Assembly (NCBI GenBank): GCA_903884815.1
Contig: CAISGE010000023.1
Location: forward strand, 252-64,251
Direction: 5' to 3'
Origin: Candidatus Omnitrophota bacterium
GTDB taxonomy: Bacteria > Omnitrophota > Omnitrophia > Omnitrophales > Aquincolibacteriaceae
Length of the DNA: 64,000 bases
Position numbers and translations under genes: made by a program. The notes below the pieces were generated by a model. It was not told where the DNA came from. It saw nothing but the letters and a program-made list of their open reading frames with translations, and ran no database searches. Each line of letters opens with the position of its first letter. Within the stretch, counting starts at the first letter, position 1. Below, piece by piece: positions 1 to 64,000 of the stretch.

Positions 1-197
1 AGTGTAAAACCTCTCTGTTTGATCTTCATTTTCTTATTCTCCTTTTCCTTTTTTATTTTCACTTCGTATAAAGCGCTTTCCGAGACACTCGTAATCACCT
101 ACTAACAATGTAACACATCTGTCTCATAAAGCCAATGTTAACATTAAAAAAATATAAGCTATTCATTCTAAACAACTTACGAAATTAAAAGGAGTTA

Positions 198-1541
198 TCA
201 GCTGCTACTTCCGGTAGAGAGCGCCACAATAGGGAGAAACATGGAAATCACCACGGTCCCGATCACGCCTCCCATAAAAACAAGAAGGATCGGCTCCAGC
301 ATAACCGTCAACCTCGCAAGAAATGTATCGACTTGATCCTCATAATAATTAGCCAGTAGTGTGAGGAATTTTTCCATTTGACCACTTTCCTCCCCGACGC
401 TGAGAAGTTGGGTCATAAAAACAGGGAATAATTTTCGGGCCTCCAACTGGGATCCAAGCCCCTGCCCGCCCTTGATGGCAAGCGCGACTTGCTGGACCCC
501 GGATTCGAGAAACTGATTCTCCACAAGACGTCCACTGATCTCAAGCGCCTGGAGGATCTGCACCCCAGAACGGAGCATGGTGCCAAGGGACCTGGAGAAC
601 CGGACAACAGCGACCTGCATGAGGATGGTCCCGAAAATTGGAAATCCGAGACTCATCATGTCAATTCGGATCTTCATTTTCGGGATCTTCCGGAGATAAG
701 TGATCCCAACACCCGCCAGCACCACAAAAAACACAAGGATCCACGCTTTATACCGGACCACATTACTGACAGCCACCACGATCTGGGTGATAAGAGGCAG
801 CTTCATTTGCTGCGACGCGAAGATCGCCGCGAACTTGGGAACAATAAAAACCAGAAGAAAGATCATGGCTCCCGTAACCGCGACCGTCAGAACCCCGGGG
901 TAAAAGAACGCTGTCGTCACTTTGCTTGTGATCCGCGCCGCAGATTCCTGATAATGAGCGATCTCCTCAAGACATTCCGGAAGTTTTCCCGTGGTTTCCC
1001 CGACCTCGACGAGATTAATCCAAACCCACGGAAAAACTTTCCCTTGGGCACGAAGCGCCTGGCTGAAATTCCCCCCCTCCGAAATCTTCTTGCGGATATT
1101 GGCGATAACAGCTTTGAAATAGACGTTCGTGATCCCTTTTTGAATGATCTCAAGCGCACGGAGAAGCGGAACCCCGGCCCTCAGGAGCGTTGAAAGCTGT
1201 ATCGAAAGAAAAATGAGCTCCCGGGTCGAAACAGTTTGAAAAAGGGAAAAGGGCTTCCCATGTTGGTGCGAGGACTTTTTCTTGGGAGAGATCTGCCGAG
1301 ACAGGGCCTCAAGGAACGCGAAGGGAGACTCCTGGGCCCCTCCTGTTTTTTTGACGGAAATGACCACGTAGCCATCCGCCATCAGTTTCTGGATCGCATC
1401 CTCCTGATTCCCGGCCTGGACCACAATGCTTTTAGACTGATCCGGAAAGGCGCGGAGACGAACATGGCATTCAAAAGAATGGCCCGTGTTCTTGGACTTG
1501 TCTTTCGAAGAAACCGGGTGCTCGGGACTATTCATAGGCAA
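198..1541 (-). CDS. pilC: Type IV pilus/T2SS inner-membrane platform protein PilC/GspF
   Basis: 447 aa with tandem GspF-type domains and three TM segments; N-terminal cytoplasmic domain aligns with the second GspF in this window (51735-52955). Start overlaps the pilB stop by 14 nt. Confidence 0.85.
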   Translation of the reverse strand: MPMNSPEHPVSSKDKSKNTGHSFECHVRLRAFPDQSKSIVVQAGNQEDAIQKLMADGYVVISVKKTGGAQESPFAFLEALSRQISPKKKSSHQHGKPFSLFQTVSTRELIFLSIQLSTLLRAGVPLLRALEIIQKGITNVYFKAVIANIRKKISEGGNFSQALRAQGKVFPWVWINLVEVGETTGKLPECLEEIAHYQESAARITSKVTTAFFYPGVLTVAVTGAMIFLLVFIVPKFAAIFASQQMKLPLITQIVVAVSNVVRYKAWILVFFVVLAGVGITYLRKIPKMKIRIDMMSLGFPIFGTILMQVAVVRFSRSLGTMLRSGVQILQALEISGRLVENQFLESGVQQVALAIKGGQGLGSQLEARKLFPVFMTQLLSVGEESGQMEKFLTLLANYYEDQVDTFLARLTVMLEPILLVFMGGVIGTVVISMFLPIVALSTGSSS

Positions 1542-3225
1542 CGCTCAAAACCTCATCAAGAGTGGTCAATCCCCGCTCCACTTTTCGCATACCATTCTGG
1601 AACATGTTCTCATATTTCTTTGCTTTCTGGATCTCGCGTAACTGAGTGAGGTTACAATCTTTCGTGATAAGACTGCGCATATCCTCGTCGATCGGCAAGA
1701 CCTCATAGAGGGCCATCCGTCCCCAGTATCCGATATTTTGGCACTTGTCACAGCCCTTGGGTTTGTAGACAGTCTCCGCTTTGATCTTGTAAAGGTCGCG
1801 CACCTTAGCCTCAGGCTTGTAAGGCTCCTTGCAATGTTTGCACAGAAGACGGATCAACCTCTGGGCGGCCACCAACCCAAGACTACCGGCCACGAGATAC
1901 GGCGGCACACCGATATCGATCAAACGAGTCACCGCTGTCAAGGCGTCATTCGTGTGCAAAGTGCTAAGCACCAAATGGCCCGTGAGCGACGCGCGGATAC
2001 AGATCTCGGCCGTCTCAAGATCGCGGACCTCTCCCACAAGGATCACGTCCGGATCCTGACGGAGAAAAGCCCGGAGTCCGCTCGCGAAGGTCAGCCCAAT
2101 GTCCGGCTTCACCTGCACCTGATTGATCCCCGTCAGCTGATATTCAATCGGATCTTCAATGGTCAGAATATTGACTTCCGGAGAGAGCCGCTTGTTCAGA
2201 GCCGCATAAAGAGTCGTGCTTTTCCCGCTCCCGGTCGGTCCCGTCGCGAAGATCAGTCCATAAGGCCGTTTCAGAGCCACTTCAAAAAGACTCAACTGAT
2301 CCGGTTCCAGTCCAAGCAGCGACATATCCAGAAGATCCATTCTCTTGTCCAGAATACGCAGCACGACTTTTTCTCCGTGAACGATCGGAATGGTCGAGAC
2401 GCGAACATCAACCTTTCTCCCCTGATACTGAAGCGAGAAAGAACCGTCCTGGGGAATGCGTTTTTCGGCGATGTCCATCTTGGAAAGGATCTTGATACGG
2501 GAGACAACGGCATTATGAAGTTCCCGGGGCGGCGGAGGAAGTTCAAACAGGACGCCGTCCACGCGATAGCGGATCGTGAGCCTGTCCACATAGGGCTCAA
2601 TGTGAATATCACTGGCACGGTCATCGAGAGCCTTCTTCATCATAAGATCCACGAGTCGTACCACAGGACCTTTTCCAGCTTCCGCCACCGTGGCCCCAAG
2701 ATCCATCTTGTTTTCATCTTTTTCAACCGGGTTATAGTCGACCGTGGCAGCACTGACTTCCGAGGATGAGAGAACCTCCTGCAGATCCGTGTTGCTATAG
2801 TAAAGATCGATCGCCCGTTTCAGCTCCGTTTCTGTGGAGAGAACGATCAGAATATCGTAACCGGTGCTCTTGCGGAGGTTGTCGAGAAAAATAACATCCG
2901 GAGACCGGCCCATGGCCACCTTGAGCATGCGCCCCTTGCGCTCGAGAGGAAGTACTTGATGCTGAAGAGCGAATTCCATCGGGATGCATTCCTTGAGGCG
3001 CTGGTCGGAGCGAGGCTTTAATTGCGTTCCGGAGAGGAACGAGACGCCCAACTGTTCCGAAAGGGCGATCCTCAGATCGGTTTCCTCGATAGCGCCATGC
3101 CGGATGAGAACTTGGCCCAAAGGTTCTTTGGACTCTTTCTGATCGGCAAGGGCCTTTTTTAACTGATCAGGCGTGATAAGCCTGCGCTCGACCAGAAACT
3201 CCCCTAACAGGGTATTGATCCGCAC
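1528..3225 (-). CDS. pilB: Type IV pilus assembly ATPase PilB (GspE family) with N-terminal MshEN-like motifs
   Basis: Walker A GPTGSGKST, Asp/His boxes, C-terminal tetracysteine CKHC...CDKC. N-terminus LGEFLVERRLITPDQLKKAL plus a second copy LGQVLIRHGAIEETDLRIAL match the MshEN c-di-GMP-binding motif. Confidence 0.9.
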   Translation of the reverse strand: MRINTLLGEFLVERRLITPDQLKKALADQKESKEPLGQVLIRHGAIEETDLRIALSEQLGVSFLSGTQLKPRSDQRLKECIPMEFALQHQVLPLERKGRMLKVAMGRSPDVIFLDNLRKSTGYDILIVLSTETELKRAIDLYYSNTDLQEVLSSSEVSAATVDYNPVEKDENKMDLGATVAEAGKGPVVRLVDLMMKKALDDRASDIHIEPYVDRLTIRYRVDGVLFELPPPPRELHNAVVSRIKILSKMDIAEKRIPQDGSFSLQYQGRKVDVRVSTIPIVHGEKVVLRILDKRMDLLDMSLLGLEPDQLSLFEVALKRPYGLIFATGPTGSGKSTTLYAALNKRLSPEVNILTIEDPIEYQLTGINQVQVKPDIGLTFASGLRAFLRQDPDVILVGEVRDLETAEICIRASLTGHLVLSTLHTNDALTAVTRLIDIGVPPYLVAGSLGLVAAQRLIRLLCKHCKEPYKPEAKVRDLYKIKAETVYKPKGCDKCQNIGYWGRMALYEVLPIDEDMRSLITKDCNLTQLREIQKAKKYENMFQNGMRKVERGLTTLDEVLSVAYE

Positions 3226-3242
3226 GTGGCCTCTCTTGTCCT

Positions 3243-5078
3243 TTACGGCTTAGTCTGAGCAGCCGCTTTTTCACTCTGGTCCAGGTTGGCCAGAGTCGTG
3301 TCCATCAATTTTCTCCGGACATTGAAATAGCCCTCAAAATCGGTCTTCTTTTTGGGTCCGTCTTTCAACTCCTTGTACCACTCCTTCTGTTTCACCTTCC
3401 AGAAAGGGGCAACCTCGTCATCGTAATCGAGACGGTCGTCCGGAACCTTGGGAGTCTCTAAAACTGAGGGATCAAGAATAATATACGGGGTCACGAAAAG
3501 AATAAGCTCGCGATTTTTCATTTCCTTCGTGTTGCTGGTGAATAAGGCCTTCCCGACAACAGGAAGATTGCCGAAGAACGGGACTTTCCTATTCCCATTG
3601 GATTGGGCGCTCATGAGAAGCCCTCCGATGGCGATGGTCTGTCCGTCATTGACCATCAGCGTTGTGCGGGCTGTGCGGACCGTAGGATCTCCTGTTTCAC
3701 CCTTCGCCGCAATGGTGATCGCGGATTTATCCACGGTCGCGAAAACCGGCTCCAAGGTCATCGTGATCCTCGACCGGGTATTGATAAGCGGTGTCACACG
3801 AAGGACGGTCCCGATCTCGGCTCTTTCCGCGGTATCCGTCGTCGTCCCGGAAGCTCCTCCCGAGGCGGCCGTAACGCTTGTTGTCCCGATCGCCGCATTG
3901 GTCGACATTTTCACGAGAGCGGGATGATTATCCAGCACCAGCACTTTGGGTTTCGCCAGGATCTTGAGCTTGGAAGCACTTTCCAGGGCCGTCACCTTCA
4001 CCTGAAAAGAACTAAAATCGCGCACACCGGGTGTTGTGATGGCCCCCGTGTTATTGGTGGGATTAAATTGATTGGCCGTATCCTTGAGAGAATCCCCAAA
4101 ATTCCCCAAAAGATTTTTTACACCGCCCTCGCCGCTATCCGGACTGCCCCCCAACCTTAGCGGCCAATCGGTACTCGATTTCGAACCGGTCACCGTGCCA
4201 AAGAGACCGTCCTTATCCCCCCACTGCACGCCAAGATTCCGGCTCAGATCCTCATAGGTTTCCACCAAAAGGACATTGATGAGCACCTGATCCAGCGGGC
4301 GATCCAATTCCATGATCGCGGCTTCGACCATATTGAGCCGATCTTCAGAGTCGGTGACGATCAGGCTGTTCGAGCGGTCATCGACAGAGACCTTGCCGCG
4401 ACTCGAAAGGATCTTCGCGATCGCGTCGGAGATCGCCGCGCTATCCCCGCCTGAACTTGAGCTGCCGCTCGACAGCCCGCCGCCCGACGAAGAAGAACTA
4501 GAGGAACCGGAGGAACTCGAAGAACCCGAGCTGCTACTCCCCGAATTTGCGGAGCTATCAGAGATCTCTTTCAAGGTGCTGACCAGCACGTAATAGAGCC
4601 TGAAAACCCGGGTCACCAAGGCCGGTTGATCGGCCGCGTCCGAGGAGGCGCGAAAAAGGTAGATATTTCTTCCGGGAATGGATTCATAGCTCACATTGCT
4701 TCCCTTGGAAATGGACTGAAGCACGTCTTCCAAGCTGACATTGTCCAGGGTCATATTGACCTTCCGGTCCGAGACTTCGGTGCCGGCGACAAAATTAATA
4801 CCGCTCAGATTGGAGAGAACATTAAGAACATTGATAAGCGCCGCGTTCTTAAAATCAAGATAATATCTCCCGGCCAGTGTCTTCTCAGCTTTGATATCGA
4901 CCGGCGTGGGAGCCGGCTTGGAAGCATCTGGAGCATTAACTCCGGGCTTCCGTGAGGCAGCAGGCGCAACGGCCGAAGCCGCTGATTCTTGCGCCAAAAC
5001 GGGAGAAACGAGGATCCCGAAGAACAGAAAAACAATCCCAAAAGAAGCTATGTGTTGTTTGATCTCTTTTTTCATCAT
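3243..5078 (-). CDS. pilQ: Secretin PilQ
   Basis: Signal peptide, long Ser/Gly-rich low-complexity linker, secretin C-domain (…VPFFGNLPVVGKALF…ILFVTPYIILD). About 80 aa C-terminal extension after the secretin domain. Confidence 0.85.
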   Translation of the reverse strand: MMKKEIKQHIASFGIVFLFFGILVSPVLAQESAASAVAPAASRKPGVNAPDASKPAPTPVDIKAEKTLAGRYYLDFKNAALINVLNVLSNLSGINFVAGTEVSDRKVNMTLDNVSLEDVLQSISKGSNVSYESIPGRNIYLFRASSDAADQPALVTRVFRLYYVLVSTLKEISDSSANSGSSSSGSSSSSGSSSSSSSGGGLSSGSSSSGGDSAAISDAIAKILSSRGKVSVDDRSNSLIVTDSEDRLNMVEAAIMELDRPLDQVLINVLLVETYEDLSRNLGVQWGDKDGLFGTVTGSKSSTDWPLRLGGSPDSGEGGVKNLLGNFGDSLKDTANQFNPTNNTGAITTPGVRDFSSFQVKVTALESASKLKILAKPKVLVLDNHPALVKMSTNAAIGTTSVTAASGGASGTTTDTAERAEIGTVLRVTPLINTRSRITMTLEPVFATVDKSAITIAAKGETGDPTVRTARTTLMVNDGQTIAIGGLLMSAQSNGNRKVPFFGNLPVVGKALFTSNTKEMKNRELILFVTPYIILDPSVLETPKVPDDRLDYDDEVAPFWKVKQKEWYKELKDGPKKKTDFEGYFNVRRKLMDTTLANLDQSEKAAAQTKP

Positions 5079-5623
5079 AAATCCTGCCCCCCTTCCGGAA
5101 AAGATGCCGGAGTTGTTTTCACCGGCTGACCCTGGGACGAAAGCCCGGGACCACCCTTCTTCTCCCGGCGCTCGTTCGCTTTTTTTAGTTCTTCCTTCGG
5201 AAATAGCGGAAGAACCATGGGCGCGCCATTCACGAATATATCGACCTCTCCCCGCCTGGCCTCAAGCAATTTTATTCCGTTTTTTTCTTCGCCCTTATAA
5301 TACACCGAACCTCCGATAATAGCATAGGCATCAGTTCCCCCCAGTCCGATCCCTTCAAGAGGCGGAACGGCAACCGCGGCAGCGCCATCCGCCGGTTTGG
5401 GGCCCGGCGTCGGCACTTCGTCCGGGTCAAAGCGTTGGGCAAATGGATCCTCGACATCGGGCGCGACAGTGTCAACAACTGCGTCGGCCTTCGGAGCCTT
5501 CGCCGGTATCTTCCCACTGGAAGACACCGGTCCCGGTTTCGGCTCCGCCGCAGAAAGACCCGGAGTTATCAAGAAAAGCAGCATCAGCAGAACGACAGAA
5601 GCGCGCAAGGATGGGGAAATCAT
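5075..5623 (-). CDS. PilP-like periplasmic protein (pilot/alignment subunit)
   Basis: 182 aa with signal peptide, Pro-rich linker and C-terminal beta-domain. Sits at the pilP position between pilO and pilQ, with 4-nt overlaps on both sides. Confidence 0.45.
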   Translation of the reverse strand: MISPSLRASVVLLMLLFLITPGLSAAEPKPGPVSSSGKIPAKAPKADAVVDTVAPDVEDPFAQRFDPDEVPTPGPKPADGAAAVAVPPLEGIGLGGTDAYAIIGGSVYYKGEEKNGIKLLEARRGEVDIFVNGAPMVLPLFPKEELKKANERREKKGGPGLSSQGQPVKTTPASFPEGGQDL

Positions 5624-6165
5624 GCGTTACTTCTCCCTCGGGCTTGTTTTAATAAATAGGTCTCCAGATAGAACTGCACCTTCAAAATACCTTTGGTTTT
5701 TTTCCCTGTTCCAAACTGCCGCGACAAAGAGACATCACCAATGCTCATGGGAGGCTCGAGGGCCTCCATTACCTTGAAAAATTGTATCATTGAAAAATAG
5801 GATGCCTGGCCCGTGATTTCGATCCGAAGTTTCACGTATTCCCCCTCAGGGATCGTCTTGGGGGTGATGGCCTGGACATCGATCTTATTTTTACTGGCGA
5901 TATCCGAGATCTTCCCCACCAGAGAGCTCCTCGCGGTTAATCCCGCAAAGGGTTGCTCCGTGACCTGCAATTCATCCTTAAGCCGGCCGACTTCTTTAAA
6001 GAGCTCCAACCTCTCGTGGGATTCGCGAAGCTGCTGACGCAAAAAGACACTTCGAGAAAAGACGGGGCTGATCAAAAAGTGAAAAAAAACAGCGCACAGC
6101 CCCACCCCCACGGCGATCTTGATCGCGAGCTCTTTGTGCTGTTCCCGGATTTGAATATTCGCCAT
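5620..6165 (-). CDS. pilO: PilO-like inner-membrane alignment protein
   Basis: 181 aa with single N-terminal TM, coiled coil and periplasmic domain. Position between pilMN and pilP. Confidence 0.6.
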   Translation of the reverse strand: MANIQIREQHKELAIKIAVGVGLCAVFFHFLISPVFSRSVFLRQQLRESHERLELFKEVGRLKDELQVTEQPFAGLTARSSLVGKISDIASKNKIDVQAITPKTIPEGEYVKLRIEITGQASYFSMIQFFKVMEALEPPMSIGDVSLSRQFGTGKKTKGILKVQFYLETYLLKQARGRSNA

Positions 6166-6176
6166 AAAGAGTCCTC

Positions 6177-7763
6177 TTAATCACCCACGATGCTAAAGCG
6201 GGTCATGGACCGCTCCCGGATCTTTTCGCGACTAACATCTTCCAGCTTGATTTCCGAATAATAGTCGGACAGGATCTTCCGGGAGGCAAGCGTTTGGACC
6301 CAGCCGCTTACAACATTCGTTTCCTTCTCGGCGCTTCCCAGATAACACACGCCCTTCAAGGTCAATTGTTTTCCACCTTTTTTACTTTTCTTTCCTTTTC
6401 GCCCGCTACTTACACTCCCCTCGGGAGGAGGCATACTCTCTGCGGGAGACGCCTCCGATCCTCCCCCTCCCCCTAAAGATATCTGGTCCAGTGCAATGCT
6501 CAGAGGCAACCCTTGTCCCAAGACGGACAACAAGGCCGAGGGGGATTCTTTGGTCTGGAGAAATGCTCCCAATTGTTCGATGCGGGGGTTCAGCGCATCT
6601 TTTTCGGTCCTAAGCTCCTGCATGGATTGAGACATGAGCGAGGGATTTTCGAGAACCGCAGGACCCAGGATCGCAGCATTCTCATTTTTAAGATTCGTCA
6701 AAATAGGCTGAAAGATCACAAGCCGGGCCAAGGCAAAAAGGATCGCGAGAATGGCGCATTCCACCGCCAGGAACGTCATTATTTTAACAGGCTCAGACTT
6801 GCGATCCTCTTTGGGAAGAAGTTTGATATCCCCCAGAGGCGAGGGATAGTTCAAGGACCGGAGCGCCAGCCCAAAAGCCACGAGAGCCGAATGAAGGACC
6901 TCTGGCGGAATATTTTTTTCATCGGGAAAACTTGCGCTGTCGAACCGGATCGTATAATTAAAAGCATTTTCCAGATGCTCGGCCCACAATTTCAGGTCCC
7001 CGGCCCCCGCTAAAAAGATCTGCGTCAGGACCTCTCCGCCTGTCAGTTTGAAGAAGTAATCGATCGAAGCCCGAAGTTCATCGGTAAAACGGCTTTTATC
7101 TTCGTCCGAGTTCCAGCTCAGTAAAAAATCCCTCGAGAGGTAAACGATGCCATTAGAGGCGAAAGTCACATGCACATTCCCATCAGACTGAAGGACCACA
7201 AAACCCTGGGTCTTGACCGTCGTCAACATGCGAATGGCGGAAAATGCGCGGCCGACGGCACAATAGACCGGCTCGATCATGAGCACCTTCGCGGACGCCG
7301 CGCGCAAGTCGTCAAGGCTGGTCTGAAGCACTTCTTGGCGTATCGCCGTCACGGTGACAGAACTCACGTTCTTGAGGGTCACGCGTGCGTTGTAATCCAT
7401 GATGGAATCAGAAAGTTTGAACGGGATATACCGGGTAGCCTCGTTGAGGATCGCACGGGACTCATCTTTTTTCGGGATGGCCGGCATAACAAAATGCCGG
7501 GTGGCTACCAAAGAAGGACTGACCGCGGCCGTCACGAACGAACCCTGCTCGTGGATCTTTTCAAGAACCTTCCGTATCGCCAGGGCCTCCGGGTTCAATG
7601 GCTTGTGCTTACTTCCCCCAGCGTCCTCGGGAGATTCCTCCGGAGCCCCGGCCTGGATAGGTTCGGAAGCGAAGGCTTTGATCTGCGGTCCTGCGGCCGT
7701 CCGGACCGCAGAAACAGCGATCACCTCGTTACGACCGATATAAACCCCGACGCCTTTTGACAT
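6177..7763 (-). CDS. pilM: PilM-PilN fusion protein
   Basis: N-terminal ~330 aa actin-like PilM fold, then a TM helix (IMTFLAVECAILAILFALARLVIF), then a PilN-like periplasmic coiled-coil domain. A single 528 aa ORF. Confidence 0.7.
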   Translation of the reverse strand: MSKGVGVYIGRNEVIAVSAVRTAAGPQIKAFASEPIQAGAPEESPEDAGGSKHKPLNPEALAIRKVLEKIHEQGSFVTAAVSPSLVATRHFVMPAIPKKDESRAILNEATRYIPFKLSDSIMDYNARVTLKNVSSVTVTAIRQEVLQTSLDDLRAASAKVLMIEPVYCAVGRAFSAIRMLTTVKTQGFVVLQSDGNVHVTFASNGIVYLSRDFLLSWNSDEDKSRFTDELRASIDYFFKLTGGEVLTQIFLAGAGDLKLWAEHLENAFNYTIRFDSASFPDEKNIPPEVLHSALVAFGLALRSLNYPSPLGDIKLLPKEDRKSEPVKIMTFLAVECAILAILFALARLVIFQPILTNLKNENAAILGPAVLENPSLMSQSMQELRTEKDALNPRIEQLGAFLQTKESPSALLSVLGQGLPLSIALDQISLGGGGGSEASPAESMPPPEGSVSSGRKGKKSKKGGKQLTLKGVCYLGSAEKETNVVSGWVQTLASRKILSDYYSEIKLEDVSREKIRERSMTRFSIVGD

Positions 7764-7792
7764 GAATTTCCCTGTTTTTTGATTTCCGGAAT

Positions 7793-8887
7793 CTAAAACG
7801 TAACGCGATCCCCTTCTCGAACCTCGCCCAGGGCCCGGGGATTGGCCATCGTCACGGAGGACATTGTCGGATATACCCTGTCCACCACCCCCACGCCCAC
7901 GGGAACATCATCCCGATAGATCGTAATCTCACGCCCCGACCGGGCCCCGCGCTCAGCACCGATATTCACGGAGAAGAACCCCTGGCGGTTACTCACCGAG
8001 AGCACCTTCCCCTGCAAAAACTCGTCCCCGCTCCAGGCCGCCGAGCCGTGTAGTGCCACACGGGATGCTACCCCGGAGAATGCGGCCAAACTGCCCTGAT
8101 CGATCATTTTTTCAATGGCTTGCATCTGCGCCCGGAGAGAAGCAATGATCTCATCCCGGCTGCGAAGAGCTCCCCTCAAGGAATCTAGCTGTATTTCGTA
8201 ATCGGTCGTGATCCGCATCAGCTCCTCGCGATATTTCTTTTCTAAAAGACCGTTGTCAGCCGCCTTTTCACGAAAGGTCTGCAGTTCTCCGGTCATCCTC
8301 TTTATCCGCCCGTCCAGTTTCTGAATGCTGCCGCGCTGTTCTTCAGAAACAGTTTTGATCTCCGCATAGGACTGCTCCAGACGGCTCTTTTCTTCCAGTA
8401 TCCCGGCAATCCGCAAAGACGCGTCTTGCTTGAGAGGCAATCCCCGGGCGTAGAAAAACGCGAAAAGCCCGGCCACCGCCCAACCTGTCACAAAGAGAAT
8501 CACGCTCCATCGAAGAAAAGAACTTCCCACGGACGAAGCCCTCTTAAGTCCCGGCATTCCCGTGGCATAAGACACGCTTGAGGCCATGCCTAACGAGGGC
8601 GCAAGCCTCGTGGGATTATTTTTCCGGTCCTGGTACGCGTGAACGATCTTCTCTTCGAGATCCACCCATTTTTCAATGGCCGCTAGCCTTCCGCTTGTTT
8701 TACTGAGATGAACCCCCTTCAAAAGCGGCTCCTTCAGGGAAACCTTCGTGGAGGCGGAAGGAATACTTGCTGGAGCAGTTGAAGAAAACTTGAAAAAAGA
8801 AAACCGGTGAGAGGTCTTCCCCTGGGGGCTTGCGTTCTGGTCTAGATGACTGACAATCTTTATTTTCCCGCTTTTGAGCTTCTCCAT
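7793..8887 (-). CDS. Hypothetical membrane protein with coiled coil and C-terminal beta-domain; first gene of the pilus operon
   Basis: 364 aa with one TM (WSVILFVTGWAVAGLFAFF), a long coiled coil, and a C-terminal Gly/Val-rich beta-domain. No confident family assignment. Confidence 0.4.
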   Translation of the reverse strand: MEKLKSGKIKIVSHLDQNASPQGKTSHRFSFFKFSSTAPASIPSASTKVSLKEPLLKGVHLSKTSGRLAAIEKWVDLEEKIVHAYQDRKNNPTRLAPSLGMASSVSYATGMPGLKRASSVGSSFLRWSVILFVTGWAVAGLFAFFYARGLPLKQDASLRIAGILEEKSRLEQSYAEIKTVSEEQRGSIQKLDGRIKRMTGELQTFREKAADNGLLEKKYREELMRITTDYEIQLDSLRGALRSRDEIIASLRAQMQAIEKMIDQGSLAAFSGVASRVALHGSAAWSGDEFLQGKVLSVSNRQGFFSVNIGAERGARSGREITIYRDDVPVGVGVVDRVYPTMSSVTMANPRALGEVREGDRVTF

Positions 8888-9013
8888 GAGAACATCCCCT
8901 TATGAGTGGACGATCCGGCACTCGAAGACAGAACTCCTGCGAGATCTGTTCGATACATGTCAGTATAGTTTCGTCCTGGAAGGATTTTTTCTTAACGGAA
9001 GATTACAGAAAAA

Positions 9014-9658
9014 TTAAGAATGGGGGAACTGGACGTCGTGCGTTCTTTCGAACGTGCCAATGGCCGCTTCTTCCTTGAGGGTAATGCCGATATCGTCGAG
9101 CCCCTGGAGGAAGCGCTCTTTGACGGAGGGATCGACGTCAAAACGGAAAGAGTGGTCTTGATTTCCCGCATGCACGGTTACGGTCTGATCGGCCAAATGG
9201 ACTGTCGCTTCGAGGGAAGGATCTTTCCCAACAAAAGAAAAGATCCGATCTACGTCCTTCGGCGAGAGTTCGATGGTCAGAAGACCGTTCTTCACCGAAT
9301 TATTCCGGAAAATATCGGCAAACGCGGGAGTCCTATGGGCACCCTCCCCCGCCCACGGAGCAATGACGACACGAAACCCGTACTGGACAATGGCCCAGAC
9401 CGCGTGCTCACGGCTGGAGCCACAGCCAAAATTATTCCGGGTGAGAAGAACCGTGGCATTCTGGTACTCTTCCCTGTTGAGAGCAAATGTCGGATCGGGT
9501 TTTCCATCAGGCAGGTACCGCCAATCCGAAAAAAGCGCATCCTCAAAACCGGTCCGCTTGATCGACTTCAGATATTGCTTCGGGATAATGGCATCCGTAT
9601 CGACATTCGCCCGATCAAGTGGCAGGATCACTCCTCTGAAATTCTCAAACGCTTTCAT
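9014..9658 (-). CDS. leuD: 3-isopropylmalate dehydratase small subunit
   Basis: 214 aa typical LeuD/aconitase swivel domain. 4-nt overlap with leuC. Confidence 0.9.
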
Positions 9659-11064
9659 GGATTCACCTTTAGGGTCCGGACGTCCACAAAATGCCCGGCC
9701 ACGGCCGCGGCAGCCGCCATTTCAGCCCCCACAAGATGGGAACGGCCTCCTTTGCCCTGGCGTCCCTCGAAATTGCGGTTCGAAGTCGACGCGCACCGCT
9801 CCCCCGGCTTCAGCTGGTCCGGGTTCATGGCAAGACACATACTGCAGCCTGATTCGCGCCATTCGCAACCGGCCGCCTTAAAGATCTTATCGAGCCCCTC
9901 GGCTTCCGCCTGGGCCTTAACTTGTTGCGAACCCGGTACCGCGAGTACGCGAACCCCCGGGGCGACTTTATGACCTTTTAAATATTTCGCCGCCGCCCGG
10001 AAATCCTCGATACGCCCATTCGTGCAACTTCCGATAAAAACGGTATCGATCTTGATATCCGTGATCTTCATGCCGGACTTAAGCCCCATATAGCTCAGCG
10101 CTTTTTCCACATCCTCTTTATGATACCCTGGCACCTGATCCAACTGCGGCACGACCCCCTCGACACCCGTAACCATACCCGGGCTTGTCCCCCAAGTCAC
10201 CTGGGGGGAGATCTCGGAGGCGTCTATTGTGAGCTCTTTATCGAATTTTGCCCCGGCATCGCTGGGAAGCGTTTTCCAGTACGTGATCGCCTTTTCAAGA
10301 TCCTTGCCTTTGGGGGCATAGGGACGTTCGGTCTCTGTGAAATATTTAAAAGTTGTTTCGTCCGGGGCGATCATACCGCTTCGCGCGCCGGCCTCGATCG
10401 CCATATTGCAAAGGGTCATACGCGCCTCCATCGAAAGCGCACGAATGGCCTCGCCGCAGAACTCGATCGCACAACCGGTACCTCCCGCGGTCCCAATCAT
10501 GCCAATCAGCTTCAAGATCAAGTCTTTGGCCGTAACCGGATATTTTACCTGGCCCGTGAACTCCACTTTAAAGGTCTTGGGTTTTTTCTGAAGGAGGCAC
10601 TGGGTCGCGAACACGTGCTCGACTTCGGAGGTTCCGATCCCGAACGCGAGAGCCCCAAAGGCGCCGTGCGTAGCGGTGTGAGAATCCCCGCAAACGATCG
10701 TGGTCCCCGGAAGGGTGATCCCGAGCTCCGGCCCGACAATGTGCACCACCCCCTGTTTGTCACTGTGAAGATCAAAAAGTGTCACGCCGAACTCTTTGCA
10801 GTTCTTGGAAAGCGCTTCGATCTGGGCTTTCGCGATAACGTCCTTGATATTAAAACGATCCTGAGTGGGAACATTGTGATCCATGGTCGCGAAGGTCAAC
10901 TCGGGACGGCGCACCCTTCGACCCGAAAGACGAAGTCCCTCGAATGCCTGAGCGCTCGTCACTTCATGGACCAGTTGGCGATCGATGTAAAGGAGCGTCG
11001 TTCCGTCCTGAAAGGTCGTAACGACATGAGCATCCCAGATTTTTTCAAAAAGTGTTTTTGCCAT
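9655..11064 (-). CDS. leuC: 3-isopropylmalate dehydratase large subunit
   Basis: 469 aa aconitase-family protein with Fe-S ligand cysteines (…GSCTNGR…CSMC…). Confidence 0.92.
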
Positions 11065-11208
11065 AAGAAAGATGATTATATGAATTTACGCTAAATTCGC
11101 AAGGAATTCGAAAAAAGATCAGGTGATGGGGAACAAAGCGAAAATCCAATACTTGCGTTTTCGTTGCCCGTTCCCCGTTTCCCGAGATTCATCCTTGATG
11201 CAAAGAAC

Positions 11209-11237
11209 TTGCGTCCTATCCCCGAATCGGACATAAT
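11209..11237 (+). promoter_or_regulatory. Putative sigma70-type promoter (TTGCGT-17-CATAAT) for TMTC-like gene 1
   Basis: -35 TTGCGT (11209-11214), 17-bp spacer, -10 CATAAT (11232-11237), about 30 nt upstream of the ATG. The same architecture is conserved upstream of the paralog. Confidence 0.35.
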
Positions 11238-11265
11238 CCGCGTCGAACTTCAACCTTGAGACTCT

Positions 11266-13056
11266 ATGAACTCAAAACCGATTTCCATCCGGATGTGTTT
11301 TCTCCTGATTCTTTTCTTTGGGATCGCGGCCTATGCCAATACCTTCAACGTCCCTTTTCAGTATGACGCGGCCTCTCTTCTAACAGAACAAACCTTTCAG
11401 CCCCCTTTCAATTCCGGAAAGATCTGGAACGTCCTTCCTTCCCGTTTTGTCGCGCATACAAGCTTCGCCCTTCAATTCGCCATCACCGGTTCAGCACCGT
11501 GGGGTTTTCATGTCGTCAATTTACTCATCCATTTGCTGACGACGCTTGCTGTCTTTGGAACCACCCGTTTGCTTCTTCGGACACCGGCGCTCCGAGGAAC
11601 AATTCCTCCGGAGCAACACGATGTGTTCTCTTTGGCATCCGCCCTTCTGTTCCTGACCCACCCCCTTCAAACGGAATCCGTCACTTATATTGTGCAGCGT
11701 TTGACCTCTCTGGCCTCTCTTTTCTACTTGGCTACTCTGTGGATGTATCTTAAAGCGCGTCTCGAAGACGCCCGCCACTATCGGGTTGTTTTCCTCTTCA
11801 TGCTTGCGGCCATGATGAGCAAAGAAATCAGCTTCACAATCCCTTTCGCGATCCTCCTCGTGGATTTTTGCTTTTTTCCGCTTTCTGAAAAGGAAACGGT
11901 GCTCGCGAAACTTCTTCGTTGGCTGCCATTCGCCGCTTTCCTTTTGGGCATACTGCTTTTGTTCTATCTCACATCGGCAGGTAGATTCGAGAGCTCTCAT
12001 GCCGCCGTCAACACGACAACATCCCGGTGGTGCTATCTTTTGACCCAGTTCCGCGTCCTAAGAACCTACTTGCGCCTTCTTGTTTTCCCGGTCAATCAAT
12101 GCGTCGATTACGATTATCGGCTTTCGTCAGGCAGGGGCGATCTTGATACGTGGGCAGCATTTTACTTGCTCTTCAATGTTTTCCTCTTAGCCATTGCCTT
12201 TTTAAAAAAATATCGCCTTTTGGCGTTCGGTGTTTTATGGTTCTTCCTGACCTTGAGCGTCGAATCAACCGTCATCCCACTTAAAGACCTCATCGTCGAG
12301 CATCGCCTATATCTTCCGATGTTTGGATTTTCTCTTTTTTTCTCATCCCTTTTATGGCAGGCCGCTCGGTCCCCTGCCCGTTTCCTAGCCATCGTCCTAG
12401 CCCTCGCCGTGGTCTTATCCGGAATGACCTATGCGCGCAACGAAGTGTGGCAGAGTCCTTTCACCTTATGGCGGGATACAGTAAAAAGATCCCCCCACAA
12501 GTGGCGTCCCTACAGCAAACTAGGCGAGGCCTACATGTCAGAATTGAATGATGATAAAACCGCGCTTTTTTATTTCCACAAAGCCCTAGAGACGGGAGGT
12601 TCCTCAGCAGGGATGCTCGCTAATATGTCTACAGCCTATTTTCGCCTTAAAAACCCTACCGCGGGCACCTTTTACCACGATTGGGCAAATTCCATCATGG
12701 ATCCGCGAGACCAAGCGGCTCAAGTTGTCCTTTACGGGAACGAAGCAGTTACTTTGAGAAACGAAAAGAAGATACCCGAAGCCATCACCTCTCTCAAGAA
12801 AGCCCTCGCGATTAACTCTCAATACCAGCGCGCCCCCATTCTAATTCTGTTAGGAGAATTTTATCGAGAATCGGGACAAGAGGACGCCGCTATCGCTGCT
12901 TTTCGCCAGGCCATCGAAGCAGCCCCCGCATCCAAGGAGGGTTATGACGCCCTGGCGCTTCTTTATAAGGAAAAAGGAGAAAATCAAAAAGCCTTGGCGG
13001 TCATCATAGAATATCTGAGATTCAAGCAAAAACACAAACAGCTATTTGGCAATTAA
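11266..13056 (+). CDS. TMTC-like membrane glycosyltransferase (DUF1736-type polytopic N-domain + C-terminal TPR repeats)
   Basis: 596 aa with ~10 TM helices including the HRLYLP motif, followed by TPR repeats. Architecture matches TMTC/PMT-like O-mannosyltransferases. Confidence 0.6.
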   Translation: MNSKPISIRMCFLLILFFGIAAYANTFNVPFQYDAASLLTEQTFQPPFNSGKIWNVLPSRFVAHTSFALQFAITGSAPWGFHVVNLLIHLLTTLAVFGTTRLLLRTPALRGTIPPEQHDVFSLASALLFLTHPLQTESVTYIVQRLTSLASLFYLATLWMYLKARLEDARHYRVVFLFMLAAMMSKEISFTIPFAILLVDFCFFPLSEKETVLAKLLRWLPFAAFLLGILLLFYLTSAGRFESSHAAVNTTTSRWCYLLTQFRVLRTYLRLLVFPVNQCVDYDYRLSSGRGDLDTWAAFYLLFNVFLLAIAFLKKYRLLAFGVLWFFLTLSVESTVIPLKDLIVEHRLYLPMFGFSLFFSSLLWQAARSPARFLAIVLALAVVLSGMTYARNEVWQSPFTLWRDTVKRSPHKWRPYSKLGEAYMSELNDDKTALFYFHKALETGGSSAGMLANMSTAYFRLKNPTAGTFYHDWANSIMDPRDQAAQVVLYGNEAVTLRNEKKIPEAITSLKKALAINSQYQRAPILILLGEFYRESGQEDAAIAAFRQAIEAAPASKEGYDALALLYKEKGENQKALAVIIEYLRFKQKHKQLFGN

Positions 13057-13154
13057 ATTCAAAAAACCGGGAAATCGAAATCGCTGGTGAATTCCAAGTT
13101 TCATTTTACGCTCCCCGTGGTTTATTCCCCAGCTTCGCGATTAATTCAAACCCC

Positions 13155-13183
13155 TTGTGTCCTTTCCTAGAATCAGACATAAT
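13155..13183 (+). promoter_or_regulatory. Putative sigma70-type promoter (TTGTGT-17-CATAAT) for TMTC-like gene 2
   Basis: Same -35/17 bp/-10 architecture as at 11209-11237. The upstream region was duplicated along with the gene. Confidence 0.35.
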
Positions 13184-13212
13184 CCACCTTAATACTTCAA
13201 CCCTGAGACTGT

Positions 13213-15006
13213 ATGGACTCAAAACCGCTCTCCATCCGAATGTGTTTTCTCCTGATCCTTTTCTTCGGAATCGCGGCCTATTCCAACACCTTCAACAGTC
13301 CGTTCCATTTTGATGACATCCCCAGCATCCTGGAACATCGCCGTCTTCATCCTCTGAATCTTGGGCAGCTTTGGAATTACATGCCGCCCCGTTTTATCTC
13401 GTATCTCAGCTTGGCCCTCAACATTTACATTTCGGGTTTCGAGACATGGAGCTTTCACATCCTGAATCTTCTGATCCACATCCTTTCGGCGTGGGTCGTC
13501 TTCAGGCTCACGCTCTTGATCCTCGCCACCCCTTCCATAAAAGATCTCGTACTCCCTTCCCAGCAAAATCTTTTTGCCCTCGCGCCGGCACTCTTGTTCC
13601 TGACCCATCCTCTTCAGACGCAGGCTGTCACCTACATTGTCCAGCGCATGGCATCGCTGGCGACTCTTTTTTACTTAGCAACCCTTTTGATGTATCTCAA
13701 GGCCAGGCTTGAGGAGGCCCGCAACTACCGGCTGGTGTTTCTTTTCATGCTGGCGGCCATGCTGTGCAAGCAGATCAGCTTCACACTCCCTTTCGCGATC
13801 CTGCTTATGGACTTTTATTTTTTCCCTCTCTCTGAAAAAGAAACGGTTCGCGTAAAAATTCTTCGTTGGCTGCCCTACGCCGCTTTTCTTTTGATCCTTT
13901 TAGCACCTTACTGGATCACCACCTACAAAAACCTCATCCATACGGGGGAACTGAAGGGCATTCTCCCCAGCAGCCAGACAACCCTATCCCGTTGGGACTA
14001 TCTTCTGACTGAATTCCGGGTCCTAAGAACTTATTTGCGCCTTCTTGTCTTGCCGATCGGCCAATGCCTTTTCTATGATTATCGGCTTTCAACAGGACGC
14101 GGCGATCCCGACACTTGGGTGGCTTTTACGTTGCTCCTCAGCCTTTTCAGTCTAGCCATCGCTCTTTCTAAGAAAAATCGGCTCCTCTCGTTCGGTATCT
14201 TATGGTTCTTTCTAACCCTCAGCGTCGAATCAACGATCGTCCCTCTCGACGATGTGATCTTTGAACACCGACTTTATCTCCCGATGTTCGGCTTCGCTCT
14301 CGCCCTCACATCCCTTTTATGGCGGGTGACCCGGTCTCCCAAAATCTTCGCGGCCGTTCTACTATCTCTTGTGGTAATACTTTCAGGCATGACCTATTTT
14401 CGAAATGAAGTCTGGAAAACCAAGCTTGCGCTTAGCTGGGACATCGCAAAAAAATGCCCGAACAAAGGCGTCTCCTATGCGGGGTTAGGCGATGCCTACA
14501 GCCGGGAAGCGAAAGATGACAGGACCGCGGTGATCTATTATGAAAAGGCGTTGGCATTGGGATATGTCAATCCGTTCGGTTACTACAACTTATACGCCTG
14601 TTACGGCCGGCTTGGCGATCAGAAAAAGAGCTCTCATTATGATAAATTGTTCCGAGGATTCGCGGGTCCGGTCAAAGATTTTGCTTCTAATTATGATCAT
14701 GCATTAGCGATGATAAGCGAGGGGAAAGACACAGAAGCCATCGAAGCATTTAAAAAAGCCATCCGGGTTGATCCGAGTTATCCTATGGCCCACATCCGTC
14801 TGGGAGAAACTTATCTAAAAATGCAGCGCGAGCAGGAGGCCATTTTCTCTTTCAAAAAAGCCATTGAGGTATCGCCGCTAGACAAGGCGGGGTATGACGC
14901 CCTGGCCCTTTTTTATAAGGCCAAGGGAGAGGATCAAAAAGCCTTGGCCGTCATGGTCGACTATGTGAAGTGTCAAAAGAGGCACAAGCCTTTGTTTGGC
15001 GGCTGA
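13213..15006 (+). CDS. TMTC-like membrane glycosyltransferase, tandem paralog
   Basis: 597 aa, colinear with 11266-13056 and clearly homologous; N-terminus nearly identical (MDSKPLSIRMCFLLILFFGIAAY). Confidence 0.6.
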   Translation: MDSKPLSIRMCFLLILFFGIAAYSNTFNSPFHFDDIPSILEHRRLHPLNLGQLWNYMPPRFISYLSLALNIYISGFETWSFHILNLLIHILSAWVVFRLTLLILATPSIKDLVLPSQQNLFALAPALLFLTHPLQTQAVTYIVQRMASLATLFYLATLLMYLKARLEEARNYRLVFLFMLAAMLCKQISFTLPFAILLMDFYFFPLSEKETVRVKILRWLPYAAFLLILLAPYWITTYKNLIHTGELKGILPSSQTTLSRWDYLLTEFRVLRTYLRLLVLPIGQCLFYDYRLSTGRGDPDTWVAFTLLLSLFSLAIALSKKNRLLSFGILWFFLTLSVESTIVPLDDVIFEHRLYLPMFGFALALTSLLWRVTRSPKIFAAVLLSLVVILSGMTYFRNEVWKTKLALSWDIAKKCPNKGVSYAGLGDAYSREAKDDRTAVIYYEKALALGYVNPFGYYNLYACYGRLGDQKKSSHYDKLFRGFAGPVKDFASNYDHALAMISEGKDTEAIEAFKKAIRVDPSYPMAHIRLGETYLKMQREQEAIFSFKKAIEVSPLDKAGYDALALFYKAKGEDQKALAVMVDYVKCQKRHKPLFGG

Positions 15007-15102
15007 AAGTTCCGGCCATCCTGGAAAACGGTTTTCCGTTCGGCATTCCCCGTCGAACGCCCGCCCTCCACAGACAATCTCCTGTGACCTTCCCCTGAGT
15101 TA

Positions 15103-16194
15103 CTAAAACAGTTCCCCTTGTGCAGACGGTGGAATTTCATCTTTGCTTTTCAGCCCGCTGATCCCGAGGCCGAGAAGCCGGATCGGTTTCCGGCCGGCGA
15201 GCGTTTTCCTCTTTAATAGATCGCAGGCGATCTCATCAAGCACATGCCAATCCCCCGGAGGCGCGGTAAGGGTCCTGGATCGCGTGATTTGTTCAAAGTC
15301 ATGGTATTTCACTTTGAGCACGACCGTCCGTCCCGTCCGGCCTTCCTGTTTCAGATCATAGAAAACATGCTCGGCGAGTTGGGCGAGCTTCCGCCTAAGC
15401 CACGGGATATCCGTCATGTCTTTGGGGAATGTTTCCTCCGCACTCAGCTGTGTCCGTTCCCAAAAAGGATTCACGTCCCGGTCCTCTTCTCCCCGCGCCC
15501 GATGGAAAAGCTCAAGTCCCCACTTCCCGAGCTTCGCCGTAAGATCTTGCGGCTTCATGTCCCAAATGTCCCCGCAAGTTTCCAGCGTCATGCCGTGCAA
15601 GATCTCCTCCGTACGCGGTCCTACGCCTGGGATCTTCCGGACCGGAAGATCCTTGAGGAACTCCAGAACCATGTCCGGATACACCACGGTGAGGCCGTCC
15701 GGTTTTTGCATATCGGAAGCGATCTTGGCAAGAAACATCGCGGGAGCCACCCCCGCGGAAGCGGTGAGTTTTGTCACGGCGAAGATATGTTGCTTGATGA
15801 GCGCTGCGAGCTTGACGGGATCTTCGAGCTTGAGTTTGTTCTCAACGACATCGAGATAGGCCTCGTCGAGTGAAAGCTGCTCGACGAGAGGCGTATAGGT
15901 ATGCAAGATGGCCATGATGGATTGTGAAGCGGCGTTGTATTTTTCAAAGTCAGGATAGAGGAAAACACCCTGGGGGCAGAGGCGCTTGGCCTGCGCGGTC
16001 GGCATGGCAGAATGGACGCCGAATTTGCGGGCTTCATAGGAGCAGGTACTCACGACACTGCGACTATTCGGGTCCCCGCCGATGATCACGGGCTTGCCCT
16101 TAAGAGAGGAATCATCACGTTGCTCCACAGCCGCAAAGAACGCGTCCATGTCGAGATGGATGAATTTACGGGGCCAACGCATAACGACGGTCAA
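15103..16194 (-). CDS. dinB: DNA polymerase IV (Y-family)
   Basis: IHLDMDAFFAAVE catalytic motif plus Y-family palm/fingers/little-finger organisation. True start may be the Met at 16182. Confidence 0.85.
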   Translation of the reverse strand: MTVVMRWPRKFIHLDMDAFFAAVEQRDDSSLKGKPVIIGGDPNSRSVVSTCSYEARKFGVHSAMPTAQAKRLCPQGVFLYPDFEKYNAASQSIMAILHTYTPLVEQLSLDEAYLDVVENKLKLEDPVKLAALIKQHIFAVTKLTASAGVAPAMFLAKIASDMQKPDGLTVVYPDMVLEFLKDLPVRKIPGVGPRTEEILHGMTLETCGDIWDMKPQDLTAKLGKWGLELFHRARGEEDRDVNPFWERTQLSAEETFPKDMTDIPWLRRKLAQLAEHVFYDLKQEGRTGRTVVLKVKYHDFEQITRSRTLTAPPGDWHVLDEIACDLLKRKTLAGRKPIRLLGLGISGLKSKDEIPPSAQGELF

Positions 16195-16275
16195 CGGTCA
16201 ACGCACAACGAAAATGCTCTTATGCCTTTTACGTTGACCGTTGGCCGTTGCACGTTGCCCCCGATAGCGGAACAG

Positions 16276-17958
16276 TTAAAGAGAGGAGATAAGTGAATGT
16301 AACTCGACGAGCTTTGTTTCGCCCGTCTGGCGATGCTTAACCTCGACCTTCCCTTCTTTGAGGCTGCGTTCGCCGACGATGATCTGGGTGGGAATGCCAA
16401 CCAGGTCCGCGTCATTGAACTTTACGCCGGCCCGTTCATCGCGATCATCAAAAAGAACGTCCTTGCCGGCTTTCGTCAGCTCTTCATAGATCTTCTCCGC
16501 GGCCGCCCGGACTTTCTCGTCCGCGTGGTTCACTGTGATGACCTCGATCGCGAACGGAGCAATAGCCTCGGGCCACTTGATGCCCTTTAAGTCGTGATGC
16601 TGTTCGATCGTGGCGGCCAGAATTCGGTTCACGCCGATCCCGTAGCAGCCCATGATCGCGGGCTTACGTCCCCCTTTTTCATCCAGGAAATGAGCGCCAA
16701 TAGACTCCGAGTAGCGGGTGCCGAGTTTGAAGATATGACCGATCTCCATACTGGTCGTAAGCGCGAGTTTGCTCTTGCCGTCGGGAGCCAGGTCGCCGTC
16801 TTTGACGAAGCGAATGTCGCCTGTGGCCGTCGGCGTAAAATCGCGCCCAATCGTAACGCCCTTCATGTGCTTGTCCTTCTGATTCCCGCCCGTCACAGCG
16901 TCCGCGATCCCGAGAATATCCCAGTCCGCGTAAAACGGGATCTTGAGTCCCACCGGCCCAGCAAATCCTACCGGTGCTCCCGTGGCTTCCAGGATCTCGT
17001 GTCCGTCCGCCTGGCGCAGTTCCTTGGCCCCGACCAGCTTCTTGAGCTTCCCTTCATTGACTTCGCTATCCCCCGTCACAAGCGCAGCGACGGCTTTTCC
17101 ATCGGCCATAAAAATAAGCGTCTTGATCATGTGCGAAGGCTTGACCTTGTAACGGTGCGAGATCTCTTCGATGGTGCGAAGATTCGGGGTATCGAATAGT
17201 TCCGGGGCCGGAGCCTGGGGCGCAGGCGTTTTCAGATCCGGATTGCCGCGGGTGGCAATATCCTGGCTCGCGAGGTAACCGTCTTCGGAACTCGCGACGC
17301 GGTCTTCCCCGTACGGACAGATCACCATGAATTCCTGGCTCATCTTGCCGCCCATCATACCGGTATCCGCGTTCACGACCTGGAACTTGAGGCCGCAGCG
17401 GGTAAAAATCCTCTGGTAGGCGTCGTACATTTTCTGATAATTCGCATCAAGCCCCTTTTCATCGACATCGAAGCTGTAGGCGTCTTTCATGATGAATTCC
17501 TTGGTGCGGATCACGCCGAAGCGCGGGCGGGCCTCGTCACGGAACTTATTCTGGATCTGAAAAAGATTGAGCGGCAGATCGCGGAAGGATTTGATACTGT
17601 TTCCCACGAGATCGGTGATGATTTCCTCATGCGTGGGCCCGAGAACGAACTCATGGCCTGCGCGGTTCTTGAAGGCGATCTTGTCGTCCCCGAGAGTCTC
17701 ATAGCGTCCGGATTTCTTCCAGATCTCGGCGGGATGAAGCGCCGGCAAAAGCACCTCGGAGGCACCGGCCCGGTTCATCTCTTCACGGATGATCCCAATG
17801 ATCTTCAGAAGCGTCCGGAAACCCAGCGGCAGGTAGCTGTAAACCCCGGAAGAAAGCTGGCGGATAAGACCGGCGCGCAGTGCGAGTTGATGGCTGATGG
17901 CTTCGGCATCCTTGGGAATATTGCGGAGACTCGGGATCAGGGTTTGTGTCCAACGCAT
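16276..17958 (-). CDS. proS: Prolyl-tRNA synthetase (bacterial type with INS editing domain)
   Basis: 560 aa with class II aaRS motifs, an INS domain and a C-terminal anticodon-binding domain. Confidence 0.92.
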   Translation of the reverse strand: MRWTQTLIPSLRNIPKDAEAISHQLALRAGLIRQLSSGVYSYLPLGFRTLLKIIGIIREEMNRAGASEVLLPALHPAEIWKKSGRYETLGDDKIAFKNRAGHEFVLGPTHEEIITDLVGNSIKSFRDLPLNLFQIQNKFRDEARPRFGVIRTKEFIMKDAYSFDVDEKGLDANYQKMYDAYQRIFTRCGLKFQVVNADTGMMGGKMSQEFMVICPYGEDRVASSEDGYLASQDIATRGNPDLKTPAPQAPAPELFDTPNLRTIEEISHRYKVKPSHMIKTLIFMADGKAVAALVTGDSEVNEGKLKKLVGAKELRQADGHEILEATGAPVGFAGPVGLKIPFYADWDILGIADAVTGGNQKDKHMKGVTIGRDFTPTATGDIRFVKDGDLAPDGKSKLALTTSMEIGHIFKLGTRYSESIGAHFLDEKGGRKPAIMGCYGIGVNRILAATIEQHHDLKGIKWPEAIAPFAIEVITVNHADEKVRAAAEKIYEELTKAGKDVLFDDRDERAGVKFNDADLVGIPTQIIVGERSLKEGKVEVKHRQTGETKLVELHSLISSL

Positions 17959-18020
17959 ATTTAGTACCTCGCGAGTCGTTAAAGAGGACAGACAGTCACT
18001 GAACGCCTATCCCCATTTGT

Positions 18021-19139
18021 TTATTTTAAATGAAGTAAATGTTTGACCTTATCCAGAATTGAGAGATTCACGGCGTCATTATAAAGGACGAACACCATGA
18101 GCGCCATAAGGAGGAAAAAACCTCCAGTCGTGATCCTCTCCTGCCACACCGGGCTGATACGTTTCCGCGTAATGAGCTCAAAGAGCAGGAACACCAGATG
18201 CCCGCCGTCAAGCGCCGGAAAAGGCAGTAGATTGATCACAGCAAGAGAGACACTCAAGATGGCCAAAAGCTGCAGGAGCGCCGCGATCCCCGCCTTGGCA
18301 GCCTGTCCGCTGATCTGAATGATGCCGAGAGGCCCCATCAGATGCTTGGGTGACACTTGTCCGGTCACGAGATAAAAGAGGGCCTTGTGCGTCAGCACGG
18401 TGTGAAAAGTTTCAAGCTCCCAGGCTTTTGCAATGGCGGCAACGGGACCGTAACGCTCGGAAACGTACACCGCAGGGTCCGGGGTGATCCCAACGCGCTT
18501 CATGTGCGCCGTCTTGCCAAACATATCTTTCGCGTCTTCAACTTTAGGTTTGATCTGGATCGTCAAGAACTCGGGCTGAGCGTTTGGAACCGGTCGCTCG
18601 ATATTCAATTTGATCATCGCCCCAGACGACTCATCGAACCGGTCCAGAATATCCTTCCAGTTCGCGACCACCTGATCATTCACTCTCAGGATCTTGTCAC
18701 TCGGCTTGAGCAAACTGGCTTCGGCGGGATACCCCTTCACAAAGCCGCCGACGACCGTCCCTGGCATCGGCCGGCCGATCACGAACACTGCCCAGAACAC
18801 CACGAACGCCAGCGCGTAATTCATCGCCACGCCGGATACCACGATCAAGATCCGCGAAAGAACGGGAGCCGCAAGAAAATCGCCCGGTTTCGGTCCTTCG
18901 GCTCCCACTTTGGAAGCCTCCTCCCCAGCCGGACTTACGAAACCGCCCAGGGGGAAAAGCGAGATCGAAAAACGCGTCTCACCGGACTTCCAGTGAATGA
19001 GTTCCGGCCCGAATCCGATCGAGAATTTCTCCACGCGGACCTTGGAAAAACGGCAGGCAATGAAATGACCGAACTCGTGAACAATAATGAGAATGCCAAA
19101 AACGATAAGCGCCGGTAAGATCGAAATCATGGAATTCAT
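18021..19139 (-). CDS. rseP: Site-2 protease RseP (M50 zinc metalloprotease with PDZ)
   Basis: HEFGHF HExxH motif in TM1, a PDZ domain, and an LDGG motif. Confidence 0.85.
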   Translation of the reverse strand: MNSMISILPALIVFGILIIVHEFGHFIACRFSKVRVEKFSIGFGPELIHWKSGETRFSISLFPLGGFVSPAGEEASKVGAEGPKPGDFLAAPVLSRILIVVSGVAMNYALAFVVFWAVFVIGRPMPGTVVGGFVKGYPAEASLLKPSDKILRVNDQVVANWKDILDRFDESSGAMIKLNIERPVPNAQPEFLTIQIKPKVEDAKDMFGKTAHMKRVGITPDPAVYVSERYGPVAAIAKAWELETFHTVLTHKALFYLVTGQVSPKHLMGPLGIIQISGQAAKAGIAALLQLLAILSVSLAVINLLPFPALDGGHLVFLLFELITRKRISPVWQERITTGGFFLLMALMVFVLYNDAVNLSILDKVKHLLHLK

Positions 19140-20278
19140 AGAAGCTCCTCGGCAGTTTCTCGAGCCCAGGCATCCGCCGCAAAGATATCGGCCAGGACCG
19201 GTTTATAAATAAGCCGATGCGAACGCATGGTCTTTTCAAGGGTCTTCGGGATCTCGAGAAATCCGATACGCCCGCTCAGAAAGGCCTCGACCGCCACTTC
19301 GTTGGCGGCATTCAGCACCGCGGGCATCGTTCCGCCGATCTTGCTTGCGGTGTAACCCAGGTCGAGACACGGAAAACGTTCCCGGTCCGGCTTCTCAAAA
19401 CGCAGCGAAGCCAGTTGCGTCAGATCAAGCCGCGGCAGATGATCTTCCAGACGTCCCGGATAGCTCAGCGCGTACTGGATCGGAAGGCGCATATCCGTCA
19501 CGCCGAGATGCGCAAGATGGGATCCATCCACGAACTCGACAAGCGCATGAACGATCGCCTCAGGATGCACCAGCACCTCGATCTTCCCGGCAGGAACGCG
19601 GAAAAGGTTGGCCGCCTCGATCACCTCAAGCCCCTTATTCATCATCGTGGCCGAGTCGATCGTGATCTTGGGGCCCATCTTCCACTTCGGATGATTGAGC
19701 GCCTGAGCGGGAGTGATCCTTGCCAAAGACCCTTTCATATTACGGAAAGGTCCTCCGGAGGACGTAATGATAAGTCTTTTTACAAAAGCAGGATCGTGTT
19801 TTTCAAGACACTGCCACAACGCGGAATGTTCGCTATCGATCGGAAGTACCGCCACTCCCGCTTTCTCGGCCGCATCCAGGAGCAGCTTCCCCGCCATCAC
19901 AAGCGGCTCTTTATTGGCGATCGCTACGGTCTTTTTCGCCTGCACGGCGGCAAAAATGGGCTTCAGCCCTGCCGCCCCGACCATCGCGCAAATCACTTCC
20001 TGGACTCCTGGAAGCGTCGCGACTTCCGCGAGCCCCTCATCCCCCGTCACCACGCGGATTTTCAGGCGTTTGAATTTGGGGGCCGCCTTTTGAGCGGCTT
20101 GCGCGTCATAGATACAAACGACTTTGGGACGGAATTCGACGGCCTGATCGTAAAGTTTCGCCGTATTTTTTTTTACAGCAAGCGCCTTGACCGAGAACCG
20201 TTCGGGATGGATACGAATGACGCGAAGGGTATTTTCTCCCACGGAGCCCGTGGAGCCCAGGATCGAAAGATGCTTCAT
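19136..20278 (-). CDS. dxr: 1-deoxy-D-xylulose 5-phosphate reductoisomerase
   Basis: N-terminal GSTGSVG NADPH-binding motif; 380 aa. Confidence 0.92.
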   Translation of the reverse strand: MKHLSILGSTGSVGENTLRVIRIHPERFSVKALAVKKNTAKLYDQAVEFRPKVVCIYDAQAAQKAAPKFKRLKIRVVTGDEGLAEVATLPGVQEVICAMVGAAGLKPIFAAVQAKKTVAIANKEPLVMAGKLLLDAAEKAGVAVLPIDSEHSALWQCLEKHDPAFVKRLIITSSGGPFRNMKGSLARITPAQALNHPKWKMGPKITIDSATMMNKGLEVIEAANLFRVPAGKIEVLVHPEAIVHALVEFVDGSHLAHLGVTDMRLPIQYALSYPGRLEDHLPRLDLTQLASLRFEKPDRERFPCLDLGYTASKIGGTMPAVLNAANEVAVEAFLSGRIGFLEIPKTLEKTMRSHRLIYKPVLADIFAADAWARETAEELL

Positions 20279-21096
20279 AACCGCTCAAGGCCCAGTACCA
20301 CACTCAGATAGAAATAGACGACAGGCACCGTAAAGAGAAGACTGTCCATCACATCCAGCATTCCTCCAAGCCCCGGAATATTCCCAGAATCTTTGACACC
20401 CGCGTCCCGCTTGATCAGACTTTCCGCGAGATCCCCCAAGAGCGCCAAAGCCCCGACCGCGGCCCCGAGGATCAGCAAATGGACCGGCGCAACATGGAGA
20501 TAAAAAACGGACCCGACCGACAGACCGATCGTCGCAACCATTTGGGCGATCGCGCCTTCAATGGATTTCTTGGGACTCACATGCTCGAGCAGTTTCGTCT
20601 TCCCGAATTTTTTACCGATGAAATAGGCGGCCATGTCCCCGCCCTTGACGGTCAGGATCGTATAAGCCACCCAAGCCGACCCCTCCGGTAAAAGCTTGAT
20701 CTTGATCAGATAGGAAAAAAACCATGCCACATAGATGATCCCGAACACGCTGACGGAGACGCTGGTGATGGTCTTGTCCGGCGAACGACGGTTAAACAGG
20801 AAAATAAAAAGCGCCACAATGACCATCAGAAGATTCGTGGGCTGCAGCGAAAAATACGCGGAAAAAGGAAGGAGCGCGCCGAAGAAAAGCCCGAAGCCCC
20901 GGTTGACCAGCAAACCCTTCTGCTCCGCGAGCGAGAAGAACTCGTTCAGCCCCATGAGGATGAACGCTTCCACCAATAAAAAGAAAAACCAATGCGGTAA
21001 ATAAAAGATCGAAGCCACGGAAACCGGGATCAAGATAGCCGAGATCAAGATCCGCTTCACAAGCTGGCTCATGTTTTTCCTCCCGTGACCGCGCAA
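20275..21096 (-). CDS. cdsA: Phosphatidate cytidylyltransferase
   Basis: 273 aa polytopic membrane protein with the CdsA C-terminal signature. Position in the uppS-cdsA-dxr-rseP cluster. Confidence 0.8.
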   Translation of the reverse strand: MRGHGRKNMSQLVKRILISAILIPVSVASIFYLPHWFFFLLVEAFILMGLNEFFSLAEQKGLLVNRGFGLFFGALLPFSAYFSLQPTNLLMVIVALFIFLFNRRSPDKTITSVSVSVFGIIYVAWFFSYLIKIKLLPEGSAWVAYTILTVKGGDMAAYFIGKKFGKTKLLEHVSPKKSIEGAIAQMVATIGLSVGSVFYLHVAPVHLLILGAAVGALALLGDLAESLIKRDAGVKDSGNIPGLGGMLDVMDSLLFTVPVVYFYLSVVLGLERL

Positions 21097-21797
21097 GTGT
21101 CGCCGAAGCGCCGTTCCCGCCCTTTGTAATCTTCCAGGGCCTTCTCGAATTCATCGCGGGTGAATTCCGGCCAGCATTTCTGAGTGATATAAAGCTCGGC
21201 GTAAGAGATCTGCCACAAAAGAAAGTTACTGATCCGAAACTCCCCGCTTGTGCGGATCAAAAGCTCCGGATCCGGCATCCCGGCCGTATACAGATTCGCG
21301 GAAAACGTTTCCTCGTTAATCCCGGAAGGCTCAATCTCCCCGCGGACCGCCTGCTCCGCGATCTTCTGGCATGCCCGCAGGATCTCCCGGCGACTCGAAT
21401 AGCTTAAAGCAAAGGTCACGACAAGTCCCGTGTTCTTCCTGGAGTTTTCCATGGCCTGGGTAAGTTTTTTTTGTAAAAACTCGGCGAGATCCCCGATTTC
21501 CCCGATCACATTAAAAACACAGTTGTTCTTGATCAAGGTTTCGATCTTTTTGTCGAGATAAGCGGACAAAAGGCCCATGAGAAACGCGACTTCGTCTTTG
21601 GGGCGGCGCCAATTCTCCTTGGAGAAGGCGTACAGGGTCAGATAGCGAATGCCTTTGTCTTGGGCGGCCTGAATGATCTCTTCGATGCGCTGAACGCCGA
21701 CCTCATGTCCTTGAACTCGGAGAAGCCCCTGTTTTTTCGCCCAGCGTCCGTTGCCATCCATGATGATCGCAACGTGCTGGGGGATCGGGTTTGGCAT
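21069..21797 (-). CDS. uppS: Undecaprenyl diphosphate synthase
   Basis: IIMDGNGRWA motif; 242 aa. Confidence 0.9.
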   Translation of the reverse strand: MPNPIPQHVAIIMDGNGRWAKKQGLLRVQGHEVGVQRIEEIIQAAQDKGIRYLTLYAFSKENWRRPKDEVAFLMGLLSAYLDKKIETLIKNNCVFNVIGEIGDLAEFLQKKLTQAMENSRKNTGLVVTFALSYSSRREILRACQKIAEQAVRGEIEPSGINEETFSANLYTAGMPDPELLIRTSGEFRISNFLLWQISYAELYITQKCWPEFTRDEFEKALEDYKGRERRFGDTCAVTGGKT

Positions 21798-21960
21798 GTC
21801 CTGGCCTCAATAGTCTTTTAAAAAAAGGCTTCCAGGACTAGTCCCATCAACCTTTAAATTTTCCGATGATGGAGGATGGGGCATGTCCTGGCCTCAATAG
21901 TTTTTTGAAAAAAGGGTGCCGGAACTAGTCCCATCGACCTTTAAATCTTCTGATAATGGA
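21781..21960. repeat. Tandem ~87 bp direct repeat (2.1 copies, ~88% identity) duplicating the uppS RBS/start region
   Basis: Units 21781-21866 and 21867-21954, plus a partial third copy. The first unit contains the GTCCTGGC…GCCAGGAC hairpin and the uppS GAGG RBS and ATG. Confidence 0.6.
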
Positions 21961-21980
21961 GGATTGGGCATGAAGGGATC

Positions 21981-24856
<2,876 letters not shown>

Positions 24857-24942
24857 TTTTCAGTCTCCCTTAAATGAATAATGGCTTTGGCAAAAAAACG
24901 GGAACAGACATCATTGTTTGAATGATGCCTGCCCCCTTACAA

Positions 24943-26064
24943 CTATTTACAGGAACAGCAGCACGAGGAACCGGAGGAGGACTTCATCTCTTTGAGTGTC
25001 TCGCCCAACACTTTGAGGCCCTTTTCGATATCCTGTTTCGTGATCGCGCCCATGTGGCAAATGCGGACGACCTTGCCCTTCATCTGATCGCCTTGACCAC
25101 CGGCCATGGCGATCCCTTTTTCGTCACGCATGACCTCACAAAGCTTCTCTCCATCGATCCCTTCGGGCAACCACGCTGCGGTCACCGTCGAAGAAGCGGC
25201 TTTGGAGAAAAGCTTCAGGCCCATTTTCTGGAGGGATTCCCGCGTAAAAGTCGCGTTCGCGGCGCAACGTTTGAAAACATTCTCGATCCCTTCCTGTTCT
25301 ATGAGATCAAGCGACTTTTGCAACCCGATCACAAGCGTGAGCGCCGGAGTCCAGGGCGTGTCGCTGTCCTTCAGGGATTTCTCATAATACTTGAGATCAT
25401 AGTAGAACTTCGGCAATTTGGCCGCCGCCATACGGCTTCTGGCCTTTTCGCTCACGCTCAGGAACGCAAGTCCCGGAGGAAGCATCAGGGCTTTCTGCGA
25501 ACCGCTGACCACAAGGTCCACGTGCCAGTTGTCGGTCTCAAGACGATCGGCACCGAGTCCCGAAATAGCGTCCACGATCAAAAGGGCGTTCGTCTTGGCA
25601 ACGATCTCCCCGATCGCTTTGATATCACTCAGCACCGCTGTCGATGTTTCGCAAAGCTGGACGCAAACGGCCTTAATGTCCGGGTCTTTCTGCAACGCTT
25701 CCTCGATCAACTTCGGCTGGGGCGCTTCCCCGTACGGAACCTTCAGACTGATCGCGTTCAATCCGAACGCCTTGGCGATCAACGTAAAACGCTCGGCGAA
25801 CTTCCCGTTCTCCACCACAAGGACTTTGTCTCCCGCGGAGTGAAAATTGACCAGGGCCGCTTCCATCGCCAGGCTCCCCGAGCCGGCAAATGTGTAAACG
25901 GGATTCTTGGTCAGAAACACCTTTTTCAAACGCTCGGAGGCATCCCCGAAGATCTTGCGATACTTCGGCGTGCGATGGTGGAAAATAGGCTCCGCCATGA
26001 CCTTACGGGTAACTTCAGGAACAGGGGTGGGACCGGGCGTTAAGAGAATCGTGGGCTGGCTCAT
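24943..26064 (-). CDS. Class V aminotransferase (serine-pyruvate/phosphoserine aminotransferase-like)
   Basis: PLP-lysine motif [12 protein letters not shown]. Adjacent to serA, suggesting a role in serine biosynthesis. Unusual Cys-rich C-terminal tail [12 protein letters not shown]. Confidence 0.75.
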
Positions 26065-26663
26065 GTTTTTGGAACCTCCATGCGGTTTGTGACGACATGA
26101 TCGACGATACCATAATTTTTGGCTTCTTCGGCGGACATAAAATAATCGCGATCCGTATCTTTCTCAATCTGTTCGATCGACTTTCCAGTATGATGCGCAA
26201 GGATCCCGTTCAACTGATCTCTGAGTTTCAGGATCTCTTTGGCCTGAATATGGATGTCCGCGGCGGTCCCCTGCGTGCCGCCCCACGGCTGATGGATCAT
26301 GACGCGAGCATTCGGCAGGGCGTAACGCTTCCCTTTGGTGCCGGCCGCGAGAAGAAGCGATCCCATGCTGGCCGCTTGGCCGAGGCAATAGGTCGCGACG
26401 TCGCATTTCACGAAACGCATGGTGTCATAGATGGCAAGACCCGCAGTCACGGAGCCGCCGGGAGAATTCACGTAGACATTGATATCCTTGCCCGGTTCTT
26501 CCATATTAAGGAAAAGGATCTGGGCAATGATCAGATTCGCGATCACATCATCGATCGGCGTTCCGATAAAAACAATGCGCTCTTTTAGTAGCCGGGAGTA
26601 AATATCGTAGGAGCGCTCCCCTTTGCTTGTCTGCTCGACGACCATCGGGACCAAGTAGCTCAT
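26061..26663 (-). CDS. clpP: ATP-dependent Clp protease proteolytic subunit
   Basis: Ser-His-Asp triad context (GQAASMGS…HQP); 200 aa. Confidence 0.92.
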
Positions 26664-26715
26664 AGAACCCCCCTCAGACTAGAGACCCAGACAAGCAACC
26701 ACCGCCTGGGATCAG

Positions 26716-28071
26716 TTATTTAGTTTTGGCGTTCAGCTTTAAAAAATCAATGACCTTTTCGTTCCGGATCTGGTCCAGCAAGGTCTCGCGGGCTTCTTTT
26801 TTTCCTTCGTAATATTTCTCGATCGTTTCCTTCGGCTGGCGGTACTGCTGGCTCAAAAGCTCGTATTTCTTGACGAGGTCCGTCTCGTCCGCCTTGATCG
26901 CCTGCGTGTCCGCGATCTCGTCCAGAAGAAAAGCGATGTGGATCTGGCGACGCGCCTCAGCGTCGAATTCCTTGACCATCTTTTCCTTTTCCTTGTCAAA
27001 AAGTTCGTCGGTCCCGCCCTGCTGAACAAAACGTTGGCGCGCCTGATCGGTAAGATACTCTGCCCGGCGCTGCAAAAGGCCTGCCGGCAAATCGATCTTG
27101 TTATGCTTGACCAGTTCATTGAGAAGCTCGCGCTCGAATGCAGCCTCTTTTTCCTCGAAAGCGCGCTTCTCGAGATCCGCGGTCAATTTCTGTTTCAGAT
27201 CGTTCAGATCCTTATAGTCCCCCGCCAACTTGGCCAATTCATCATCCAGCGACGGAAGCGTCTTTTCCTTGATCTCCTTGACCTTCATTTTGAAAACCGC
27301 CGTCTTCCCGGCCGCCCGCTTGTCCGCCATATCCTGAGGAAAGGAGATCTGGACATCCTTCTCATCGCCGACATTCACGCCCACGAGTTGTGTTGAAAAA
27401 CCCTTCAAATATTCTTCTTCTTTGAGCTCGATCCAGTCGTCATTGCGCTTTTCCACTTCTTTGCCGTCGACCGAGCAAACGTAGTCCGTGATCACAAAAT
27501 CCCCCATCTTCGCCGCACGTCCTTCAATCGCCTTGTATTGAGCGTGCATCTCCTGGGTTTGTTTGAGGGACTTCTCAATTTCCTCGGGCTTGATGACGAC
27601 CTTTTCCTTCTTGGCACTCAGGCCGGTCACGCGAGAAAGCTTGATCTTCGGACGAACCTCGACATGAGCTTTATAAGAGAGCTTGTCTTTAGTGAACTGA
27701 ATATCCTTGATCTCAGGCGTGGTGAGCGGGCTCAGGTCCTTTTCGCGAAGCGCCCTGGGCAGAGACTCGGAAAGGAGCGTCTCAAGCACCGAATCGTTGG
27801 CGTTCTTCTCATAATGCATCACCAGCACATCCCGAGGCACTTTGCCGGGGCGGAAACCCGGCACCTTGGCACGGGGAGCGATCGCCTTGTAAAAAGATTC
27901 AAACTCTTCACTAATACGCTCCGGCGCGACCTCAATCGTTAGGATCTTTTCACAAGACTTGCCGTCCTGCAATTTGATCTTAAGTGTAGAAGCCTGCGCT
28001 TCAACGGCGTCGGAATGGGAGTGATCTTCCTCGAGGCATTCATTTTCCTTTTTGAGTGACACAGAAACCAC
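26716..28071 (-). CDS. tig: Trigger factor
   Basis: Ribosome-binding N-domain, FKBP-like PPIase domain and C-terminal arm domain. Sits upstream of clpP in the conserved order. Confidence 0.9.
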   Translation of the reverse strand: MVSVSLKKENECLEEDHSHSDAVEAQASTLKIKLQDGKSCEKILTIEVAPERISEEFESFYKAIAPRAKVPGFRPGKVPRDVLVMHYEKNANDSVLETLLSESLPRALREKDLSPLTTPEIKDIQFTKDKLSYKAHVEVRPKIKLSRVTGLSAKKEKVVIKPEEIEKSLKQTQEMHAQYKAIEGRAAKMGDFVITDYVCSVDGKEVEKRNDDWIELKEEEYLKGFSTQLVGVNVGDEKDVQISFPQDMADKRAAGKTAVFKMKVKEIKEKTLPSLDDELAKLAGDYKDLNDLKQKLTADLEKRAFEEKEAAFERELLNELVKHNKIDLPAGLLQRRAEYLTDQARQRFVQQGGTDELFDKEKEKMVKEFDAEARRQIHIAFLLDEIADTQAIKADETDLVKKYELLSQQYRQPKETIEKYYEGKKEARETLLDQIRNEKVIDFLKLNAKTK

Positions 28072-28099
28072 CTTATCTATTGAACTTATCTATTTAAAT

Positions 28100-28173
28100 T
28101 GGAGCGAGTGGAGGGAATCGAACCCTCGTAGCTGCCTTGGCAAGGCAGAGCATTACCACTATGCTACACTCGC
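28100..28173 (-). tRNA. tRNA-Gly (anticodon GCC)
   Basis: Manually folded cloverleaf: acceptor GCGAGTG/CACTCGC, anticodon loop TTGCCAA, T-loop GGTTCGATTCC, discriminator U, CCA encoded. Confidence 0.8.
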
Positions 28174-28223
28174 TTGTCAGATGAGACCTGCGATTCTCGG
28201 GAGGCCGTATTCTAGTCCCAATA

Positions 28224-28280
28224 CTTATCAATTTCAACTTTGTTGAAATTGGGGCTATCCTTGTCACCATTTGAAAAACA
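28224..28280. repeat. Conserved ~60-nt motif CCCAAT(A/C)CTTATCAATTTC-hairpin-CTTGTCACC (copy 1)
   Basis: Second copy at 33421-33486 with the same flanks and a hairpin at the same position whose stem differs (CAATTTCAA/TTGAAATTG versus ATTTC/GAAAT). Confidence 0.4.
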
Positions 28281-28344
28281 ACAATGAACAGGGATAGAAG
28301 TGCGTCCTACCTTTGTCAAATAAACTGCCGACATCGATTCGAAA

Positions 28345-28517
28345 TGCGGCCGGAGGGACTTGGCGCCTCCGCTTCGCTACGGTCGGCCACCCGTCCCGCA
28401 CTTATGACATAAGTCATAAGTGCCAGCGGGACTCCCTTCAAGTCCCTCTTCCTTTGCATCGCCGTAGGCAGTGGTCCTTCTACTGCCACGGCGTCGTACT
28501 TGTTCATGGAGAACAAG
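28345..28517. repeat. Duplicate of the tRNA-Leu 3' end plus a ~150 bp hairpin-containing repeat element (copy 1)
   Basis: TGCGGCCGGAGGGACTTG (28345-28362) is an exact 18-bp repeat of the 3' end of the adjacent intact tRNA-Leu (28518-28535). Body contains a 10-bp perfect inverted repeat CACTTATGAC-ATAA-GTCATAAGTG and the shared motif GGCGCCTCCGCTTCGCT(A/C)CGGTCGGCCACCCG. Confidence 0.5.
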
Positions 28518-28599
28518 TGCGGCCGGAGGGACTTGAACCCCCATCCCTTACGGGACAAGATCCTAAGTCTTGCGCGTCTGCCAGTTTCGCCACGGCCGC
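28518..28599 (-). tRNA. tRNA-Leu (anticodon TAG)
   Basis: Acceptor GCGGCCG/CGGCCGC, anticodon loop CTTAGGA, long variable arm, T-loop GGTTCAAGTCC, discriminator A; CCA not encoded. Confidence 0.8.
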
Positions 28600-28621
28600 A
28601 AAAACTTAGCAAAGAAAAAAG

Positions 28622-28790
28622 TGCGCACTGAAGAAGTCGGCGCCTCCGCTTCGCTCCGGTCGGCCACCCGCGCCATAAACATGACCCCCGTCATGTTTAT
28701 AATCAGCGCTCCCTTCGAATCCTTCAGCACGAAGTGCAGTGGTCGCAGAGGGCTTTCTCTAAGCCCTCACGGCACCGCCTGATCTTCATT
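28622..28790. repeat. Repeat element copy 2, beginning with a tRNA-Lys-3'-end-like fragment
   Basis: Left end AAAAAAGTGCGCACTGAAGAAGTCG resembles the tRNA-Lys 3' end (AAAAAGTGCGCCCTGAAGGAGTCG). Shares the GGCGCCTCCGCTTCGCTCCGGTCGGCCACCCG block, an 11-bp inverted repeat ATAAACATGAC-CCCCG-TCATGTTTAT, and CCCTTC…GCAGTGGTC blocks with copy 1. Confidence 0.45.
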
Positions 28791-28814
28791 AATTTTCCAA
28801 TAGAGATCAGTTCT

Positions 28815-28853
28815 GTCCTGGCTTCTCATAAAAACTATATTGAAAGCCAGGAC
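28815..28853. repeat. GTCCTGGCTTC…GAAAGCCAGGAC hairpin motif (copy near tRNA-Lys)
   Basis: A 9-10 bp stem recurs at 21786-21826, 28815-28853 and 31633-31667 with loops of different sequence. Confidence 0.5.
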
Positions 28854-28875
28854 GTACTTATTCAGCAAGAAAAAG

Positions 28876-28948
28876 TGCGCCCTGAAGGAGTCGAACCTTC
28901 GACCCAGTGATTAAGAGTCACTTGCTCTACCAACTGAGCTAAGGGCGC
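28876..28948 (-). tRNA. tRNA-Lys (anticodon CTT)
   Basis: GCGCCCTTAGCTCAGTTGGTAGAGC…; anticodon loop CTCTTAA, T-loop GGTTCGACTCC, discriminator A. Confidence 0.8.
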
Positions 28949-29143
28949 AAAACTTATAAAGACACCAAAAAATATTCCCGACAGCTCATTCCGCACCGTG
29001 GGTTTGAGCGCCAAAGAGCGGGTATTGTACTCAAGAAGCCCCGATTTTACAAGAAAGGGATTTGTGGTTTTTTTTAACACCTCCAACCGATTCGTTGGTT
29101 GCTTTTTGACTTCAAAACCTCATAATACGCGGGAGGAAATCAT

Positions 29144-29995
29144 ATGCCTAAAAGGACTCTCCCCGCTCTATTCGTTGCAGTCGTTCTCTTGATACTCCTG
29201 GGACTTGCCCTTTGGGTCATCCCCTGCCTCCCAGAGATCGAACGTAAACTCTTGGAACAGGCGGCCAATCGTTCTTCTCAGGAATATTTCGCAGGATCGA
29301 TCTGTATAGGGAAAGTCGCCCTGGACCGGCACGGGAAGATCCGGATCGAAGGGCTCTCAGGCAGCCTCCAAACCCGGCAAGGCCCCGTCCCCCTGGAGAT
29401 AAGGTCTCTGGCCTCCCAGGAAACGCTCCTTTTCTTGATCACCGGGAAACCCGTCCATTTCACCGCTGTGGGCATTCATCCCCGAGGATCTTCACGCCCG
29501 GGAATTTCAGGGACCTTCTGGGTCCAAACACGCCCTGTTCTCCACGTGGAGCTTGCCGCGGACTTTGGAAAGACCGACCTGCAGGATCTGCAGTGGCTGG
29601 ACCCGCAAAACCTCGGCGGCGCGACAGGCGCAATGAAGGGCAATCTCACATTCCGCCAGACTGCAGGTCAAGAACCCGCGTTCAGTATGAACCTTGAAGC
29701 CCCTCAACCCGGCGGCAATATCCAGGCCAAGTTCTTCGATCTCTTCCTCCCCTACCTCCCGTTCTCGATCCAAAAGGAAAGAGTCCAAAAAGTTGTTAAG
29801 AGTCAAAAACTGATTCGTTATGACCAGGCCGCGCTTACTGTCGAGATGGCGCAAAGCGACCTCATAAAAATCCACCTCCAAATCTTCATTCCGGATTATA
29901 ATTTGAAATTGATGCTCAATGCCAATGTACGAACAGACGCAAAAAATGCTTTTTCACAGATCGCCCGGATCATGGGGCTCATCGAGGTAAAATAA
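29144..29995 (+). CDS. YdbH-like (AsmA-family related) membrane-anchored protein, short form
   Basis: N-terminal TM anchor and GGGAGG RBS 8 nt upstream. Assignment rests on position directly upstream of ynbE/ydbL homologs. Confidence 0.45.
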   Translation: MPKRTLPALFVAVVLLILLGLALWVIPCLPEIERKLLEQAANRSSQEYFAGSICIGKVALDRHGKIRIEGLSGSLQTRQGPVPLEIRSLASQETLLFLITGKPVHFTAVGIHPRGSSRPGISGTFWVQTRPVLHVELAADFGKTDLQDLQWLDPQNLGGATGAMKGNLTFRQTAGQEPAFSMNLEAPQPGGNIQAKFFDLFLPYLPFSIQKERVQKVVKSQKLIRYDQAALTVEMAQSDLIKIHLQIFIPDYNLKLMLNANVRTDAKNAFSQIARIMGLIEVK

Positions 29996-29996
29996 T

Positions 29997-30185
29997 ATGA
30001 AAGCCATGCCTAAAATCGTCGTTTTATTTCTTGCCCTGATCGCGCTCGCCGGATGTACGGTCAAAGCCGTCGGAGATCCCAATCGGCCGATCACGATCAA
30101 CGCCAACGTCGTCGTGGATATCCGGGGCCTTAAGCAGACCGCCAACAACATTGAAGACATGGTCGCCCAGGGAGGCGCCAAATGA
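29997..30185 (+). CDS. ynbE: YnbE-like small lipoprotein
   Basis: 62 aa with lipobox LAGC and a PITINANVVVD core resembling E. coli YnbE PITINMNVKIE. Confidence 0.65.
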   Translation: MKAMPKIVVLFLALIALAGCTVKAVGDPNRPITINANVVVDIRGLKQTANNIEDMVAQGGAK

Positions 30186-30223
30186 GACATTCTTCCATTC
30201 CAAATCTAAGGGAGGCTTTTACC

Positions 30224-30634
30224 ATGAAAAAGATCTACACCACGTTGTTTGTCCTGTGTCTGGTTCTGGGAAGCGCCCTACCGGTCTGCAAAGCGGCGGA
30301 TTATGACTTCAAGGAACTCACGCCCGAGATCAAAAAGGCATTAAGCAATCGGCAGACCCGCTACGCCCAGATCCAGGCTCTCAAACGCGAAGGCGTGATC
30401 GGAGAAAACAACAAGGGATATGTCTCCGACTTGAAGAAAGACACCACTTCTACCACGTTGACGGCCGCAGAGAACCGGGACCGCAGGATCATCTATGAAA
30501 ATCTCGCCATCCAAAACAAGCTCGGGAGCACGGGGTTGCTGGAAGTTCAAAGGGCCTTCGCGGAGGTCCAGCGCGACAAGGCCGGTGCCGGGGATATGGT
30601 CCAAACTCCTTCAGGGGATTGGGAAAAGAAATAG
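30224..30634 (+). CDS. ydbL: YdbL-like periplasmic protein (DUF1318)
   Basis: Signal peptide and GVIGENNKGYV motif characteristic of the YdbL family. Strong RBS AAGGGAGG 8 nt upstream of the ATG at 30224; the ORF track start at 30182 is rejected. Confidence 0.65.
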   Translation: MKKIYTTLFVLCLVLGSALPVCKAADYDFKELTPEIKKALSNRQTRYAQIQALKREGVIGENNKGYVSDLKKDTTSTTLTAAENRDRRIIYENLAIQNKLGSTGLLEVQRAFAEVQRDKAGAGDMVQTPSGDWEKK

Positions 30635-30643
30635 CCGAAGAAC

Positions 30644-31489
30644 CTAAGGAGCGGTCTTGTAGATCTCGCGTACGCCCCGGGTCGTTTCCTGATATTCCAT
30701 GGCATCCGTGATCAAGGACTTCCCCCCGAGCGGTAATTTCTCAAAGGCTTTTTTGAGGGCCCGAATACGCGCCTCAGTGATGGGACGGGACTGGTAGTAA
30801 TCATAAAAGTAAGGCGTCATCTTCTCCCCCGACTTCAAAAAACGCTCCTGAACATCCATCAAAGCCTCCGGGTCATACCCGGCATTCATGAGATACTTCA
30901 GGGCTAAGGCATCTCCAGCCAGGAGTCGCTCTTCAGGAGTTTTGAAAGTGCTCTCATCATAAGCCTGGAGCAAAACAAGCCCCAAACTCGCCAAGGATCC
31001 CAGAGGCCCGAACATCGGGCCGATCGCTGATCCAGCCTGAGCCGCGGCGTTGACTATGTCATCCCGTTTGGTGAAACGGCGATCCACGGTCTGCAGTTCT
31101 CCGATCTCATGCGCCAGCACCGCGGCGAGTTCCGCTTCGTTCACCAGAAAATTCAGCATCCCGGTGGTAACATAAATGTAGCCGCCCGGCGCGGAGGTCG
31201 CATAGATCTTCTCGCTATAAAGGATCGTAAAACGGTAGTCGAGGTCATGGCGCTTGGCCTGGGCCGCCAAGGAATGTCCCAAGTCTTCGACATATTTGAC
31301 CACTTTGGGATCGGTGTAGGTGTGAAAGGATTTAAGAATCTCGCTGTGAATGGCCTCCCCCGTTTTTTGTTCTTCCGTGAGGTGCGAAACCTTGGGCGAG
31401 ACCGAGGAGCGGTCATATTCAGCAGTTGTCGCGCAGCCGCTCAAAAGAATCAGATAACAACTCGCGAGGGCCATCGTTCTTCGAATCAT
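30644..31489 (-). CDS. M48/BepA-like lipoprotein with degenerate zinc motif (HEIGE instead of HExxH)
   Basis: ELAAVLAHEIGELQ aligns with the BepA/YfgC motif ELAAVMAHEISHV, but the second His is Glu. Lipobox LLSGC. Start trimmed to 31489 because the longer ORF start would overlap tRNA-Arg. Confidence 0.55.
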   Translation of the reverse strand: MIRRTMALASCYLILLSGCATTAEYDRSSVSPKVSHLTEEQKTGEAIHSEILKSFHTYTDPKVVKYVEDLGHSLAAQAKRHDLDYRFTILYSEKIYATSAPGGYIYVTTGMLNFLVNEAELAAVLAHEIGELQTVDRRFTKRDDIVNAAAQAGSAIGPMFGPLGSLASLGLVLLQAYDESTFKTPEERLLAGDALALKYLMNAGYDPEALMDVQERFLKSGEKMTPYFYDYYQSRPITEARIRALKKAFEKLPLGGKSLITDAMEYQETTRGVREIYKTAP

Positions 31490-31513
31490 AAAAACCCTAT
31501 CCATTAAAAGAAG

Positions 31514-31587
31514 TGCGCCCAGCAGGGGTCGAACCTGCAACCCTCAGCTCCGAAGGCTGATGCTCTATCCAGTTGAGCTATGGGCGC
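31514..31587 (-). tRNA. tRNA-Arg (anticodon TCG)
   Basis: GCGCCCATAGCTCAACTGGATAGAGC…; anticodon loop CTTCGGA, T-loop GGTTCGACCCC, discriminator A. Confidence 0.8.
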
Positions 31588-31632
31588 AAACCACCTTGAT
31601 TTTTCTTTTAATAAAAGCTTGTTTGCGCCAAT

Positions 31633-31667
31633 CCTGGCTTCTTTCAATTTCAAAATAAAGCCAGGAC
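31633..31667. repeat. TCCTGGCTTC…AAAGCCAGGA hairpin motif (copy near tRNA-Arg)
   Basis: Same stem as the copies at 21786 and 28815. Confidence 0.45.
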
Positions 31668-31761
31668 GGGCGCCTGAGACCTGTTGATGCTCTACACTTT
31701 CCGCCAAAACTTATTATTTCTTTTCCAAAATGGAAGTTTGGACGGCCCCAATCTCCGCTTC

Positions 31762-31786
31762 GCGCGCCCAGTTGAGCTATGGGCGC
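31762..31786. repeat. Partial duplicate of the tRNA-Arg 5' half (CCAGTTGAGCTATGGGCGC)
   Basis: A 19-21 bp copy of tRNA-Arg positions 1-20, located 175 bp away. It overlaps the last three codons and stop of the ROK kinase gene. Confidence 0.45.
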
Positions 31787-32706
31787 GTATTTTTAAATAC
31801 CAGGGCCAGGGCGCCGAAGTCTCCGGAGTGGCCGAGAAGGGGCGACAGAAGGATCTTCGTCGTGCGAAAGGCTTCGGGCCATGCGTGATCCTTCGCGCTC
31901 CGCGTCAGGGCCTTCCAATAAGTAGCGGGAGAGGACATAAAAACGCCGCCGCCGAGCACGATCGCTTCAGGATTCAGAATATTCATGAGATTGGCAAGAC
32001 CGATCCCGAGATAGTAAGCCCCTTTCAGATAGCTTTGGAGCGCGCGCCGGTCACCCGACCTCGCCGCCAATCCGACTTCTTTAGCTCCGGTAACTTTTTT
32101 TCCGGACATTTCACGGTAAAAAGAAGCGATCGCTGTGCCCGAGGCGTACGCCTCAAGACAGCCGCGGCCACCGCACTTACAAGATTTGCCTTCGGGTACC
32201 ACACCGATATGACCGATCTCCCCCGCCACGAATCCGGCCCCTTCATAGATCTGTCCATTCATCACAAGACCGCCACCGACGCCGGTACTGACCGTGATAT
32301 AAATAAAATCCTTCATCTTTTTTCCGGCGCCGAAAACGGCTTCCCCGAGAGCCGCGGCGTTGGCGTCATTGGCAATAAAAACAGGCAGTTTCAATTTTTG
32401 TTTGAGAAGCCTGCAGACGGGGACACCCTCCCAACCGGGAAGATTGGGGGAGCGAGGAAGAACCCCCTTTGTAGAGTTCACGGGACCGGGAACACCGATA
32501 CCGATACCGAGCATTTGATTTTTAGGGATATTGAATTCCCCGAGGATGGCTGCAACACTCGCCCCGATCTCTCGGAGGCAAGCTTTGCTCTCCCGACAGG
32601 TCCGCGTCAAAATCTTTTTCCGGACCAAAATCTTGCCGCTGGAGGTGCCCAAGGTAACGGAAATCTTGGTCCCACCGATATCAATACCAATGGCGTACTT
32701 GATCAA
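31777..32706 (-). CDS. ROK-family glucokinase
   Basis: GIDIGGT N-terminal ATPase motif and ROK zinc motif CKCGGRGCLE; 309 aa. Confidence 0.8.
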   Translation of the reverse strand: MIKYAIGIDIGGTKISVTLGTSSGKILVRKKILTRTCRESKACLREIGASVAAILGEFNIPKNQMLGIGIGVPGPVNSTKGVLPRSPNLPGWEGVPVCRLLKQKLKLPVFIANDANAAALGEAVFGAGKKMKDFIYITVSTGVGGGLVMNGQIYEGAGFVAGEIGHIGVVPEGKSCKCGGRGCLEAYASGTAIASFYREMSGKKVTGAKEVGLAARSGDRRALQSYLKGAYYLGIGLANLMNILNPEAIVLGGGVFMSSPATYWKALTRSAKDHAWPEAFRTTKILLSPLLGHSGDFGALALVFKNTRP

Positions 32707-32738
32707 GGAAGGCTCCCATCCTTTCGATGAAAAAAAGA

Positions 32739-32811
32739 TGGGCAGGGAGGGAATTGAACCCCCGACACAGGGATTTTCAGTCCCTTGCTCTACCGACTGA
32801 GCTACCTGCCC
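32739..32811 (-). tRNA. tRNA-Phe (anticodon GAA)
   Basis: GGGCAGGTAGCTCAGTCGGTAGAGC…; anticodon loop CTGAAAA, T-loop GGTTCAATTCC, discriminator A. Confidence 0.8.
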
Positions 32812-32919
32812 AAGAATGGGGATATGTTAGGCTGGAGAAAAAACTTTGTCGAGCTGTTTATCAACGCGGGTGGGATTATAAAGCAGCTTGGGCTAATGTC
32901 AAAGATTTTACTTTATCCT

Positions 32920-33363
32920 TCAATGGCCGGAGTGATAGGGCTGACCATGGAGAATAGTCAAGGTGCGATAGACCTGCTCAGTGGCAACGACCGCTGCGAG
33001 TTCGTGAGGAAGGGTCATAGGACCGAAACTCCAGGACAGCACGGGCGCCATCCTCGCCAGGTCCTGAGCGGTAAACCCGTCCGGCCCGCCGATCACAACC
33101 TGGAGTTCCTGCACCCCGGAGTTCATCACCTTTTGGAGTTCCCGTGCTAGGGCCTCCGAGCTAAGCGTCCGGCTCCCCTTCTCGCGCTCACAGACCCAGA
33201 GACAGGAGCGTTCCTTTGCCAAATAAGACCCCATCTCACACGGCATAAAATGTCCGATCCTTACGGCATAATCACTTGCAAGCGCATAAGCCTCCGGAGA
33301 TTTAAACGATTTCCGGGACGCCTTCGGCTCTTTGGTCCAGCCAAACGAGAATCGTATCTTCAT
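32920..33363 (-). CDS. rlmH: 23S rRNA (pseudouridine1915-N3)-methyltransferase RlmH (SPOUT)
   Basis: About 150 aa SPOUT fold with C-terminal LTLPHEL…EQ.YR motif. Start taken at MKIRFSF. Confidence 0.8.
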   Translation of the reverse strand: MKIRFSFGWTKEPKASRKSFKSPEAYALASDYAVRIGHFMPCEMGSYLAKERSCLWVCEREKGSRTLSSEALARELQKVMNSGVQELQVVIGGPDGFTAQDLARMAPVLSWSFGPMTLPHELAAVVATEQVYRTLTILHGQPYHSGH

Positions 33364-33428
33364 GATTTTGATTATAACTCCGGACAGGCACTTTGAATAT
33401 TTTTCTCTTCTCAAGCCCAATCCCAATC

Positions 33429-33486
33429 CTTATCAATTTCGATGAAGCTGAAATCGGAACCATTCTTGTCACCGTTATTAAAAAAA
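33429..33486. repeat. Conserved ~60-nt motif (copy 2) upstream of the SplB-like gene
   Basis: See the 28224-28280 entry. Confidence 0.4.
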
Positions 33487-33525
33487 GCGGAAGACAAGAA
33501 AGGAGGGAGCGGGTACGATGACGCC

Positions 33526-34677
33526 ATGGCCTCCCCAAAAACCGTGACAATCGAACGCATCTTTCTGGATCGCACCGCTAAGACAAGTCCCCTTACCCGA
33601 CGCATCTTGAAAGATCTCCCGCGCGTCCCGGTCACGATTGTCGCGGACAAAAAAGCATTCCTCCGAGACATCGGAAAGACATCGCTCAGCGCCGGCAAGA
33701 AGAGCCTTTGGATCACCCGCTTTAAAGGCAATTTTCTCAAACCCTGCCCCGCCACAGGGACCGATTACCTTTGCTGCGGCTACTGGGTCCTGAACGCTCA
33801 AACCCATTGTCCCCTCGACTGCACCTACTGCATTCTTCAAAACTATCTGAATGTTCCACTGATCACGGTCTATGTGAATACCGGAAATATTTCCCGTGAG
33901 ATCGACACACTGATCGAGGACCAGCCCAAACGACTATTTCGAATGGGCACCGGCGAATTGACGGACAGTCTGGCCTTCGATCCTGTCACCCATTTCAATG
34001 AACGCCTGATCCGCCACGCCCTGAAGAAAAAAATGATCCTCGAGATCAAAACCAAGACCGGCCTCGTGGATCATCTCCCGGACATCCGCAAAAGCAACAT
34101 CCTTATTTCGTGGTCCCTAAACCCCCAAGACTTCATCAAAACCCAGGAGTTTAAAAGTGCGCCGCTTGAGGCACGCCTGAAAGCGGCGTCACGCGCGGTC
34201 CAAAAAGGCTATCGTCTTGGCTTTCATTTCGATCCCCTTCTCCTCCTCCCGGGATGGGAGAAAAAATACAGCGAACTCCTTGAACAGTTGACCTCCAAAA
34301 TCCCGGAAAGTGAGGTGATGTGGATCAGCCTCGGAAGTCTCCGCTTTCCTCCGGCTCTCAAAAAAATGATCACGGAACGTTTCCCCAGTTCCGCAATCAC
34401 GGCGGCGGAATTCGTGAAGGGCCTCGATGGCAAGATGCGCTATTTCCGGCCTGAGAGGGTCAGACTCTACCGTCATGTCTACGCGGAGATCCGGAAAAAA
34501 TGGAAGGATGTTTTTATTTATTTCTGCATGGAGAACAGGACGGTGTGGGAAGAAGTGATGGGGTTTTCACCCGAGAAGAGCGATCACCTGGACTATCTCT
34601 TCCACGCAAACCTCGAAAAACGTTTCCCTGATCTGAAACTACCCACAGCAAAACAAACCTCGTACTTCCAAACTTAA
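33526..34677 (+). CDS. Radical SAM protein of the spore-photoproduct-lyase (SplB) family
   Basis: CPLDCTYC CxxxCxxC cluster preceded by LCCGYW. Start taken at MASPKT; the longer ORF start (33442) would run through the conserved 60-nt upstream motif. Confidence 0.6.
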   Translation: MASPKTVTIERIFLDRTAKTSPLTRRILKDLPRVPVTIVADKKAFLRDIGKTSLSAGKKSLWITRFKGNFLKPCPATGTDYLCCGYWVLNAQTHCPLDCTYCILQNYLNVPLITVYVNTGNISREIDTLIEDQPKRLFRMGTGELTDSLAFDPVTHFNERLIRHALKKKMILEIKTKTGLVDHLPDIRKSNILISWSLNPQDFIKTQEFKSAPLEARLKAASRAVQKGYRLGFHFDPLLLLPGWEKKYSELLEQLTSKIPESEVMWISLGSLRFPPALKKMITERFPSSAITAAEFVKGLDGKMRYFRPERVRLYRHVYAEIRKKWKDVFIYFCMENRTVWEEVMGFSPEKSDHLDYLFHANLEKRFPDLKLPTAKQTSYFQT

Positions 34678-35168
34678 CCCCCGAGAGGAGTTCCCCCGGC
34701 ACATCCTGCCGCAGCACCTAACCCGGTCACCAGAGCCCTCACCAAAATCCCCGTCTGGTCGATGCAGTAAGAATTGTTCCCTGTAGCCCCCGGCGTCGAA
34801 GGATTCGCTTCGATCGAGTAAGTCGTTCCGCTTGCATCGACGGTATAAGTAAAACCATAGCCGTGTTTGTTGACGGGATTCGTCCACGTACTATCGATAT
34901 AGCTCTGGTTGATGAGCGTGGCAATATCGGGTGAATAGTTCGGGGGATTCTGAAACGCGCGATACGATTCATTCGCGGTGCTAAAAGCCCGGAGATCTCC
35001 ACGCACCGCCCCTTCATTTGCATCCAGTCTGACCCGCATAAAATTCGGCACCCCGACCGCGACCAGGATCCCGAGGATCGCGACCACCACCATGATCTCA
35101 ACCAGGGTAAAGCCAGTTTCGCGGACCTGAATCGGGCGGATCGCAACTTGCTTTTTACTTTGCTTCAC
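34674..35168 (-). CDS. Type IV pilin (prepilin with N-terminal methylation motif)
   Basis: G|FTLVEIMVVVAILGIL class III signal with Glu+5 and a 19-aa leader. GTG start per the ORF track. Not linked to either pilus cluster. Confidence 0.7.
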   Translation of the reverse strand: MKQSKKQVAIRPIQVRETGFTLVEIMVVVAILGILVAVGVPNFMRVRLDANEGAVRGDLRAFSTANESYRAFQNPPNYSPDIATLINQSYIDSTWTNPVNKHGYGFTYTVDASGTTYSIEANPSTPGATGNNSYCIDQTGILVRALVTGLGAAAGCAGGTPLGG

Positions 35169-35226
35169 ACAATATCCCTCGAACTGGTTAAAAAGAAAAA
35201 ACTACGCCTGCCCGCAGGAGACATCG

Positions 35227-35655
35227 CTATTTCCCCAGAAGTGATCGGGCAAGACATTTCAAAACATCGATCTGCGTGACGATCCCCACAAGCACCCCAT
35301 CACGGCCGACGATCGGAACGCAGCCGAACTTGTCCCGGACCATGATATCGACCACATGACCCAGGGTGTCTTCGGGACTCAGGACAACGGGGTCCTTCGA
35401 CATCACATGCTTCAGGATGAACCGGTCCATTTGCTCTCTGTCAAAGACATCCCCCTCTTCGGTTTTCCGAGGCAACACACAGCGGAAAAGATCCCGAAGG
35501 GTGAACATCCCCACCACGCGCTTCTGGCTATCCACGACGGGAAGATGCCGGATCCCATGATGCCGGAACTTTGCCTCGACCGCGCTGAGAGGCTCCTCCA
35601 TACCGGCCGAGAACACTTTCGTTACCATGATCTCTTTAAGAAGGGGATTTTTCAT
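35227..35655 (-). CDS. CBS-domain pair protein
   Basis: Two CBS motifs; 142 aa. Confidence 0.7.
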   Translation of the reverse strand: MKNPLLKEIMVTKVFSAGMEEPLSAVEAKFRHHGIRHLPVVDSQKRVVGMFTLRDLFRCVLPRKTEEGDVFDREQMDRFILKHVMSKDPVVLSPEDTLGHVVDIMVRDKFGCVPIVGRDGVLVGIVTQIDVLKCLARSLLGK

Positions 35656-37481
35656 GCCTTTTGGAGCTCGAATTTTGTCTCAAGGGTTTGCTGCATGAGC
35701 TTTTCGATCTGTTGGAGAAGCTCCCGAGCTGTTTTATTATTGGGATCGAGGCGAAGCACGTCTTCAAGCGCTTTTTTCGCTCCCTCGGGGTTCTGCATTC
35801 CAATATAAGCCATCGCCAGTCCGGTGTGACATTCCATATTGTTCCAGTCCTTCGCAATTCCCATCTGGAACTCCTGCTCTGCGGAAGAATAGCTCTTCAA
35901 CTGAAGCAGAATATGCCCGGTATTTTGATAGAATCGAGCCGCGGTCTTGTTATCTTTCGCATACCGCAATCCCTCTCGAAGCAGCGGAAGCGCCTGGTTA
36001 TAATCCCCCTTCTGCGTAAAAGCCACGGCCATGGTCCCATAAACATCGGCATCATCTTTCTGCGTCCGGAGGATCGTGGCCAACTCCGCGATGCAGTTGT
36101 CCCACTGGCCAAGTTCAAAATACATTTGTCCCAATCCCCTGAGACAATCCACGCTGGGACGGGCCGCGCAGGCGGCATTGAAGTGCTCCAGAGCTTTATC
36201 GGTCCGTTTAGTCTGATAATAGATCTTGGCCAGATAATTATGCGCCCGGACATTTTCCTCAGTGCCGTTGGGCGCTTTTTGAAGAACGTGCTCCAGATAG
36301 CGCTGGCTTTCCCCAAAACGCTTGGCCTCATAATAGGCGACCCCCAATTCCACGAGCAAACTTACATTGTCAGGATCCTGATAGAGAAGCGTTTCAAAAC
36401 CCCGGATCGCCTCGTTCACCTGCCCCATCTTTAGCTGGATCGAGGCAAGTTCCCGTTTGATATTTTTATTTTTGGGATCCAGCACCTGCGCCCGCGAATA
36501 GGCATTCTGCGCCGAGCTCAGATTATTCTGGGATTCAAAAACCTCGCCCAGCGCCATCAAGGCGTTGAGCTGCTCCGGTTTTTGGCTCGGGAAACGGTAT
36601 CCTTGAACGGCCTGTGTCAATTGCTTGACGGCGTTCGCCTGATCCCCCAACTGATAATAGACCATCCCGAGATCGTAATGGATGCGCGGGTATCCCGGCA
36701 AGATCGCCTCGGCCTTTTTCCATACATTGAGCGTATCCTGATACTGTTTGAGATTCAGATAAAGAACGCCGACCATATAATAAAAATCAAAAGGTTGGTC
36801 CTTCACCGCCAATTTCAGGTAAGACCCCAGAAGACGCTGGATCGAGATTTTGGGCAACGCTTCGACACCGCGACGGAAATCGATTGACCGTGTCCCCATG
36901 ATAATGTCATTGTTTTCCTCATCGAACCGCGACGGGATCTGTTTTCCGATCACAGGGAACATGATGCTGTAAGGGTCTTTCGTGTGAACGGCCCCGAACA
37001 AATGGCCCAGCTCATGCGTCAGCACGGTCTGTTCCTGAATACGGTAAAGCCGGTCCATGGGATAGCGCAGGACGAGATAGCCGGAAAGTATCCGGGCTTG
37101 CCCAATAGTATCGGGATCACGGACCGCAGCCCGTGCCGAACCTTTAACGCTCGTCAGACCGATCACAATATCAACATCGTCCTGGGGAAATTTGGAACGA
37201 AGATCTTCCAGAAGGACACGAGGCTCATCACTCTCTTGGACGCCCGACCATAGTTTATACCTCACCGGAACCAGCTGGATCTTGAATTCACTTTCAAAGA
37301 TTTTCGAGGCATAGGTCAAACGCTGCTGGAACTCGGACTTCCAATTCGGCTGTGTCTTGAATCCCGCCGACACGGCGATCTCCACCCGGACCTTCCGGAG
37401 CGCAATAGCTGCCTGAGCGGGACGACTCCAGGATCCGCAGGCCACGACAAAAACCAGAAGAATAGTCAGCGTCTTTTTCAT
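35652..37481 (-). CDS. Secreted metzincin-like zinc protease domain fused to a long TPR array
   Basis: Signal peptide, HELGHLFGAVH (HExxHxxGxxH) followed by the Met-turn SIMFP, then more than 10 TPR repeats. Confidence 0.55.
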   Translation of the reverse strand: MKKTLTILLVFVVACGSWSRPAQAAIALRKVRVEIAVSAGFKTQPNWKSEFQQRLTYASKIFESEFKIQLVPVRYKLWSGVQESDEPRVLLEDLRSKFPQDDVDIVIGLTSVKGSARAAVRDPDTIGQARILSGYLVLRYPMDRLYRIQEQTVLTHELGHLFGAVHTKDPYSIMFPVIGKQIPSRFDEENNDIIMGTRSIDFRRGVEALPKISIQRLLGSYLKLAVKDQPFDFYYMVGVLYLNLKQYQDTLNVWKKAEAILPGYPRIHYDLGMVYYQLGDQANAVKQLTQAVQGYRFPSQKPEQLNALMALGEVFESQNNLSSAQNAYSRAQVLDPKNKNIKRELASIQLKMGQVNEAIRGFETLLYQDPDNVSLLVELGVAYYEAKRFGESQRYLEHVLQKAPNGTEENVRAHNYLAKIYYQTKRTDKALEHFNAACAARPSVDCLRGLGQMYFELGQWDNCIAELATILRTQKDDADVYGTMAVAFTQKGDYNQALPLLREGLRYAKDNKTAARFYQNTGHILLQLKSYSSAEQEFQMGIAKDWNNMECHTGLAMAYIGMQNPEGAKKALEDVLRLDPNNKTARELLQQIEKLMQQTLETKFELQKA

Positions 37482-38245
37482 GACCGCACACGGTTCGTGA
37501 AAAGCACCTGAAGCGCCATAAAAAAATCACGGGCCTTGATCTTCTTCCCTTCGCTGGCCGTCCGGCCGTTGTAAAGGATCGGCAGCTCCGTGATCCGTAT
37601 ATTCTTTTTGGCGAGTTTTGCCGTGATCTCGGGTTCAAAATCAAACCGACTGGCACTTAATTGAAGGGATTTCATGAGACCTGCCGGAATAATCTTGTAG
37701 CAGGTTTCCATATCGGTTAGGCGGGTCCTAAAAAGAAGATTGGTGAGCCAAGTCAGAAAGAGATTGGCCATATAGTTCGCGAGAGCCATCCCTAGAGGAC
37801 GGCGATTGCCGAGAAAGCGGCTCCCGTAGACTACCTCCGCCGAACCTTTGAGAAGAGGAGCCAAAAGACGTGGAAGCTCCGCGGGGTCATATTCAAAATC
37901 CGCATCCTGAACGACGATTACATCCCCCTGGGCCTGCTCCAAACCGCGCAAAATGCTATAACCTTTTCCACGGTTGACTTCGTTCCGCAGCACATGGATC
38001 CGGCCCATCGTATCCTGCTGATTTAAAAGCCGCGCGATTTCATAGGTCCTGTCGCGGCTGTGATCATCCACCAGAATGATTTCATACGGCACCGGAAAAG
38101 AAACCTTCAGGATCTTCTCGACCAATTGCTGCAAGGTCGGCGCTTCATTGTAGGCTGGGATAATGATCGATAGCTTTTCCATTGCTATGCTATATCGTCC
38201 TTTTTCAGAGGCACTAAACCCACAAAGACCGTTCTGTGGGACCAT
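37478..38245 (-). CDS. GT2 glycosyltransferase (polyprenol-phosphate sugar synthase, DPM1-like)
   Basis: IIIPAYNE and VDDHS(R)D motifs. 4-nt overlap with the upstream gene. Likely start at MEKLSIII (38182). Confidence 0.8.
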   Translation of the reverse strand: MVPQNGLCGFSASEKGRYSIAMEKLSIIIPAYNEAPTLQQLVEKILKVSFPVPYEIILVDDHSRDRTYEIARLLNQQDTMGRIHVLRNEVNRGKGYSILRGLEQAQGDVIVVQDADFEYDPAELPRLLAPLLKGSAEVVYGSRFLGNRRPLGMALANYMANLFLTWLTNLLFRTRLTDMETCYKIIPAGLMKSLQLSASRFDFEPEITAKLAKKNIRITELPILYNGRTASEGKKIKARDFFMALQVLFTNRVRS

Positions 38246-38299
38246 GCCTCGGATGCGTATTTTCCTGTTTCACTTTCTGGTATATACTACCCACCGCTT

Positions 38300-38773
38300 A
38301 TGCAAAACACAACTTCCGTCATCCCAAAACAGCCGCAATCCCTACTCGCCAGGATCCTCCACTTTTTCTTCTATGCGAGTCTTTTGGGGATCCTCTTTGT
38401 TTCAAAGCTCCCTTCCGCCACCGGCCCTATTCTAGTCTTTAAAAAAAATTTCCTGGCAGGAGCTGAATCTTTTTTTCGTTTTCAAGACCCGGGTCTCCCC
38501 TACGCAATATTCAAAACCGGTCTCGCCCGTACTGGAGGAACCGCAACCTTTCTCACCGATAGGCCTTACGATCCCAAGGACCCGGCCGTCGAGCAGCTTC
38601 AGGCCGCCCAAGGAAGTTTGGCGCCACTTCTCTTAAATCCTCTTCCGACCGAGAACAAGGCGTTCATCTTCTGCTCCCGGGAGGTGATTGCGCAGGCCCG
38701 GATGCAAGGAACCGGTTATCGGCCTGTCGTGATCCTGGCAGACGGAAAAATGATCGCGGAGAAAATAACGTGA
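38300..38773 (+). CDS. Hypothetical membrane protein
   Basis: One TM; no recognisable motifs. Confidence 0.3.
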   Translation: MQNTTSVIPKQPQSLLARILHFFFYASLLGILFVSKLPSATGPILVFKKNFLAGAESFFRFQDPGLPYAIFKTGLARTGGTATFLTDRPYDPKDPAVEQLQAAQGSLAPLLLNPLPTENKAFIFCSREVIAQARMQGTGYRPVVILADGKMIAEKIT

Positions 38774-40215
38774 ACGCTCTTGCGCCGCTCTTAATTCCCG
38801 CCTTGTTAGGCTATTTTACTCTGGCACTCTTGCTACGCCGCATACCTCTCCGCTGGAAACCCCTGTTTCTCCTGGCTGCCGCGATCCCCACGGGATTCGG
38901 GATCTGCTCCCTGATGCTCTTTTTTTCCTTGTGGGCCGTTCCTTCTAAGTCTATGGCCCTCTCTGTGTCTTCAGGTCTCGCTATCACCCTGTTGCTCGGA
39001 GGCTTTCTCTTGCGGCAATATTCCAAAAGAACATCCCCGGCTCCCTCCGCGGTCGAACTGATCCGCCAGAAATTCATCGCGAGTATGCCTAAGGACAGAG
39101 GAGCCATTTTAAAGTTTGTCCTATGGGTTATTAGTCTTTTGATTTTTCTCGTCACTCTGTGGAGCGTGATCCAGTTCTTTCTCCTTTCCGTATCCACCAA
39201 CATCACGGGAGGCTGGGACGCCCGTTATATGTGGCTACTCAAAGCCAAGTTCATGTTCCGTTCCCCCGAAGCGTGGCAGGACATGTTCTCCCCCCTCCTT
39301 TCATGGTCCCACACGGACTACCCGCTTCTTTGGCCGGGAACTCTTGCCTGGGGTTGGAACTGGATGGGCCAGGAATCCCTGCTTTGGCCCCCCTGGGCGT
39401 CTCTAGGCTTCTACCTCTCTTGCGCCATGATCTTGGTCTGGTATTTAGGGACCGAAGTCTCTCCTCTTGCTGGAGGATGGGGAGGAACTTTTTTCCTTCT
39501 TCTGATCCCTCCTCTTTTCTGGAGCATTCATCTCTACACCGATCTGCCGCTTGCTTTTTTTATAACGGCTGCGACCCTGCTACTGCTCGTCGCGCTTCGA
39601 TCAGGACACTCCCGACTTTTTCTGATATCGGGGTTGATGGCAGGGTTGGCAGCATGGACCAAGAACGAAGGGCTCCAATTCTGGGGAATTACCATTCTAC
39701 TGCTCGCGAGCATGAAAATTCTCAGCAAAAGAAGCGCGCCCCACGAACCCACTTTCCATCTTTCTCCGTTTTTATGGGGAAGCTGTTTACCGCTCGTCAC
39801 GGTTTTGATCTTTAAAATATTTTTTGGAAAAAGCGGCGAATACCTAGGCCCAGAACACTCGCTCGGAGACATCTTCGCGCGGATCTTCTCGGCAGGATCA
39901 GAGACCGGGTTGATCCTTCTCTCTTTCGTGAGGCATTGTGTGGATTTTGCGAGCTGGAAGGGACTTTGGATTTTCTTCTTCACGGCCTGCCTTGTGTTTT
40001 TTTTCAAAAAAAACAGGCGCCGCTATACCGGGATACTTCCCACCTTGGTAGCTTTGATCAACTTCGGTTACGTTACCGCTTTCCTCATATCTCCAGCCGA
40101 TCTGAATTGGCATCTCGGGACTGCCTTGGAGCGGCTTCTCATCCATACCGCCCCCCTGGCCCTTGTTTTCAGCTTTGAGATACTGACGTTCAGAAAGACT
40201 GCAATCCAGAAATAA
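38770..40215 (+). CDS. Polytopic membrane protein, probable GT-C-type glycosyltransferase
   Basis: 481 aa with about 11 TM helices and aromatic-rich periplasmic loops. Divergently paired with the DPM1-like GT2 gene. Family not firmly assigned. Confidence 0.35.
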   Translation: MNALAPLLIPALLGYFTLALLLRRIPLRWKPLFLLAAAIPTGFGICSLMLFFSLWAVPSKSMALSVSSGLAITLLLGGFLLRQYSKRTSPAPSAVELIRQKFIASMPKDRGAILKFVLWVISLLIFLVTLWSVIQFFLLSVSTNITGGWDARYMWLLKAKFMFRSPEAWQDMFSPLLSWSHTDYPLLWPGTLAWGWNWMGQESLLWPPWASLGFYLSCAMILVWYLGTEVSPLAGGWGGTFFLLLIPPLFWSIHLYTDLPLAFFITAATLLLLVALRSGHSRLFLISGLMAGLAAWTKNEGLQFWGITILLLASMKILSKRSAPHEPTFHLSPFLWGSCLPLVTVLIFKIFFGKSGEYLGPEHSLGDIFARIFSAGSETGLILLSFVRHCVDFASWKGLWIFFFTACLVFFFKKNRRRYTGILPTLVALINFGYVTAFLISPADLNWHLGTALERLLIHTAPLALVFSFEILTFRKTAIQK

Positions 40216-40283
40216 AAAACGGGCAGGCCGCCTTCAAAGCGACCTGCCCGCCTTTAAATGTCTATTTCTCTTCCGTCCTCTGG

Positions 40284-40763
40284 CTAAACCCCGCCGCGCG
40301 CGGCCAATTCGCGTCTCGTGCGATTCTCGTTAAATCCCGTCCGGCCCAGGGTCTTTAACGCCAGATCATCCTTGTTCTCTCCGTTGTAGAAATCATACTC
40401 CATTATCGCCAGGATCCTAAGCATCGTCGTAACGTCCAGATTGACGACCATGGGATTGGTCCGAAGCGTTTCATCGATCTTGCCTACATAAAAGTCTGCG
40501 TTGTTCAGGATCGCGCTATTATCCCTGTTCTTGATGAGCAGGATCACTCCCTCTGCCGCAGCTCTTTTCTCGGTCTGGTTCATTCGTTCCCACAATGACA
40601 TGTTCCGGCTCAATTGGTTCATCAACTCGGGGAAGGCTAAACCCACTCCCGGCTTGTCCTCAACAACACTCTTTCCCGCCCTGTTACTCAAAAAACCATA
40701 GCATAACCCGACGACCAAAACACCCGCCACAGCCAGTGCGGCCCATCCAATACGCTTATCCAT
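40284..40763 (-). CDS. Hypothetical N-terminally anchored protein
   Basis: 159 aa with one TM. Confidence 0.3.
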   Translation of the reverse strand: MDKRIGWAALAVAGVLVVGLCYGFLSNRAGKSVVEDKPGVGLAFPELMNQLSRNMSLWERMNQTEKRAAAEGVILLIKNRDNSAILNNADFYVGKIDETLRTNPMVVNLDVTTMLRILAIMEYDFYNGENKDDLALKTLGRTGFNENRTRRELAARGGV

Positions 40764-40799
40764 GTTCCTCCTTTTTTGAGGCCCTTGCCTCTGTTAAGA

Positions 40800-41951
40800 T
40801 CACATATATTGTTTTAAAACGGTAATGGCCTCCAAAACTTGTCGGTCCACCCCGGGGGTCCCGTCCGGACTGTTCGAAATATCACGGTCCGGCGTCAGGC
40901 CAATCAGATCTATGACCCTCCCTGAAGGGGTGGCATATCTCGCGGTGGTCAATTTCATAGCGCTCGCGTCATCGAAAGGAACGACAGACTGCACCGAACC
41001 CTTGCCGAAGGTTTTAACCCCGATCAGTATCGCGCGCTTATGGTCCTGCATCGCGCCGGAAAAAACCTCGGAAGCGCTTGCGCTATACCCGTTCACAAGA
41101 ATCACCAGTTCAATATTAACGTAACTTCCATTTTGAGGCACGAAATATTCTTTACGTTGCTCGGCGATCTTGCTTTGGACAGATACGATCTTCTTTCCTT
41201 TCGTGAGAAAACGTTCCGCGAGCGCCACCGCCTGGGTCAGGAGACCGCCGTCATTATTCCTAAGATCGATGATCAGCGCTTTCATTCCCTGTTTCTTCAG
41301 GTCCGCGAGGGCTTTATCGACTTGAACGCTCGTGTTGTCCTGCCATCCCGAAAGGCGAAAGTAAGCGAGCGATTTCCCCACCATGCGGGCATCATGGACA
41401 GACTGGATCTCGATCTTTTGGCGCAGGATTTTGATATCCAGGATCTGCATGGAAGGCGGGCGGGAAAGGGTTACAAGTACCGGGGTGTCCACATCCCCCC
41501 GTAAGAGAGCCGATACATCCCCAACGGCTTTCTTTTCGATAGAAACTCCGTCAATTTTCAAAAGAATATCGCCCGCGAGAAGTCCGGCTTTTTCGGCGGG
41601 CTTCCCGGGTTCGACGGCCTTGATCACCACCTGTTGGTTGATCATCTCCAGAATGGCGCCGATGCCCGCATATTCGCCTTTGATCTGGATCTGGAGCAAC
41701 TTGAATCGTTCGGGCTCAATGAAATCCGAAAATCGGTCCAGGGACCCCAACATGCCTTTCATGGCCTTGTAAAGAAGCTGGCGGGGAGTGACATCACCGA
41801 CATAGGCCTCGGTGATGACGCCTACGCCTTTTGAAAAAAGTTTCAATTCCTCAATGATCCAGCCATCCCCTTCCGCAAATGCCACCGTGAGAGGAAGCAC
41901 GAAAAGCAACAGAAGACCCGGGATCAGGAAACGCCGAAGGATTCTTCCCAC
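40800..41951 (-). CDS. ctpA: Carboxy-terminal processing protease (S41, with PDZ)
   Basis: Signal peptide, PDZ domain (GDILLKIDG) and S41 catalytic region (IIDLRNNDGG…K). Confidence 0.85.
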   Translation of the reverse strand: MGRILRRFLIPGLLLLFVLPLTVAFAEGDGWIIEELKLFSKGVGVITEAYVGDVTPRQLLYKAMKGMLGSLDRFSDFIEPERFKLLQIQIKGEYAGIGAILEMINQQVVIKAVEPGKPAEKAGLLAGDILLKIDGVSIEKKAVGDVSALLRGDVDTPVLVTLSRPPSMQILDIKILRQKIEIQSVHDARMVGKSLAYFRLSGWQDNTSVQVDKALADLKKQGMKALIIDLRNNDGGLLTQAVALAERFLTKGKKIVSVQSKIAEQRKEYFVPQNGSYVNIELVILVNGYSASASEVFSGAMQDHKRAILIGVKTFGKGSVQSVVPFDDASAMKLTTARYATPSGRVIDLIGLTPDRDISNSPDGTPGVDRQVLEAITVLKQYM

Positions 41952-43027
41952 CGTTTGATTACTCCTTTTTCGTCGAAAACTGCGGTGACCCGCAGCGATT
42001 GTATTTTGTGGCTCACCCGGGCGATCACCCGCGAGCTAAAAAAGTGCGACTTAAGCGTCAGAGTCCCCGTTTGGGCGACTGCCTCAAAATTGGAGCGGTC
42101 ATTATCATTTAAATAGCTTTCATTAGCAAGCACTTGAGGGACCGTCGAAAGCTCGTCAAACGCCTGATCGTCCGCAGTCCCCTCCACTTTGTCATGCCCG
42201 GCCCGGTAGGCAAGGATTTTATCGCAAAGGGATGGGAGAAAACCGAGCGCCGCTAGGACAGTCCTGGAGGCCGTGTTCAAATTTACCTGGCCTGCACTGT
42301 CCAGGGTGATATAGGACAGGATCTGCTGATAGATCCCGGGCTTCATGCCCTTAATCCATTGGAGCTCCGCCAAGGTCACTACTTTTCCATTCCGGGGGAT
42401 ATAACCCGGACTCAAACTCTGATAGTAGGTGCTTTCAGCCCCGAGGGGAAACGTGTCATCATCAGCATCCTCCCAGTCCCTTATCGAATCCACCAGCCCC
42501 TGAGCGTCATCCTTCGTTATGGATGCGGCTAACATGAAGAGGTTTCGCAGAACATCCGGCGATTTAATAAGGTTGATATTGATCTTACGCTCCTCATCCA
42601 TGACGCCATATTGAAGAGCCTCTCCCGACGCATGGGGCTTCCCCGCCGAAGTCGCCGGCTCAAGAATTACAGAAAAGGTACCATCCCCGACTTGAATTTC
42701 TTTAAACGCGGGTTCATTCCGGCTCCAACTCTGATTGAGAGCGTCAAACGGAAGGGGTTTCTCACGGAATTTCAACAGCACATAGATCGCCTTTTGAACC
42801 CCGGCCTCTCCGACGAGGCGTAACTTCTGACGGACCTCCAACCGCGACAAGACCTGAAACTTCTGTCGCACGGTATATCCCACGGTCAGAGTAAACATCG
42901 TGATCAGAATAAGCACAAAAAAACAAACAATCAGAATACTTCCTCTTTGGTTTTCAGAATCTCTTAAAAAAAAGCGTGTAAACAAGTGACTCCCCTTTTC
43001 CTGATTGATAGAAGCTCCGCCCGGCAC
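41924..43027 (-). CDS. GspK/PilX-like minor pseudopilin
   Basis: N-terminal hydrophobic segment after a QRGS motif and the helix-hairpin-helix motif VNLNTASRTVLAAL typical of GspK. 28-nt overlap with ctpA. Confidence 0.45.
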   Translation of the reverse strand: MPGGASINQEKGSHLFTRFFLRDSENQRGSILIVCFFVLILITMFTLTVGYTVRQKFQVLSRLEVRQKLRLVGEAGVQKAIYVLLKFREKPLPFDALNQSWSRNEPAFKEIQVGDGTFSVILEPATSAGKPHASGEALQYGVMDEERKININLIKSPDVLRNLFMLAASITKDDAQGLVDSIRDWEDADDDTFPLGAESTYYQSLSPGYIPRNGKVVTLAELQWIKGMKPGIYQQILSYITLDSAGQVNLNTASRTVLAALGFLPSLCDKILAYRAGHDKVEGTADDQAFDELSTVPQVLANESYLNDNDRSNFEAVAQTGTLTLKSHFFSSRVIARVSHKIQSLRVTAVFDEKGVIKRWEESFGVS

Positions 43028-43034
43028 CGGAAGG

Positions 43035-43382
43035 TCAGACGATCCGCGCCTGGGAAGACTCGTTCGCCGTTTCTTTCTTTGCGGCAGGCGCTTTCATAGC
43101 CGCGATCTGCGTCGAAAGCTTGTCGACCTTTGCGGAAAGCTGATCGAGTTTTAAAGAGAGCTGATCGAAATAACGTTTCATGTATTTGTCCAGACCCTCG
43201 GGGCCGTAGATCCCCGCCGTATTCTCCATTTTCCGGTCCTCCGCAATATTCCAAGCAACGCCCAACTTCCGGACCGAAACGTCCTTATCGGAAGCTTCAG
43301 ATCCTGCCAACGCGACAGAGATCACACCTCCTGACACAAGAAGCATTAAAAAAAAAGCCGCAAAGTTTCGAAGCAACATCAT
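43035..43382 (-). CDS. Small secreted coiled-coil protein
   Basis: Signal peptide plus C-terminal coiled coil; 115 aa. Confidence 0.3.
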   Translation of the reverse strand: MMLLRNFAAFFLMLLVSGGVISVALAGSEASDKDVSVRKLGVAWNIAEDRKMENTAGIYGPEGLDKYMKRYFDQLSLKLDQLSAKVDKLSTQIAAMKAPAAKKETANESSQARIV

Positions 43383-43429
43383 TCACCCCCTTGAGTTCTT
43401 AAAACCTAAATGCATTCCAAAATTTCAAT

Positions 43430-46036
43430 TTACCGCCCGAGGTCTTGTTCTCGAAGTCTTTGACGATCAAGTTCGAAAACCCGGATGACCGTCCCGCCCT
43501 GAAGCGTCCCCCGGCTGACCTTCGGTTTGAAGAGTGAAAGTCCCTGACCTTGAAGATAATACAGTCTGAACAAGAGGGAACGGATAAGCCTCGCGTCGGC
43601 GAGCACGGAATATAAAGAACCTTGGTCCTCAAAAATAAGCGCAGAAATGTTCACGGCGTCCTTCTGAAACGCCTTCTCCTGGAGTTGCCCGTTTTCAACA
43701 TAGAACAAACGGGTGGGCGCACCCTGAATCCCCTTATCCGGAACAAAAACTACAGCCTCTTTTGTCGCCAGATTCACACGCAGACCGTTCCCGAATGAAA
43801 CAACGTCCCCTTCTTTCCGGGACAACGCGGCAACAGGCGTGTACTTAAGCCATTCCCCGGAAGTCTGGATGAGATCTCGAACGTATCGCGTTACAGAATC
43901 CCTTTCCAACATCCCCTCGTTGCCAGTTCCATTCTTTTTCTTCTGAGCCTGAAGACTTTTGGCTTTTCTGAAATCCCAGTTCGCGACAACGGTGACGGCA
44001 AGGTTTTGCTCCACCAGATCGTTATAGATCAGCAAGTATGAGGGGGGCACATCTCCGCGGCCGTGTGTTTTGTTCAGAAACTCTTCCTTCTGCTCCTGGG
44101 TCCAAGCCGGCGGCAGATTCCGAAGTGCTTCAGGACGGCTAAGAGGCGTGACCTTCAGGATCAGATCTACGGCCTCGGGGACATCCATCCCCCACCGCTC
44201 GAGAAGTTCGGGGGCATCATCGCCGCTGGTGTTAATCATCCGAAGGATCCCGGCGGCCTCCCTCTCGTCCTCCGCCATCAGGACCTTGGAAATCCAATAG
44301 GAAATATGCAAATGCTGGGTTCCGCCATCGACGATGACGCGCCGATGCGCGATCCCAGTGATAAAATAACCAGGCGGCCACCAGCTGTCCACGATCGCAT
44401 TCTCGGGGGTTTTCGCCCTTACATCCGTTAACGCTTCATACCAGACGTCATCCATGATCGGCCGTATCGCCATCGCTACAATATGTGCGGTTATGAGAAG
44501 TAAAGGCGCAAAAATAAGAACGACTGGGATAACCGCGACCACACGGGATATCCTCACTTTCCCGGCCAGACCCGGCAGGATCCTGGGAAGCATGCCTTGA
44601 GCCCAAGCTACAAAACGCATTGCAGCAAAACCGGAAAAGATCGCGAGGGGCAACACAAAGAGCACCGAGAATCGTTCCGTTTTAATGGACAACATCAAAA
44701 TTGGAGCCGAGAAACACAAGAAAAAGAGGAACCGGAAACGCTCCGCGGGATCCTGACGTTTGAAGACATAAAACCCTTCCCACAAAAAGCCCACCACGGC
44801 GATCGCGAACGTCACGTAGTTGCCGGTCAAAAAGATAAGTTTTCGAAGTGTGATACTCCCGGCTTCACCGACGGTCAGGAAAATATTGGGCCAGAGATCA
44901 AAATCCGCGAGCGAAAATTTATTAATGGCAAACCAATCCCGGTTCAACGAATCGATCAAAACCTCCGGGGTTAAAAAGATGGACGCCGCGGCCAGCCATC
45001 CCAAAACATAGATCCCTCCGAAGAGGAGCATTCTCTTTAAAAGATCGGACTTTGCGGTTCTTTGAAGGGCCCACAATCCAAGCGCCCCTCCGAGAAGACT
45101 TGCTGGGATAAGAACTCCAATGAAGGCCCAACCCGGCCAAAACATAGAATAAAGCCCTGTCATAAGCGAAGCTCCCAGGATCCCCGGCCAAAACCATTTT
45201 TTGTCATGAAGCCCATGGAAAACAAAGATGAGGATCAAGATCGGAAAGATATAATTATAGGGATCCGTGTCATACCATCCCAATGCACTCCTCTGTATAA
45301 AGATTGGAGAAAAGAGGATCACCGAAAGGCCGATCACACTCGCGACAAATGGGAGCCTGAGGACCTTCCCAAACCAGGCGTAAATCGGTATTATTAATAA
45401 AGTCAACAGCAGAGGAAAAAACCCAAGGGTTTTCATAAGATCTGCCTGGGGCTTGAAGAACCGGACAAGCTTATACCAATAGAGTCCCAGGTAAGGATGA
45501 AAAAGGATCTCCGTCAAATGGCCGTGCGGCGCTTCACGGAGCGGCTCAAGATATTTCCCGCCACGTTGCAACTCGGCGATCCGTCCCGTCTGAAGCAGCT
45601 TTTCTGTTTGGCCAAAAAAATAGTAGGGATCCGCTTCAAGCAGATAGTGATATCCCCCCCCCGTCCGAACGTTGGTGATGTTCAAAAGGGTGCTCTTCAC
45701 GGTCCTTTCATAATTCTCATGATCGCCAGATTTAAGATTTTGAACTTGCAGATCTGTCAGCCTCTCTCTTTCGGAGATTGGAAGCTTTGAAAATTGCTTT
45801 TCGACGGCAGAACGGACCTGCGCCCTTAGGCCTCGATCCACGATCTGGCGGGCGATAGAATCCTGAGAGCGAAGTGACACGGATGGACCGCCGTGAAGGG
45901 AATAAGTACGAAAATAGATGGCCAAAAAGGCGAGCACGAGTAGGATCAGAATTTTTTTCATCGGAAATGATGCAGACTTCGAATGTGGCATGGTCGCAAC
46001 AGACTTCCCCTCTTTAAAAATCTTTGTGTTCCTCAT
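43430..46036 (-). CDS. STT3/PglB/AglB-family oligosaccharyltransferase homolog with variant WWPPGY motif
   Basis: About 13 TM helices followed by a periplasmic domain beginning SWWPPGYFITGIAHRRVIVDGGTQHL (compare C. lari PglB [25 protein letters not shown]). EL1 loop LLEADPYYFF matches STT3 HEFDPYFNYR. Confidence 0.65.
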   Translation of the reverse strand: MRNTKIFKEGKSVATMPHSKSASFPMKKILILLVLAFLAIYFRTYSLHGGPSVSLRSQDSIARQIVDRGLRAQVRSAVEKQFSKLPISERERLTDLQVQNLKSGDHENYERTVKSTLLNITNVRTGGGYHYLLEADPYYFFGQTEKLLQTGRIAELQRGGKYLEPLREAPHGHLTEILFHPYLGLYWYKLVRFFKPQADLMKTLGFFPLLLTLLIIPIYAWFGKVLRLPFVASVIGLSVILFSPIFIQRSALGWYDTDPYNYIFPILILIFVFHGLHDKKWFWPGILGASLMTGLYSMFWPGWAFIGVLIPASLLGGALGLWALQRTAKSDLLKRMLLFGGIYVLGWLAAASIFLTPEVLIDSLNRDWFAINKFSLADFDLWPNIFLTVGEAGSITLRKLIFLTGNYVTFAIAVVGFLWEGFYVFKRQDPAERFRFLFFLCFSAPILMLSIKTERFSVLFVLPLAIFSGFAAMRFVAWAQGMLPRILPGLAGKVRISRVVAVIPVVLIFAPLLLITAHIVAMAIRPIMDDVWYEALTDVRAKTPENAIVDSWWPPGYFITGIAHRRVIVDGGTQHLHISYWISKVLMAEDEREAAGILRMINTSGDDAPELLERWGMDVPEAVDLILKVTPLSRPEALRNLPPAWTQEQKEEFLNKTHGRGDVPPSYLLIYNDLVEQNLAVTVVANWDFRKAKSLQAQKKKNGTGNEGMLERDSVTRYVRDLIQTSGEWLKYTPVAALSRKEGDVVSFGNGLRVNLATKEAVVFVPDKGIQGAPTRLFYVENGQLQEKAFQKDAVNISALIFEDQGSLYSVLADARLIRSLLFRLYYLQGQGLSLFKPKVSRGTLQGGTVIRVFELDRQRLREQDLGR

Positions 46037-46070
46037 GATCTATAGCATAATAGACTAAAATTAGCCCCCT

Positions 46071-46781
46071 ATGGAACCTAAAATTCTAATCATCGTTCCG
46101 GCCTTCAATGAGTCGGGATCCATCGCAAGGCTTATCAAAGAGATCCGCACCTCCCTACCTCAAGCCGACCTTGTCATCATCAACGATGGCTCCCGTGACC
46201 TCACAGAAGAAGAGGCCACGAAAGCCGGTGCTTTGGTCGCGACATTGCCCTTCAATCTCGGGATCGGAGGGAGTGTCCAGACGGGTTATCAGATTGCATT
46301 TGAACAAAATTATGATGTCGCGGTCCAGATCGACGGCGACGGTCAGCATGACCCCGCTTATGCCGCAGAGTTGATCCAACCCGTGCTAGAGGGCCGCTTG
46401 GACTTATGCATCGGCAGCCGATTCATGGACGGCCCCTCCTCAGAAAATTTCAGGTCCACCCCCCTCAGACGCTTCGGGATCAGGTTCTTTTGCCGTCTCC
46501 TGGGAGTATTGACGGGGCTCCAACTGACGGACCCGACCTCGGGATTCCGGGCAGCCAGCAAAGCGCTCATCAAACATTTTGCGCATTATTATCCGGTGGA
46601 TTTCCCGGAACCTGAAACCATTAAGATCGCTCAACGCCACAGTGCTCTGGTCGGAGAAATCCCTGTACGCATGCGAGAGCGACAAGGCGGCCGGTCTTCC
46701 ATACGTTATTTCACGACTCTTTATTATATGGCCAAAGTCACACTGGCCATTCTGATCGACATGCTCAAGAAAAACCCCTAG
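46071..46781 (+). CDS. GT2 glycosyltransferase (DPM1/dolichyl-phosphate glucosyltransferase-like)
   Basis: IIVPAFNE and INDGSRD motifs. Confidence 0.8.
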   Translation: MEPKILIIVPAFNESGSIARLIKEIRTSLPQADLVIINDGSRDLTEEEATKAGALVATLPFNLGIGGSVQTGYQIAFEQNYDVAVQIDGDGQHDPAYAAELIQPVLEGRLDLCIGSRFMDGPSSENFRSTPLRRFGIRFFCRLLGVLTGLQLTDPTSGFRAASKALIKHFAHYYPVDFPEPETIKIAQRHSALVGEIPVRMRERQGGRSSIRYFTTLYYMAKVTLAILIDMLKKNP

Positions 46782-46791
46782 GAGGTTTCAA

Positions 46792-47154
46792 ATGCAGCCC
46801 AAAACGTTCGCGCTCATCATGACAGCATTTATTCTGATCTCTGTTATTAATCTTATCCGACGTCAAAAAATGACTTTCAAATACGCCCTTGCCTGGCTCA
46901 CATCCTGCACCCTCGTGATCATTTTGACGATCCAGGATTCGTGGATCGGAAGCCTCGCGGAATGGGCCGGTTTTGCCCTGACAAGCAATTTTATCTTCTT
47001 CCTGCTGCTTATCTTCGTGATTTTTTTCAGTCTCCTGCTGACCATCCACATCAACGAGCAGAACAGCAGGACAGAATCCCTCGCTCAGGCGCTTGCGAAG
47101 CTGGATCATCGTCTTAAGAAACTCGAAAAGGAAGGATCCTGCAGAGGCCACTAG
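46792..47154 (+). CDS. Small 4-TM membrane protein (DUF2304-like partner of GT2)
   Basis: 120 aa immediately downstream of the GT2 gene with a C-terminal amphipathic helix. Confidence 0.35.
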   Translation: MQPKTFALIMTAFILISVINLIRRQKMTFKYALAWLTSCTLVIILTIQDSWIGSLAEWAGFALTSNFIFFLLLIFVIFFSLLLTIHINEQNSRTESLAQALAKLDHRLKKLEKEGSCRGH

Positions 47155-47318
47155 TACTGTTCTCCATTTAATCTTGGGGTTAAGAGTACTGCCCAAGTGA
47201 TTTTTTCTTTTCGTTCATGGCGAATTGGGCTGCCCCAATTTCCGTCTCACGGAAACTGATAAGAATTGGGACTGTAACGCCAACTCATGTTTTAAATTGT
47301 TAGGCGGTACTAGCGGTT

Positions 47319-48134
47319 TTATTTTAACTGGAAGGGATTGCTGGTAGTTGTAGGATTTGTGTTTTCGGAGGATACGGGAGTAGCTGTCTCTTCAGAGAAA
47401 AAACTGGAATCCTGGGATTCCTTGACGGTGTTTTCAACATAAGGTTCGGCGGGACCTTCCTCCTGTTTGATCTTGGAGATCTCCCCTCCTCGAAGCACCA
47501 ACTCAAGATAAGATGCCAGATCTTCCCGGCCCATGCTCCTTAGCTTCGAGATGGACTGCAAAGTCAACGGTGATTTCCCCATCTGAATATAGGAAAGCCC
47601 GAGGGCGTAATAAGCCTCCGGGAAATCGGGGAAATGGTCGATCGTTTTTTGAAAATATTCTGCCGCTTCTTCCGGCCTCTCCTGAGTCGTCAGCGTAAAC
47701 CAACCAAGTCCGAAATAGGCCTTAACATACTGAGGGTCGACTTCGAGTGTTTTTTTGAAATACTTTCCGGCCAGACCGGGATTGTTCGCCGGCCCCGCAT
47801 AAGTAGAGGCGAGGTTGAAAAGAGCATCGGCCAGATTGGGATCGATCCGAAGGGCCTGCTGAAAGGACCCTATGGCACTTTGAATCGATTGATTCTGCTC
47901 CAAATAAATCGTTCCAATCAGGTTGTAGATCATCGCCTGGTTAGGATCCTCATCAAGAGAAGACTTCAAAACGGCGATCGACTCGTCGTAATTCCCCGCG
48001 GTAAAGGAATCCATCGCACGCTGGTAATCCTCACGGGAAATCGCCGCCCATGAAACATGGCCGCACAAGAGGCAAAGCCCCACTGCCAGGGCAAACACTT
48101 TCATATCACAAACTCTTAGTCCCTTGGATATCAC
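47319..48134 (-). CDS. TPR-repeat lipoprotein; last gene of the T2SS/ATPase operon
   Basis: Signal/lipobox (LLCGHVS) plus about 6 TPR repeats. Overlaps PilO2 by 29 nt. Confidence 0.6.
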   Translation of the reverse strand: MISKGLRVCDMKVFALAVGLCLLCGHVSWAAISREDYQRAMDSFTAGNYDESIAVLKSSLDEDPNQAMIYNLIGTIYLEQNQSIQSAIGSFQQALRIDPNLADALFNLASTYAGPANNPGLAGKYFKKTLEVDPQYVKAYFGLGWFTLTTQERPEEAAEYFQKTIDHFPDFPEAYYALGLSYIQMGKSPLTLQSISKLRSMGREDLASYLELVLRGGEISKIKQEEGPAEPYVENTVKESQDSSFFSEETATPVSSENTNPTTTSNPFQLK

Positions 48135-48720
48135 TGATATTCTCCGAAGCGATCAAAATACGTGAAATATCAAAGGTGCACTTGGTGATTTCAGAACCCT
48201 TGGACTTGGGGCCCATGGTATAGCCTTCGACCTGAAAAAGGTAATCGGATTGTTCCAGAAGGTTAATAAAGGAGAGGACGTTCCCCAGCTTCCCTTCGCA
48301 GTCAATGCTGGTCTTATAGACCCGAAAATTGGACTTCTCCTCCACGGCCCCTGGCCGCGTGTTGGTCACCGTCACCGATTGCTGCCCCGCAAGGGTCTCG
48401 ATCTTCTTGAGAAGCGCCGCGACGATCTGCTCCTGCGTCATTTCTCCGGTATCGAGATAAGTGCTGTATTTCGAATACTCCTGCAAAATCCCCTCACGGA
48501 AAGAAACGACCCGTTTGCTGCGCCGGAGACTCTCCTTCTGGGCTTTGCCCTCTGCCTCAAGGTTTTCCATTTGCGACGTAAATGGACCGATCATGAGCCG
48601 GTCCATCAGGGCGAAAGCCAGAAAGGTCGCTGCCACAATAAAAAGAACCCTGCTTTTGCCGCTCAGTTTTGAGAAGATCTCTTCGATGTTGAAGTTAATC
48701 TCTTTTTTTCCTTTAGCCAT
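48106..48720 (-). CDS. PilO/GspM-like alignment protein
   Basis: N-terminal TM, coiled coil and periplasmic ferredoxin-like domain; 204 aa. Confidence 0.5.
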   Translation of the reverse strand: MAKGKKEINFNIEEIFSKLSGKSRVLFIVAATFLAFALMDRLMIGPFTSQMENLEAEGKAQKESLRRSKRVVSFREGILQEYSKYSTYLDTGEMTQEQIVAALLKKIETLAGQQSVTVTNTRPGAVEEKSNFRVYKTSIDCEGKLGNVLSFINLLEQSDYLFQVEGYTMGPKSKGSEITKCTFDISRILIASENISDIQGTKSL

Positions 48721-48724
48721 ACCT

Positions 48725-50299
48725 TCAAAATCCCTTCGCCAGAACGCAATCGATCACAAAATCCGCAACATCGTCCTTGCCTTCCTTACGAGACTTTGTT
48801 TCTTTGGTCTCGACCTTGCTGAAATAATTGGACTGCATGAGCTGTGTCACAAAAGCAAAAACACGCGACATGGAAGCAGCCGTCCCCGCGATGGAGACAT
48901 TCCCCTCGCTGCTGTAATTCACCTGGGAAAGATAAAGATCATCTCCGATAAACCCGTTGATCACATTGAGCACCGTAAGCTCTTTCCCGCGACTTTCGAT
49001 CAGCTTCTTCACGATGCGGTTCTTGGTGGATACGACCTCCAGGCGCTTGGCCTCTTCGCCGAATTTCTCGCTGACCTGGTCCAGCTTCTGGTTGACAATT
49101 TTTCTGAAATAGATCTTACTGCCCATGATCAGACTCGCCAAAAGAAAGACCGCCATGATCAGGATCCCGAGCCCGAGGATGTCGCGACTCGATTCCCGGA
49201 CCCGTCGCCTCAGCTTCAATTCCGGCAGAAGCAGATTGACCTTTGCCTGATCCGAATGTGCCAGCACCGAAAAGATCTCAAAAAATGAAAACTGAGGCGC
49301 CTGCTGGACGATCCCCATCACAGACTGGCTAACATTAAAATACTTCCTGTAATCAAAACTTGAAACCTCGATCTTTCCGAAATACGGAGAATCTGGTTTC
49401 CTAAACTCTTCCTCAAGAGCAACGCTACTTTCGGTAAAACCGGTAACCCACAACCGCTCGACTTGCTGCCCCACCCCTTGATCATGATAGGCGCTGATGG
49501 AACGATTCAACTCCTGGGTAAAGTCATTCCGCGCCTGCTCGGGATTCTTCTTCAAGGCGGTCGCTCCCACGGGGATATTGCGCACAAAAACAACCTGGCT
49601 CCCGTCGATCACCGTCAGCTCCGAATATTCCTCCCCCACATGAAGGCCGCCCAAAGCGCCTTTTAATGGAGCTCCTTTCGCAGCCTCGATGTAAGTTGTT
49701 GCCATGCAATCAGATGCGATAACTACTTTTTCAGTCTGGAGCCGAGCGCCTTGAAAAATGGCGGCCAGGCGATCCGCGATCTTCCGGTTGACGATAAAAA
49801 GAAGAACGCTCGTAAAATGCTGAACCAGGGACTCGAGGCACACGAAATCGATTACGATCTCATCGCGCCCGTACGGAGTAAAACGGCCGGCCTGAAGATC
49901 GATGATCTTCGAGACTTCTTCTTTTTCTGTCGAAGGAATATCCACGTTCTTGAAGATGAATTGCTTGGAGGGAATAAGGCAAAGCGCCTGCGTCGGAACC
50001 ACCTTGCGGGCCTGGCAATAGAGCAGCAGGATGTGGGAGATCTCGGCGTCCGTCTTTTTAGAAACATCCTCGGCCGCCACGCCTTCAATGAGAAAACCGC
50101 CCGGGCCCATTTGGCCATGCCCGATCTTGAGGATCTCGGAACCCAGAGACACCACTAAGGTCACGGAGGGTGCGGAAAATTTCATGAACTTCAAAAAACT
50201 CTTGCTCGGCTCACCCGGCATGCTTGTTCTCCTAGCCCCTGCACTCTGTTTCATCCCGAACACGCGCCTCCCGTGGGCATCGGGATCATCCGAACCCAT
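48725..50299 (-). CDS. PilM-PilN (GspL-like) fusion protein, second copy
   Basis: Actin-like PilM domain, TM helix ILGLGILIMAVFLLASLIMG and a PilN-like domain. Likely start MKQSAG (50254), giving a 4-nt overlap with gspJ. Confidence 0.6.
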   Translation of the reverse strand: MGSDDPDAHGRRVFGMKQSAGARRTSMPGEPSKSFLKFMKFSAPSVTLVVSLGSEILKIGHGQMGPGGFLIEGVAAEDVSKKTDAEISHILLLYCQARKVVPTQALCLIPSKQFIFKNVDIPSTEKEEVSKIIDLQAGRFTPYGRDEIVIDFVCLESLVQHFTSVLLFIVNRKIADRLAAIFQGARLQTEKVVIASDCMATTYIEAAKGAPLKGALGGLHVGEEYSELTVIDGSQVVFVRNIPVGATALKKNPEQARNDFTQELNRSISAYHDQGVGQQVERLWVTGFTESSVALEEEFRKPDSPYFGKIEVSSFDYRKYFNVSQSVMGIVQQAPQFSFFEIFSVLAHSDQAKVNLLLPELKLRRRVRESSRDILGLGILIMAVFLLASLIMGSKIYFRKIVNQKLDQVSEKFGEEAKRLEVVSTKNRIVKKLIESRGKELTVLNVINGFIGDDLYLSQVNYSSEGNVSIAGTAASMSRVFAFVTQLMQSNYFSKVETKETKSRKEGKDDVADFVIDCVLAKGF

Positions 50300-50853
50300 T
50301 TACGATGATTCATTTCTTTCGTCTCAATTGTAATCTTAACGGTCTCGGGAAAACAATCTTTATTCCACTGAGACACCCATCGATAATCTTTAGCCCTGGA
50401 ATCATAGGTATAATACTCCAGTGCAAAAGAGATCACACGATCGAGGATGGAATCGGATGTCCTCGGCAGTTTTTTCGCTGCCGTAAGGACCTCTTCGAAG
50501 GCATATTTTCGGGATATCACAGTACCCGCTTTGGAATCAAACACGTATTGGAAATAGACGGGCACCGGTGGTACCGACAACCGAGTTCCGTCACTGCCTA
50601 GGGTCGCAAAAAAAAACTCGGTCTGGTTCCCCTTCATGGCCCACTGGGGGTCATGAAAAGCATTACGAAGGTCTCCGGTGAGCCGCTCCCCCCAAAGATC
50701 CAACTTCCATTCACCGCGATCCTTAGAGGCGCGCGTCCAAAGGCGGAGACCTTGAGCAAACGTGGCATAGATCGCAGTGCCCAGCGAGGCCGTAATCACG
50801 ATCACCACGATCATTTCAACGAACGTAAACCCCTTAGCCCTTCCAATCCGCAT
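50251..50853 (-). CDS. Minor pseudopilin GspJ/PilW-like
   Basis: Prepilin signal MRIGRAKG|FTFVEMIVVIVI; 200 aa. Confidence 0.55.
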   Translation of the reverse strand: MRIGRAKGFTFVEMIVVIVITASLGTAIYATFAQGLRLWTRASKDRGEWKLDLWGERLTGDLRNAFHDPQWAMKGNQTEFFFATLGSDGTRLSVPPVPVYFQYVFDSKAGTVISRKYAFEEVLTAAKKLPRTSDSILDRVISFALEYYTYDSRAKDYRWVSQWNKDCFPETVKITIETKEMNHRKWVRMIPMPTGGACSG

Positions 50854-51250
50854 AAGGAACCCTCAGATAAAAAGTCCGTTTTAGAAAACGACTCGAACCA
50901 GAGCTTCCCCAGGAAATCGACGCAACCCCTTCCATCAAATAGGCGTCGGGACCTATTTCGTGAAGAGTCATGTCGTACTGATAGGTCCGGTCATCTCCAA
51001 GAAGCGTCCCGCTGTCCTGCCGCTTCTGAAATTCCTTCCCCTTCTCAAGAACCTCCCGTCCAAGCTCCCAAATTTTCCCCTCAAGAAGTCGTTCCGCCTG
51101 ACTTGAGCGTTCGATGACACTCAAAGCTGAAAAGGAATTTAAAAAAACACGCTGCACCGAAACGATCCCCACCGCAAGTATGACCATACTGAGGATCAAT
51201 TCGACAAGGGTGAAGCCGTTGCGACCGCAGGGCCTTATCATCGGCGACAA
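50834..51250 (-). CDS. Minor pseudopilin GspI/PilV-like
   Basis: Prepilin signal …GRNG|FTLVELILSMVIL; 138 aa. Confidence 0.55.
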   Translation of the reverse strand: MSPMIRPCGRNGFTLVELILSMVILAVGIVSVQRVFLNSFSALSVIERSSQAERLLEGKIWELGREVLEKGKEFQKRQDSGTLLGDDRTYQYDMTLHEIGPDAYLMEGVASISWGSSGSSRFLKRTFYLRVPYADWKG

Positions 51251-51259
51251 GAACGCCTC

Positions 51260-51718
51260 CTACTTTTTAGCTTCGGCCGCGACGACCCAGTTCACGATAT
51301 CATCCTTCGTAGCGTCCGGCTTAGGATCCTTTCCAAGTGAAGAAAGGTCATAATCATGCGGCCGGTTCGTTCCGGGAGACTGGTATTGATAGGGCCTTCC
51401 CCAGGCATCCACCGGCATTTTTTCAAGGTAGGGGCCATTCCAATTCTCCGGAATGGGCGTGGTCGTCGGTTTTTGGAGAAGGGCGAGAAGTCCCTGCTCG
51501 GTCGAGGGCAAGAAACCATTGTCCAACTCATAAAGTTTCAGCGCCGTGGGAATATTGACTTCAATATCGGTTTTCGTGGCAACCTGACGCGCTTGATCCG
51601 AACGGCCGGCGAGCCGCGGCACCACCATGGCTGAAAGCGTCGCAATGATGATCACCACTAAAATGATCTCGATCAGTGAAAATCCACGCATAGCCCTTTT
51701 AGATGAGTCCATTCTCAT
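51260..51718 (-). CDS. gspG: T2SS major pseudopilin GspG
   Basis: G|FSLIEIILVV signal, LDNGFLPSTEQGLLAL and DAWGRPYQYQSPG motifs matching the GspG consensus (LDNGRYPTTEQGL; DPWGNPYQYRSPG). Confidence 0.85.
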   Translation of the reverse strand: MRMDSSKRAMRGFSLIEIILVVIIIATLSAMVVPRLAGRSDQARQVATKTDIEVNIPTALKLYELDNGFLPSTEQGLLALLQKPTTTPIPENWNGPYLEKMPVDAWGRPYQYQSPGTNRPHDYDLSSLGKDPKPDATKDDIVNWVVAAEAKK

Positions 51719-51734
51719 ATCTTACCCTCTCTGG

Positions 51735-52955
51735 TTAGGAAACAATGGCATCCATACTGAAGACTGGCAAAAGGATCGCGATCGCCACAAGACCCAAGGC
51801 CACTCCGATCACCAGGATCGTGAGAGGCTCGATGAGATGGGTCATGGACTGGGTATGATCCTCCACCTCCTGTTCATACCAATCTGCGATATCGCCGAAA
51901 GACTGCTCCAGGCGCCCGGTTTGCTCCCCGATCAAAAGGAGATGGATCGCGAAAATCGGAAAAGTCCCGAAACTCTTCAGCGACTCGCTGAGGCTCGCCC
52001 CCTGCTCCACCCGCTGCTCCGCCTGTGTGAGATCCTCTTTCATGGCCTCGTTGGAAACCGCGGGAATCCCGGTGCGGAGCGCTTTCAAAAGGGGAACGCC
52101 CCCTTTGATGAGAATTTCCATGGACCGGGCAAACAGCGCGAACTGCGCCATAAAAAGAATTTTCCCGATGCCTGGCAGCTTCATTTTCATACGATCCCAA
52201 TGAAGACGGTTCTCCGGGGCTTCAAGGCGCTTACGAAGCCATATCGCGAGTACCGCCGCCACTCCCAAAATCATTAGACCATAGTGCTGAAAAAATCCGC
52301 TCACGCCGATAAGCAACCGGGTTAAAAGAGGAAGCATTTGTCCGAGATCAGAAAAAAGTTTTGCAAATTTCGGGACCACATAGGTCAGAAGAAAAAAAAG
52401 TGCGGCGCTGCCGAGCAGAACAATAAATGCGGGATAGGTCAGCGCATTTCGAACCTTCCGGATGGTCGCCGACTGCTTTTCGGAACACTCGGCAAGACGC
52501 TGGAACGCATCATCGAGATGTCCCGTATGCTCCCCCAATTCGATCATTGCGACCGCAAAGGATCCGAAAGTTTTTGGATATCCGGCCATCGCCATGGAGA
52601 GAGGATTTCCCTGACGGACCTGTTCCTTTAAGGCCTCGAGGACGGGCTGAAGCCGCGGATTATGGGATTGTTCTGCCACAAGCACCAAGGCGGGAAGGAG
52701 TGGAACGCCGGATCTCAGAAGGCGTCCAAATTGTCTGTAAAAAACGGCAACGGCATGTCCCTCCCCCTTAAAGGAGGAGACCGCCATCTCCCCAAAGACA
52801 TGATTTTGTTTCCCCTCAGAATCCTCCTCGATCAACTCGACCGGGATAAGTCCCATCTCGTTGATCTTTTCGATCGCTTCATCCTTCGTTTCCGCAGAGA
52901 GGAGCCCCTTGACAAGTTCCAACCCCTTTTTGGCCTGATATCTAAACTGCCTCAT
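51735..52955 (-). CDS. gspF: T2SS inner-membrane platform protein GspF
   Basis: 406 aa with two GspF repeats and three TM helices. Confidence 0.85.
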   Translation of the reverse strand: MRQFRYQAKKGLELVKGLLSAETKDEAIEKINEMGLIPVELIEEDSEGKQNHVFGEMAVSSFKGEGHAVAVFYRQFGRLLRSGVPLLPALVLVAEQSHNPRLQPVLEALKEQVRQGNPLSMAMAGYPKTFGSFAVAMIELGEHTGHLDDAFQRLAECSEKQSATIRKVRNALTYPAFIVLLGSAALFFLLTYVVPKFAKLFSDLGQMLPLLTRLLIGVSGFFQHYGLMILGVAAVLAIWLRKRLEAPENRLHWDRMKMKLPGIGKILFMAQFALFARSMEILIKGGVPLLKALRTGIPAVSNEAMKEDLTQAEQRVEQGASLSESLKSFGTFPIFAIHLLLIGEQTGRLEQSFGDIADWYEQEVEDHTQSMTHLIEPLTILVIGVALGLVAIAILLPVFSMDAIVS

Positions 52956-53599
52956 GGTTTTCCAAAGCTCGTTTCAAAAAAGGCGGTCAGCAATTTTCTG
53001 TTCTCCGCATTCATCGGAAGAAAGATCGCTCCGACGAGAACCGACCGCTCCCCTCCCTGCACAGCTGCCTCCGCAGAATAGACCACACGAATGATCTGGA
53101 CCTTGGCGATAAAGTCTTCCGGACCTTTGCCACCCGTCAAAACCGTTTTGATCTCAAGGATGCTCCCCGGCTCAAGAACATCCGCCAGTGAAAAATCGCC
53201 CCACTCTTTTTTGAAATCCTCAAAAGACCTCTGCGGATCAGCAACCGAAAAACAGACCCCCCCCGGGCTGAAATCTTTCTCGTGTCCCTGAAACTCGAGT
53301 TTTAACAAAGGACCTATTAAGGGAAGAAGGAGACGCGAGCTCCCCCCATATTCAACGACATGGAACGCCAAGGGAGAATTGGAAGCAATACGGCGACACT
53401 GCCGTCCCTTTTTAAAACGGACGAGCAACATTTCACCCAGGTTTTCTTTTTGACGTTGATTCATCATTACTTCGGTCATTTCGGTCATGGAAAAACCCAT
53501 ACCACTGATACTTTCAGCGGCATCCTCCTCCGTCTCGGAAAAAAGTATCCCTTTAATAAGATCCGATCCCTTCTTGGCCTGGTATCTGAATTGTTTCAT
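52952..53599 (-). CDS. GspF-N-terminus-like segment fused to a PilZ (c-di-GMP receptor) domain
   Basis: N-terminal 45 aa, MKQFRYQAKKGSDLIKGILFSETEEDAAESISGMGF, are about 60% identical to the GspF N-terminus. PilZ motifs RQCRR (RxxxR) and DFSPGG (DxSxGG). C-terminal 120 aa paralogous to the GspE C-terminal PilZ (EFQGHxxDxSxGGxxFSVxDP). Confidence 0.65.
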   Translation of the reverse strand: MKQFRYQAKKGSDLIKGILFSETEEDAAESISGMGFSMTEMTEVMMNQRQKENLGEMLLVRFKKGRQCRRIASNSPLAFHVVEYGGSSRLLLPLIGPLLKLEFQGHEKDFSPGGVCFSVADPQRSFEDFKKEWGDFSLADVLEPGSILEIKTVLTGGKGPEDFIAKVQIIRVVYSAEAAVQGGERSVLVGAIFLPMNAENRKLLTAFFETSFGKP

Positions 53600-55908
53600 G
53601 GGGTTGGCTCCTTATTCGCTTCACAGAATTTCACTAAACGGTGTCTGTCTTCACTATGAATGGCGAGAAAGGAAGCACCGACGCGCCGAGGTTCTGCGCT
53701 TCCCGGGGCTACGGGGGGATGGGTCACTCTAAGTATTTTGACCATCGCCATACATTCCACGGGCTTTCCTCCATCTCGAATCAGGATCTTGAGATCCAGA
53801 ATGGTCCCGGATTCAAAGGTTTTCCCAAACGCGTAGGCCCCGGCATCACCCCCCGTCTGTTTTTCAGCAATCTTCGGATCATCAACTGAAAAATAAATCC
53901 CTCCGGCGCTAAGATCCCGGGCATGACCTTGGAACTCAAAGGCGGCGAGCTTTGCCTTTGCCGGAGAACTCAGCGGCATGATCCCTTTATACTCAATGAT
54001 CCTGAAGGTCACGGGGACATCGCAAGCCACCCGCTGAAACTTTCTTAAATTCGTAAATTGGAAACCCTGCGTTTTCTGGGAGGGCGGCGTCCCGGCGGCA
54101 AGGGCCGGGGGAATCCTTGACACACCCTGTGTCCCCGCGTCACGAACGGAACCTTCGGAGAGCTCGCCTCCCGGGTTTTCCTCTAGTAACTCAAGCCTGT
54201 CTTCCTCCGTCGTCTCCAGAACTTCTTCGGGGGTCGTCACACCCGCAAGAACCTTCTCCCAGCCGCTAAAACGAAGCGAGGTCATCCCCTGTCGGGTGGC
54301 CGCAAGTTTGATCGTCTCAGCCGTCATTCTTTCCATGATGAGTTTCCGGATCTCCTCGGTCAGAGGCAGAAATTCATGGATCGCGATCCTCCCGCGAAAT
54401 CCGGTCTGATTGCATTCCTCACAACCAACCCCTCGAAAAACACGGATGTCTCCTTGAGGGATCCCGTATTCACTCTCGATCAACTTCTTGATCTCCGGAG
54501 AAACTTGCATATCCTCCGCTTTACAGTGAGGACAAATAACGCGTATCAAACGCTGCGCGATAAATGCCACAACACTCGACGCGATCAGATAGGGCTCCAC
54601 CCCGATATCGAGAAGGCGCGTGACACCGCTCGCGGCATCGTTCGTATGCAACGTGGAGAGGATCAGATGACCCGTCAGCGCGGCACGAATAGCGATATCC
54701 GCCGTTTCCAGGTCCCGGACCTCGCCCACCATCATCACATCGGGATCCTGGCGGAGCATACTGCGGAGACCGTTGGCAAAGGTCAATCCGATCTCGGGCG
54801 CGACATGAATCTGGCTGATGCCTTCCAACTCATATTCCACGGGATCCTCGATCGTGATGATCTTCCGCCCCGGGATATTCAACCTGTTGAGCGCCGCATA
54901 AAGGGTGGTGCTCTTCCCGCTTCCCGTCGGCCCCGTCGCAAAAATGATCCCGTTATTCCGCCCCAGTAGCTCTTCAAGAAGCTTCTGATGTCTTGGCTCA
55001 AAGCCCAGCTCTTCCAGCTTGAAGATATTCTTTCCGGGCAGAATGCGAATGACGACGCTCTCGCCGCTTGCGGTAGGAATAAAAGACACCCGGAGATCCA
55101 AGGTCTCGTCCAAGGTTTTGACCCTGAGCTTCCCATCCTGCGGCAATCGTTTTTCGGCAACATTCAGATTCGCCATGATCTTGATGCGGGAGAGCATCGG
55201 CGCGAAAAAATCTTTCAACTCCCGAGGGACGGGAGCCTCCTGCAAAAGACCATCCACTCTATAGCGCAGCCGGATGCCCGAAGGCAAAGGCTCCAGATGG
55301 ATATCGCTAGCCCTCCGTTTATAGGCATCCAGAATGATCTGGTTAACCACATGAGCCACGGAGGGAGCCGCAGCGAGCTTTTCGATATCCTCAACCTCTT
55401 GAGCTGTGGAGACTGCCACATGGCGGTCTTGCGCCGGGGTTTCGGAAAGGATTCTCTCGACGGTATCGGCCGCCAGTCCGTAATAGCGCTGCAGCATTTC
55501 CGCGATCTCGTGCTCTGAAGCAAAGCACACTTCAATGTCAAAACCCAATGCAAAACGAACCTCGTCAAGCGTATGGATATCCAGAACCCGGGAGCTTGCG
55601 ATAAGGAGCTTCCCGCCCTCCAGGCGGACGGGGAAAAACTTGTAATACGAGGCGAACTTTACCGGCACCCGTTTAAAAATAGAGATATCGGGCGTCGTCT
55701 TTTTTAAACTTATAACCGGACAACCGGTCTCTTTAGAGAAGATCTCCAAAAGAGCATCCTCCTTGAGAAGCCCGGCCTCAAGAACAAGATGCAAAAAGGG
55801 TTGCCCGGAGTGCTCCGCTTTTTTAAAGATCTCCTCAATCTTCCCCTTGGGCAAGACCCCCGAGTTTAAGAGGATCTTGTAGGAAGCCCTGTCCGGAGCG
55901 ATTTTCAT
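53596..55908 (-). CDS. gspE: T2SS ATPase GspE with C-terminal PilZ domain fusion
   Basis: 770 aa: T2SSE_N domain, Walker A GPTGSGKST, tetracysteine CPHC…CEEC, then an extra ~200 aa carrying RKFQR (RxxxR) and DLSAGG (DxSxGG) PilZ motifs. Confidence 0.85.
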   Translation of the reverse strand: MKIAPDRASYKILLNSGVLPKGKIEEIFKKAEHSGQPFLHLVLEAGLLKEDALLEIFSKETGCPVISLKKTTPDISIFKRVPVKFASYYKFFPVRLEGGKLLIASSRVLDIHTLDEVRFALGFDIEVCFASEHEIAEMLQRYYGLAADTVERILSETPAQDRHVAVSTAQEVEDIEKLAAAPSVAHVVNQIILDAYKRRASDIHLEPLPSGIRLRYRVDGLLQEAPVPRELKDFFAPMLSRIKIMANLNVAEKRLPQDGKLRVKTLDETLDLRVSFIPTASGESVVIRILPGKNIFKLEELGFEPRHQKLLEELLGRNNGIIFATGPTGSGKSTTLYAALNRLNIPGRKIITIEDPVEYELEGISQIHVAPEIGLTFANGLRSMLRQDPDVMMVGEVRDLETADIAIRAALTGHLILSTLHTNDAASGVTRLLDIGVEPYLIASSVVAFIAQRLIRVICPHCKAEDMQVSPEIKKLIESEYGIPQGDIRVFRGVGCEECNQTGFRGRIAIHEFLPLTEEIRKLIMERMTAETIKLAATRQGMTSLRFSGWEKVLAGVTTPEEVLETTEEDRLELLEENPGGELSEGSVRDAGTQGVSRIPPALAAGTPPSQKTQGFQFTNLRKFQRVACDVPVTFRIIEYKGIMPLSSPAKAKLAAFEFQGHARDLSAGGIYFSVDDPKIAEKQTGGDAGAYAFGKTFESGTILDLKILIRDGGKPVECMAMVKILRVTHPPVAPGSAEPRRVGASFLAIHSEDRHRLVKFCEANKEPTP

Positions 55909-55917
55909 GGGAATCTG

Positions 55918-58286
<2,369 letters not shown>

Positions 58287-58307
58287 AGAGCCTCTTCTTT
58301 TTAAACT

Positions 58308-59045
58308 TCAGCTGTTCGACAACTTCTCTTTAACCAGGCTTGTGGCTTCCACGATGGCATTCGCGAAGCTTCCATTCAGCACCAGCGTCCCGACCTGCAC
58401 GGCCACTCCCGCCACCAATTTTTCATCCACAACCTCTTCCACCTGAAGGTCCGGCGCACCAATTCTATCGGCAAGCACTTGGCGCAACATTTCTTTTTCT
58501 TCCTTCTTAAGAACCAGTGCGGTCCGGATCGTGGGATGTTGCCCCTTGAGATCCATGGAGCCCAGGTCGGATTGCTTCGCCTGCTCCACAAAATTCAGGA
58601 TAAACTGCTCGTGGATCATCCTCTTGAGTTTTTCATCATAAACATCCTTTAAAACATCCGCTGTAAAATCCACGATCTTTTTGCTGGCCGCAATTTCCAT
58701 CTCTTTGGCGAATTGCGCGCGAGATCCATGGGCCTTGGCCAGAATATCTTCGGCCTCCGCGCGTGCTTTTTTAAGGATCTCATCCTCTTTCTTGTGAACT
58801 TCTTCCATGGCCTGGCTGGCGAGCTTTTCCGCGATCGCAGATGACTCTTCCTTCTTGGCCTGGTACTCCTTTTCCGCCGTTTCGAGTTTCTCGGTAAGAT
58901 CCTTTTGCTTCTTCACCAGATCCTCATAAACAATCCCCAGCCTTTTGACCGCGCTCTCGGTATCACCTGAGAGGATTTTTTTCAGAAAATACACCACCGC
59001 AGAAAAAACAATGACCTGAAGGACAATAAATTGAAGCGTCAGCAT
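58308..59045 (-). CDS. F-type ATPase b/delta fusion (peripheral stalk)
   Basis: N-terminal TM plus a long charged helix (b-like) and a C-terminal OSCP/delta-like end (AGVAVQVGTLVLNGSFANAI). Confidence 0.55.
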   Translation of the reverse strand: MLTLQFIVLQVIVFSAVVYFLKKILSGDTESAVKRLGIVYEDLVKKQKDLTEKLETAEKEYQAKKEESSAIAEKLASQAMEEVHKKEDEILKKARAEAEDILAKAHGSRAQFAKEMEIAASKKIVDFTADVLKDVYDEKLKRMIHEQFILNFVEQAKQSDLGSMDLKGQHPTIRTALVLKKEEKEMLRQVLADRIGAPDLQVEEVVDEKLVAGVAVQVGTLVLNGSFANAIVEATSLVKEKLSNS

Positions 59046-59060
59046 ACAAAGTTCCTCTCT

Positions 59061-59282
59061 TTAAAGAGCTTTTGGCGAAAAGATCTGAAAGACCACCAGA
59101 AGTGAAATGATCGATGCCGCCTCCGCGAAAAGCAGCATCAAAATAACGCCCAGGTAGATCTTCGGAGCCGCGGAAGGATTCCTCCCCAGGGCCTGGATCG
59201 TTGCGGCGCCCACAACGGCGATTACAATGGAAGGTCCGATAACGGCGATGAACATCACGGCGATCACGATAAAATTTTGCAT
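59061..59282 (-). CDS. F-type ATPase c subunit (proteolipid)
   Basis: 73 aa helical hairpin: Gly/Ala-rich helix 1 with Gln, loop GRNP (compare RQP), and helix 2 LLFAEAASIISLL with the carboxylate Glu. Confidence 0.75.
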   Translation of the reverse strand: MQNFIVIAVMFIAVIGPSIVIAVVGAATIQALGRNPSAAPKIYLGVILMLLFAEAASIISLLVVFQIFSPKAL

Positions 59283-59376
59283 AGACTATAATCCTTTCTT
59301 CGAACGCTGTTCCCTTTTCAATTCCACGGGTAACAATACCGTGTCACATTCCTCTAATTTCAAAGTCAATGAGGCA

Positions 59377-59655
59377 CTAAATATCCCAGAGCTGCTTGTA
59401 GTTTTTATAACTCGGATCAACCTCAGCGATAATGCGACATTGATTATTCCTAAAACTCAAAACCCCGACTTTGATCGGAATACTTTCATGATCCGCAATC
59501 TTCAGCTCCCCTTCCGGGATAGAAGACACAAGGGGATGATGAAAGGCCAAGAGCTCGAACTCCCCATCATCGCCTGTCAAATAGACCGATTCAACAAGAT
59601 CATCAAAGGCAAGTCCCTTCAGGCTCAACACTTGCAGATTGAATCTTGGCTTCAT
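59377..59655 (-). CDS. F-type ATPase epsilon-subunit homolog (beta-sandwich only)
   Basis: 92 aa with an N-terminal beta-sandwich pattern (…GEFELLAFHHPLVSSIPEGELKI…). Lacks the C-terminal helical hairpin. Confidence 0.55.
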   Translation of the reverse strand: MKPRFNLQVLSLKGLAFDDLVESVYLTGDDGEFELLAFHHPLVSSIPEGELKIADHESIPIKVGVLSFRNNQCRIIAEVDPSYKNYKQLWDI

Positions 59656-59664
59656 AATCCCCCT

Positions 59665-61161
59665 TTAGGCCACTTCAACAGCCGATTCCGCCTCTGCAGT
59701 CAAGAATTTCTTCTTGATGACTGCCACGTAATCCTCCAAAACGCGTTTCATCCTGCTCTTGATCTCATCCGTGAGAGCTTTCTTATCGCGAATAAGGGCA
59801 AAGAGCGGTGTATCTGCCTTCCGTGCGAAAGCCTCAAAGCCCGCGATGAACTCCTGCACGTGGGGAACTTCCAAGTCTTTAAACAAATTTTCAGCCTTGG
59901 CATAAAAGAGCATGATCTGTATCTCGATCGTTACGGGTTTATTCGCCGGCTGAGTGAGCAGCGCCTGAAGGATTTTGCCCGAGCGGAGACTTTCACGCGT
60001 CTCCTCCGACGCGCCCGAGGCCTGCAACTTACTCGCACGCAAAAGCTCCTTAAATTGAATAAATTCCATACGTAATGTTTTAGAAATCTCCTTCGTCGCT
60101 TTCCATTGCACTTTGCTTCCGACGCGTGAAACCGAAAGACCGATATCGACGGCAGGACGGAAGCCTTCATTAAAGAGAGAACCGTTCAAAAAAAGCTGCC
60201 CGTCGGTCATGGAAACAAGATTGGTGGGGACGAAAGCTGTGAGATCCCCCTCTTGAAGTTCCACCACGGGAATAAAGGTCATGGAACCGCTACCGTGCTT
60301 TGCATCAAGCTGTGCGGCCCGCTCGATCATGCGCGAGTGCAGATAAAAAATATCCCCGGGGTAAGAATCGCGTCCCGGCGGCACGCCCATCAGAAGGGAG
60401 AGTTCGCGATAGGCCCAGGCATGTTTCGTGAAATCATCGAAGAAAACAAAGACATCTTTACCGCGGTCCCTGAAATATTCCCCGATCGAGCATGCCGCAT
60501 AAGGCGCCAGATATTGCTGACCCGGCGAGCTTGAGGCCGGCGCGCAGAGGATAGTGGTATACTCGAAACATCCGTGCTCTTTAAAAAGAGAAACGACTTT
60601 TCCCATCGAGGAGGCCGTCTTTCCAATCGCACAATAAATACAGAAAACATCTTTTCCTTTTTGGTTGAGAATAATATCCGTACCGACAGTGGTTTTTCCG
60701 GTCATTTTATCACCCAGGATCAAAGACCGCTGCCCCTTGCCGAGAGGGAGCATCGAATCGATCAGCTTCACGCCGGTTTCAAAGGAGCGACTTAATGTAG
60801 CGCGATCCATAATTGCCGGGGCATCATTAAAATAAGGGATGTATTCTTCCAGTTTGAGGGTCCCCAACCCATCCATCGACTCCCCGAGAGGGTTCATGAT
60901 CCTGCCCACGGAGGCTGGCCCTACCGGCATGCTGAAGGGCTCCAGTGTCGCGATCGCCGGATTACCCGGCGACAAGGGCTCATTCTCTTTGATGATCAAT
61001 ATTTGGGCCGCATTCAAGTCACACCCCATGAGCACACCCTGAGTCCCATACCCAAACTGAACCAATTGCCCTAGGAAACAGTTCTGGAGCCCCGTAACCT
61101 GGACGATGCAACCGCTCACAGATTTGATGATTCCAGTTTCCTTAAACCGTAATTCTTCCAT
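59665..61161 (-). CDS. F-type ATPase alpha-subunit homolog (divergent)
   Basis: P-loop GDKMTGKT (canonical GDRQTGKT), N-terminal beta-barrel, C-terminal helical bundle; 498 aa. Confidence 0.85.
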   Translation of the reverse strand: MEELRFKETGIIKSVSGCIVQVTGLQNCFLGQLVQFGYGTQGVLMGCDLNAAQILIIKENEPLSPGNPAIATLEPFSMPVGPASVGRIMNPLGESMDGLGTLKLEEYIPYFNDAPAIMDRATLSRSFETGVKLIDSMLPLGKGQRSLILGDKMTGKTTVGTDIILNQKGKDVFCIYCAIGKTASSMGKVVSLFKEHGCFEYTTILCAPASSSPGQQYLAPYAACSIGEYFRDRGKDVFVFFDDFTKHAWAYRELSLLMGVPPGRDSYPGDIFYLHSRMIERAAQLDAKHGSGSMTFIPVVELQEGDLTAFVPTNLVSMTDGQLFLNGSLFNEGFRPAVDIGLSVSRVGSKVQWKATKEISKTLRMEFIQFKELLRASKLQASGASEETRESLRSGKILQALLTQPANKPVTIEIQIMLFYAKAENLFKDLEVPHVQEFIAGFEAFARKADTPLFALIRDKKALTDEIKSRMKRVLEDYVAVIKKKFLTAEAESAVEVA

Positions 61162-61182
61162 AATCGATAATTCCCTTTATGA

Positions 61183-62601
61183 TTACTTTTTCTCTGCCGG
61201 AGGTTCCGCCGGAGGAGGCGGAGCCTGAGAATCGCTCCCTTTCACTTCTGTAACTCCCTTTTTAGGAGCAAACTTATTTTTCTGTAGTTGTTTTAGCATG
61301 ATCAGGTAAAAAGCCGTCGAAACGACAGCCAGGAAAATAATGATCCCGAAGATGATCCACCAGGTTGCCGCGGTATTGGGCTTGAGCCCCATGGCCATCA
61401 GCACAATATCTTTCATGTCTGCAAGTTTTTTGATGAAATCTTTAATCTTTTCCGCGATCGCCGCATCATCTTTTTTGAGACCGGCTTCCCCAACCATTTG
61501 CTGGAGATTGTGAAGTTTCGCCTTAGCCACATTCATTTGCTGGCTGTTCAGCACAAAAGCTCGCATCCTATCTTCCAAAGCCAGTGAAGACTCAAGCTCG
61601 GCCTGCAACTTTGTGATTCCCGACAAAATCTCAAGGATCTGGCTCCCCTGAGCTTCGCAATATTTCCCGAACGAAGAATCCTTGAGAAGATCCATTAACC
61701 TTTCGGTCTGTTCCTTCATAAACTTGATCTCCTGGTCCGAGACGCGCCAGACATCCTTGACCGTAATCATATATTTTTTGGATTCCTTCGCGGCAAACTG
61801 GTCCTGTTTTTCAAGCGCGTAGGTTTTCTGCGCCGCGTCATAGAGCAGCTCAAAATCGAGTTTGTCGATCACATCGTCAGCCGCAATCTCCTTGGGCAAC
61901 AGTGAGCGCACCGTCATCGCTTTCGGCTCAGAAGAGGGATTCTCAGCGGTGATCAGAAACCGGGCCTGGGGGATACCTGCTTTCTTTTCATCTTCGAGCT
62001 TGCGCATTGCCGCGAGCGACAGAGCGTTTGACTGGATTTCCTGAAGCTGAAGCACGTGGGCACGATAGAGCTCAATATGCTGCTTAATGCCAACCGGTTT
62101 ACTTTGCTCTTCAAGAATGCGGTCAATCCCCCCCTGAGCTTTTTCGTAAAGCAGCTGCGCCGTGTCCAAGTATTTCGTACCTTTCAGCCCGTTGATCTGC
62201 GCTTCAAGGTCCTTTTTGATGGCATCGACCTGCTCGGGCATGACCTGCCAGACATCCCGCACACGGACCTCAAAGGTGCGAGTTTCGCGTGGTTTGAGTT
62301 CCACTTCTCCCGTAAGCATAAAGGCCTTGTTATCCGGATCAAAACGGACTTCGAGCCCAGCCTTATCGATGATATCTTTGGCAGGATCCACTTCTCCGGG
62401 TAAAGGCTGAGAAATCACCGTCTTGAGAGACTGACTTTCAGAGGGATTGACGGCGAGAATTTTGAACTTCACATCCGAGGCGGCATGCAGCGGACAAGGC
62501 AGGGAAAGCCCCAAGGCCCCAAGAATTAAAACAAAGTTGATAATTCGTCGCATGCGCGCTCGCGATCCTTGATGTTGGGTTCCACAAATAACAGAAGTCA
62601 T
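61183..62601 (-). CDS. Secreted, C-terminally membrane-anchored protein with two internal ~190-aa repeats and a Pro-rich tail
   Basis: Signal peptide MRRIINFVLILGALGLSLPCPLHA; internal duplication (…FMLTGEVELKPRETRTFEVRVRDVWQVMPEQVDAIKKDLE… versus …YMITVKDVWRVSDQEIKFMKEQTERLMDLLK…); C-terminal TM WWIIFGIIIFLAVV and PPPPAEPPAEKK tail. Sits 22 nt upstream of the alpha-subunit gene. Confidence 0.4.
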   Translation of the reverse strand: MTSVICGTQHQGSRARMRRIINFVLILGALGLSLPCPLHAASDVKFKILAVNPSESQSLKTVISQPLPGEVDPAKDIIDKAGLEVRFDPDNKAFMLTGEVELKPRETRTFEVRVRDVWQVMPEQVDAIKKDLEAQINGLKGTKYLDTAQLLYEKAQGGIDRILEEQSKPVGIKQHIELYRAHVLQLQEIQSNALSLAAMRKLEDEKKAGIPQARFLITAENPSSEPKAMTVRSLLPKEIAADDVIDKLDFELLYDAAQKTYALEKQDQFAAKESKKYMITVKDVWRVSDQEIKFMKEQTERLMDLLKDSSFGKYCEAQGSQILEILSGITKLQAELESSLALEDRMRAFVLNSQQMNVAKAKLHNLQQMVGEAGLKKDDAAIAEKIKDFIKKLADMKDIVLMAMGLKPNTAATWWIIFGIIIFLAVVSTAFYLIMLKQLQKNKFAPKKGVTEVKGSDSQAPPPPAEPPAEKK

Positions 62602-62668
62602 GGGTTATTTAACGGCAACTCATGCAGCGACCCTAAGACACACTATTCAGAACACTGGTTTTTTTCGT

Positions 62669-63997
62669 CTATTTTTTTTCTTCCCCAAGCTCAAGCCAGG
62701 ATTTGACGATCGCCACAGGCATTTCTTTTCCCTCACCAAGTTTCTCTTTAGTACTGGCATCCGTAGCTTCTTTGATAGCTAAGAGATACGACTTGATCTC
62801 GTCAAGCTTGCCCTGGACAAGGCCTAAGTTCGAGGCATCGCCCGTTCCCATCTTTTTGAGCTGCTCGCCGATAAATCCAAGATCTTTTGCCTGATCGTTC
62901 GCCAGTGCCACAAGTTTGTTGACCAGGACTTCCGCTTTTTGATTCGTATCTTGTCCCTCTTTGGCGATAGAAGTCGAGAGCTCCTGAACTTTGGTAACAA
63001 GATCTTCGATGGATTTCATTCTTTCAGTAAGCGCCTTGCCATTGGATTTGCCTACGGTTTGCGCAATACTCGTTACGGTATTCAAAATGGCCGCCGTGGT
63101 AGACTCGATATCTGAGATTGTATTTGCCTTCCCTCCCAACGTCTTGATCGCGGCCCAGTCCATTTGTGCGGAACTTAAGGCCACCATCCCTCCCCAATTC
63201 ATCCCAGCCCTCGTCAGGGATTTCAAGTCATTCCAATTCGTTCCGCTTGTGCTCATCGCTGCGAGATCTTCCCAGTTCACGCCTGCTTCCGACAAAGCGC
63301 TCAGATCCGCCCAGTTAACCCCTGCATTTGTCAACAATGTCAGATCATCCCAATTCACACCCGCAGCCGCCAGCGCTGCAACTTTGGACCAGTTAACGCC
63401 GGCTTTGGAAAGCCCCTCAATATCTGCCCAATTAACACCGGACTTGGACAGCGCATCAATACCACTCCAATTAATATGTTGGCGAGACATAGCATTTATA
63501 TCAGCCCAAAGAACGCCCGACTTCGACAACACTGCGATGTCATCCCAGTTAACATGTCCATTCGCGATTTCCTGGATCTGGGCCTTCATAGTCCCAAGAT
63601 CCAGAGTTTGAAGTGAAGTCACAAGTGCCTGCATGGCATTCCCATCTAACCCCCCGAACGCCCCAGCGAGAGCGCCAATCTGCCCAAAGACCGTCGCGGC
63701 GCCCGCTGTATCCGTGGCAGCTCCGATTCGCATTCCGAGCGTCGCCACATCGGACCAATTGATGCCAGCCCTAGACTGACCGGAGATATCCGTCCAATTT
63801 ATCCCACTTCTTGTCATATTGGAGAGATCTCCCCAATTCACACCGGATTTTGACATTGATTCAAGATCGGCCCAATTCACGCCCCCGCGAGACAAGGCTT
63901 CAATACCATCCCAATTAACGCCCCCACGTGACAACGCCTCAATACCGTTCCAGTTTACTCCCGCCTTCGACAAGGCATCAACCCCCATCCAATTCAT
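62669..63997 (-). CDS. Repeat protein with more than 20 tandem 13-residue GVNWxD(L/I)xxLSxA repeats and a C-terminal coiled-coil domain
   Basis: Period 13 aa (LSKAGVNWNGIEA / LSRGGVNWDGIEA / LSRGGVNWADLES / MSKSGVNWGDLSN …). The ORF reaches the window edge, so the N-terminus is probably truncated by the window. Confidence 0.5.
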   Translation of the reverse strand: MNWMGVDALSKAGVNWNGIEALSRGGVNWDGIEALSRGGVNWADLESMSKSGVNWGDLSNMTRSGINWTDISGQSRAGINWSDVATLGMRIGAATDTAGAATVFGQIGALAGAFGGLDGNAMQALVTSLQTLDLGTMKAQIQEIANGHVNWDDIAVLSKSGVLWADINAMSRQHINWSGIDALSKSGVNWADIEGLSKAGVNWSKVAALAAAGVNWDDLTLLTNAGVNWADLSALSEAGVNWEDLAAMSTSGTNWNDLKSLTRAGMNWGGMVALSSAQMDWAAIKTLGGKANTISDIESTTAAILNTVTSIAQTVGKSNGKALTERMKSIEDLVTKVQELSTSIAKEGQDTNQKAEVLVNKLVALANDQAKDLGFIGEQLKKMGTGDASNLGLVQGKLDEIKSYLLAIKEATDASTKEKLGEGKEMPVAIVKSWLELGEEKK

Positions 63998-64000
63998 GCC

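Follow-up and report, generated by a model that had tools for sequence, protein, structure and literature searches.

Two copies of a hairpin-bearing repeat, each associated with a copied tRNA 3' end, lie within a cluster of tRNA genes in the 64,000-nucleotide stretch of Omnitrophota DNA analysed here (the window), and the question raised by this locus is what these repeats are and how they came to lie there. An initial inspection made without database searches (the sequence-only reading) had offered minimal or decayed integrative elements, or alternatively a family of tRNA-targeting miniature elements. Both repeats proved to be members of an extensive family of short, non-coding elements situated directly 3' of tRNA genes in Omnitrophota and related uncultured bacteria; of the proposed alternatives, that of tRNA-targeting miniature elements is upheld. 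The family is apparently new to description, as no account of it was found in the literature.

Two elements in a Lys-Leu-Gly tRNA cluster

The cluster consists of tRNA-Lys(CUU), tRNA-Leu(UAG) and tRNA-Gly(GCC) (Table 1). As the tRNA genes are located on the minus strand, each element lies 3' of a tRNA. The tRNA-Gly of three relatives (L012, L020 and L027) does carry an element. No promoter or terminator was found on the tRNA strand in the stretch from tRNA-Lys to tRNA-Leu, so element 2 is probably part of the Lys-Leu transcription unit. Identical sequence is also present in the independent assemblies L002 and L003.

The exact duplication of the 18-mer TGCGGCCGGAGGGACTTG noted in the sequence-only reading was reproduced (28345-28362 and 28518-28535; 0.01 matches expected at up to two mismatches), as was the 32-nt block GGCGCCTCCGCTTCGCTNCGGTCGGCCACCCG common to both copies (28362-28393 and 28639-28670), for which no match is expected in 100 shuffles, even at three mismatches. 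Each copy further contains a perfect hairpin of 11 bp (28398-28408/28413-28423 and 28675-28685/28690-28700). The fragment resembling the end of tRNA-Lys is likewise real, with 28616-28639 being 92% identical to 28870-28893, but it does not form the beginning of the element: in the sense of the tRNA, the copied tRNA end constitutes the 3' end of each element, and the boundaries have been corrected to those of Table 1.

Table 1 Coordinates of the tRNA genes, promoter-like sites and element parts in the window
Feature	Coordinates	Strand	Basis or details
tRNA-Gly(GCC)	28100-28173	minus	ARAGORN, Rfam; without element here
Promoter-like site of tRNA-Gly's own	28237→28209	minus	
Element 1, whole	28345-28517	minus	
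Element 1, X'	28345-28361	minus	3' strand of P1
Element 1, core	28362-28436	minus	J1/2 GGGAG 28432-28436; P2 hairpin 28394-28431
Element 1, core, remainder		minus	J2/3 28389-28393; P3 28362-28388 with GCGAAGC apex
Element 1, X, GAGGGACUUGAA	28437-28448	minus	Inverted repeats, 100%
Element 1, 5' domain (module A)	28449-28517	minus	hp1 28499-28517, GTACG, hp2 28460-28495, linker
tRNA-Leu(UAG), host gene of element 1	28517/8-28599	minus	ARAGORN, Rfam
Element 2, whole	28622-28875	minus	
Element 2, X'	28622-28638	minus	3' strand of P1
Element 2, core	28639-28713	minus	J1/2 GGGAG 28709-28713; P2 hairpin 28671-28708
Element 2, core, remainder		minus	J2/3 28666-28670; P3 28639-28665
Element 2, X, includes GAA	28714-28730	minus	Inverted repeat 93% and fold; 5' strand of P1
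Element 2, 5' domain	28735-28875	minus	hp1-like hairpin 28857-28875, GTACG, hp2 28739-28776
tRNA-Lys(CUU), host gene of element 2	28875/6-28948	minus	ARAGORN; Rfam tRNA 73.6 bits
Promoter-like site upstream of tRNA-Lys	29024-29052	minus	

Each element also possesses an internal segment antisense to the T-loop and T-stem, termed X, which had escaped the sequence-only reading. Element 1 X is the exact reverse complement of tRNA-Leu positions 54-65 and provides the 5' strand of helix P1, while its X' reproduces positions 57-73 of the same tRNA exactly over 17 nt, or 18 nt including the shared C56. Element 2 X is antisense to the T-loop, the 3' T-stem and part of the acceptor of tRNA-Lys. Its X' reproduces tRNA-Lys positions 57-73 over 17 nt with two mismatches; at one of these, a G-to-U change replaces a G.G mismatch opposite X by a G.U pair. 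The similarity to tRNA-Lys runs a few nucleotides into the downstream flank. The 5' domain of element 2 holds two additional AT-rich hairpins (28815-28853 and 28779-28810) that are missing in its orthologues L026 and L027. A covariance model built from relatives assigns the two window copies 117.5 and 108.9 bits, the next best match within the 64 kb reaching 16.9 bits.

A tRNA-linked family with a covarying fold

Covariance-model searches yielded 102 matches in 79 loci. The association with tRNA 3' ends suggested from two copies is general: 82 of the 102 copies lie behind a tRNA on the same strand at a distance of up to 260 nt, four stand in tandem behind another copy and 13 are found at contig ends, so that 86 of the 89 testable copies follow a tRNA or another copy. 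Among the three apparent exceptions, one lies behind a tRNA that a group I intron interrupts, another behind a degenerate tRNA. In total, 29 isoacceptors are occupied, and most tRNAs of a given genome carry no element. About one third to one half of the pattern matches in metagenomes represent unrelated coding sequence. Seven genome matches (Bradyrhizobium, Anaeromyxobacter, Lachnospiraceae and others) were discarded as chance, comprising only a 23-nt block without the architecture and scoring below 22 bits.

The elements are 100-250 nt long, non-coding, and located on the tRNA strand. Read in the tRNA sense, they open with a 5' hairpin module, which is optional, and continue into a core shaped as a three-way junction, in which X, GAAGGGAG, the variable hairpin P2, the conserved helix P3 and X' succeed one another. 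X pairs with X' to form P1, and the near-invariant GAAGGGAG makes up J1/2. P2 is a variable hairpin or multi-hairpin domain with at least three architectures, whereas P3 combines a conserved base and a tandem G.A platform with, usually, a C(GNA)G apex. Across copies, the apex of P3 varies from 0 to more than 50 nt. An alternative P3 register proposed by RNAalifold was dropped in favour of the model that holds the covarying pair described below; assignment of P3 as a k-turn was rejected, with no 3-nt bulge adjoining the tandem G.A; and a tRNA-like minihelix (GUGGCCG with the Leu acceptor tail) fails for other tRNAs.

In an alignment of 27 sequences, 95.2% of the cells are paired and compensatory changes occur at 20 of 32 pairs, a level reached by none of 500 shuffles; controls with slid registers gave 35-40%. 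One P3 pair is G-C in 46 copies and U-A in 15, with no exception. The 'compensatory-like' difference between the two window hairpins thus proves, in the alignment of relatives, to be genuine covariation. The tRNA-sense strand gives the better core fold in 54 of 59 copies (p ~1e-10), and this asymmetry, together with the covariation, is what is expected of a structured non-coding RNA in the generic sense. Folding with DNA parameters also succeeds (z -4.9 and -3.0), and folding therefore does not discriminate between RNA and single-stranded DNA. Among 29 P2 apical loops there is no GNRA or UNCG, and P3 is capped by a GNA triloop, a motif that is unusually stable in DNA; the loops are not typical of RNA. 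In the outer pairs of P1, A.C mismatches are as numerous as G.U pairs, so this part is not under strand-specific structural selection. An Rfam scan, which had been proposed, matched only the tRNAs at the gathering threshold: no family of Rfam 15 (hammerhead, twister, pistol, hatchet, HDV-like, group I and II introns, tmRNA or tRNA-like) matched the elements, and nothing credible overlapped them at E values up to 10.

Across the family, X is the reverse complement of positions 54-65 (T-loop and 3' T-stem) of the adjacent tRNA, and X' is a 17-24-nt duplicate of its 3' end. The 5' boundary of X' is constant at T-loop position 57, while its 3' boundary varies, lying at the discriminator, at CCA or roughly 6 nt farther on. 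TTC or GCC invariably precedes the junction. The first nine nucleotides of X' equal the local tRNA tail in 42 of 47 copies, and X' including the acceptor part left unpaired by X is tRNA-identical in 41 of 47, the flanks having diverged. X pairs with its own X' at 88.7%, compared to 74.8% with the X' of other copies and a maximum of 78.3% in 500 shuffles, and this preference extends to unusual T-stems. A 'born perfect, then decays' model predicts poorer outer P1 pairing in copies whose X' tail has drifted; we observed no such correlation (rho -0.14, p 0.35), although drifted copies are too few for a proper test. At one locus (L009), the distal copy pairs perfectly with the 5' acceptor strand of the tRNA, whereas the proximal copy gives a U.G wobble; on the basis of this locus, it may be argued that the distal copy is the original tRNA end.

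Site occupancy and the origin of the elements

Orthologous Lys-Leu-Gly clusters differ in the presence of the elements. The spacer between tRNA-Lys and tRNA-Leu measures 20-27 nt in L020 and L009; the window, L026 and L027 have 196-275 nt here. Beyond X', these are orthologous to the spacer of the empty sites, and the junctions are precise. The Leu and Gly sites are likewise occupied in some relatives and empty in others. Such pairs of empty and occupied sites with precise junctions support insertion, although the pattern could in principle stem from deletions. One candidate empty site, on a contig of the same species (L001), was set aside, as it represents a 277-bp block-to-block deletion or collapse that removed tRNA-Leu. 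Tandem arrays are present in L007, L020, L033, L082, L087 and L113, and some copies are truncated or interrupted. Elements that occupy the same tRNA in different genomes are more alike than those at different tRNAs within one genome and have diverged by compensatory changes, which looks like long residence under selection in place rather than recent bursts. The Lys and Leu sites exchange P2 types from one genome to another.

Our preferred interpretation, to which we assign a probability of roughly 0.5, is that the elements are non-autonomous, structure-dependent, site-specific insertion elements homing to the T-loop and 3' end of tRNA genes. We infer insertion rather than deletion and postulate that an element would enter at C56/R57 with its own copy of positions 57-73, by which the tRNA would stay intact, while the host's original 3' end would be pushed to the far side and become X'. 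The target would be chosen by pairing of X with the T-arm, the T-loop portion of which is common to all tRNAs. The reaction would presumably take place on a folded single strand, either transcript or single-stranded DNA, with a catalyst encoded away from the element and acting in trans, and the inserted element would be co-transcribed with its tRNA. A fold built partly from a copied tRNA tail points to a hitherto unrecognized way of targeting tRNA genes without harm.

Several observations run against insertion. No catalyst was found in the window or recurrently near copies; a displaced and useless host end should drift, yet the acceptor part of X' retains its identity in 41 of 47 copies; and the clustering of copies by tRNA looks like that of elements long resident in place. 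The lack of strand-specific structural selection on the outer P1 pairs is a further point against it, and neither a free or circular form of the element nor a solo active one was seen. Retro-insertion primed by mature tRNA was considered unlikely, most junctions being without CCA.

A more radical version, in which the element is mobile without any protein gene of its own and its folded strand performs the targeting and possibly the chemistry, strikes us as quite improbable. Here X would be a programmable guide for the T-arm of the tRNA or its gene, and the three-way junction would serve either as the catalytic centre of a small ribozyme of a new kind or as the handle for a new recombinase guided by RNA or ssDNA. 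Cutting and rejoining would occur at C56/R57, where P3 abuts X' without a linker, and units would spread as terminally redundant or circular monomers, which would account for the arrays in tandem and for the sharp limits of the units.

The elements might instead be cis-acting RNA domains of tRNA precursors that benefit the host and are inherited vertically with rare gain and loss, for instance 3' trailers that aid or regulate the processing, folding or turnover of the cognate tRNA, with the tRNA's own 3' half and X' competing for X. We regard this as unlikely. It would explain the compensatory changes that preserve structure among orthologous copies, the sense-strand specificity of the core, the transcription of an element within the Lys-Leu unit that the locus seems to necessitate, the persistence of tRNA identity (41 of 47) in a part of X' that X does not pair, and the grouping of copies by tRNA type across genomes. 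It fits poorly with the differing occupancy of Lys, Leu and Gly among close relatives that share the cluster, with the occupation of 29 isoacceptors while most tRNAs per genome lack an element, with tandem, truncated or interrupted copies, with the exchange of P2 types between Lys and Leu sites, and with loops that include neither GNRA nor UNCG in P2 and a GNA triloop in P3.

Direct repeats extending from the T-loop to the tRNA 3' end are the classic footprint of tyrosine integrases crossing over in the T-loop, and the elements could accordingly be what remains, in minimal or decayed form and with attL and attR fused, after a phage or island integrated at a tRNA gene, as the restored tRNA would allow. 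The varying length of the repeated segment can be read either way: it is in keeping with such remnants, and the absence of a fixed end, with the segment starting at position 57 and stopping at the discriminator, at CCA or some 6 nt past it, was also counted against an integrase footprint. This origin appears very unlikely. A Pfam scan of the window ORFs found no integrase, transposase or reverse transcriptase, and clustering of neighbouring genes revealed no mobility gene family recurring near copies; together with a Pfam batch of 132 neighbouring ORFs, in which no integrase occurred among families matching at least two members, it returned only synteny and housekeeping genes. The core was absent from 2.9 million viral contigs (two patterns), 50,697 phage records and 72,556 plasmids (blastn). 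Furthermore, one conserved core accompanies 29 different tRNAs, and what is conserved is a single-strand fold with covariation rather than double-stranded protein-binding sites. Remnants would also decay, whereas these copies do not: compensatory changes keep the strand-specific core fold, and X' matches the local tRNA, so the term 'decayed' used in the sequence-only reading does not apply.

An independent origin at each tRNA, by tandem tRNA duplication and decay or as a tRNA pseudogene, could draw on the tRNA sequence at the 3' end of each element and on the tRNA-Lys similarity continuing into the flank. However, the non-tRNA core (GAAGGGAG and P3) is the same at 29 unrelated tRNAs, hence the copies share one origin and this explanation is effectively refuted; the Rfam tRNA model moreover matches the true tRNAs only and not the element body, and X is antisense, which is beyond what duplication can produce. 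Chance similarity or an assembly artefact, for which the repeat-mediated difference of the L001 contig could be cited, is refuted by the zero matches expected in shuffles, the identity between independent assemblies and more than 100 homologous copies in unrelated assemblies.

tRNA genes are classic landing sites for mobile DNA. To our knowledge, every known insertion into them depends on an integrase or transposase encoded by the element. The present family is tiny and gene-less, occupies at least 29 tRNAs, and combines a target-matched antisense segment, a replacement tail and a fold conserved across candidate phyla. If mobile, it would imply either guide-based targeting of tRNAs, a reprogrammable 9-12-nt recognition of interest for genome engineering, or the hijacking of a host enzyme that would work on folded single strands. 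If a host RNA, it would add a new class of structured RNA, linked to tRNAs, from uncultured phyla about which little is known. In both cases, it closes a gap in catalogues of the Rfam type. The elements also explain unusually long, repeat-rich tRNA spacers, which can make assemblies collapse and drop tRNA genes, as in L001.

Comparison with known systems

In their target, the elements resemble the phages, ICEs and islands whose tyrosine integrases act in the T-loop; 'sublocation' classes of tRNA-gene integration were reportedly distinguished by Williams in 2002. Like the present family, these elements target the 3' portion of a tRNA gene, generate a repeat from the T-loop to the 3' end, keep the gene functional through a replacement tRNA end, and may form tandem arrays; the direct repeats flanking the insert and the intact tRNA expected of integrative elements are both present here. 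In contrast, our elements span only 100-250 nt, have no coding capacity and no viral or plasmid counterpart, serve 29 tRNAs with one core, and possess a strand-specific covarying fold with an antisense T-arm copy in its interior; no integrase gene was found in the window or recurring near copies.

Integron attC sites and the attP hairpin of the CTX phage are, as the family would be, recognized on one specific strand by fold and not by sequence, and occur as arrays of units. A stem of two inverted 'core' segments that mimics the double-stranded target and a variable, sometimes branched apex are further points of resemblance. The target of the family is, however, the tRNA T-arm and not attI or dif, its P1 strands are derived from tRNA (RANYCC...), with the R''/R' consensus of attC (RYYYAAC...GTTRRRY) not evident by eye, and neither cassette ORFs nor an IntI-like or other integrase gene recurs near copies.

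The PATEs of IS200/IS605 and REP/RAYT elements are similarly small, non-coding and hairpin-rich, lack terminal inverted repeats and act as single strands, with internal 'guide' bases pairing to the cleavage or target site and a transposase supplied in trans. Hairpins and strand specificity are seen in the family, and its junction follows TTC or GCC; insertion 3' of a short conserved motif would be expected of such elements. PATEs and REPs recognize only 4-5 nt and produce no long target duplication, whereas X pairs over 9-12 nt and the 17-24-nt tRNA tail is a target repeat foreign to them; no Y1 (HUH) transposase or RAYT was seen in the window or the flanks examined. MITEs derived from DDE transposons differ as well: their terminal inverted repeats have no counterpart between the left end (CTTGTTC...) and the right end (...GGAGGCGCC), as X with X' is the sole inverted repeat at long range, and the varying 3' boundary of the repeat departs from a target-site duplication of fixed length.

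The order of stem I (X':X), an 8-nt strand, stem II, a 3-nt strand and stem III recalls the hammerhead ribozyme, as do the absence of a linker between element and X' and the T-loop UUC/R, which fits the NUH/ rule. The core reads GAAGGGAG and GGU in the family, compared to CUGANGA and GAA in the hammerhead. Retrozymes and R2 elements with HDV-like ribozymes likewise include host-derived sequence in their fold and form tandem units; the HDV-like ribozymes of R2 pair with flanking rRNA, and such carriers are co-transcribed with a host RNA gene, as the family probably is. They are set apart by the lack of any Rfam ribozyme match to the elements at E up to 10 and of a reverse transcriptase among the genes searched. 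Finally, sRNAs of tRNA 3' external transcribed spacers, such as E. coli 3'ETS-leuZ, are functional RNAs residing in the 3' trailer of a tRNA and freed by processing; these are single-locus RNAs, in contrast to a family that joins duplication of the tRNA end with a structured core common to different tRNAs and with insertion polymorphism.

Two elements behind tRNA genes

The two elements of the window, E1 and E2, are to be read in the minus sense, as their tRNA genes lie on the minus strand; trigger factor, ClpP and more housekeeping genes follow downstream of the three tRNA genes. In the tRNA sense, each element begins directly after its tRNA and finishes with a copy of that tRNA's tail. The tRNA-Lys-like fragment that the sequence-only reading placed at the start of an element is genuine (92% identity) and constitutes its end. 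The 18-mer of the tRNA-Leu end indeed occurs twice and exactly (0.01 matches expected), as does the 32-nt block common to both elements (0 expected in 100 shuffles). Both elements contain a perfect hairpin, as reported, each of 11 bp, including the one previously counted as 10 bp.

A repeat search revealed, inside each element, an inverted copy of its own tRNA's T-loop and 3' T-stem strand (inverted repeats I3 and I8, 100% identity; I2, 93%). Both elements are composed, in the tRNA sense, of hp1, hp2, the antisense segment X, GGGAG, the variable hairpin P2, CGGGU, the conserved helix P3, and the tail copy X'. X is antisense to tRNA positions 54-65, and X' corresponds to positions 57-73. P2 is a perfect hairpin in both, and P3 is formed by GGCCGACCG(U/G)AGCGAAGCGGAGGCGCC. 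On the tRNA strand, E1 and E2 fold as a three-way junction closed by the X:X' helix, P1 (z = -5.3 and -3.9). An Rfam scan returned no family for either, even at E up to 10.

A module of ~65 nt between tRNA and core (module A) comprises hp1, GTACG, and hp2 with CGUGA...CUACG, often ending in CCGCA. It is present in about half of the copies, resulting in a bimodal tRNA-core spacing of about 10 and about 70 nt. As it is also found by itself behind tRNA or X' ends, and in one case within a tRNA-Gly leader, module A may be an independent mini-element. E2 additionally contains ~78 nt of AT-rich sequence with a pair of hairpins; this segment looks like a nested insertion because it is missing from the orthologous Lys-site copies in loci L026 and L027.

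Features of the window and of compared genome or metagenome loci (L numbers)
Feature	Position	Strand	Remark
tRNA-Gly(GCC)	28100-28173	minus	ARAGORN, Rfam
tRNA-Leu(UAG)	28518-28599	minus	ARAGORN, Rfam
tRNA-Lys(CUU)	28876-28948	minus	ARAGORN, Rfam
E1	28345-28517	minus	behind tRNA-Leu
E2	28622-28875	minus	behind tRNA-Lys
AT-rich segment	28779-28853		in E2
tRNA-Gly leader	28209-28320		
Module A, examples	28449-28517; L012:2301-2381; L016:~6791-6860; L026 upstream of tRNA-Gly		
277-bp deletion	L001:4905-4940 vs window 28362-28670		E2 fused to E1
Expanded P2, Ratteibacteria type	L006:2349-2540; L008:57-248; L017:5790-5998		
Group I intron	L128:6100-6359	minus	
Interrupted X'	L023:~284-336		second tandem copy
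Rejected model match	55680-55778	minus	
Rejected GAAGGGAGUGGUGCUCUCG...CCCCGGGGUGGCCCACCG loci	L038, L055, L057, L076, L080, L096, L101, L104, L107, L111, L116, L141-L143		

Distribution and conserved fold of the family

The element family is real and widespread. Metagenome contigs of the same species (L002, L003; identical ClpP) carry the exact same sequence, and the window's closest syntenic relatives (L013, L026, L027) are annotated as Omnitrophota. Scanning one genome per species for the exact pattern yielded 26 loci, 19 with the full architecture, all from Candidatus Omnitrophota, Ratteibacteria or unnamed MAGs. A gapped pattern yielded at least 119 loci in JGI metagenomes, with true copies in the majority of matches listed. 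More than 12 metagenome loci sharing GAAGGGAGUGGUGCUCUCG...CCCCGGGGUGGCCCACCG were rejected as chance pattern matches, with no nearby tRNA and no element architecture; they probably represent a conserved coding region.

A covariance model built from 27 diverse copies detects exactly two copies in the window (117.5 and 108.9 bits); the next match, a weak one (16.9 bits, E 0.03) within a type II/IV secretion ATPase gene, was judged to be noise. Among the matches listed, the model finds 102 copies in 79 genome and metagenome loci, behind at least 29 isoacceptors: for 82, a same-strand tRNA lies ≤260 nt upstream, while 4 follow another copy in tandem and 13 are found at contig ends. The earlier proposal of a tRNA-targeting miniature element family is thereby borne out. 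At first sight, the other three lack a tRNA: one is solo (L129), one is preceded by a degenerate tRNA-Ser (L131), and at L128 the preceding tRNA contains a group I intron (Rfam, 83 bits), so that two different structured insertions occupy one gene.

We tested an explicit fold model on the 27-sequence alignment, with P1 of 9 bp, P2 with a 4-bp base and an 11-bp inner stem, and P3 consisting of GGC/GCC, one N:N pair, CC/GG and an apex. In this model, pairing extends to 95.2% of cells, and both sides have changed in 20 of 32 pairs; none of 500 shuffles attains any measure, and slid controls reach 35-40% pairing. The RNAalifold register for P3 fails in one subfamily and was rejected. Among 61 unique copies, one P3 pair alternates without exception between G-C (46 copies) and U-A (15 copies). 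Parts outside the search patterns are still conserved: for the genomes this applies to the P1-P2 joining strand J1/2, for the metagenomes to the P3 3' strand, X and X'. The length of the P3 apex varies from zero (CC-GRA-GG) to more than 50 nt, and P2 adopts at least three architectures. Ratteibacteria-type copies have a P2 of ~130 nt with three or four hairpins, each repeating CGAC-GARNA-GGAGC, a tandem G.A pair with a pentaloop, whose recurrence suggests a protein-binding or tertiary module.

In 54 of 59 copies, the core fold is more stable in the tRNA sense than on the opposite strand (Wilcoxon p about 1e-10). Since promoter-like sites in the window's tRNA cluster occur only upstream of tRNA-Lys and tRNA-Gly, and no terminator was found on the tRNA strand of the Lys-Leu stretch, E2 must, on these predictions, be transcribed. 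The tRNA-Gly leader shows strong cross-species conservation with TTGACA...TAGAAT-like promoter elements, from which tRNA-Gly and tig appear to form a transcription unit separate from Lys-Leu; it also holds a CAAUUUCAAC/GUUGAAAUUG hairpin. The folded molecule may be RNA or single-stranded DNA. The transcription of E2 speaks for RNA, as do the tandem G.A platforms, which are best known in RNA and form in DNA too. Against RNA, GNRA and UNCG loops are absent from the 29 P2 apices. The usual P3 apex, GCGAAGC, is a C(GNA)G triloop, known as a DNA mini-hairpin of unusual stability, and DNA folding parameters likewise give significant folds.

Occupied and empty tRNA sites

X' starts at T-loop position 57 in every case, the C before it being shared with C56. 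Of 47 copies, 42 match the local tRNA over the first 9 nt of X', and 41 over the following 7 nt, which belong to the acceptor strand. The 3' limit varies (discriminator, CCA, or about 6 nt beyond), and the repeat is therefore not a fixed-length target-site duplication. The six junction-side X:X' pairs are formed in 90-100% of copies and pairs 7-9 in about 75%; X pairs with its own X' at 88.7%, compared to 74.8% with partners shuffled among copies, and the match is kept for unusual T-stems, e.g. of tRNA-Met, tRNA-Trp and tRNA-Ser. In outer P1, A.C mismatches (43) and G.U pairs (45) are about equally common, and no strand-specific selection is therefore evident there.

The Lys-Leu-Gly cluster is kept in eight species. 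Its Lys-to-Leu spacer is short in L020 (20 nt) and L009 (27 nt) and measures 196-275 nt in L026, L027 and the window; in the long spacers, element and X' are followed by a stretch orthologous to the short one. Six of the eight species have an element at the Leu site, L024 and L026 being the empty ones, and at the Gly site only L012, L020 and L027 carry one. This variable occupancy speaks for insertion, and the exchange of P2 types, tandem arrays, and truncated or interrupted copies do so as well. P2 types swap sites: at Leu, the window's copy carries the P2 found at Lys in L024 and L027, and the window's copy at Lys has the P2 of the Leu copies in L012, L013 and L027. Tandem arrays have unit boundaries at X', and truncated and interrupted copies were also found. 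In one tandem pair, the second X' is split (GATTCC and CTCCACTCGCTCCA) by an unrelated ~52-nt insert.

In L009, the distal tail copy pairs perfectly with the tRNA 5' acceptor strand (U5-A68) and the proximal copy forms U5.G68; in L012, a relative of L009, both copies have A68. This one case is consistent with a T-loop crossover by which the incoming element would bring a new functional tail and displace that of the host. L001 is shorter by exactly 277 bp, the spacing of the two P3 blocks, and has lost tRNA-Leu(UAG). As this deletion spans block to block, L001 is ruled out as an empty site; we read the deletion as the product of recombination between the two copies or of their collapse in assembly. 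Because the form is found in at least two assemblies of the same species with identical ClpP (L001; contig pc7By17q), it may be a real population variant and not an assembly collapse.

Possible nature of the element and known systems

We postulate, at a probability of roughly 0.5, a non-autonomous, structure-dependent insertion element. It would home in on tRNA genes at the T-loop and 3' end, recognise them by X, whose T-loop part fits every tRNA, bring a replacement tRNA tail, and be processed in trans as a folded single strand. Decayed integrase footprints, as formerly suggested, find no support: the window's larger ORFs, most of them secretion/pilus, housekeeping and TPR genes, showed no integrase, transposase or reverse transcriptase, and we found no non-syntenic gene family recurring near copies and no mobility enzyme among Pfam families matching at least 2 of 132 neighbouring ORFs. 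Nor was the core found in IMG/VR contigs, GenBank phages or PLSDB plasmids. The main alternative, that the element is a host-useful 3'-trailer RNA domain, seems unlikely to us. In its favour are the long-lived orthologous copies evolving by compensatory changes, the tendency of copies to group according to their tRNA, and the X' acceptor part, whose conservation is unexplained because X leaves it unpaired. The insertion-element and host-domain readings are compatible, since both feature sets are to be expected of a mobile element that is domesticated or 'addictive'. Self-catalysis or a new guide-dependent recombinase is more doubtful still.

The family is missing from Rfam 15 and from the literature searched, in which queries including the core sequences themselves found no description; there is a real chance that it is categorically new. 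As regards self-catalysis, its junction topology is hammerhead-like (X':X stem, 8 nt, stem, 3 nt, stem, cut-like boundary, zero linker) and its UUC|R would conform to the hammerhead NUH| rule, but its core sequences differ from those of the hammerhead. With integrative elements it has the tRNA-tail logic in common, and it differs from them in size, coding capacity, structure and internal guide.

Follow-up and report, generated by a model that had tools for sequence, protein, structure and literature searches.

Oligosaccharyltransferases (OSTs) of the STT3/AglB/PglB family carry a WWD aspartate that forms part of the pocket defining the universal N-x-S/T rule of N-glycosylation, and mutation of this aspartate inactivates yeast Stt3 and Campylobacter jejuni PglB. 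An acidic pair such as D136/E391 (numbering of the protein described here) characterizes carboxamide activation, and the donors of euryarchaeal AglB are dolichol-monophosphate linked. To our knowledge, aglB genes do not lie within operons for pili or secretion. Bacterial transferases encoded beside pilin genes include the O-oligosaccharyltransferase TfpO/PilO and the GT-C arabinosyltransferase TfpW of Pseudomonas aeruginosa, as well as Neisseria PglL; we know of no STT3 homologue among them and of no such enzyme for type II secretion system (T2SS) pseudopilins. Type IV pilins and archaellins are among the proteins that AglB modifies by N-glycosylation (PMC5131992), and dolichol-phosphate sits at the catalytic site in the crystal structure of Archaeoglobus fulgidus AglB (AfAglB) (PMC8342417). 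By analogy, AglB is the nearest functional counterpart of an OST serving a type IV filament machine.

The locus analyzed here lies in a 64,000-nt stretch of Candidatus Omnitrophota DNA (the window) and encodes a protein whose best structural match is C. lari/jejuni PglB (3RCE, 5OGL, and 6GXC; Foldseek E value of 2e-17 and target TM-score of 0.65 to 0.70). The two have in common a single-subunit GT-C architecture, a periplasmic C-terminal domain, a TIXE-type Glu, and a DGG motif, and the Y-D-T-D of the window protein presumably represents the same second DXD motif as that of PglB. However, their identity is a mere 13 to 15%, PglB has WWDYG and an MI motif whereas the window protein has WWPPGY and a DK-like candidate, and the latter has a helical EL1 extended by about 90 residues and, following the motif, a helical insertion; its gene, unlike that of PglB, is located outside any pgl-type glycan cluster. 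A. fulgidus AglB-L (3WAJ, 5GMY, and 7E9S) gave a 76-bit profile-to-sequence match in which every catalytic motif was aligned, but it keeps WWDYG and reads N-x-S/T, and the window protein is bacterial. The pilin-specific transferases TfpO/PilO, TfpW, and PglL offer a parallel as periplasm-facing, lipid-donor-dependent enzymes whose genes lie beside those of the filaments they modify, but they belong to Wzy_C/O-antigen-ligase-type or other GT-C families and form O-linkages. Literature searches on WWPPG, Omnitrophota oligosaccharyltransferases and T2SS, GT66 surveys, and OST glycosylation of pseudopilins returned nothing on the clade described below.

Identity and catalytic residues of the STT3-family protein

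The minus-strand open reading frame (ORF) at exactly 43430-46036 encodes an 868-aa product, with ATG codons at 46036, 45991, and 45961 all being candidates for its uncertain start. Both Pfam profiles of the family scored above their gathering scores, namely, PF02516 (STT3) with 40.7 bits versus 24.5 (aa 129 to 508) and PF21436 (STT3-PglB_core) with 26 bits versus 23 over only positions 5 to 55 of the 131 in the profile, in agreement with the preliminary description, in which an STT3/PglB-family member had been placed here. The AlphaFold (AF2) model (pLDDT of 92.7 and pTM of 0.91) has a GT-C fold with a multihelix membrane domain and a C-terminal periplasmic domain, and Foldseek ranks 1 to 21 were PglB, AglB, or STT3 throughout (best E value of 2.2e-17), with the PglB structures 6gxc, 5ogl, and 3rce first and AglB and STT3 after them. 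Scores fell below the cutoffs of the NCBIfam PglB equivalog NF050801 (18.1 bits versus 1300) and of the best NCBIfam model, the archaeosortase-associated STT3 TIGR04154 (37.3 bits versus 450), and an exact-sequence lookup of the window's protein yielded no record. Pfam, alignments, and the AlphaFold model together identify the gene product as a member of the STT3 family (GT66, GT-C fold).

Conservation of the active-site motifs, all encoded on the minus strand, was counted in about 200 relatives with 28 to 76% identity. The EL1 motif EADPYYFF (aa 134 to 141; 45614-45637), which holds the catalytic Asp136 of the first DXD-type motif, had earlier been likened to EFDPYFNYR of STT3, and phmmer and profile alignments confirmed this by pairing EADPYY with EFDPYF of STT3A and GNDPWY of AfAglB; D136 was kept in 195/195 ungapped relatives. 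The second DXD motif, GWYDTDPYNY (45251-45280), was aligned with GSYDNEG of STT3A and GFNDHH of AfAglB, with D256 kept in 198/199 relatives and D258 in 199/199. TVGE (T388-V-G-E391; 44864-44875), a TIXE/SVSE-type EL5 motif, was aligned with the EL5 "NGE" of AfAglB, while the lipid-phosphate-binding R455 of KTERF (44669-44683) was aligned with the Arg of AfAglB "QNRF," which we take to be R426; E391 and R455 were each retained in 203/203 relatives. Arg426 of AfAglB is close to the phosphate site (PMC8342417). The counterpart of the DGGK motif (as defined in PMC8342417) is DGGTQ (44315-44329), in which D570 and G571 are invariant and the Lys is replaced by Thr or Ser at position 573, the same form being present in outgroups that retain WWD. 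Finally, WDFRKAKSL (W687-D-F-R-K691-A-K-S-L695; 43952-43978) fits D-x-x-K-x-x-x-(M/I/L), here with Leu, and by pattern and position only is a candidate DK-type motif; conservation reaches at least 90% at W687, F689, and K691, and the WWD outgroups have the motif too.

With the residues for metal binding, for activation of the acceptor carboxamide, and for contact with the lipid phosphate (D136, D256/D258, E391, and R455) all kept, the enzyme is most likely catalytically competent, and the wholesale loss of catalytic acidic residues that the preliminary description had allowed for was not seen, as D136, D256-x-D258, and E391 are invariant, along with R455. The protein could also be an STT3 relic devoid of catalysis that has become a structural membrane part of a secretion apparatus. 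Both the lost signature motif and the position of the gene within a machine operon (see below) would suit this, but such invariance of catalytic and lipid-phosphate residues across ~200 sequences is unexpected for a nonenzyme, which makes this explanation highly improbable.

A clade with a rewritten WWDYG motif

The stretch SWWPPGYFITGIAHRRVIVDGGTQHL is located in mid-protein at aa 551 to 576 (44309-44386) and not, as first described, at the start of the protein. It contains SWWPPGY (44366-44386, minus strand), and the substitution of WWPPGY for WWDYG reported at the outset was borne out by phmmer and profile alignments, which matched it column for column with WWDYGY of human STT3A and WWDYGH of A. 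fulgidus AglB and also with STT3B: both Trp and the Gly are retained, while Asp and Tyr are each replaced by Pro. Position 3 of the motif among 204 relatives was P (153), S (25), C (10), A (5), T (4), or D (4), and it was non-Asp in 79/79 genome loci, while position 4 was Pro in 200/203 relatives. The motif has thereby gone from WWD[YF]G to WW[P/S/C]PG, and the change from Tyr/Phe to Pro at position 4 is kept more strictly than that from Asp to Pro at position 3. Judging from these alignments, the D-to-P change is a clade-wide feature evidently under selection and not a one-off.

Set against the WWD outgroups, the non-Asp sequences form one monophyletic clade, which comprises 679 clusters (50% identity; E value of 1e-30 or better) and hundreds of species-level genomes, being essentially confined to the Omnitrophota, which are ultra-small and possibly predatory or host-dependent bacteria. 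The WWD-type relatives (P0083 to P0088; 22 to 28% identity to the window protein) resemble it in length, the ILRMLN helical insertion, DGG[ST]Q, W-D-F-x-K, and the C-terminal beta domain but keep WWD[FY]G. The sole positions that discriminate the clade are 135, 453-454, 554-555, and 671, of which four of six are within or beside one of the active-site or substrate motifs named above; at 453-454 the non-Asp clade has T-E (Thr453 and Glu454 being clade specific) and the WWD outgroup G-V, and the residues that switch together with the WW motif adjoin D136 and R455. To judge from alignment, the Ser/Thr (+2) pocket has most likely been remodeled, and the altered specificity or noncanonical activity originally predicted from the D-to-P change fits this clade-wide switch.

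A competing account is that of an ordinary general N-OST of the Omnitrophota reading N-x-S/T by means of its two Trp residues and the DK-like candidate motif, for which the motif change would be neutral or fine-tuning and the operon position would be inherited gene order. Conservation of W552, W553, and W-D-F-x-K and the intact catalytic set agree with it, as does the JGI label of the relatives (dolichyl-diphosphooligosaccharide-protein glycosyltransferase). On the other hand, the Pro at position 4 is stricter than neutral drift would give, the co-switching beside D136 and R455 is hard to square with a neutral change, and the inactivation of yeast Stt3 and C. jejuni PglB by mutations of the same aspartate counts against it; we regard this account as rather unlikely, also in view of the gene neighborhood discussed below.

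Because both Trp residues and the DK-like candidate motif are retained, some Ser/Thr recognition could survive.

The secretion-like operon and its conservation

The STT3-family gene is part of a minus-strand operon that includes a GspE ATPase bearing MshEN and PilZ domains (53596-55908; 564 bits versus 630, just below the cutoff), a 215-aa ORF (52952-53599), GspF (51735-52955), the major pseudopilin GspG (51260-51718; TIGR01710, 147.7 bits versus a cutoff of 88.85), a 138-aa pseudopilin (50834-51250), and a GspJ-like prepilin-type protein (50251-50853). These are followed by the assembly platform, consisting of a PilM-PilN fusion (48725-50299) and a GspM-like 204-aa protein (48106-48720), and by a PilW/Tgl-like TPR protein (47319-48134). 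On the other side of the STT3-family gene are a 115-aa exported coiled-coil protein (43035-43382), a GspK-like minor pseudopilin (41924-43027; PF21687, 61.9 bits; NF037980 GspK, 100.3 bits versus a cutoff of 130), a CtpA-like S41 PDZ peptidase that is syntenic in related loci (40800-41951), and, as the final operon gene, a conserved 159-aa protein (40284-40763). Matches to T2SSF, T2SSJ, and N_methyl are present in the operon, which holds the major pseudopilin GspG together with GspE, GspF, GspK, and minor pseudopilins of a T2SS. No secretin was found between 40284 and 55908, where the GspD and GspC expected of a T2SS are missing, and the sole secretin in the window (3243-5078) is part of a second pilus-like cluster. 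A terminator-like hairpin (40215-40255) lies beyond the last operon gene, and apart from this strong hairpin, a scan for sigma-70 promoters and terminators gave counts at background.

This setting is stable across genomes. Taking loci whose two flanks each span at least 8 kb as full-flank loci and those with at least three T2SS-like genes as T2SS linked, the non-Asp gene was inside or ended the GspE-F-G-pseudopilin-PilMN-GspK operon at 32/35 full-flank loci; T2SS genes were missing at the other 3 and at most WWSPGH-type loci. The WWD-type outgroups, by contrast, were T2SS linked in 0/4 cases and occurred in glycan-biosynthesis or housekeeping contexts, 3/4 being in glycan-synthesis clusters. 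The location between a GspK-like pseudopilin and the T2SS/ATPase operon given in the preliminary description is correct, and the pseudopilin/T2SS link at which it hinted has been considerably strengthened.

Two distinct gene arrangements (A and B) surround the STT3-family gene in related loci. The TPR gene adjoins it in most loci of both arrangements, and in one locus (L001) the two are codirectional and overlap at base 8001. In arrangement A, the gene for the 115-aa protein always lies 3' of the STT3-family gene; the protein was found in 27 loci, with the conserved core GV.[WF]N[IM]A.DR...GG.Y.PEGLDKY. In arrangement B, which is convergent, the T2SS side is common to 77% of loci but the opposite side to only 14%. 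For the ordinary general N-OST, whose operon position would be inherited, it is relevant that unrelated ATP-synthase genes also stay adjacent to GspE in three loci, so that in this phylum neighboring genes can evidently stay together without being functionally coupled. Nevertheless, conservation of the T2SS side alone in arrangement B speaks against it, and so does the occurrence of WWD-type relatives, one of them from the Omnitrophota, in classical glycan clusters.

The best explanation as a whole, which we hold to be on balance probable, is an active OST-like enzyme with a remodeled +2 pocket that serves the secretion/pseudopilus system. It would act at the periplasmic face, where a sugar or glycan linked to polyprenyl phosphate would pass to a protein of the T2SS-like machine or to cargo of that machine (pseudopilins, the 115-aa partner, or secreted substrates), the modified residue probably still being an Asn side chain, outside the canonical N-x-S/T definition. 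Points against this reading are the retained Trp residues and DK-like candidate, the ATP-synthase genes kept beside GspE, the loci devoid of T2SS genes, and the lack of genes for lipid-linked-oligosaccharide initiation or flippases in the scanned parts of the window. The rewritten motif and the adjacency to a secretion machine suggest an undescribed kind of protein glycosylation, and the persistent link with a T2SS-like operon suggests that glycosylation is built into the working of the Omnitrophota secretion/pseudopilus machine. A large clade that dropped the WWD aspartate yet kept every catalytic residue lends itself to testing how oligosaccharyltransferases encode their acceptor specificity and might yield enzymes for the glyco-engineering of noncanonical sites.

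The operon's pseudopilins, GspK, 115-aa protein, GspM-like protein, and TPR protein (23 to 66 homologues each) were surveyed for enriched or positionally conserved N-x-S/T, and the sequon was not enriched in them. GspG was sequon depleted, with 24 N-x-S/T observed versus 43 expected, and its conserved Asn residues are apparently general GspG features, as in PulG/GspG sequences. The conserved N-[IM]-A of the 115-aa protein was dropped as evidence of a noncanonical acceptor because two loci have Asp there.

Neighboring glycosylation genes and the possible donor

The two GT2 enzymes, the DUF2304-like partner, and the GT-C-like membrane protein mentioned in the preliminary description were all recovered. 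Directly divergent from the STT3-family gene on the plus strand is a GT2 gene (46071-46781; PF00535, 63.9 bits) for a GacI/PpgS/AglJ-like candidate polyprenyl-phosphate sugar synthase, whose best NCBIfam match, PpgS, scored 92.5 bits and thus below the equivalog cutoff of 370. It is followed by a gene for a DUF2304 small membrane protein (46792-47154, plus strand; PF10066, 67.6 bits versus 25.5), a GacJ/Rv3632-like putative GT2 activator, and this order is the layout of the GacI/GacJ and PpgS/Rv3632 pairs. In the GacJ paradigm, a GT2 plus DUF2304 pair makes the Und-P-sugar with which a GT-C enzyme is supplied (10.1101/180810).

A second glycosylation module consists of an AglJ/ArnC-like GT2 (37478-38245, minus strand; best NCBIfam match AglJ, below the equivalog cutoff), a 157-aa protein (38300-38773, plus strand), and a 481-aa membrane protein (38770-40215, plus strand) with a predicted GT-C fold. 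The last had no Pfam match of its own, and a profile of its family had no match among PDB sequences; PF13231 (PMT_2) or PF02366 (PMT) is found in many homologues, one homologue being fused to a GT2. The top 31 Foldseek matches of its model (pLDDT of 92.1) were all GT-C enzymes, at weak E values (0.014 or weaker). In the window subclade, the GacI/GacJ-like GT2 plus DUF2304 pair, together with the second GT2 and its GT-C-fold protein, may supply or extend the glycan via polyprenyl-monophosphate sugars.

These genes raise the question of whether the enzyme has switched to another donor and possibly to another class of acceptor, such that a polyprenyl-monophosphate monosaccharide from the GacI/GacJ-like pair would provide a single sugar for a protein residue other than a sequon Asn or for a nonprotein acceptor such as an envelope glycan or lipid. 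The pair is directly divergent from the STT3-family gene in 24 related loci, the GT-C-fold protein has a GT2 of its own, and the scanned parts of the window contained no genes for lipid-linked-oligosaccharide initiation or flippases; within the enzyme, the T453/E454 switch adjoins the phosphate-binding Arg and the DGGK lysine is replaced, and the dolichol-phosphate in AfAglB and the dolichol-monophosphate donors of euryarchaeal AglB also agree with it. Against this, the pair is missing from all arrangement-B loci, and it may serve a PMT_2-like enzyme, since it adjoins PMT-type GT-C genes in one WWD outgroup locus. The D136/E391 pair, moreover, is retained as the hallmark of carboxamide activation, and fusion to PPIase domains, as seen in some WWD outgroups that have this architecture, is an indication of protein substrates. 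A change of donor is, on this evidence, quite unlikely.

Tentatively, a phylum-wide bacterial STT3 lineage may have been recruited as a dedicated T2SS/pseudopilus glycosyltransferase acting on pseudopilins or cargo at sequon-free sites, possibly with a single sugar from the polyprenyl-monophosphate donor of the GacI/GacJ-like pair. If true, no earlier STT3-type enzyme would have had an acceptor rule that is sequon independent or differently coded, and none from bacteria would have been linked to a type IV filament system before.

The "TMTC-like" genes at 11266-15006, which had also been listed in the glycosylation neighborhood, were rejected as members of the system, since their TPRs alone match HMMs and they lie 30 kb off, outside the conserved neighborhood. 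The TMTC label reflects architecture alone (a membrane N-domain and C-terminal TPRs), but the reported duplication stood, the two genes being a tandem pair with 55% identity.

Family membership and active site

The ORF of the STT3 gene fills its interval (43430-46036, minus strand) and encodes an 868-aa protein that scored 40.7 bits against PF02516 (STT3; gathering score, 24.5) and 26 bits against PF21436 (STT3/PglB/AglB core; gathering score, 23). The protein was far from the cut-offs of two NCBIfam equivalogs, PglB and the archaeosortase-associated STT3, and is a divergent member of the family rather than the orthologue of any characterised enzyme. The solved structures closest to its AlphaFold2 model (71 homologues used; mean pLDDT, 92.7; pTM, 0.91) were C. 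lari PglB (E value, 2e-17), then A. fulgidus AglB, then yeast and human STT3, while the other GT-C enzymes DPY19, AftA, and ArnT ranked behind these. HMM and fold place the protein in the STT3 family, and databases already label its relatives "STT3 domain-containing." Three ATG codons (46036, 45991, and 45961) are candidate starts, with homologue alignments starting around residue 25-30. All strings quoted in the preliminary description are present in the protein, but the string beginning with SWWPPGY lies at residues 551-576 and not at the N terminus.

Residue-level alignment to solved oligosaccharyltransferase (OST) subunits, using phmmer and a family profile, showed that the catalytic set is intact. 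E-A-D136-P-Y-Y aligned on E-F-D-P-Y-F of STT3A and G-N-D-P-W-Y of AfAglB, G-W-Y-D256-T-D258 on G-S-Y-D-N-E of STT3A and G-F-N-D-H-H of AglB, T-V-G-E391 on the TIXE-type motif of EL5, T-E-R455-F on Q-N-R-F of AglB, and S-W-W-P-P-G-Y on S-W-W-D-Y-G-Y/H. Among 204 relatives, pooled from a 90%-identity search and a search of 50%-identity representatives, D136, D258, E391, and R455 were invariant in ungapped sequences, and D256 was kept in 198 of 199. The counterpart of DGGK is DGGTQ, and a conserved W-D-F-x-K-x-x-x-L, which is DK-type by pattern only, follows 135 residues past the WW motif. WWDYG and the DK/MI motifs form the Ser/Thr pocket (PMC8342417).

A clade-wide change in the WW motif

None of the 79 genome loci, which come from GTDB species representatives, had Asp at motif position 3; they carried WWPPG[YH] (66 loci), WWSPGH (7), WWCPGH (4), or other types (2). 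Across the 204 proteins, position 3 was P in 153, S in 25, C in 10, A in 5, T in 4, and D in 4, while position 4 was Pro in 200 of 203 relatives and the Gly at position 5 was invariant. Strict selection thus falls on the replacement of Tyr/Phe by Pro at position 4, and position 3 is relaxed to small uncharged residues. WWD[FY]G was confined to the most distant matches (P0083-P0088; 22-28% identity), which share the overall architecture; in a neighbour-joining tree, these WWD outgroup proteins fell outside a single clade comprising all non-Asp sequences. Column-by-column comparison of the two groups revealed only six positions conserved within each group but different between them, namely, 135 (beside D136), 453-454 (beside R455), 554-555 (in the motif), and 671. 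Four of the six are in or beside named active-site or substrate motifs, and such clustering is what a substrate change would be expected to produce. Judged from these alignments, the Ser/Thr-pocket motif has been rewritten throughout the clade, together with switched neighbours of the active site.

The family comprised 679 clusters at 50% identity (E value, ≤1e-30), and a relative was encoded in 514 GTDB species genomes by a scan pattern that also admits WWD forms; almost all named records belong to Candidatus Omnitrophota. One MAG (tag HYZ84) encodes two different clade members, P0053 and P0063. Three of the WWD outgroup proteins (P0085, P0087, and P0088; L088, 8001-11039) have a peptidyl-prolyl isomerase domain (FKBP_C or rotamase) at the C terminus, a feature suggesting that periplasmic proteins in an unfolded or folding state were substrates of the ancestral enzymes. 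In full-text searches, WWPPG appeared in no paper, Omnitrophota were not linked to an OST, and no OST was described as modifying bacterial pseudopilins. A survey from 2026, based on 176 complete Omnitrophota genomes, discussed genes for T2SS and pili without discussing STT3 (bioRxiv 10.64898/2026.06.07.730766).

Linkage to a T2SS-like operon

The minus-strand operon of the window runs from GspE (MshEN, T2SSE, and PilZ domains) through a 215-aa ORF, GspF, GspG (above its NCBIfam equivalog cut-off), two prepilin-type proteins, and a PilM-PilN fusion to a GspM-like protein, a TPR protein, the STT3 gene, a 115-aa exported coiled-coil protein, GspK, an S41 peptidase, and a 159-aa protein. A GT2 gene and a DUF2304 gene form a divergent insert between the TPR and STT3 genes; in locus L001, base 8001 is both the last base of the TPR gene and the first of the STT3 gene, which runs in the same direction. 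The 215-aa ORF (52952-53599, minus strand) has no Pfam match, and its homologues occupy the same place in about 16 related loci and are not found in more distant ones. A terminator-like hairpin (40215-40255; 19-bp stem and T-run) between the convergent 159-aa gene and a gene for a 481-aa GT-C-fold protein is likely a bidirectional terminator closing the operon.

This gene order was repeated around STT3 homologues of 36-60% identity. When the 79 loci were searched with the window's proteins, at least three T2SS-like genes were found within 10 kb in 32 of the 35 loci with ≥8 kb of sequence on each side. Two arrangements, matching the two main subclades of the tree, were distinguished: in arrangement A (the window type), the STT3 gene is internal to the operon and precedes the 115-aa gene and GspK, and in arrangement B, it is convergent with the operon's 3' end. 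Gene-order inertia was controlled for by comparing the two sides of the STT3 gene across arrangement B loci: ORFs on the T2SS side had same-side homologues in 77% of the other B loci (median, 88%), against only 14% on the opposite side (median, 6%). None of four WWD outgroup genes, one of them from an Omnitrophota MAG, stood beside T2SS genes, and three of the four were clustered with genes for glycosyltransferases and for sugar-nucleotide enzymes. The linkage to the T2SS-like operon is selectively retained. T2SS genes were missing in three loci with full flanks and in most WWSPGH loci (none within reach in L022, L038, and L070 or in WWSPGH loci L048, L053, L067, L077, L079, and L082), and these clade members may represent paralogues no longer housed in the operon.

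In the window (55918-61161, minus strand), L001 (1-114), and L006 (18533-18541), the latter two with STT3 identities of 31-44%, the immediate upstream neighbours of GspE are ATP-synthase alpha/beta-type genes; functionally unrelated genes therefore also keep adjacency in Omnitrophota. The operon with the STT3 gene lacks a secretin of its own, the only one in the window belonging to a second type-IV-filament cluster (198-8887, minus strand) that comprises PilC/GspF (198-1541), PilB/GspE (1528-3225), the secretin (3243-5078), a PilO-like protein (5620-6165), and a PilM-like protein (6177-7763), all on that strand. The two filament systems may have this secretin in common, or the STT3-linked system may work without one.

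Acceptor, donor, and neighbouring glycosylation genes

We infer that the enzyme would be active, that its acceptor rule would differ from N-x-S/T, and that its targets would be parts or cargo of the T2SS-like machine. No operon-encoded protein family was enriched in N-x-S/T sequons, which were depleted in GspG (24 observed versus 43 expected from composition), and no Omnitrophota-specific conserved Asn context emerged in the operon proteins. The N-[IM]-A of the 115-aa protein, considered as an acceptor site, is conserved but replaced by Asp in two loci and is thus poor evidence. The kept D136/E391 pair favours an Asn carboxamide acceptor, in line with the PglB mechanism. Alternatively, the donor may have changed to a monophosphate-linked single sugar, or the acceptor may be non-protein. 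The GT2 (46071-46781) and DUF2304 (46792-47154) genes beside the STT3 gene match the GacI/GacJ (PpgS/Rv3632) arrangement, in which a GT2, stimulated by the DUF2304 protein, makes a polyprenyl-monophosphate sugar used by a GT-C enzyme outside the membrane (10.1101/180810). This pair occurred beside the STT3 gene in 24 arrangement A loci and in no arrangement B locus. Pilin-specific transferases of Pseudomonas and Neisseria, whose genes neighbour pilin genes, offer one functional analogy to the STT3-like enzyme. The closest is archaeal AglB, by which pilins and archaellins are N-glycosylated (PMC5131992). Neither analogue is an STT3 with a WWPPG-type motif in a bacterial T2SS operon.

A second module consists of a GT2 (37478-38245) and its neighbour, the 481-aa GT-C-fold protein (38770-40215), which has no Pfam match. 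Its model (pLDDT, 92.1) returned GT-C enzymes as all of the first 31 Foldseek matches, with weak E values, and many of its homologues have PMT_2 or PMT domains. In one homologue, P0246 (745 aa), this family is naturally fused to a GT2 domain, which supports a partnership of polyprenyl-phosphate-sugar synthase and GT-C enzyme for this module. Directly downstream of the GT2 lies a gene (35652-37481, minus strand) for a 609-aa protein with an N-terminal metallopeptidase domain (Reprolysin_5/M10) and many TPRs; in the context of P0007, the GT2 is likewise followed by a similar protein, of 622 aa. An initiating phosphoglycosyltransferase and a flippase were not found in the scanned parts of the window. 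The pair previously called TMTC-like (11266-13056 and 13213-15006, plus strand) consists of tandem paralogues of 596 and 597 aa, 55% identical, each with a hydrophobic domain at the N terminus and TPR repeats at the C terminus; HMM matches were to TPRs only, so that the label reflects architecture, and the pair lies outside the conserved STT3 neighbourhood. In the arrangement B locus L006 (WWCPGH), genes divergent from the STT3 gene (1-7841) encode a NeuB-like protein, a DegT-type aminotransferase, an epimerase/dehydratase, and a nucleotidyltransferase, a set resembling a pathway for nonulosonic acids or amino sugars, which may give a clue to the donor sugar of that lineage.

Follow-up and report, generated by a model that had tools for sequence, protein, structure and literature searches.

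Why does one block of genes in ultra-small Omnitrophota join a type II secretion-like pilus machine, a channel-less rotary motor and the tail of a giant protein? The block lies in the 64,000-nucleotide stretch of DNA analysed here (the window), on the minus strand between 47319 and 63997, and consists of 17 consecutive ORFs, g1 to g17 in transcription order (Table 1). Among its products is the inner-membrane half of a type II secretion-like pseudopilus machine. We propose, at about even chances for the whole, that the block makes up the downstream portion of a super-operon conserved in Omnitrophota and that it serves the c-di-GMP-gated, ATP-driven export or deployment of a giant surface protein.

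The block is 99% coding, and the seventeen minus-strand genes described in an earlier note on this DNA are indeed consecutive. That note admitted a single gap above 22 nt, of 95 nt; the packing is tight, but two gaps are larger (67 and 94 nt). The successive gaps are 67, 21, 9, 94, 15, 21, -4 and 9 nt from g1 to g9, then -4, -4, 16, 9, -20, -49, 4 and -29 nt from g9 to g17, with 4-nt overlaps at g7/g8, g9/g10 and g10/g11. The borders between modules are tight too: 9 nt from beta to GspE, 21 nt from g2 to alpha. Between 46000 and 64000, 4 promoter-like and 24 terminator-like sites were found, for 14.2 and 21.8 expected from shuffles. None lies inside an intergenic gap of the block, the promoter scan being based on a sigma-70 consensus that may miss promoters of this phylum in the 67-nt and 94-nt gaps. 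A convergent DUF2304 gene, also carried by the relatives, marks the 3' boundary; it shares 52-75% identity with its relatives, versus 38-48% for the antisense ORF 46765-47196, which is probably spurious.

Table 1. Coordinates and main sequence features of the block and of two genes outside it
Feature	Position	Strand	Characteristics
g1, C-terminal tail (442+ aa) of giant repeat protein	62669..64000	-	relatives' N-termini Sec-type
g2, conserved protein, 472 aa	61183..62601	-	N-terminal signal/TM helix and C-terminal TM helix
g3, F1 alpha-like	59665..61161	-	TIGR00962 atpA 512.8 bits (cut-off 484)
g4, epsilon-like, 92 aa	59377..59655	-	PF02823 48.8 bits
g5, c subunit, 73 aa	59061..59282	-	PF00137; RNP loop and ion-binding Glu
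g6, b/delta (OSCP) fusion, peripheral stalk	58308..59045	-	PF00213 OSCP, PF00430
g7, divergent gamma-like central stalk	57384..58286	-	PF00231 57.1 bits
g8, F1 beta-like catalytic subunit	55918..57387	-	TIGR01039 atpD 513.9 bits (cut-off 463)
g9, GspE/PilB-type assembly ATPase	53596..55908	-	PF00437 420 bits, PF05157, PF07238
g10, lineage-specific chimera	52952..53599	-	GspF N-domain-like N-terminus, g9 PilZ-like C-terminus
g11, GspF/PilC platform protein	51735..52955	-	PF00482 194 bits
g12, GspG major pseudopilin	51260..51718	-	G/FSLIE prepilin motif; PF08334 107 bits
g13, minor pseudopilin, weakly GspI-like	50834..51250	-	N_methyl; G/FTLVE; gspI 22.3 bits, under cut-off
g14, GspJ-like minor pseudopilin	50251..50853	-	G/FTFVE; PF11612 T2SSJ 21.5 bits
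g15, PilM (actin-like)-TM-PilN fusion	48725..50299	-	PF11104, PF05137
g16, bitopic PilO/GspM-like	48106..48720	-	weak NF040576 GspM match, 25 bits
g17, exported TPR protein, last in block	47319..48134	-	TPR families
DUF2304 gene, convergent	46792..47154	+	PF10066 67.6 bits; 3' boundary of block
GspK-like minor pseudopilin, detached	41924..43027	-	PF21687 T2SSK_1st 61.9 bits

The first gene had been taken for a plain repeat protein; it is only the tail of a much larger one, with a Sec-type signal peptide. g1 carries 17 copies of the 13-aa unit LSxxGVNWxDI (repeat spacing 13) followed by a helical tail. Its apparent ATG at 63997 falls within a GMNW repeat motif, with no stop codon from there to the window edge (63997-64000): g1 is incomplete and the gene continues beyond. 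In relatives the giant ORF ranges from 7,153 to about 16,800 aa: it is complete with 7,153 aa in L039, where 206 motifs occupy the last 3,312 aa, reaches at least 8,495 aa in L004, and is split by a frameshift (582+16,204 aa) in L042. The N-terminal fragments bear Sec-type signal peptides, and no TM helix was found in the parts of the protein seen. The predicted structure of the repeat region is poor (pLDDT 41.5), and a role as fibre or adhesin is putative. The following gene, g2, encodes a conserved bitopic protein facing the periplasm, predicted to contain, twice over, a unit made of a beta-sandwich and a 3-helix bundle (AF2 pLDDT 81.7). It has no Pfam or NCBIfam match and no fold match in the PDB (best Foldseek E 0.039, TM below 0.2); its homologues, in 65 clusters, are all hypothetical.

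Across 54 non-redundant related loci, with 34-87% gamma identity, the genes keep almost without exception the order giant protein, g2, F-ATPase, GspE-PilZ, GspF, GspG, I, J, PilM-N fusion, PilO/GspM-like, TPR. Such a recurrence in other Omnitrophota cannot be put down to chance; all named homologues are Candidatus Omnitrophota. NW repeats lie upstream of g2, co-oriented, in 31/32 loci (in one locus, L020, the F-ATPase/T2SS block has no giant gene directly upstream), alpha directly follows g2 in 36/37, GspE directly follows beta in all 36, and g16 directly follows PilMN in 24/24. That the giant gene, the atp-like operon and the gsp operon are juxtaposed by chance, without functional link, is accordingly very improbable: promoters invisible to a sigma-70 consensus could lie in the gaps of 67 and 94 nt, but this does not account for an order kept across 54 loci, nor for genes that overlap or abut across the module borders.

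For the pseudopilus part, Pfam and NCBIfam agree with the calls made earlier for GspE-PilZ, GspF, GspG, two minor pseudopilins, PilM plus PilN and the TPR protein. g9 has an N-terminal MshEN and a C-terminal PilZ domain (RKFQR ... DLSAGG), and 30/32 of the GspE orthologues show PilZ motifs. The major pseudopilin g12 passes the GspG equivalog TIGR01710 (147.7 bits for a cut-off of 88.85); other components stay under their cut-offs, such as g11 on TIGR02120 GspF (338.5 versus 424), g14 on gspJ (28.8) and g17 on TIGR02521 PilW (60.7) and Tgl (44.8), both weak PilW/Tgl/PilF-type matches. In g15 a TM helix (374-392) separates the PilM part, which matches the PDB PilM structure 2ych (E 1.6e-5), from PilN. 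PilM-N and PilO had been opposed to GspL and GspM: the components are as described, but the contrast is largely one of naming, g16 being a weak GspM match and the fusion GspL-like. From the homology between T2SS and T4P, we take the PilM-PilN fusion to be the domain architecture of GspL.

The machine is nevertheless non-canonical, as had been proposed: neither the block nor its equivalent in any related locus has a secretin, a GspC or a prepilin peptidase, and no prepilin peptidase is visible. The only Secretin-domain protein of the window is indeed that at 3243-5078, and a separate PilB/PilC/PilQ/PilO/PilM cluster occupies 198-8887. The GspK-like gene and a pilin gene (34674-35168) do lie outside the block. 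The former product scores 100.3 bits on NF037980 (cut-off 130) and has a homologue inside the operon of a distant locus (L069, 15538-16557); it is possibly the tip component of the same machine. Whether the machine is "possibly non-secretory", as had been suggested, is made doubtful by what lies at the other end of the giant genes: of five relatives whose contigs show how a giant gene begins, four have, just upstream and in the same orientation, genes for an AAA protein (GspA/ExeA-like), a GspB/C-like protein, a secretin and a TPR protein. No single contig covers a giant gene from end to end, and this secretin module would be tied to the present locus through the identity of the repeat family and the shared flanking genes (GT2 plus DUF2304). 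A gspCD just past the window end, considered earlier, thus finds a near-match in relatives, but beyond the giant gene and not immediately past the window.

The label "ATPase module" was right as to an ATPase and overlooked both its F-type rotary identity and its missing subunit. Nothing else in the locus is as unusual as this near-complete F-type rotary ATPase devoid of the a subunit: its genes follow the order alpha, epsilon, c, b/delta fusion, gamma, beta. PDB alignments show an intact Arg finger in g3, which has the motifs GDKMTGKT and GLSVSRVG, and intact catalytic motifs in g8 (alignment to yeast beta), which has DNVFRF and an N-terminal extension of ~28 aa. On the other hand, g3 lacks ~20 N-terminal residues of canonical alpha, its TIGR00962 alignment beginning at profile position 23, and gamma, epsilon, c and b/delta all score far under family cut-offs (for g7, 32.9 bits on TIGR01146 versus 194). 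Homologues of g7 form at least 135 clusters, the named ones all from Omnitrophota. g4 is reduced to the beta-sandwich, without C-terminal helical domain (positions 2-80 of 130 of TIGR01216), and the epsilon gene is missing in a subclade, where 10-94 nt separate alpha from c (L026, L031, L032, L034 and L035). g6 has an N-terminal TM helix and matches best, over its full length but far under cut-off, the N-ATPase b subunit TIGR03321. Few proteins of the locus are as well conserved as the c subunit (median identity 76%): FAEAAS of g5 aligns on FTEALA in the PDB, and Glu and the RNP loop are kept in 47/47 orthologues. An invariant Glu in the c-ring is what one would expect were ion translocation retained. 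For the a subunit, there is no ATP-synt_A Pfam match in the 64-kb window, no a-type RxxxN motif in 960 kb of six-frame translation, and no gene within 10 kb in any of the 54 loci, none of which has room for one, the largest unassigned alpha-beta gap being ~300 nt. The a subunit could sit elsewhere in the genome, of which 64 kb is the visible stretch.

We propose that the pseudopilus machine, together with the secretin module encoded upstream, would export or deploy the Sec-exported giant protein to the cell surface, for contact with host or prey cells; c-di-GMP would control the process by way of MshEN and PilZ. The F-type module would be a rotary motor driven by ATP hydrolysis and not an ATP synthase, because no a subunit or ion path is present and epsilon is either absent or devoid of the inhibitory C-terminal helices. 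The c-ring and the b/delta stalk would fix this motor in the inner membrane, and it would supply mechanical work to export or deployment, the coupling partner being perhaps g2 or GspF. By analogy, it may be likened to the F1-like ATPases of Mycoplasma, implicated in surface machinery.

The locus type is already published: Seymour et al. (2023, Nat Microbiol, PMC10066038) report a non-respiratory F-type ATPase beside pilus clusters in every Omnitrophota class. They propose a type IVa pilus with an F-type ATPase for attachment to host cells and surface motility on them, which in our case would mean a true extracellular pilus, a gliding powered as in M. mobile by the ATPase, and a giant protein acting as an independent adhesin. 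The PilM, PilN and PilW-like matches agree with this, as do the almost level scores of g9 on GspE and PilB (564 versus 549 bits, neither reaching its cut-off) and the strong, though sub-threshold, matches to the gliding-ATPase models MMOB1660 and MMOB1670. We nevertheless hold it unlikely, if the most serious of the alternatives: the major pilin is a GspG that aligns on the PilA model by its N-terminal 53 residues only (23.6 bits versus 400), the minor pseudopilins (I-, J- and K-like) belong to the T2SS type, no PilT retraction ATPase was found in block or window, the PilB/PilC/PilQ/PilO/PilM cluster is separate, for alpha and beta the canonical atpA/atpD models give higher scores than those of Mycoplasma, whose cut-offs are not reached, and the giant gene is adjacent and co-oriented in nearly all loci.

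We find still less probable a working ion-translocating ATPase or synthase with its a subunit encoded elsewhere, merely co-transcribed with the secretion genes, either as the bioenergetic enzyme of the cell or as a local source of the membrane potential needed by Sec/T2SS export. Alpha and beta above the atpA and atpD equivalog cut-offs, the Glu of c and the b/delta stator speak for it. Against it stand the absence of an a-subunit gene near these loci, the low scores of the other four subunits, an epsilon dispensable in a subclade, and the loss from alpha of the N-terminal segment that binds delta in canonical enzymes (PMC12994834). Besides, PMC10066038 assigns these alphas to a non-respiratory clade, and the phylum is reported to have V/A-type enzymes or separate F-type ones for respiration (same paper; 10.64898/2026.06.07.730766), V/A-type subunits being found in 70-99% of the genomes of class Gorgyraeia, one small order excepted (10.64898/2026.06.07.730766). 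The latter study also reports that gamma is missed by strict KO calls.

The locus shares with PMC10066038 the phylum and a non-respiratory F-type alpha/beta pair directly adjoining type IV filament genes, an arrangement that the paper finds across Omnitrophota and for which it proposes a role in host interaction; there, as far as the text is accessible, the pilus part is classed as T4aP and the giant ORFs are treated separately, whereas the pseudopilin set here is of T2SS type. That part of the text is silent on the lack of an a subunit, on c and b/delta being kept, on the truncated epsilon, on g2 and on a giant repeat gene heading the same operon. More generally, the literature found, to the extent of its accessible text, has no mention of an invariant c Glu despite an absent a, of a truncated or absent epsilon, or of a giant gene in the same operon. 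The giant genes described elsewhere in Omnitrophota (West-Roberts et al. 2023, 10.1101/2023.11.21.568195; 10.64898/2026.06.07.730766) are likewise flanked by T2SS/T4P-type genes, with PilZ-domain genes after them, and assemblies likewise break within them. However, the proteins described there have 30,000 to 147,000 aa with multiple domains and TM segments, and a gspD/E/F-rcpC locus precedes their genes; ours are of about 7,000 to 17,000 aa, nearly pure 13-residue repeats, and followed by an F-type ATPase, which neither report mentions in such a context.

Closest for the motor are the Mycoplasma Type 3 "F1-like X0" ATPase, associated with MIB-MIP and needed for the surface effector system encoded just upstream in its operon (PMC12994834), and the Type 2 gliding ATPase of M. 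mobile (PMC3369863, PMC7052211). They share alpha, beta, gamma and epsilon of F1-like type in one operon, surface effector genes upstream, an alpha-like subunit without N-terminal helix, the lack of a subunit, the need of ATP hydrolysis for a surface function, and an accessory membrane protein, to be compared with g2, that bears a signal peptide and C-terminal TM helices. They differ by having neither c nor b/delta (a 12-TM protein instead) and no type IV filament genes, and their NCBIfam models are not reached here (384.6 vs 600, 266.6 vs 520, 415.4 vs 850 and 366.7 vs 570 bits). The N-type ATPase operon (atpDCQRBEFAG) has a similar b, a b/delta-like fusion of ~246 aa, and epsilon, c and b in mid-operon; but AtpQ, AtpR and a subunit are missing here, and alpha and beta stay under the alt_F1F0 cut-offs (457 vs 750, 454 vs 752 bits), canonical models scoring higher. 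With canonical T2SS (GspC-O) the locus shares GspE, F, G, I-, J- and K-like, L-like (the PilM-N fusion) and M-like components, prepilin motifs and, in relatives, the secretin with GspA-like and GspB/C-like genes upstream of giant genes of the same NW-repeat family. In contrast, GspG alone reaches its equivalog cut-off, GspH and prepilin peptidase are lacking, GspK is detached, GspE carries MshEN and PilZ, the genes are divided around the giant gene and the F-type ATPase, and the presumed cargo has 7,000 to 17,000 aa.

A last, minor peculiarity is g10, found among related loci only in the window, L013 and L045. By BLASTP it shares 34% identity with residues 1-112 of g11 (E 7e-15) and 34% with residues 617-765 of g9 (E 2e-25), and it carries the motifs RQCRR and DFSPGG.

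The block of seventeen minus-strand genes (g1-g17) carries an F-type rotary ATPase within a T2SS-like operon, and is almost certainly one more case of the F-type ATPase/pilus locus already published for Omnitrophota. In the window, F-type alpha and beta genes lie within 10 kb of type IV filament genes, the distance for which Seymour et al. 2023 report co-location; they describe a non-respiratory F-type ATPase adjoining "type-4a pilus" clusters (PMC10066038, sections 11-12). According to the same sections this ATPase is present in 56 of 111 Velamenicoccia species, V. archaeovorus LiM included, and in every Omnitrophota class, and 57 of 66 contigs have it within 10 kb of the pilus clusters (PMC10066038). 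West-Roberts et al. 2023 (10.1101/2023.11.21.568195) describe giant genes with a gspD/E/F-type locus ahead of them and pilZ genes behind. A 2026 preprint (10.64898/2026.06.07.730766) gives, by strict KO calls, alpha and beta in 125 of 176 complete genomes and gamma in 30 of 176, with V/A-type ATPase subunits in 70-99% of the class Gorgyraeia genomes outside order Pluralincolimonadales; these figures fit a divergent, non-bioenergetic F-type set. The missing subunit a, the retained c and b/delta, the g2 protein and a giant gene of 13-residue repeats at the head of the operon go unmentioned in the main texts of these papers, supplements aside. As the window is a further instance of a published locus type, its value lies in anatomical details and testable predictions, not in discovery; the details that yield predictions are an a-less F1-c-b/delta, an epsilon that is shortened or lacking, the giant gene's place in the operon and a likely upstream secretin module.

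Genes were assigned with Pfam and NCBIfam profiles (see table). The block is 99% coding, with distances between neighbours, in transcription order, of 67, 21, 9, 94, 15, 21, -4, 9, -4, -4, 16, 9, -20, -49, 4 and -29 nt; the packing of seventeen genes described in the earlier note thus stands, except that two gaps and not one exceed 22 nt. No promoter-like or terminator-like site, of the kind that would have split the block, lies in its intergenic gaps: a sigma-70 scan of 46000-64000 gave 4 promoter-like sites vs 14.2 expected from shuffles, and an intrinsic-terminator scan of the same region 24 sites vs 21.8. Rfam and tRNA scans of the block region found no match. At the 3' side the block is bounded by a convergent DUF2304 gene; a minus-strand ORF antisense to this conserved gene is itself less conserved, and is probably spurious as an eighteenth block gene. 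At the other side g1 is incomplete: its nominal ATG at 63997 is internal to a GMNW repeat motif, and no stop codon separates it from the window edge.

Features of the block, of the rest of the window and of related loci (L-numbers, from other genomes or metagenomes)
Feature	Position	Strand	Assignment
Block	47319-63997	-	seventeen ORFs, g1 at the window edge
g1		-	repeat protein, C-terminal tail
g2		-	472 aa, no Pfam or NCBIfam family
g3		-	F1 alpha; atpA 512.8 bits, cut-off 484
g4		-	epsilon; 92 aa, beta-sandwich domain only
g5		-	c subunit, 73 aa
g6		-	b/delta (OSCP) fusion, single N-terminal TM helix; top model N-ATPase b, far under cut-off
g7		-	divergent gamma; 32.9 bits, cut-off 194
g8		-	F1 beta; atpD 513.9 bits, cut-off 463
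g9		-	GspE/PilB-type ATPase; MshEN N-terminal, PilZ C-terminal
g10	52952-53599	-	215 aa, no Pfam or NCBIfam family
g11		-	GspF
g12		-	GspG; 147.7 bits, cut-off 88.85 (TIGR01710); sole Gsp protein over equivalog cut-off
g13, g14		-	minor pseudopilins, GspI-like and GspJ-like; G|F..xE prepilin motifs
g15		-	single-protein fusion: PilM, TM helix, PilN
g16		-	bitopic; weak GspM match
g17		-	exported TPR protein; weak PilW/Tgl matches
Rejected ORF	46765-47196	-	143 aa
DUF2304 gene	46792-47154	+	convergent with block
GT2 glycosyltransferase	46071-46781	+
Oligosaccharyltransferase	43430-46036	-	868 aa, STT3/PglB-type
GspK-like gene	41924-43027	-	
GT2 glycosyltransferase	37478-38245	-
Metallopeptidase-like/TPR protein	35652-37481	-	609 aa
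tRNA genes	28100-32812	-	Gly-GCC, Leu-TAG, Lys-CTT, Arg-TCG, Phe-GAA
TPR protein	13213-15006	+	597 aa
TPR protein	11266-13056	+	596 aa
Separate type IV filament cluster	198-8887	-
GspF/PilC	198-1541	-
PilB with MshEN	1528-3225	-
Secretin	3243-5078	-
No assignment	5075-5623	-	182 aa
PilO	5620-6165	-
PilM-containing protein	6177-7763	-	528 aa
Coiled-coil-like protein	7793-8887	-	364 aa
Upstream module, gene 1			AAA_16/ATPase_2 protein, GspA/ExeA-like
Upstream module, gene 2			210-233 aa; weak T2SSC/T2SSB matches (25.4 bits, cut-off 27)
Upstream module, gene 3			secretin
Upstream module, gene 4			TPR protein
Upstream module, gene 5			usually two FGE-sulfatase-domain proteins
L070, FGE-sulfatase-domain protein(s)	5851-8989		directly 5' of giant gene
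L071, FGE-sulfatase-domain protein(s)	5131-8262		directly 5' of giant gene
L072, FGE-sulfatase-domain protein(s)	2769-5982		directly 5' of giant gene
L041, FGE-sulfatase gene	8262-10004		sole module gene seen at this 5' end

The earlier note had seen an "ATPase module" in the block: the module is indeed there, and what had been missed is that it is a rotary ATPase of the F type, its genes standing in an unusual order (alpha, epsilon, c, b/delta, gamma, beta). GDKMTGKT and the Arg finger GLSVSRVG are kept in alpha, a 20-residue motif and DNVFRF in beta, and in PDB alignments the P-loops, the catalytic Glu and the Arg finger are intact, as in the catalytic alpha3beta3 of F1Fo ATP synthase. Beta aligns over its full length with the yeast and bovine subunits, and has about 28 extra residues at its N-terminus. 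Alpha starts at about position 23-31 of canonical alpha, and so is without the N-terminal segment to which delta binds in the canonical enzymes (PMC12994834, section 2.1). Gamma, epsilon (41 vs 67 bits, N-domain only) and delta (21.7 vs 57.5 bits) fall below their family cut-offs, delta being fused to b; all of these, and b, pass the Pfam domain cut-offs. The epsilon gene is missing in one subclade of related loci (L026, L031, L032, L034, L035, L055), c beginning there 10-94 nt after alpha, so that epsilon is dispensable for whatever the module does.

The block compares only in part with the F-type variants known. It shares alpha, beta and a c with ion-binding carboxylate with F1Fo ATP synthase, and differs by having no subunit a in the locus. 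N-type ATPases have AtpQ, AtpR and a, for which neither the block nor the related loci have genes, and the alt_F1F0 models score under their cut-offs (alpha 457 vs 750.5, beta 454 vs 752, b 49 vs 225 bits). The Mycoplasma Type 2/3 models likewise score low, for alpha (MMOB1660 384.6 vs 600, MSC_0619 266.6 vs 520 bits) and for beta (MMOB1670 415.4 vs 850, MSC_0618 366.7 vs 570 bits). Seymour et al. 2023 place such alpha subunits in a non-respiratory clade together with Mycoplasma type 2/3 alpha; profile scores, which are not a tree, put the alpha of the block nearer to canonical atpA (513 bits), with MMOB1660 at 385 and MSC_0619 at 267.

In the pseudopilus part, GspE (564 vs 630 bits) and GspF (338.5 vs 424 bits) are below equivalog cut-offs, yet both are the top-scoring models. 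The minor pseudopilins are more distant (I-like 22.3 vs 44, J-like 28.8 vs 65, K-like 100.3 vs 130 bits), and no GspH-type minor pseudopilin was found. The GspK-like gene noted as detached from the block is so in the window; in the distant locus L069 it forms part of the operon. No secretin or GspC is present in the block, as the earlier note had it, nor in any homologous block. The prepilin peptidase is equally missing: there is no Peptidase_A24 in the window, nor on record in the related loci; since the pseudopilins carry G|F..xE motifs, such an enzyme must exist elsewhere. The g15 fusion has what we take to be the GspL-type domain arrangement, from the homology of T2SS and T4P, while GspL models found no match in g15. 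GspE bears both types of c-di-GMP sensor, MshEN and PilZ, and 30 of 32 GspE orthologues have the PilZ motifs RxxxR and [D/N]xSxxG. The small g10 protein resembles the GspF N-domain over residues 1-112 and the PilZ domain of g9 over residues 61-211 (34% identity in each case): judging from these alignments it is a chimera of these two domains, and a recent one. Apart from the window, L013 and L045 are the only related loci that have it, and the closest long-contig relative is without it. Overall, what the earlier note had observed is confirmed, and its interpretation—a non-canonical, possibly non-secretory pseudopilus machine—is supported in part.

Related loci were collected by a profile scan of one genome per GTDB species (29), a metagenome scan (27) and, for others, exact look-up; duplicate removal left 54, with gamma identities from 34% to 87%. 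The synteny comparison proposed in the earlier note gives the same gene order wherever sequence is available in these 54 loci. Median identities are 76% for c and for beta, 72% for GspG, 70% for alpha, 50% for gamma and 43% for g2. Homologues of the gamma-like protein form at least 135 clusters, all the named ones being Candidatus Omnitrophota; named gamma and g2 homologues together belong to Candidatus Omnitrophota/Omnitrophica with the single exception of a g2 homologue labelled Geobacteraceae. Likewise all titled loci are Candidatus Omnitrophota/Omnitrophica, the remaining records being labelled 'uncultured bacterium' only. One metagenome-assembled genome, JACPXL01, has the giant-gene/F-ATPase/T2SS locus twice, complete both times and on separate contigs (L032, L035).

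The repeat protein is giant. In the window, g1 repeats a 13-residue unit (consensus LSxxGVNWxDI) 17 times before ending in a helical tail, and its AF2 model is unusable (pLDDT 41.5); in relatives, the ORF 5' of g2 has hundreds of such units. In L039 it is complete with 7,153 aa, and its last 3,312 aa hold 206 motifs, spaced by exactly 13 in 176 of 205 intervals, with no TM helix found in this part. In L004 it reaches at least 8,495 aa, the gene running to the end of a 539-kb contig, and in L042 it amounts to 582 + 16,204 aa separated by a 1-nt frameshift (L042 11700-11760) that is real or else due to a sequencing error. N-terminal fragments found with g1 (P0187, P0189, P0193, P0195) have a Sec-type signal peptide, a non-repeat region and then repeats.

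Nearly all contigs end within the giant gene. Its 5' end is visible in five loci, and in four of them (L042, L070, L071, L072) a same-strand secretin module lies directly upstream; for the block itself the corresponding region falls beyond the window. This module likely belongs with the F-ATPase block: we infer the link, because no contig among the related loci spans both ends of the giant gene, from the shared repeat family and the matching flanking genes, which support it. The one or two FGE-sulfatase-domain proteins next to the giant gene could be modifying enzymes or structural partners; their family includes PorK/GldK of the T9SS. Next to the TPR end of the block, both in the window and in most loci, stand a GT2 and a DUF2304 gene as a pair convergent with it. 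L070 has this pair ahead of the AAA-secretin module and reading the same way, an arrangement that looks like an inversion of the entire super-locus with respect to the pair. L020 (1-7300) is the sole locus where no giant gene precedes the g2/F-ATPase block, GT2-DUF2304 being directly 5' of g2; the pair is itself preceded by an M12-like/TPR protein similar to the metallopeptidase-like/TPR protein of the window. The latter joins an N-terminal region of Reprolysin_5/Peptidase_M10 type to a long TPR array, an architecture whose homologue adjoins the L020 locus.

The AF2 model of g2 is confident (pLDDT 81.7), with an N-terminal signal/TM helix, a C-terminal TM helix followed by a short tail and, in the core, two tandem units each made of a seven-stranded beta-sandwich and a three-helix bundle. 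Foldseek found no meaningful match to this model in the PDB. Its topology resembles, as a likeness only, that of a signal-peptide and C-terminal-TM protein of the Mycoplasma F1-like X0 cluster (PMC12994834, section 2.1).

We give about an even chance to a composite reading, in which a T2SS-like machine exports or deploys the giant protein, gated by c-di-GMP and assisted by an F-type motor. The Sec-exported giant protein would be the cargo or a working part of this machine, whose secretin half would be encoded on the far side of the giant gene, and c-di-GMP would gate the activity of GspE. The F-type complex would hydrolyse ATP, its rotor of gamma, epsilon and c-ring turning on the b/delta stator; without subunit a it has no ion path, and would thus supply mechanical work to export or deployment. 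This mechanical coupling is the weakest step. The Mycoplasma F1-like systems may be taken, by analogy, as its precedent: there the Type 3 F1-like ATPase is required for MIB-MIP function, by a mechanism still unknown according to the source (PMC12994834). A bolder version, which we regard as rather unlikely, is a hybrid nanomachine: the a-less F1/c-ring would be a purely ATP-driven inner-membrane rotor. Its physical link to a T2SS-type pseudopilus platform and secretin would be g2, GspF or the b/delta stalk, and its task would be the threading, spooling or actuation of the 7,000-17,000-residue surface repeat fibre of an ultra-small predatory or epibiotic bacterium.

The published view, a T4aP apparatus for attachment and motility, seems to us unlikely for this block. 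GspE and PilB models score nearly equally on g9. The T4aP models fall short of their cut-offs (PilB 549 vs 676, PilC 260 vs 700, PilM 49 vs 133 bits). We read the block as T2SS-like from its GspG-type major pilin, its I/J/K-like minors, the PilM-N fusion, the GspM match, the want of any PilT among the genes found, and the existence of a separate Pil cluster in the window, which is likelier than the block to be a true T4aP.

A genuine ion-translocating enzyme, with its a gene at a distance, is improbable in our view, though kept alive by the c-subunit: the latter matches PF00137 (30.5 bits, cut-off 24), has the RNP loop, and carries a Glu aligned on the ion-binding Glu of solved (PDB) c subunits, both features being found in 47 of 47 orthologues. 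As for subunit a, PF00119 (ATP-synt_A) matched none of the scanned window ORFs of at least 130 aa; at most ~300 nt are unassigned between alpha and beta in every related locus, which leaves no room in 54 loci; and a crude search for an a-type motif found none in 960 kb of six-frame translation. These searches covered the 64-kb window and the related loci, and a copy elsewhere in the genome is possible. That the gene sets of the block are juxtaposed by chance is most improbable: beta adjoins GspE, 9 nt apart in the window, in 36/36 loci. The neighbourhoods on either side are constant or nearly so, for g2 and alpha (36/37), c and b/delta (47/47), gamma and beta (41/41), GspE and GspF (30/31), PilMN and the PilO-like gene (24/24), the latter and the TPR gene (23/23), and for NW-type repeats 5' of g2 (31/32).

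F-type ATPases are nearly always bioenergetic, and their reuse as mechanical motors is well supported only for the Mycoplasma F1-like systems. The block would represent a second, independent lineage, with alpha, beta, gamma, c and b/delta strongly conserved and the ion channel subunit dropped, its F-type genes being wired into a secretion-type operon with a giant surface protein; such a locus would surprise most specialists. If the motor reading of the composite is true, it links a rotary ATPase with type IV filament machinery, two of the best-studied bacterial nanomachines, and offers a handle on the attachment or attack of uncultured Omnitrophota and on the export of proteins of more than 7,000 residues. 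The hybrid nanomachine, if real, would be a mode of secretion or deployment unlike any studied system.

Between the super-operon and the detached GspK-like gene lies an oligosaccharyltransferase adjoined by GT2 glycosyltransferases, a hint of N-linked glycosylation of proteins, among which might be pilins or the giant protein. Elsewhere in the window, two adjacent TPR proteins of almost equal length, whose TPR matches fall in the same part of the C-terminus, suggest a tandem duplication. Five tRNA genes stand among housekeeping genes and are unrelated to the block.
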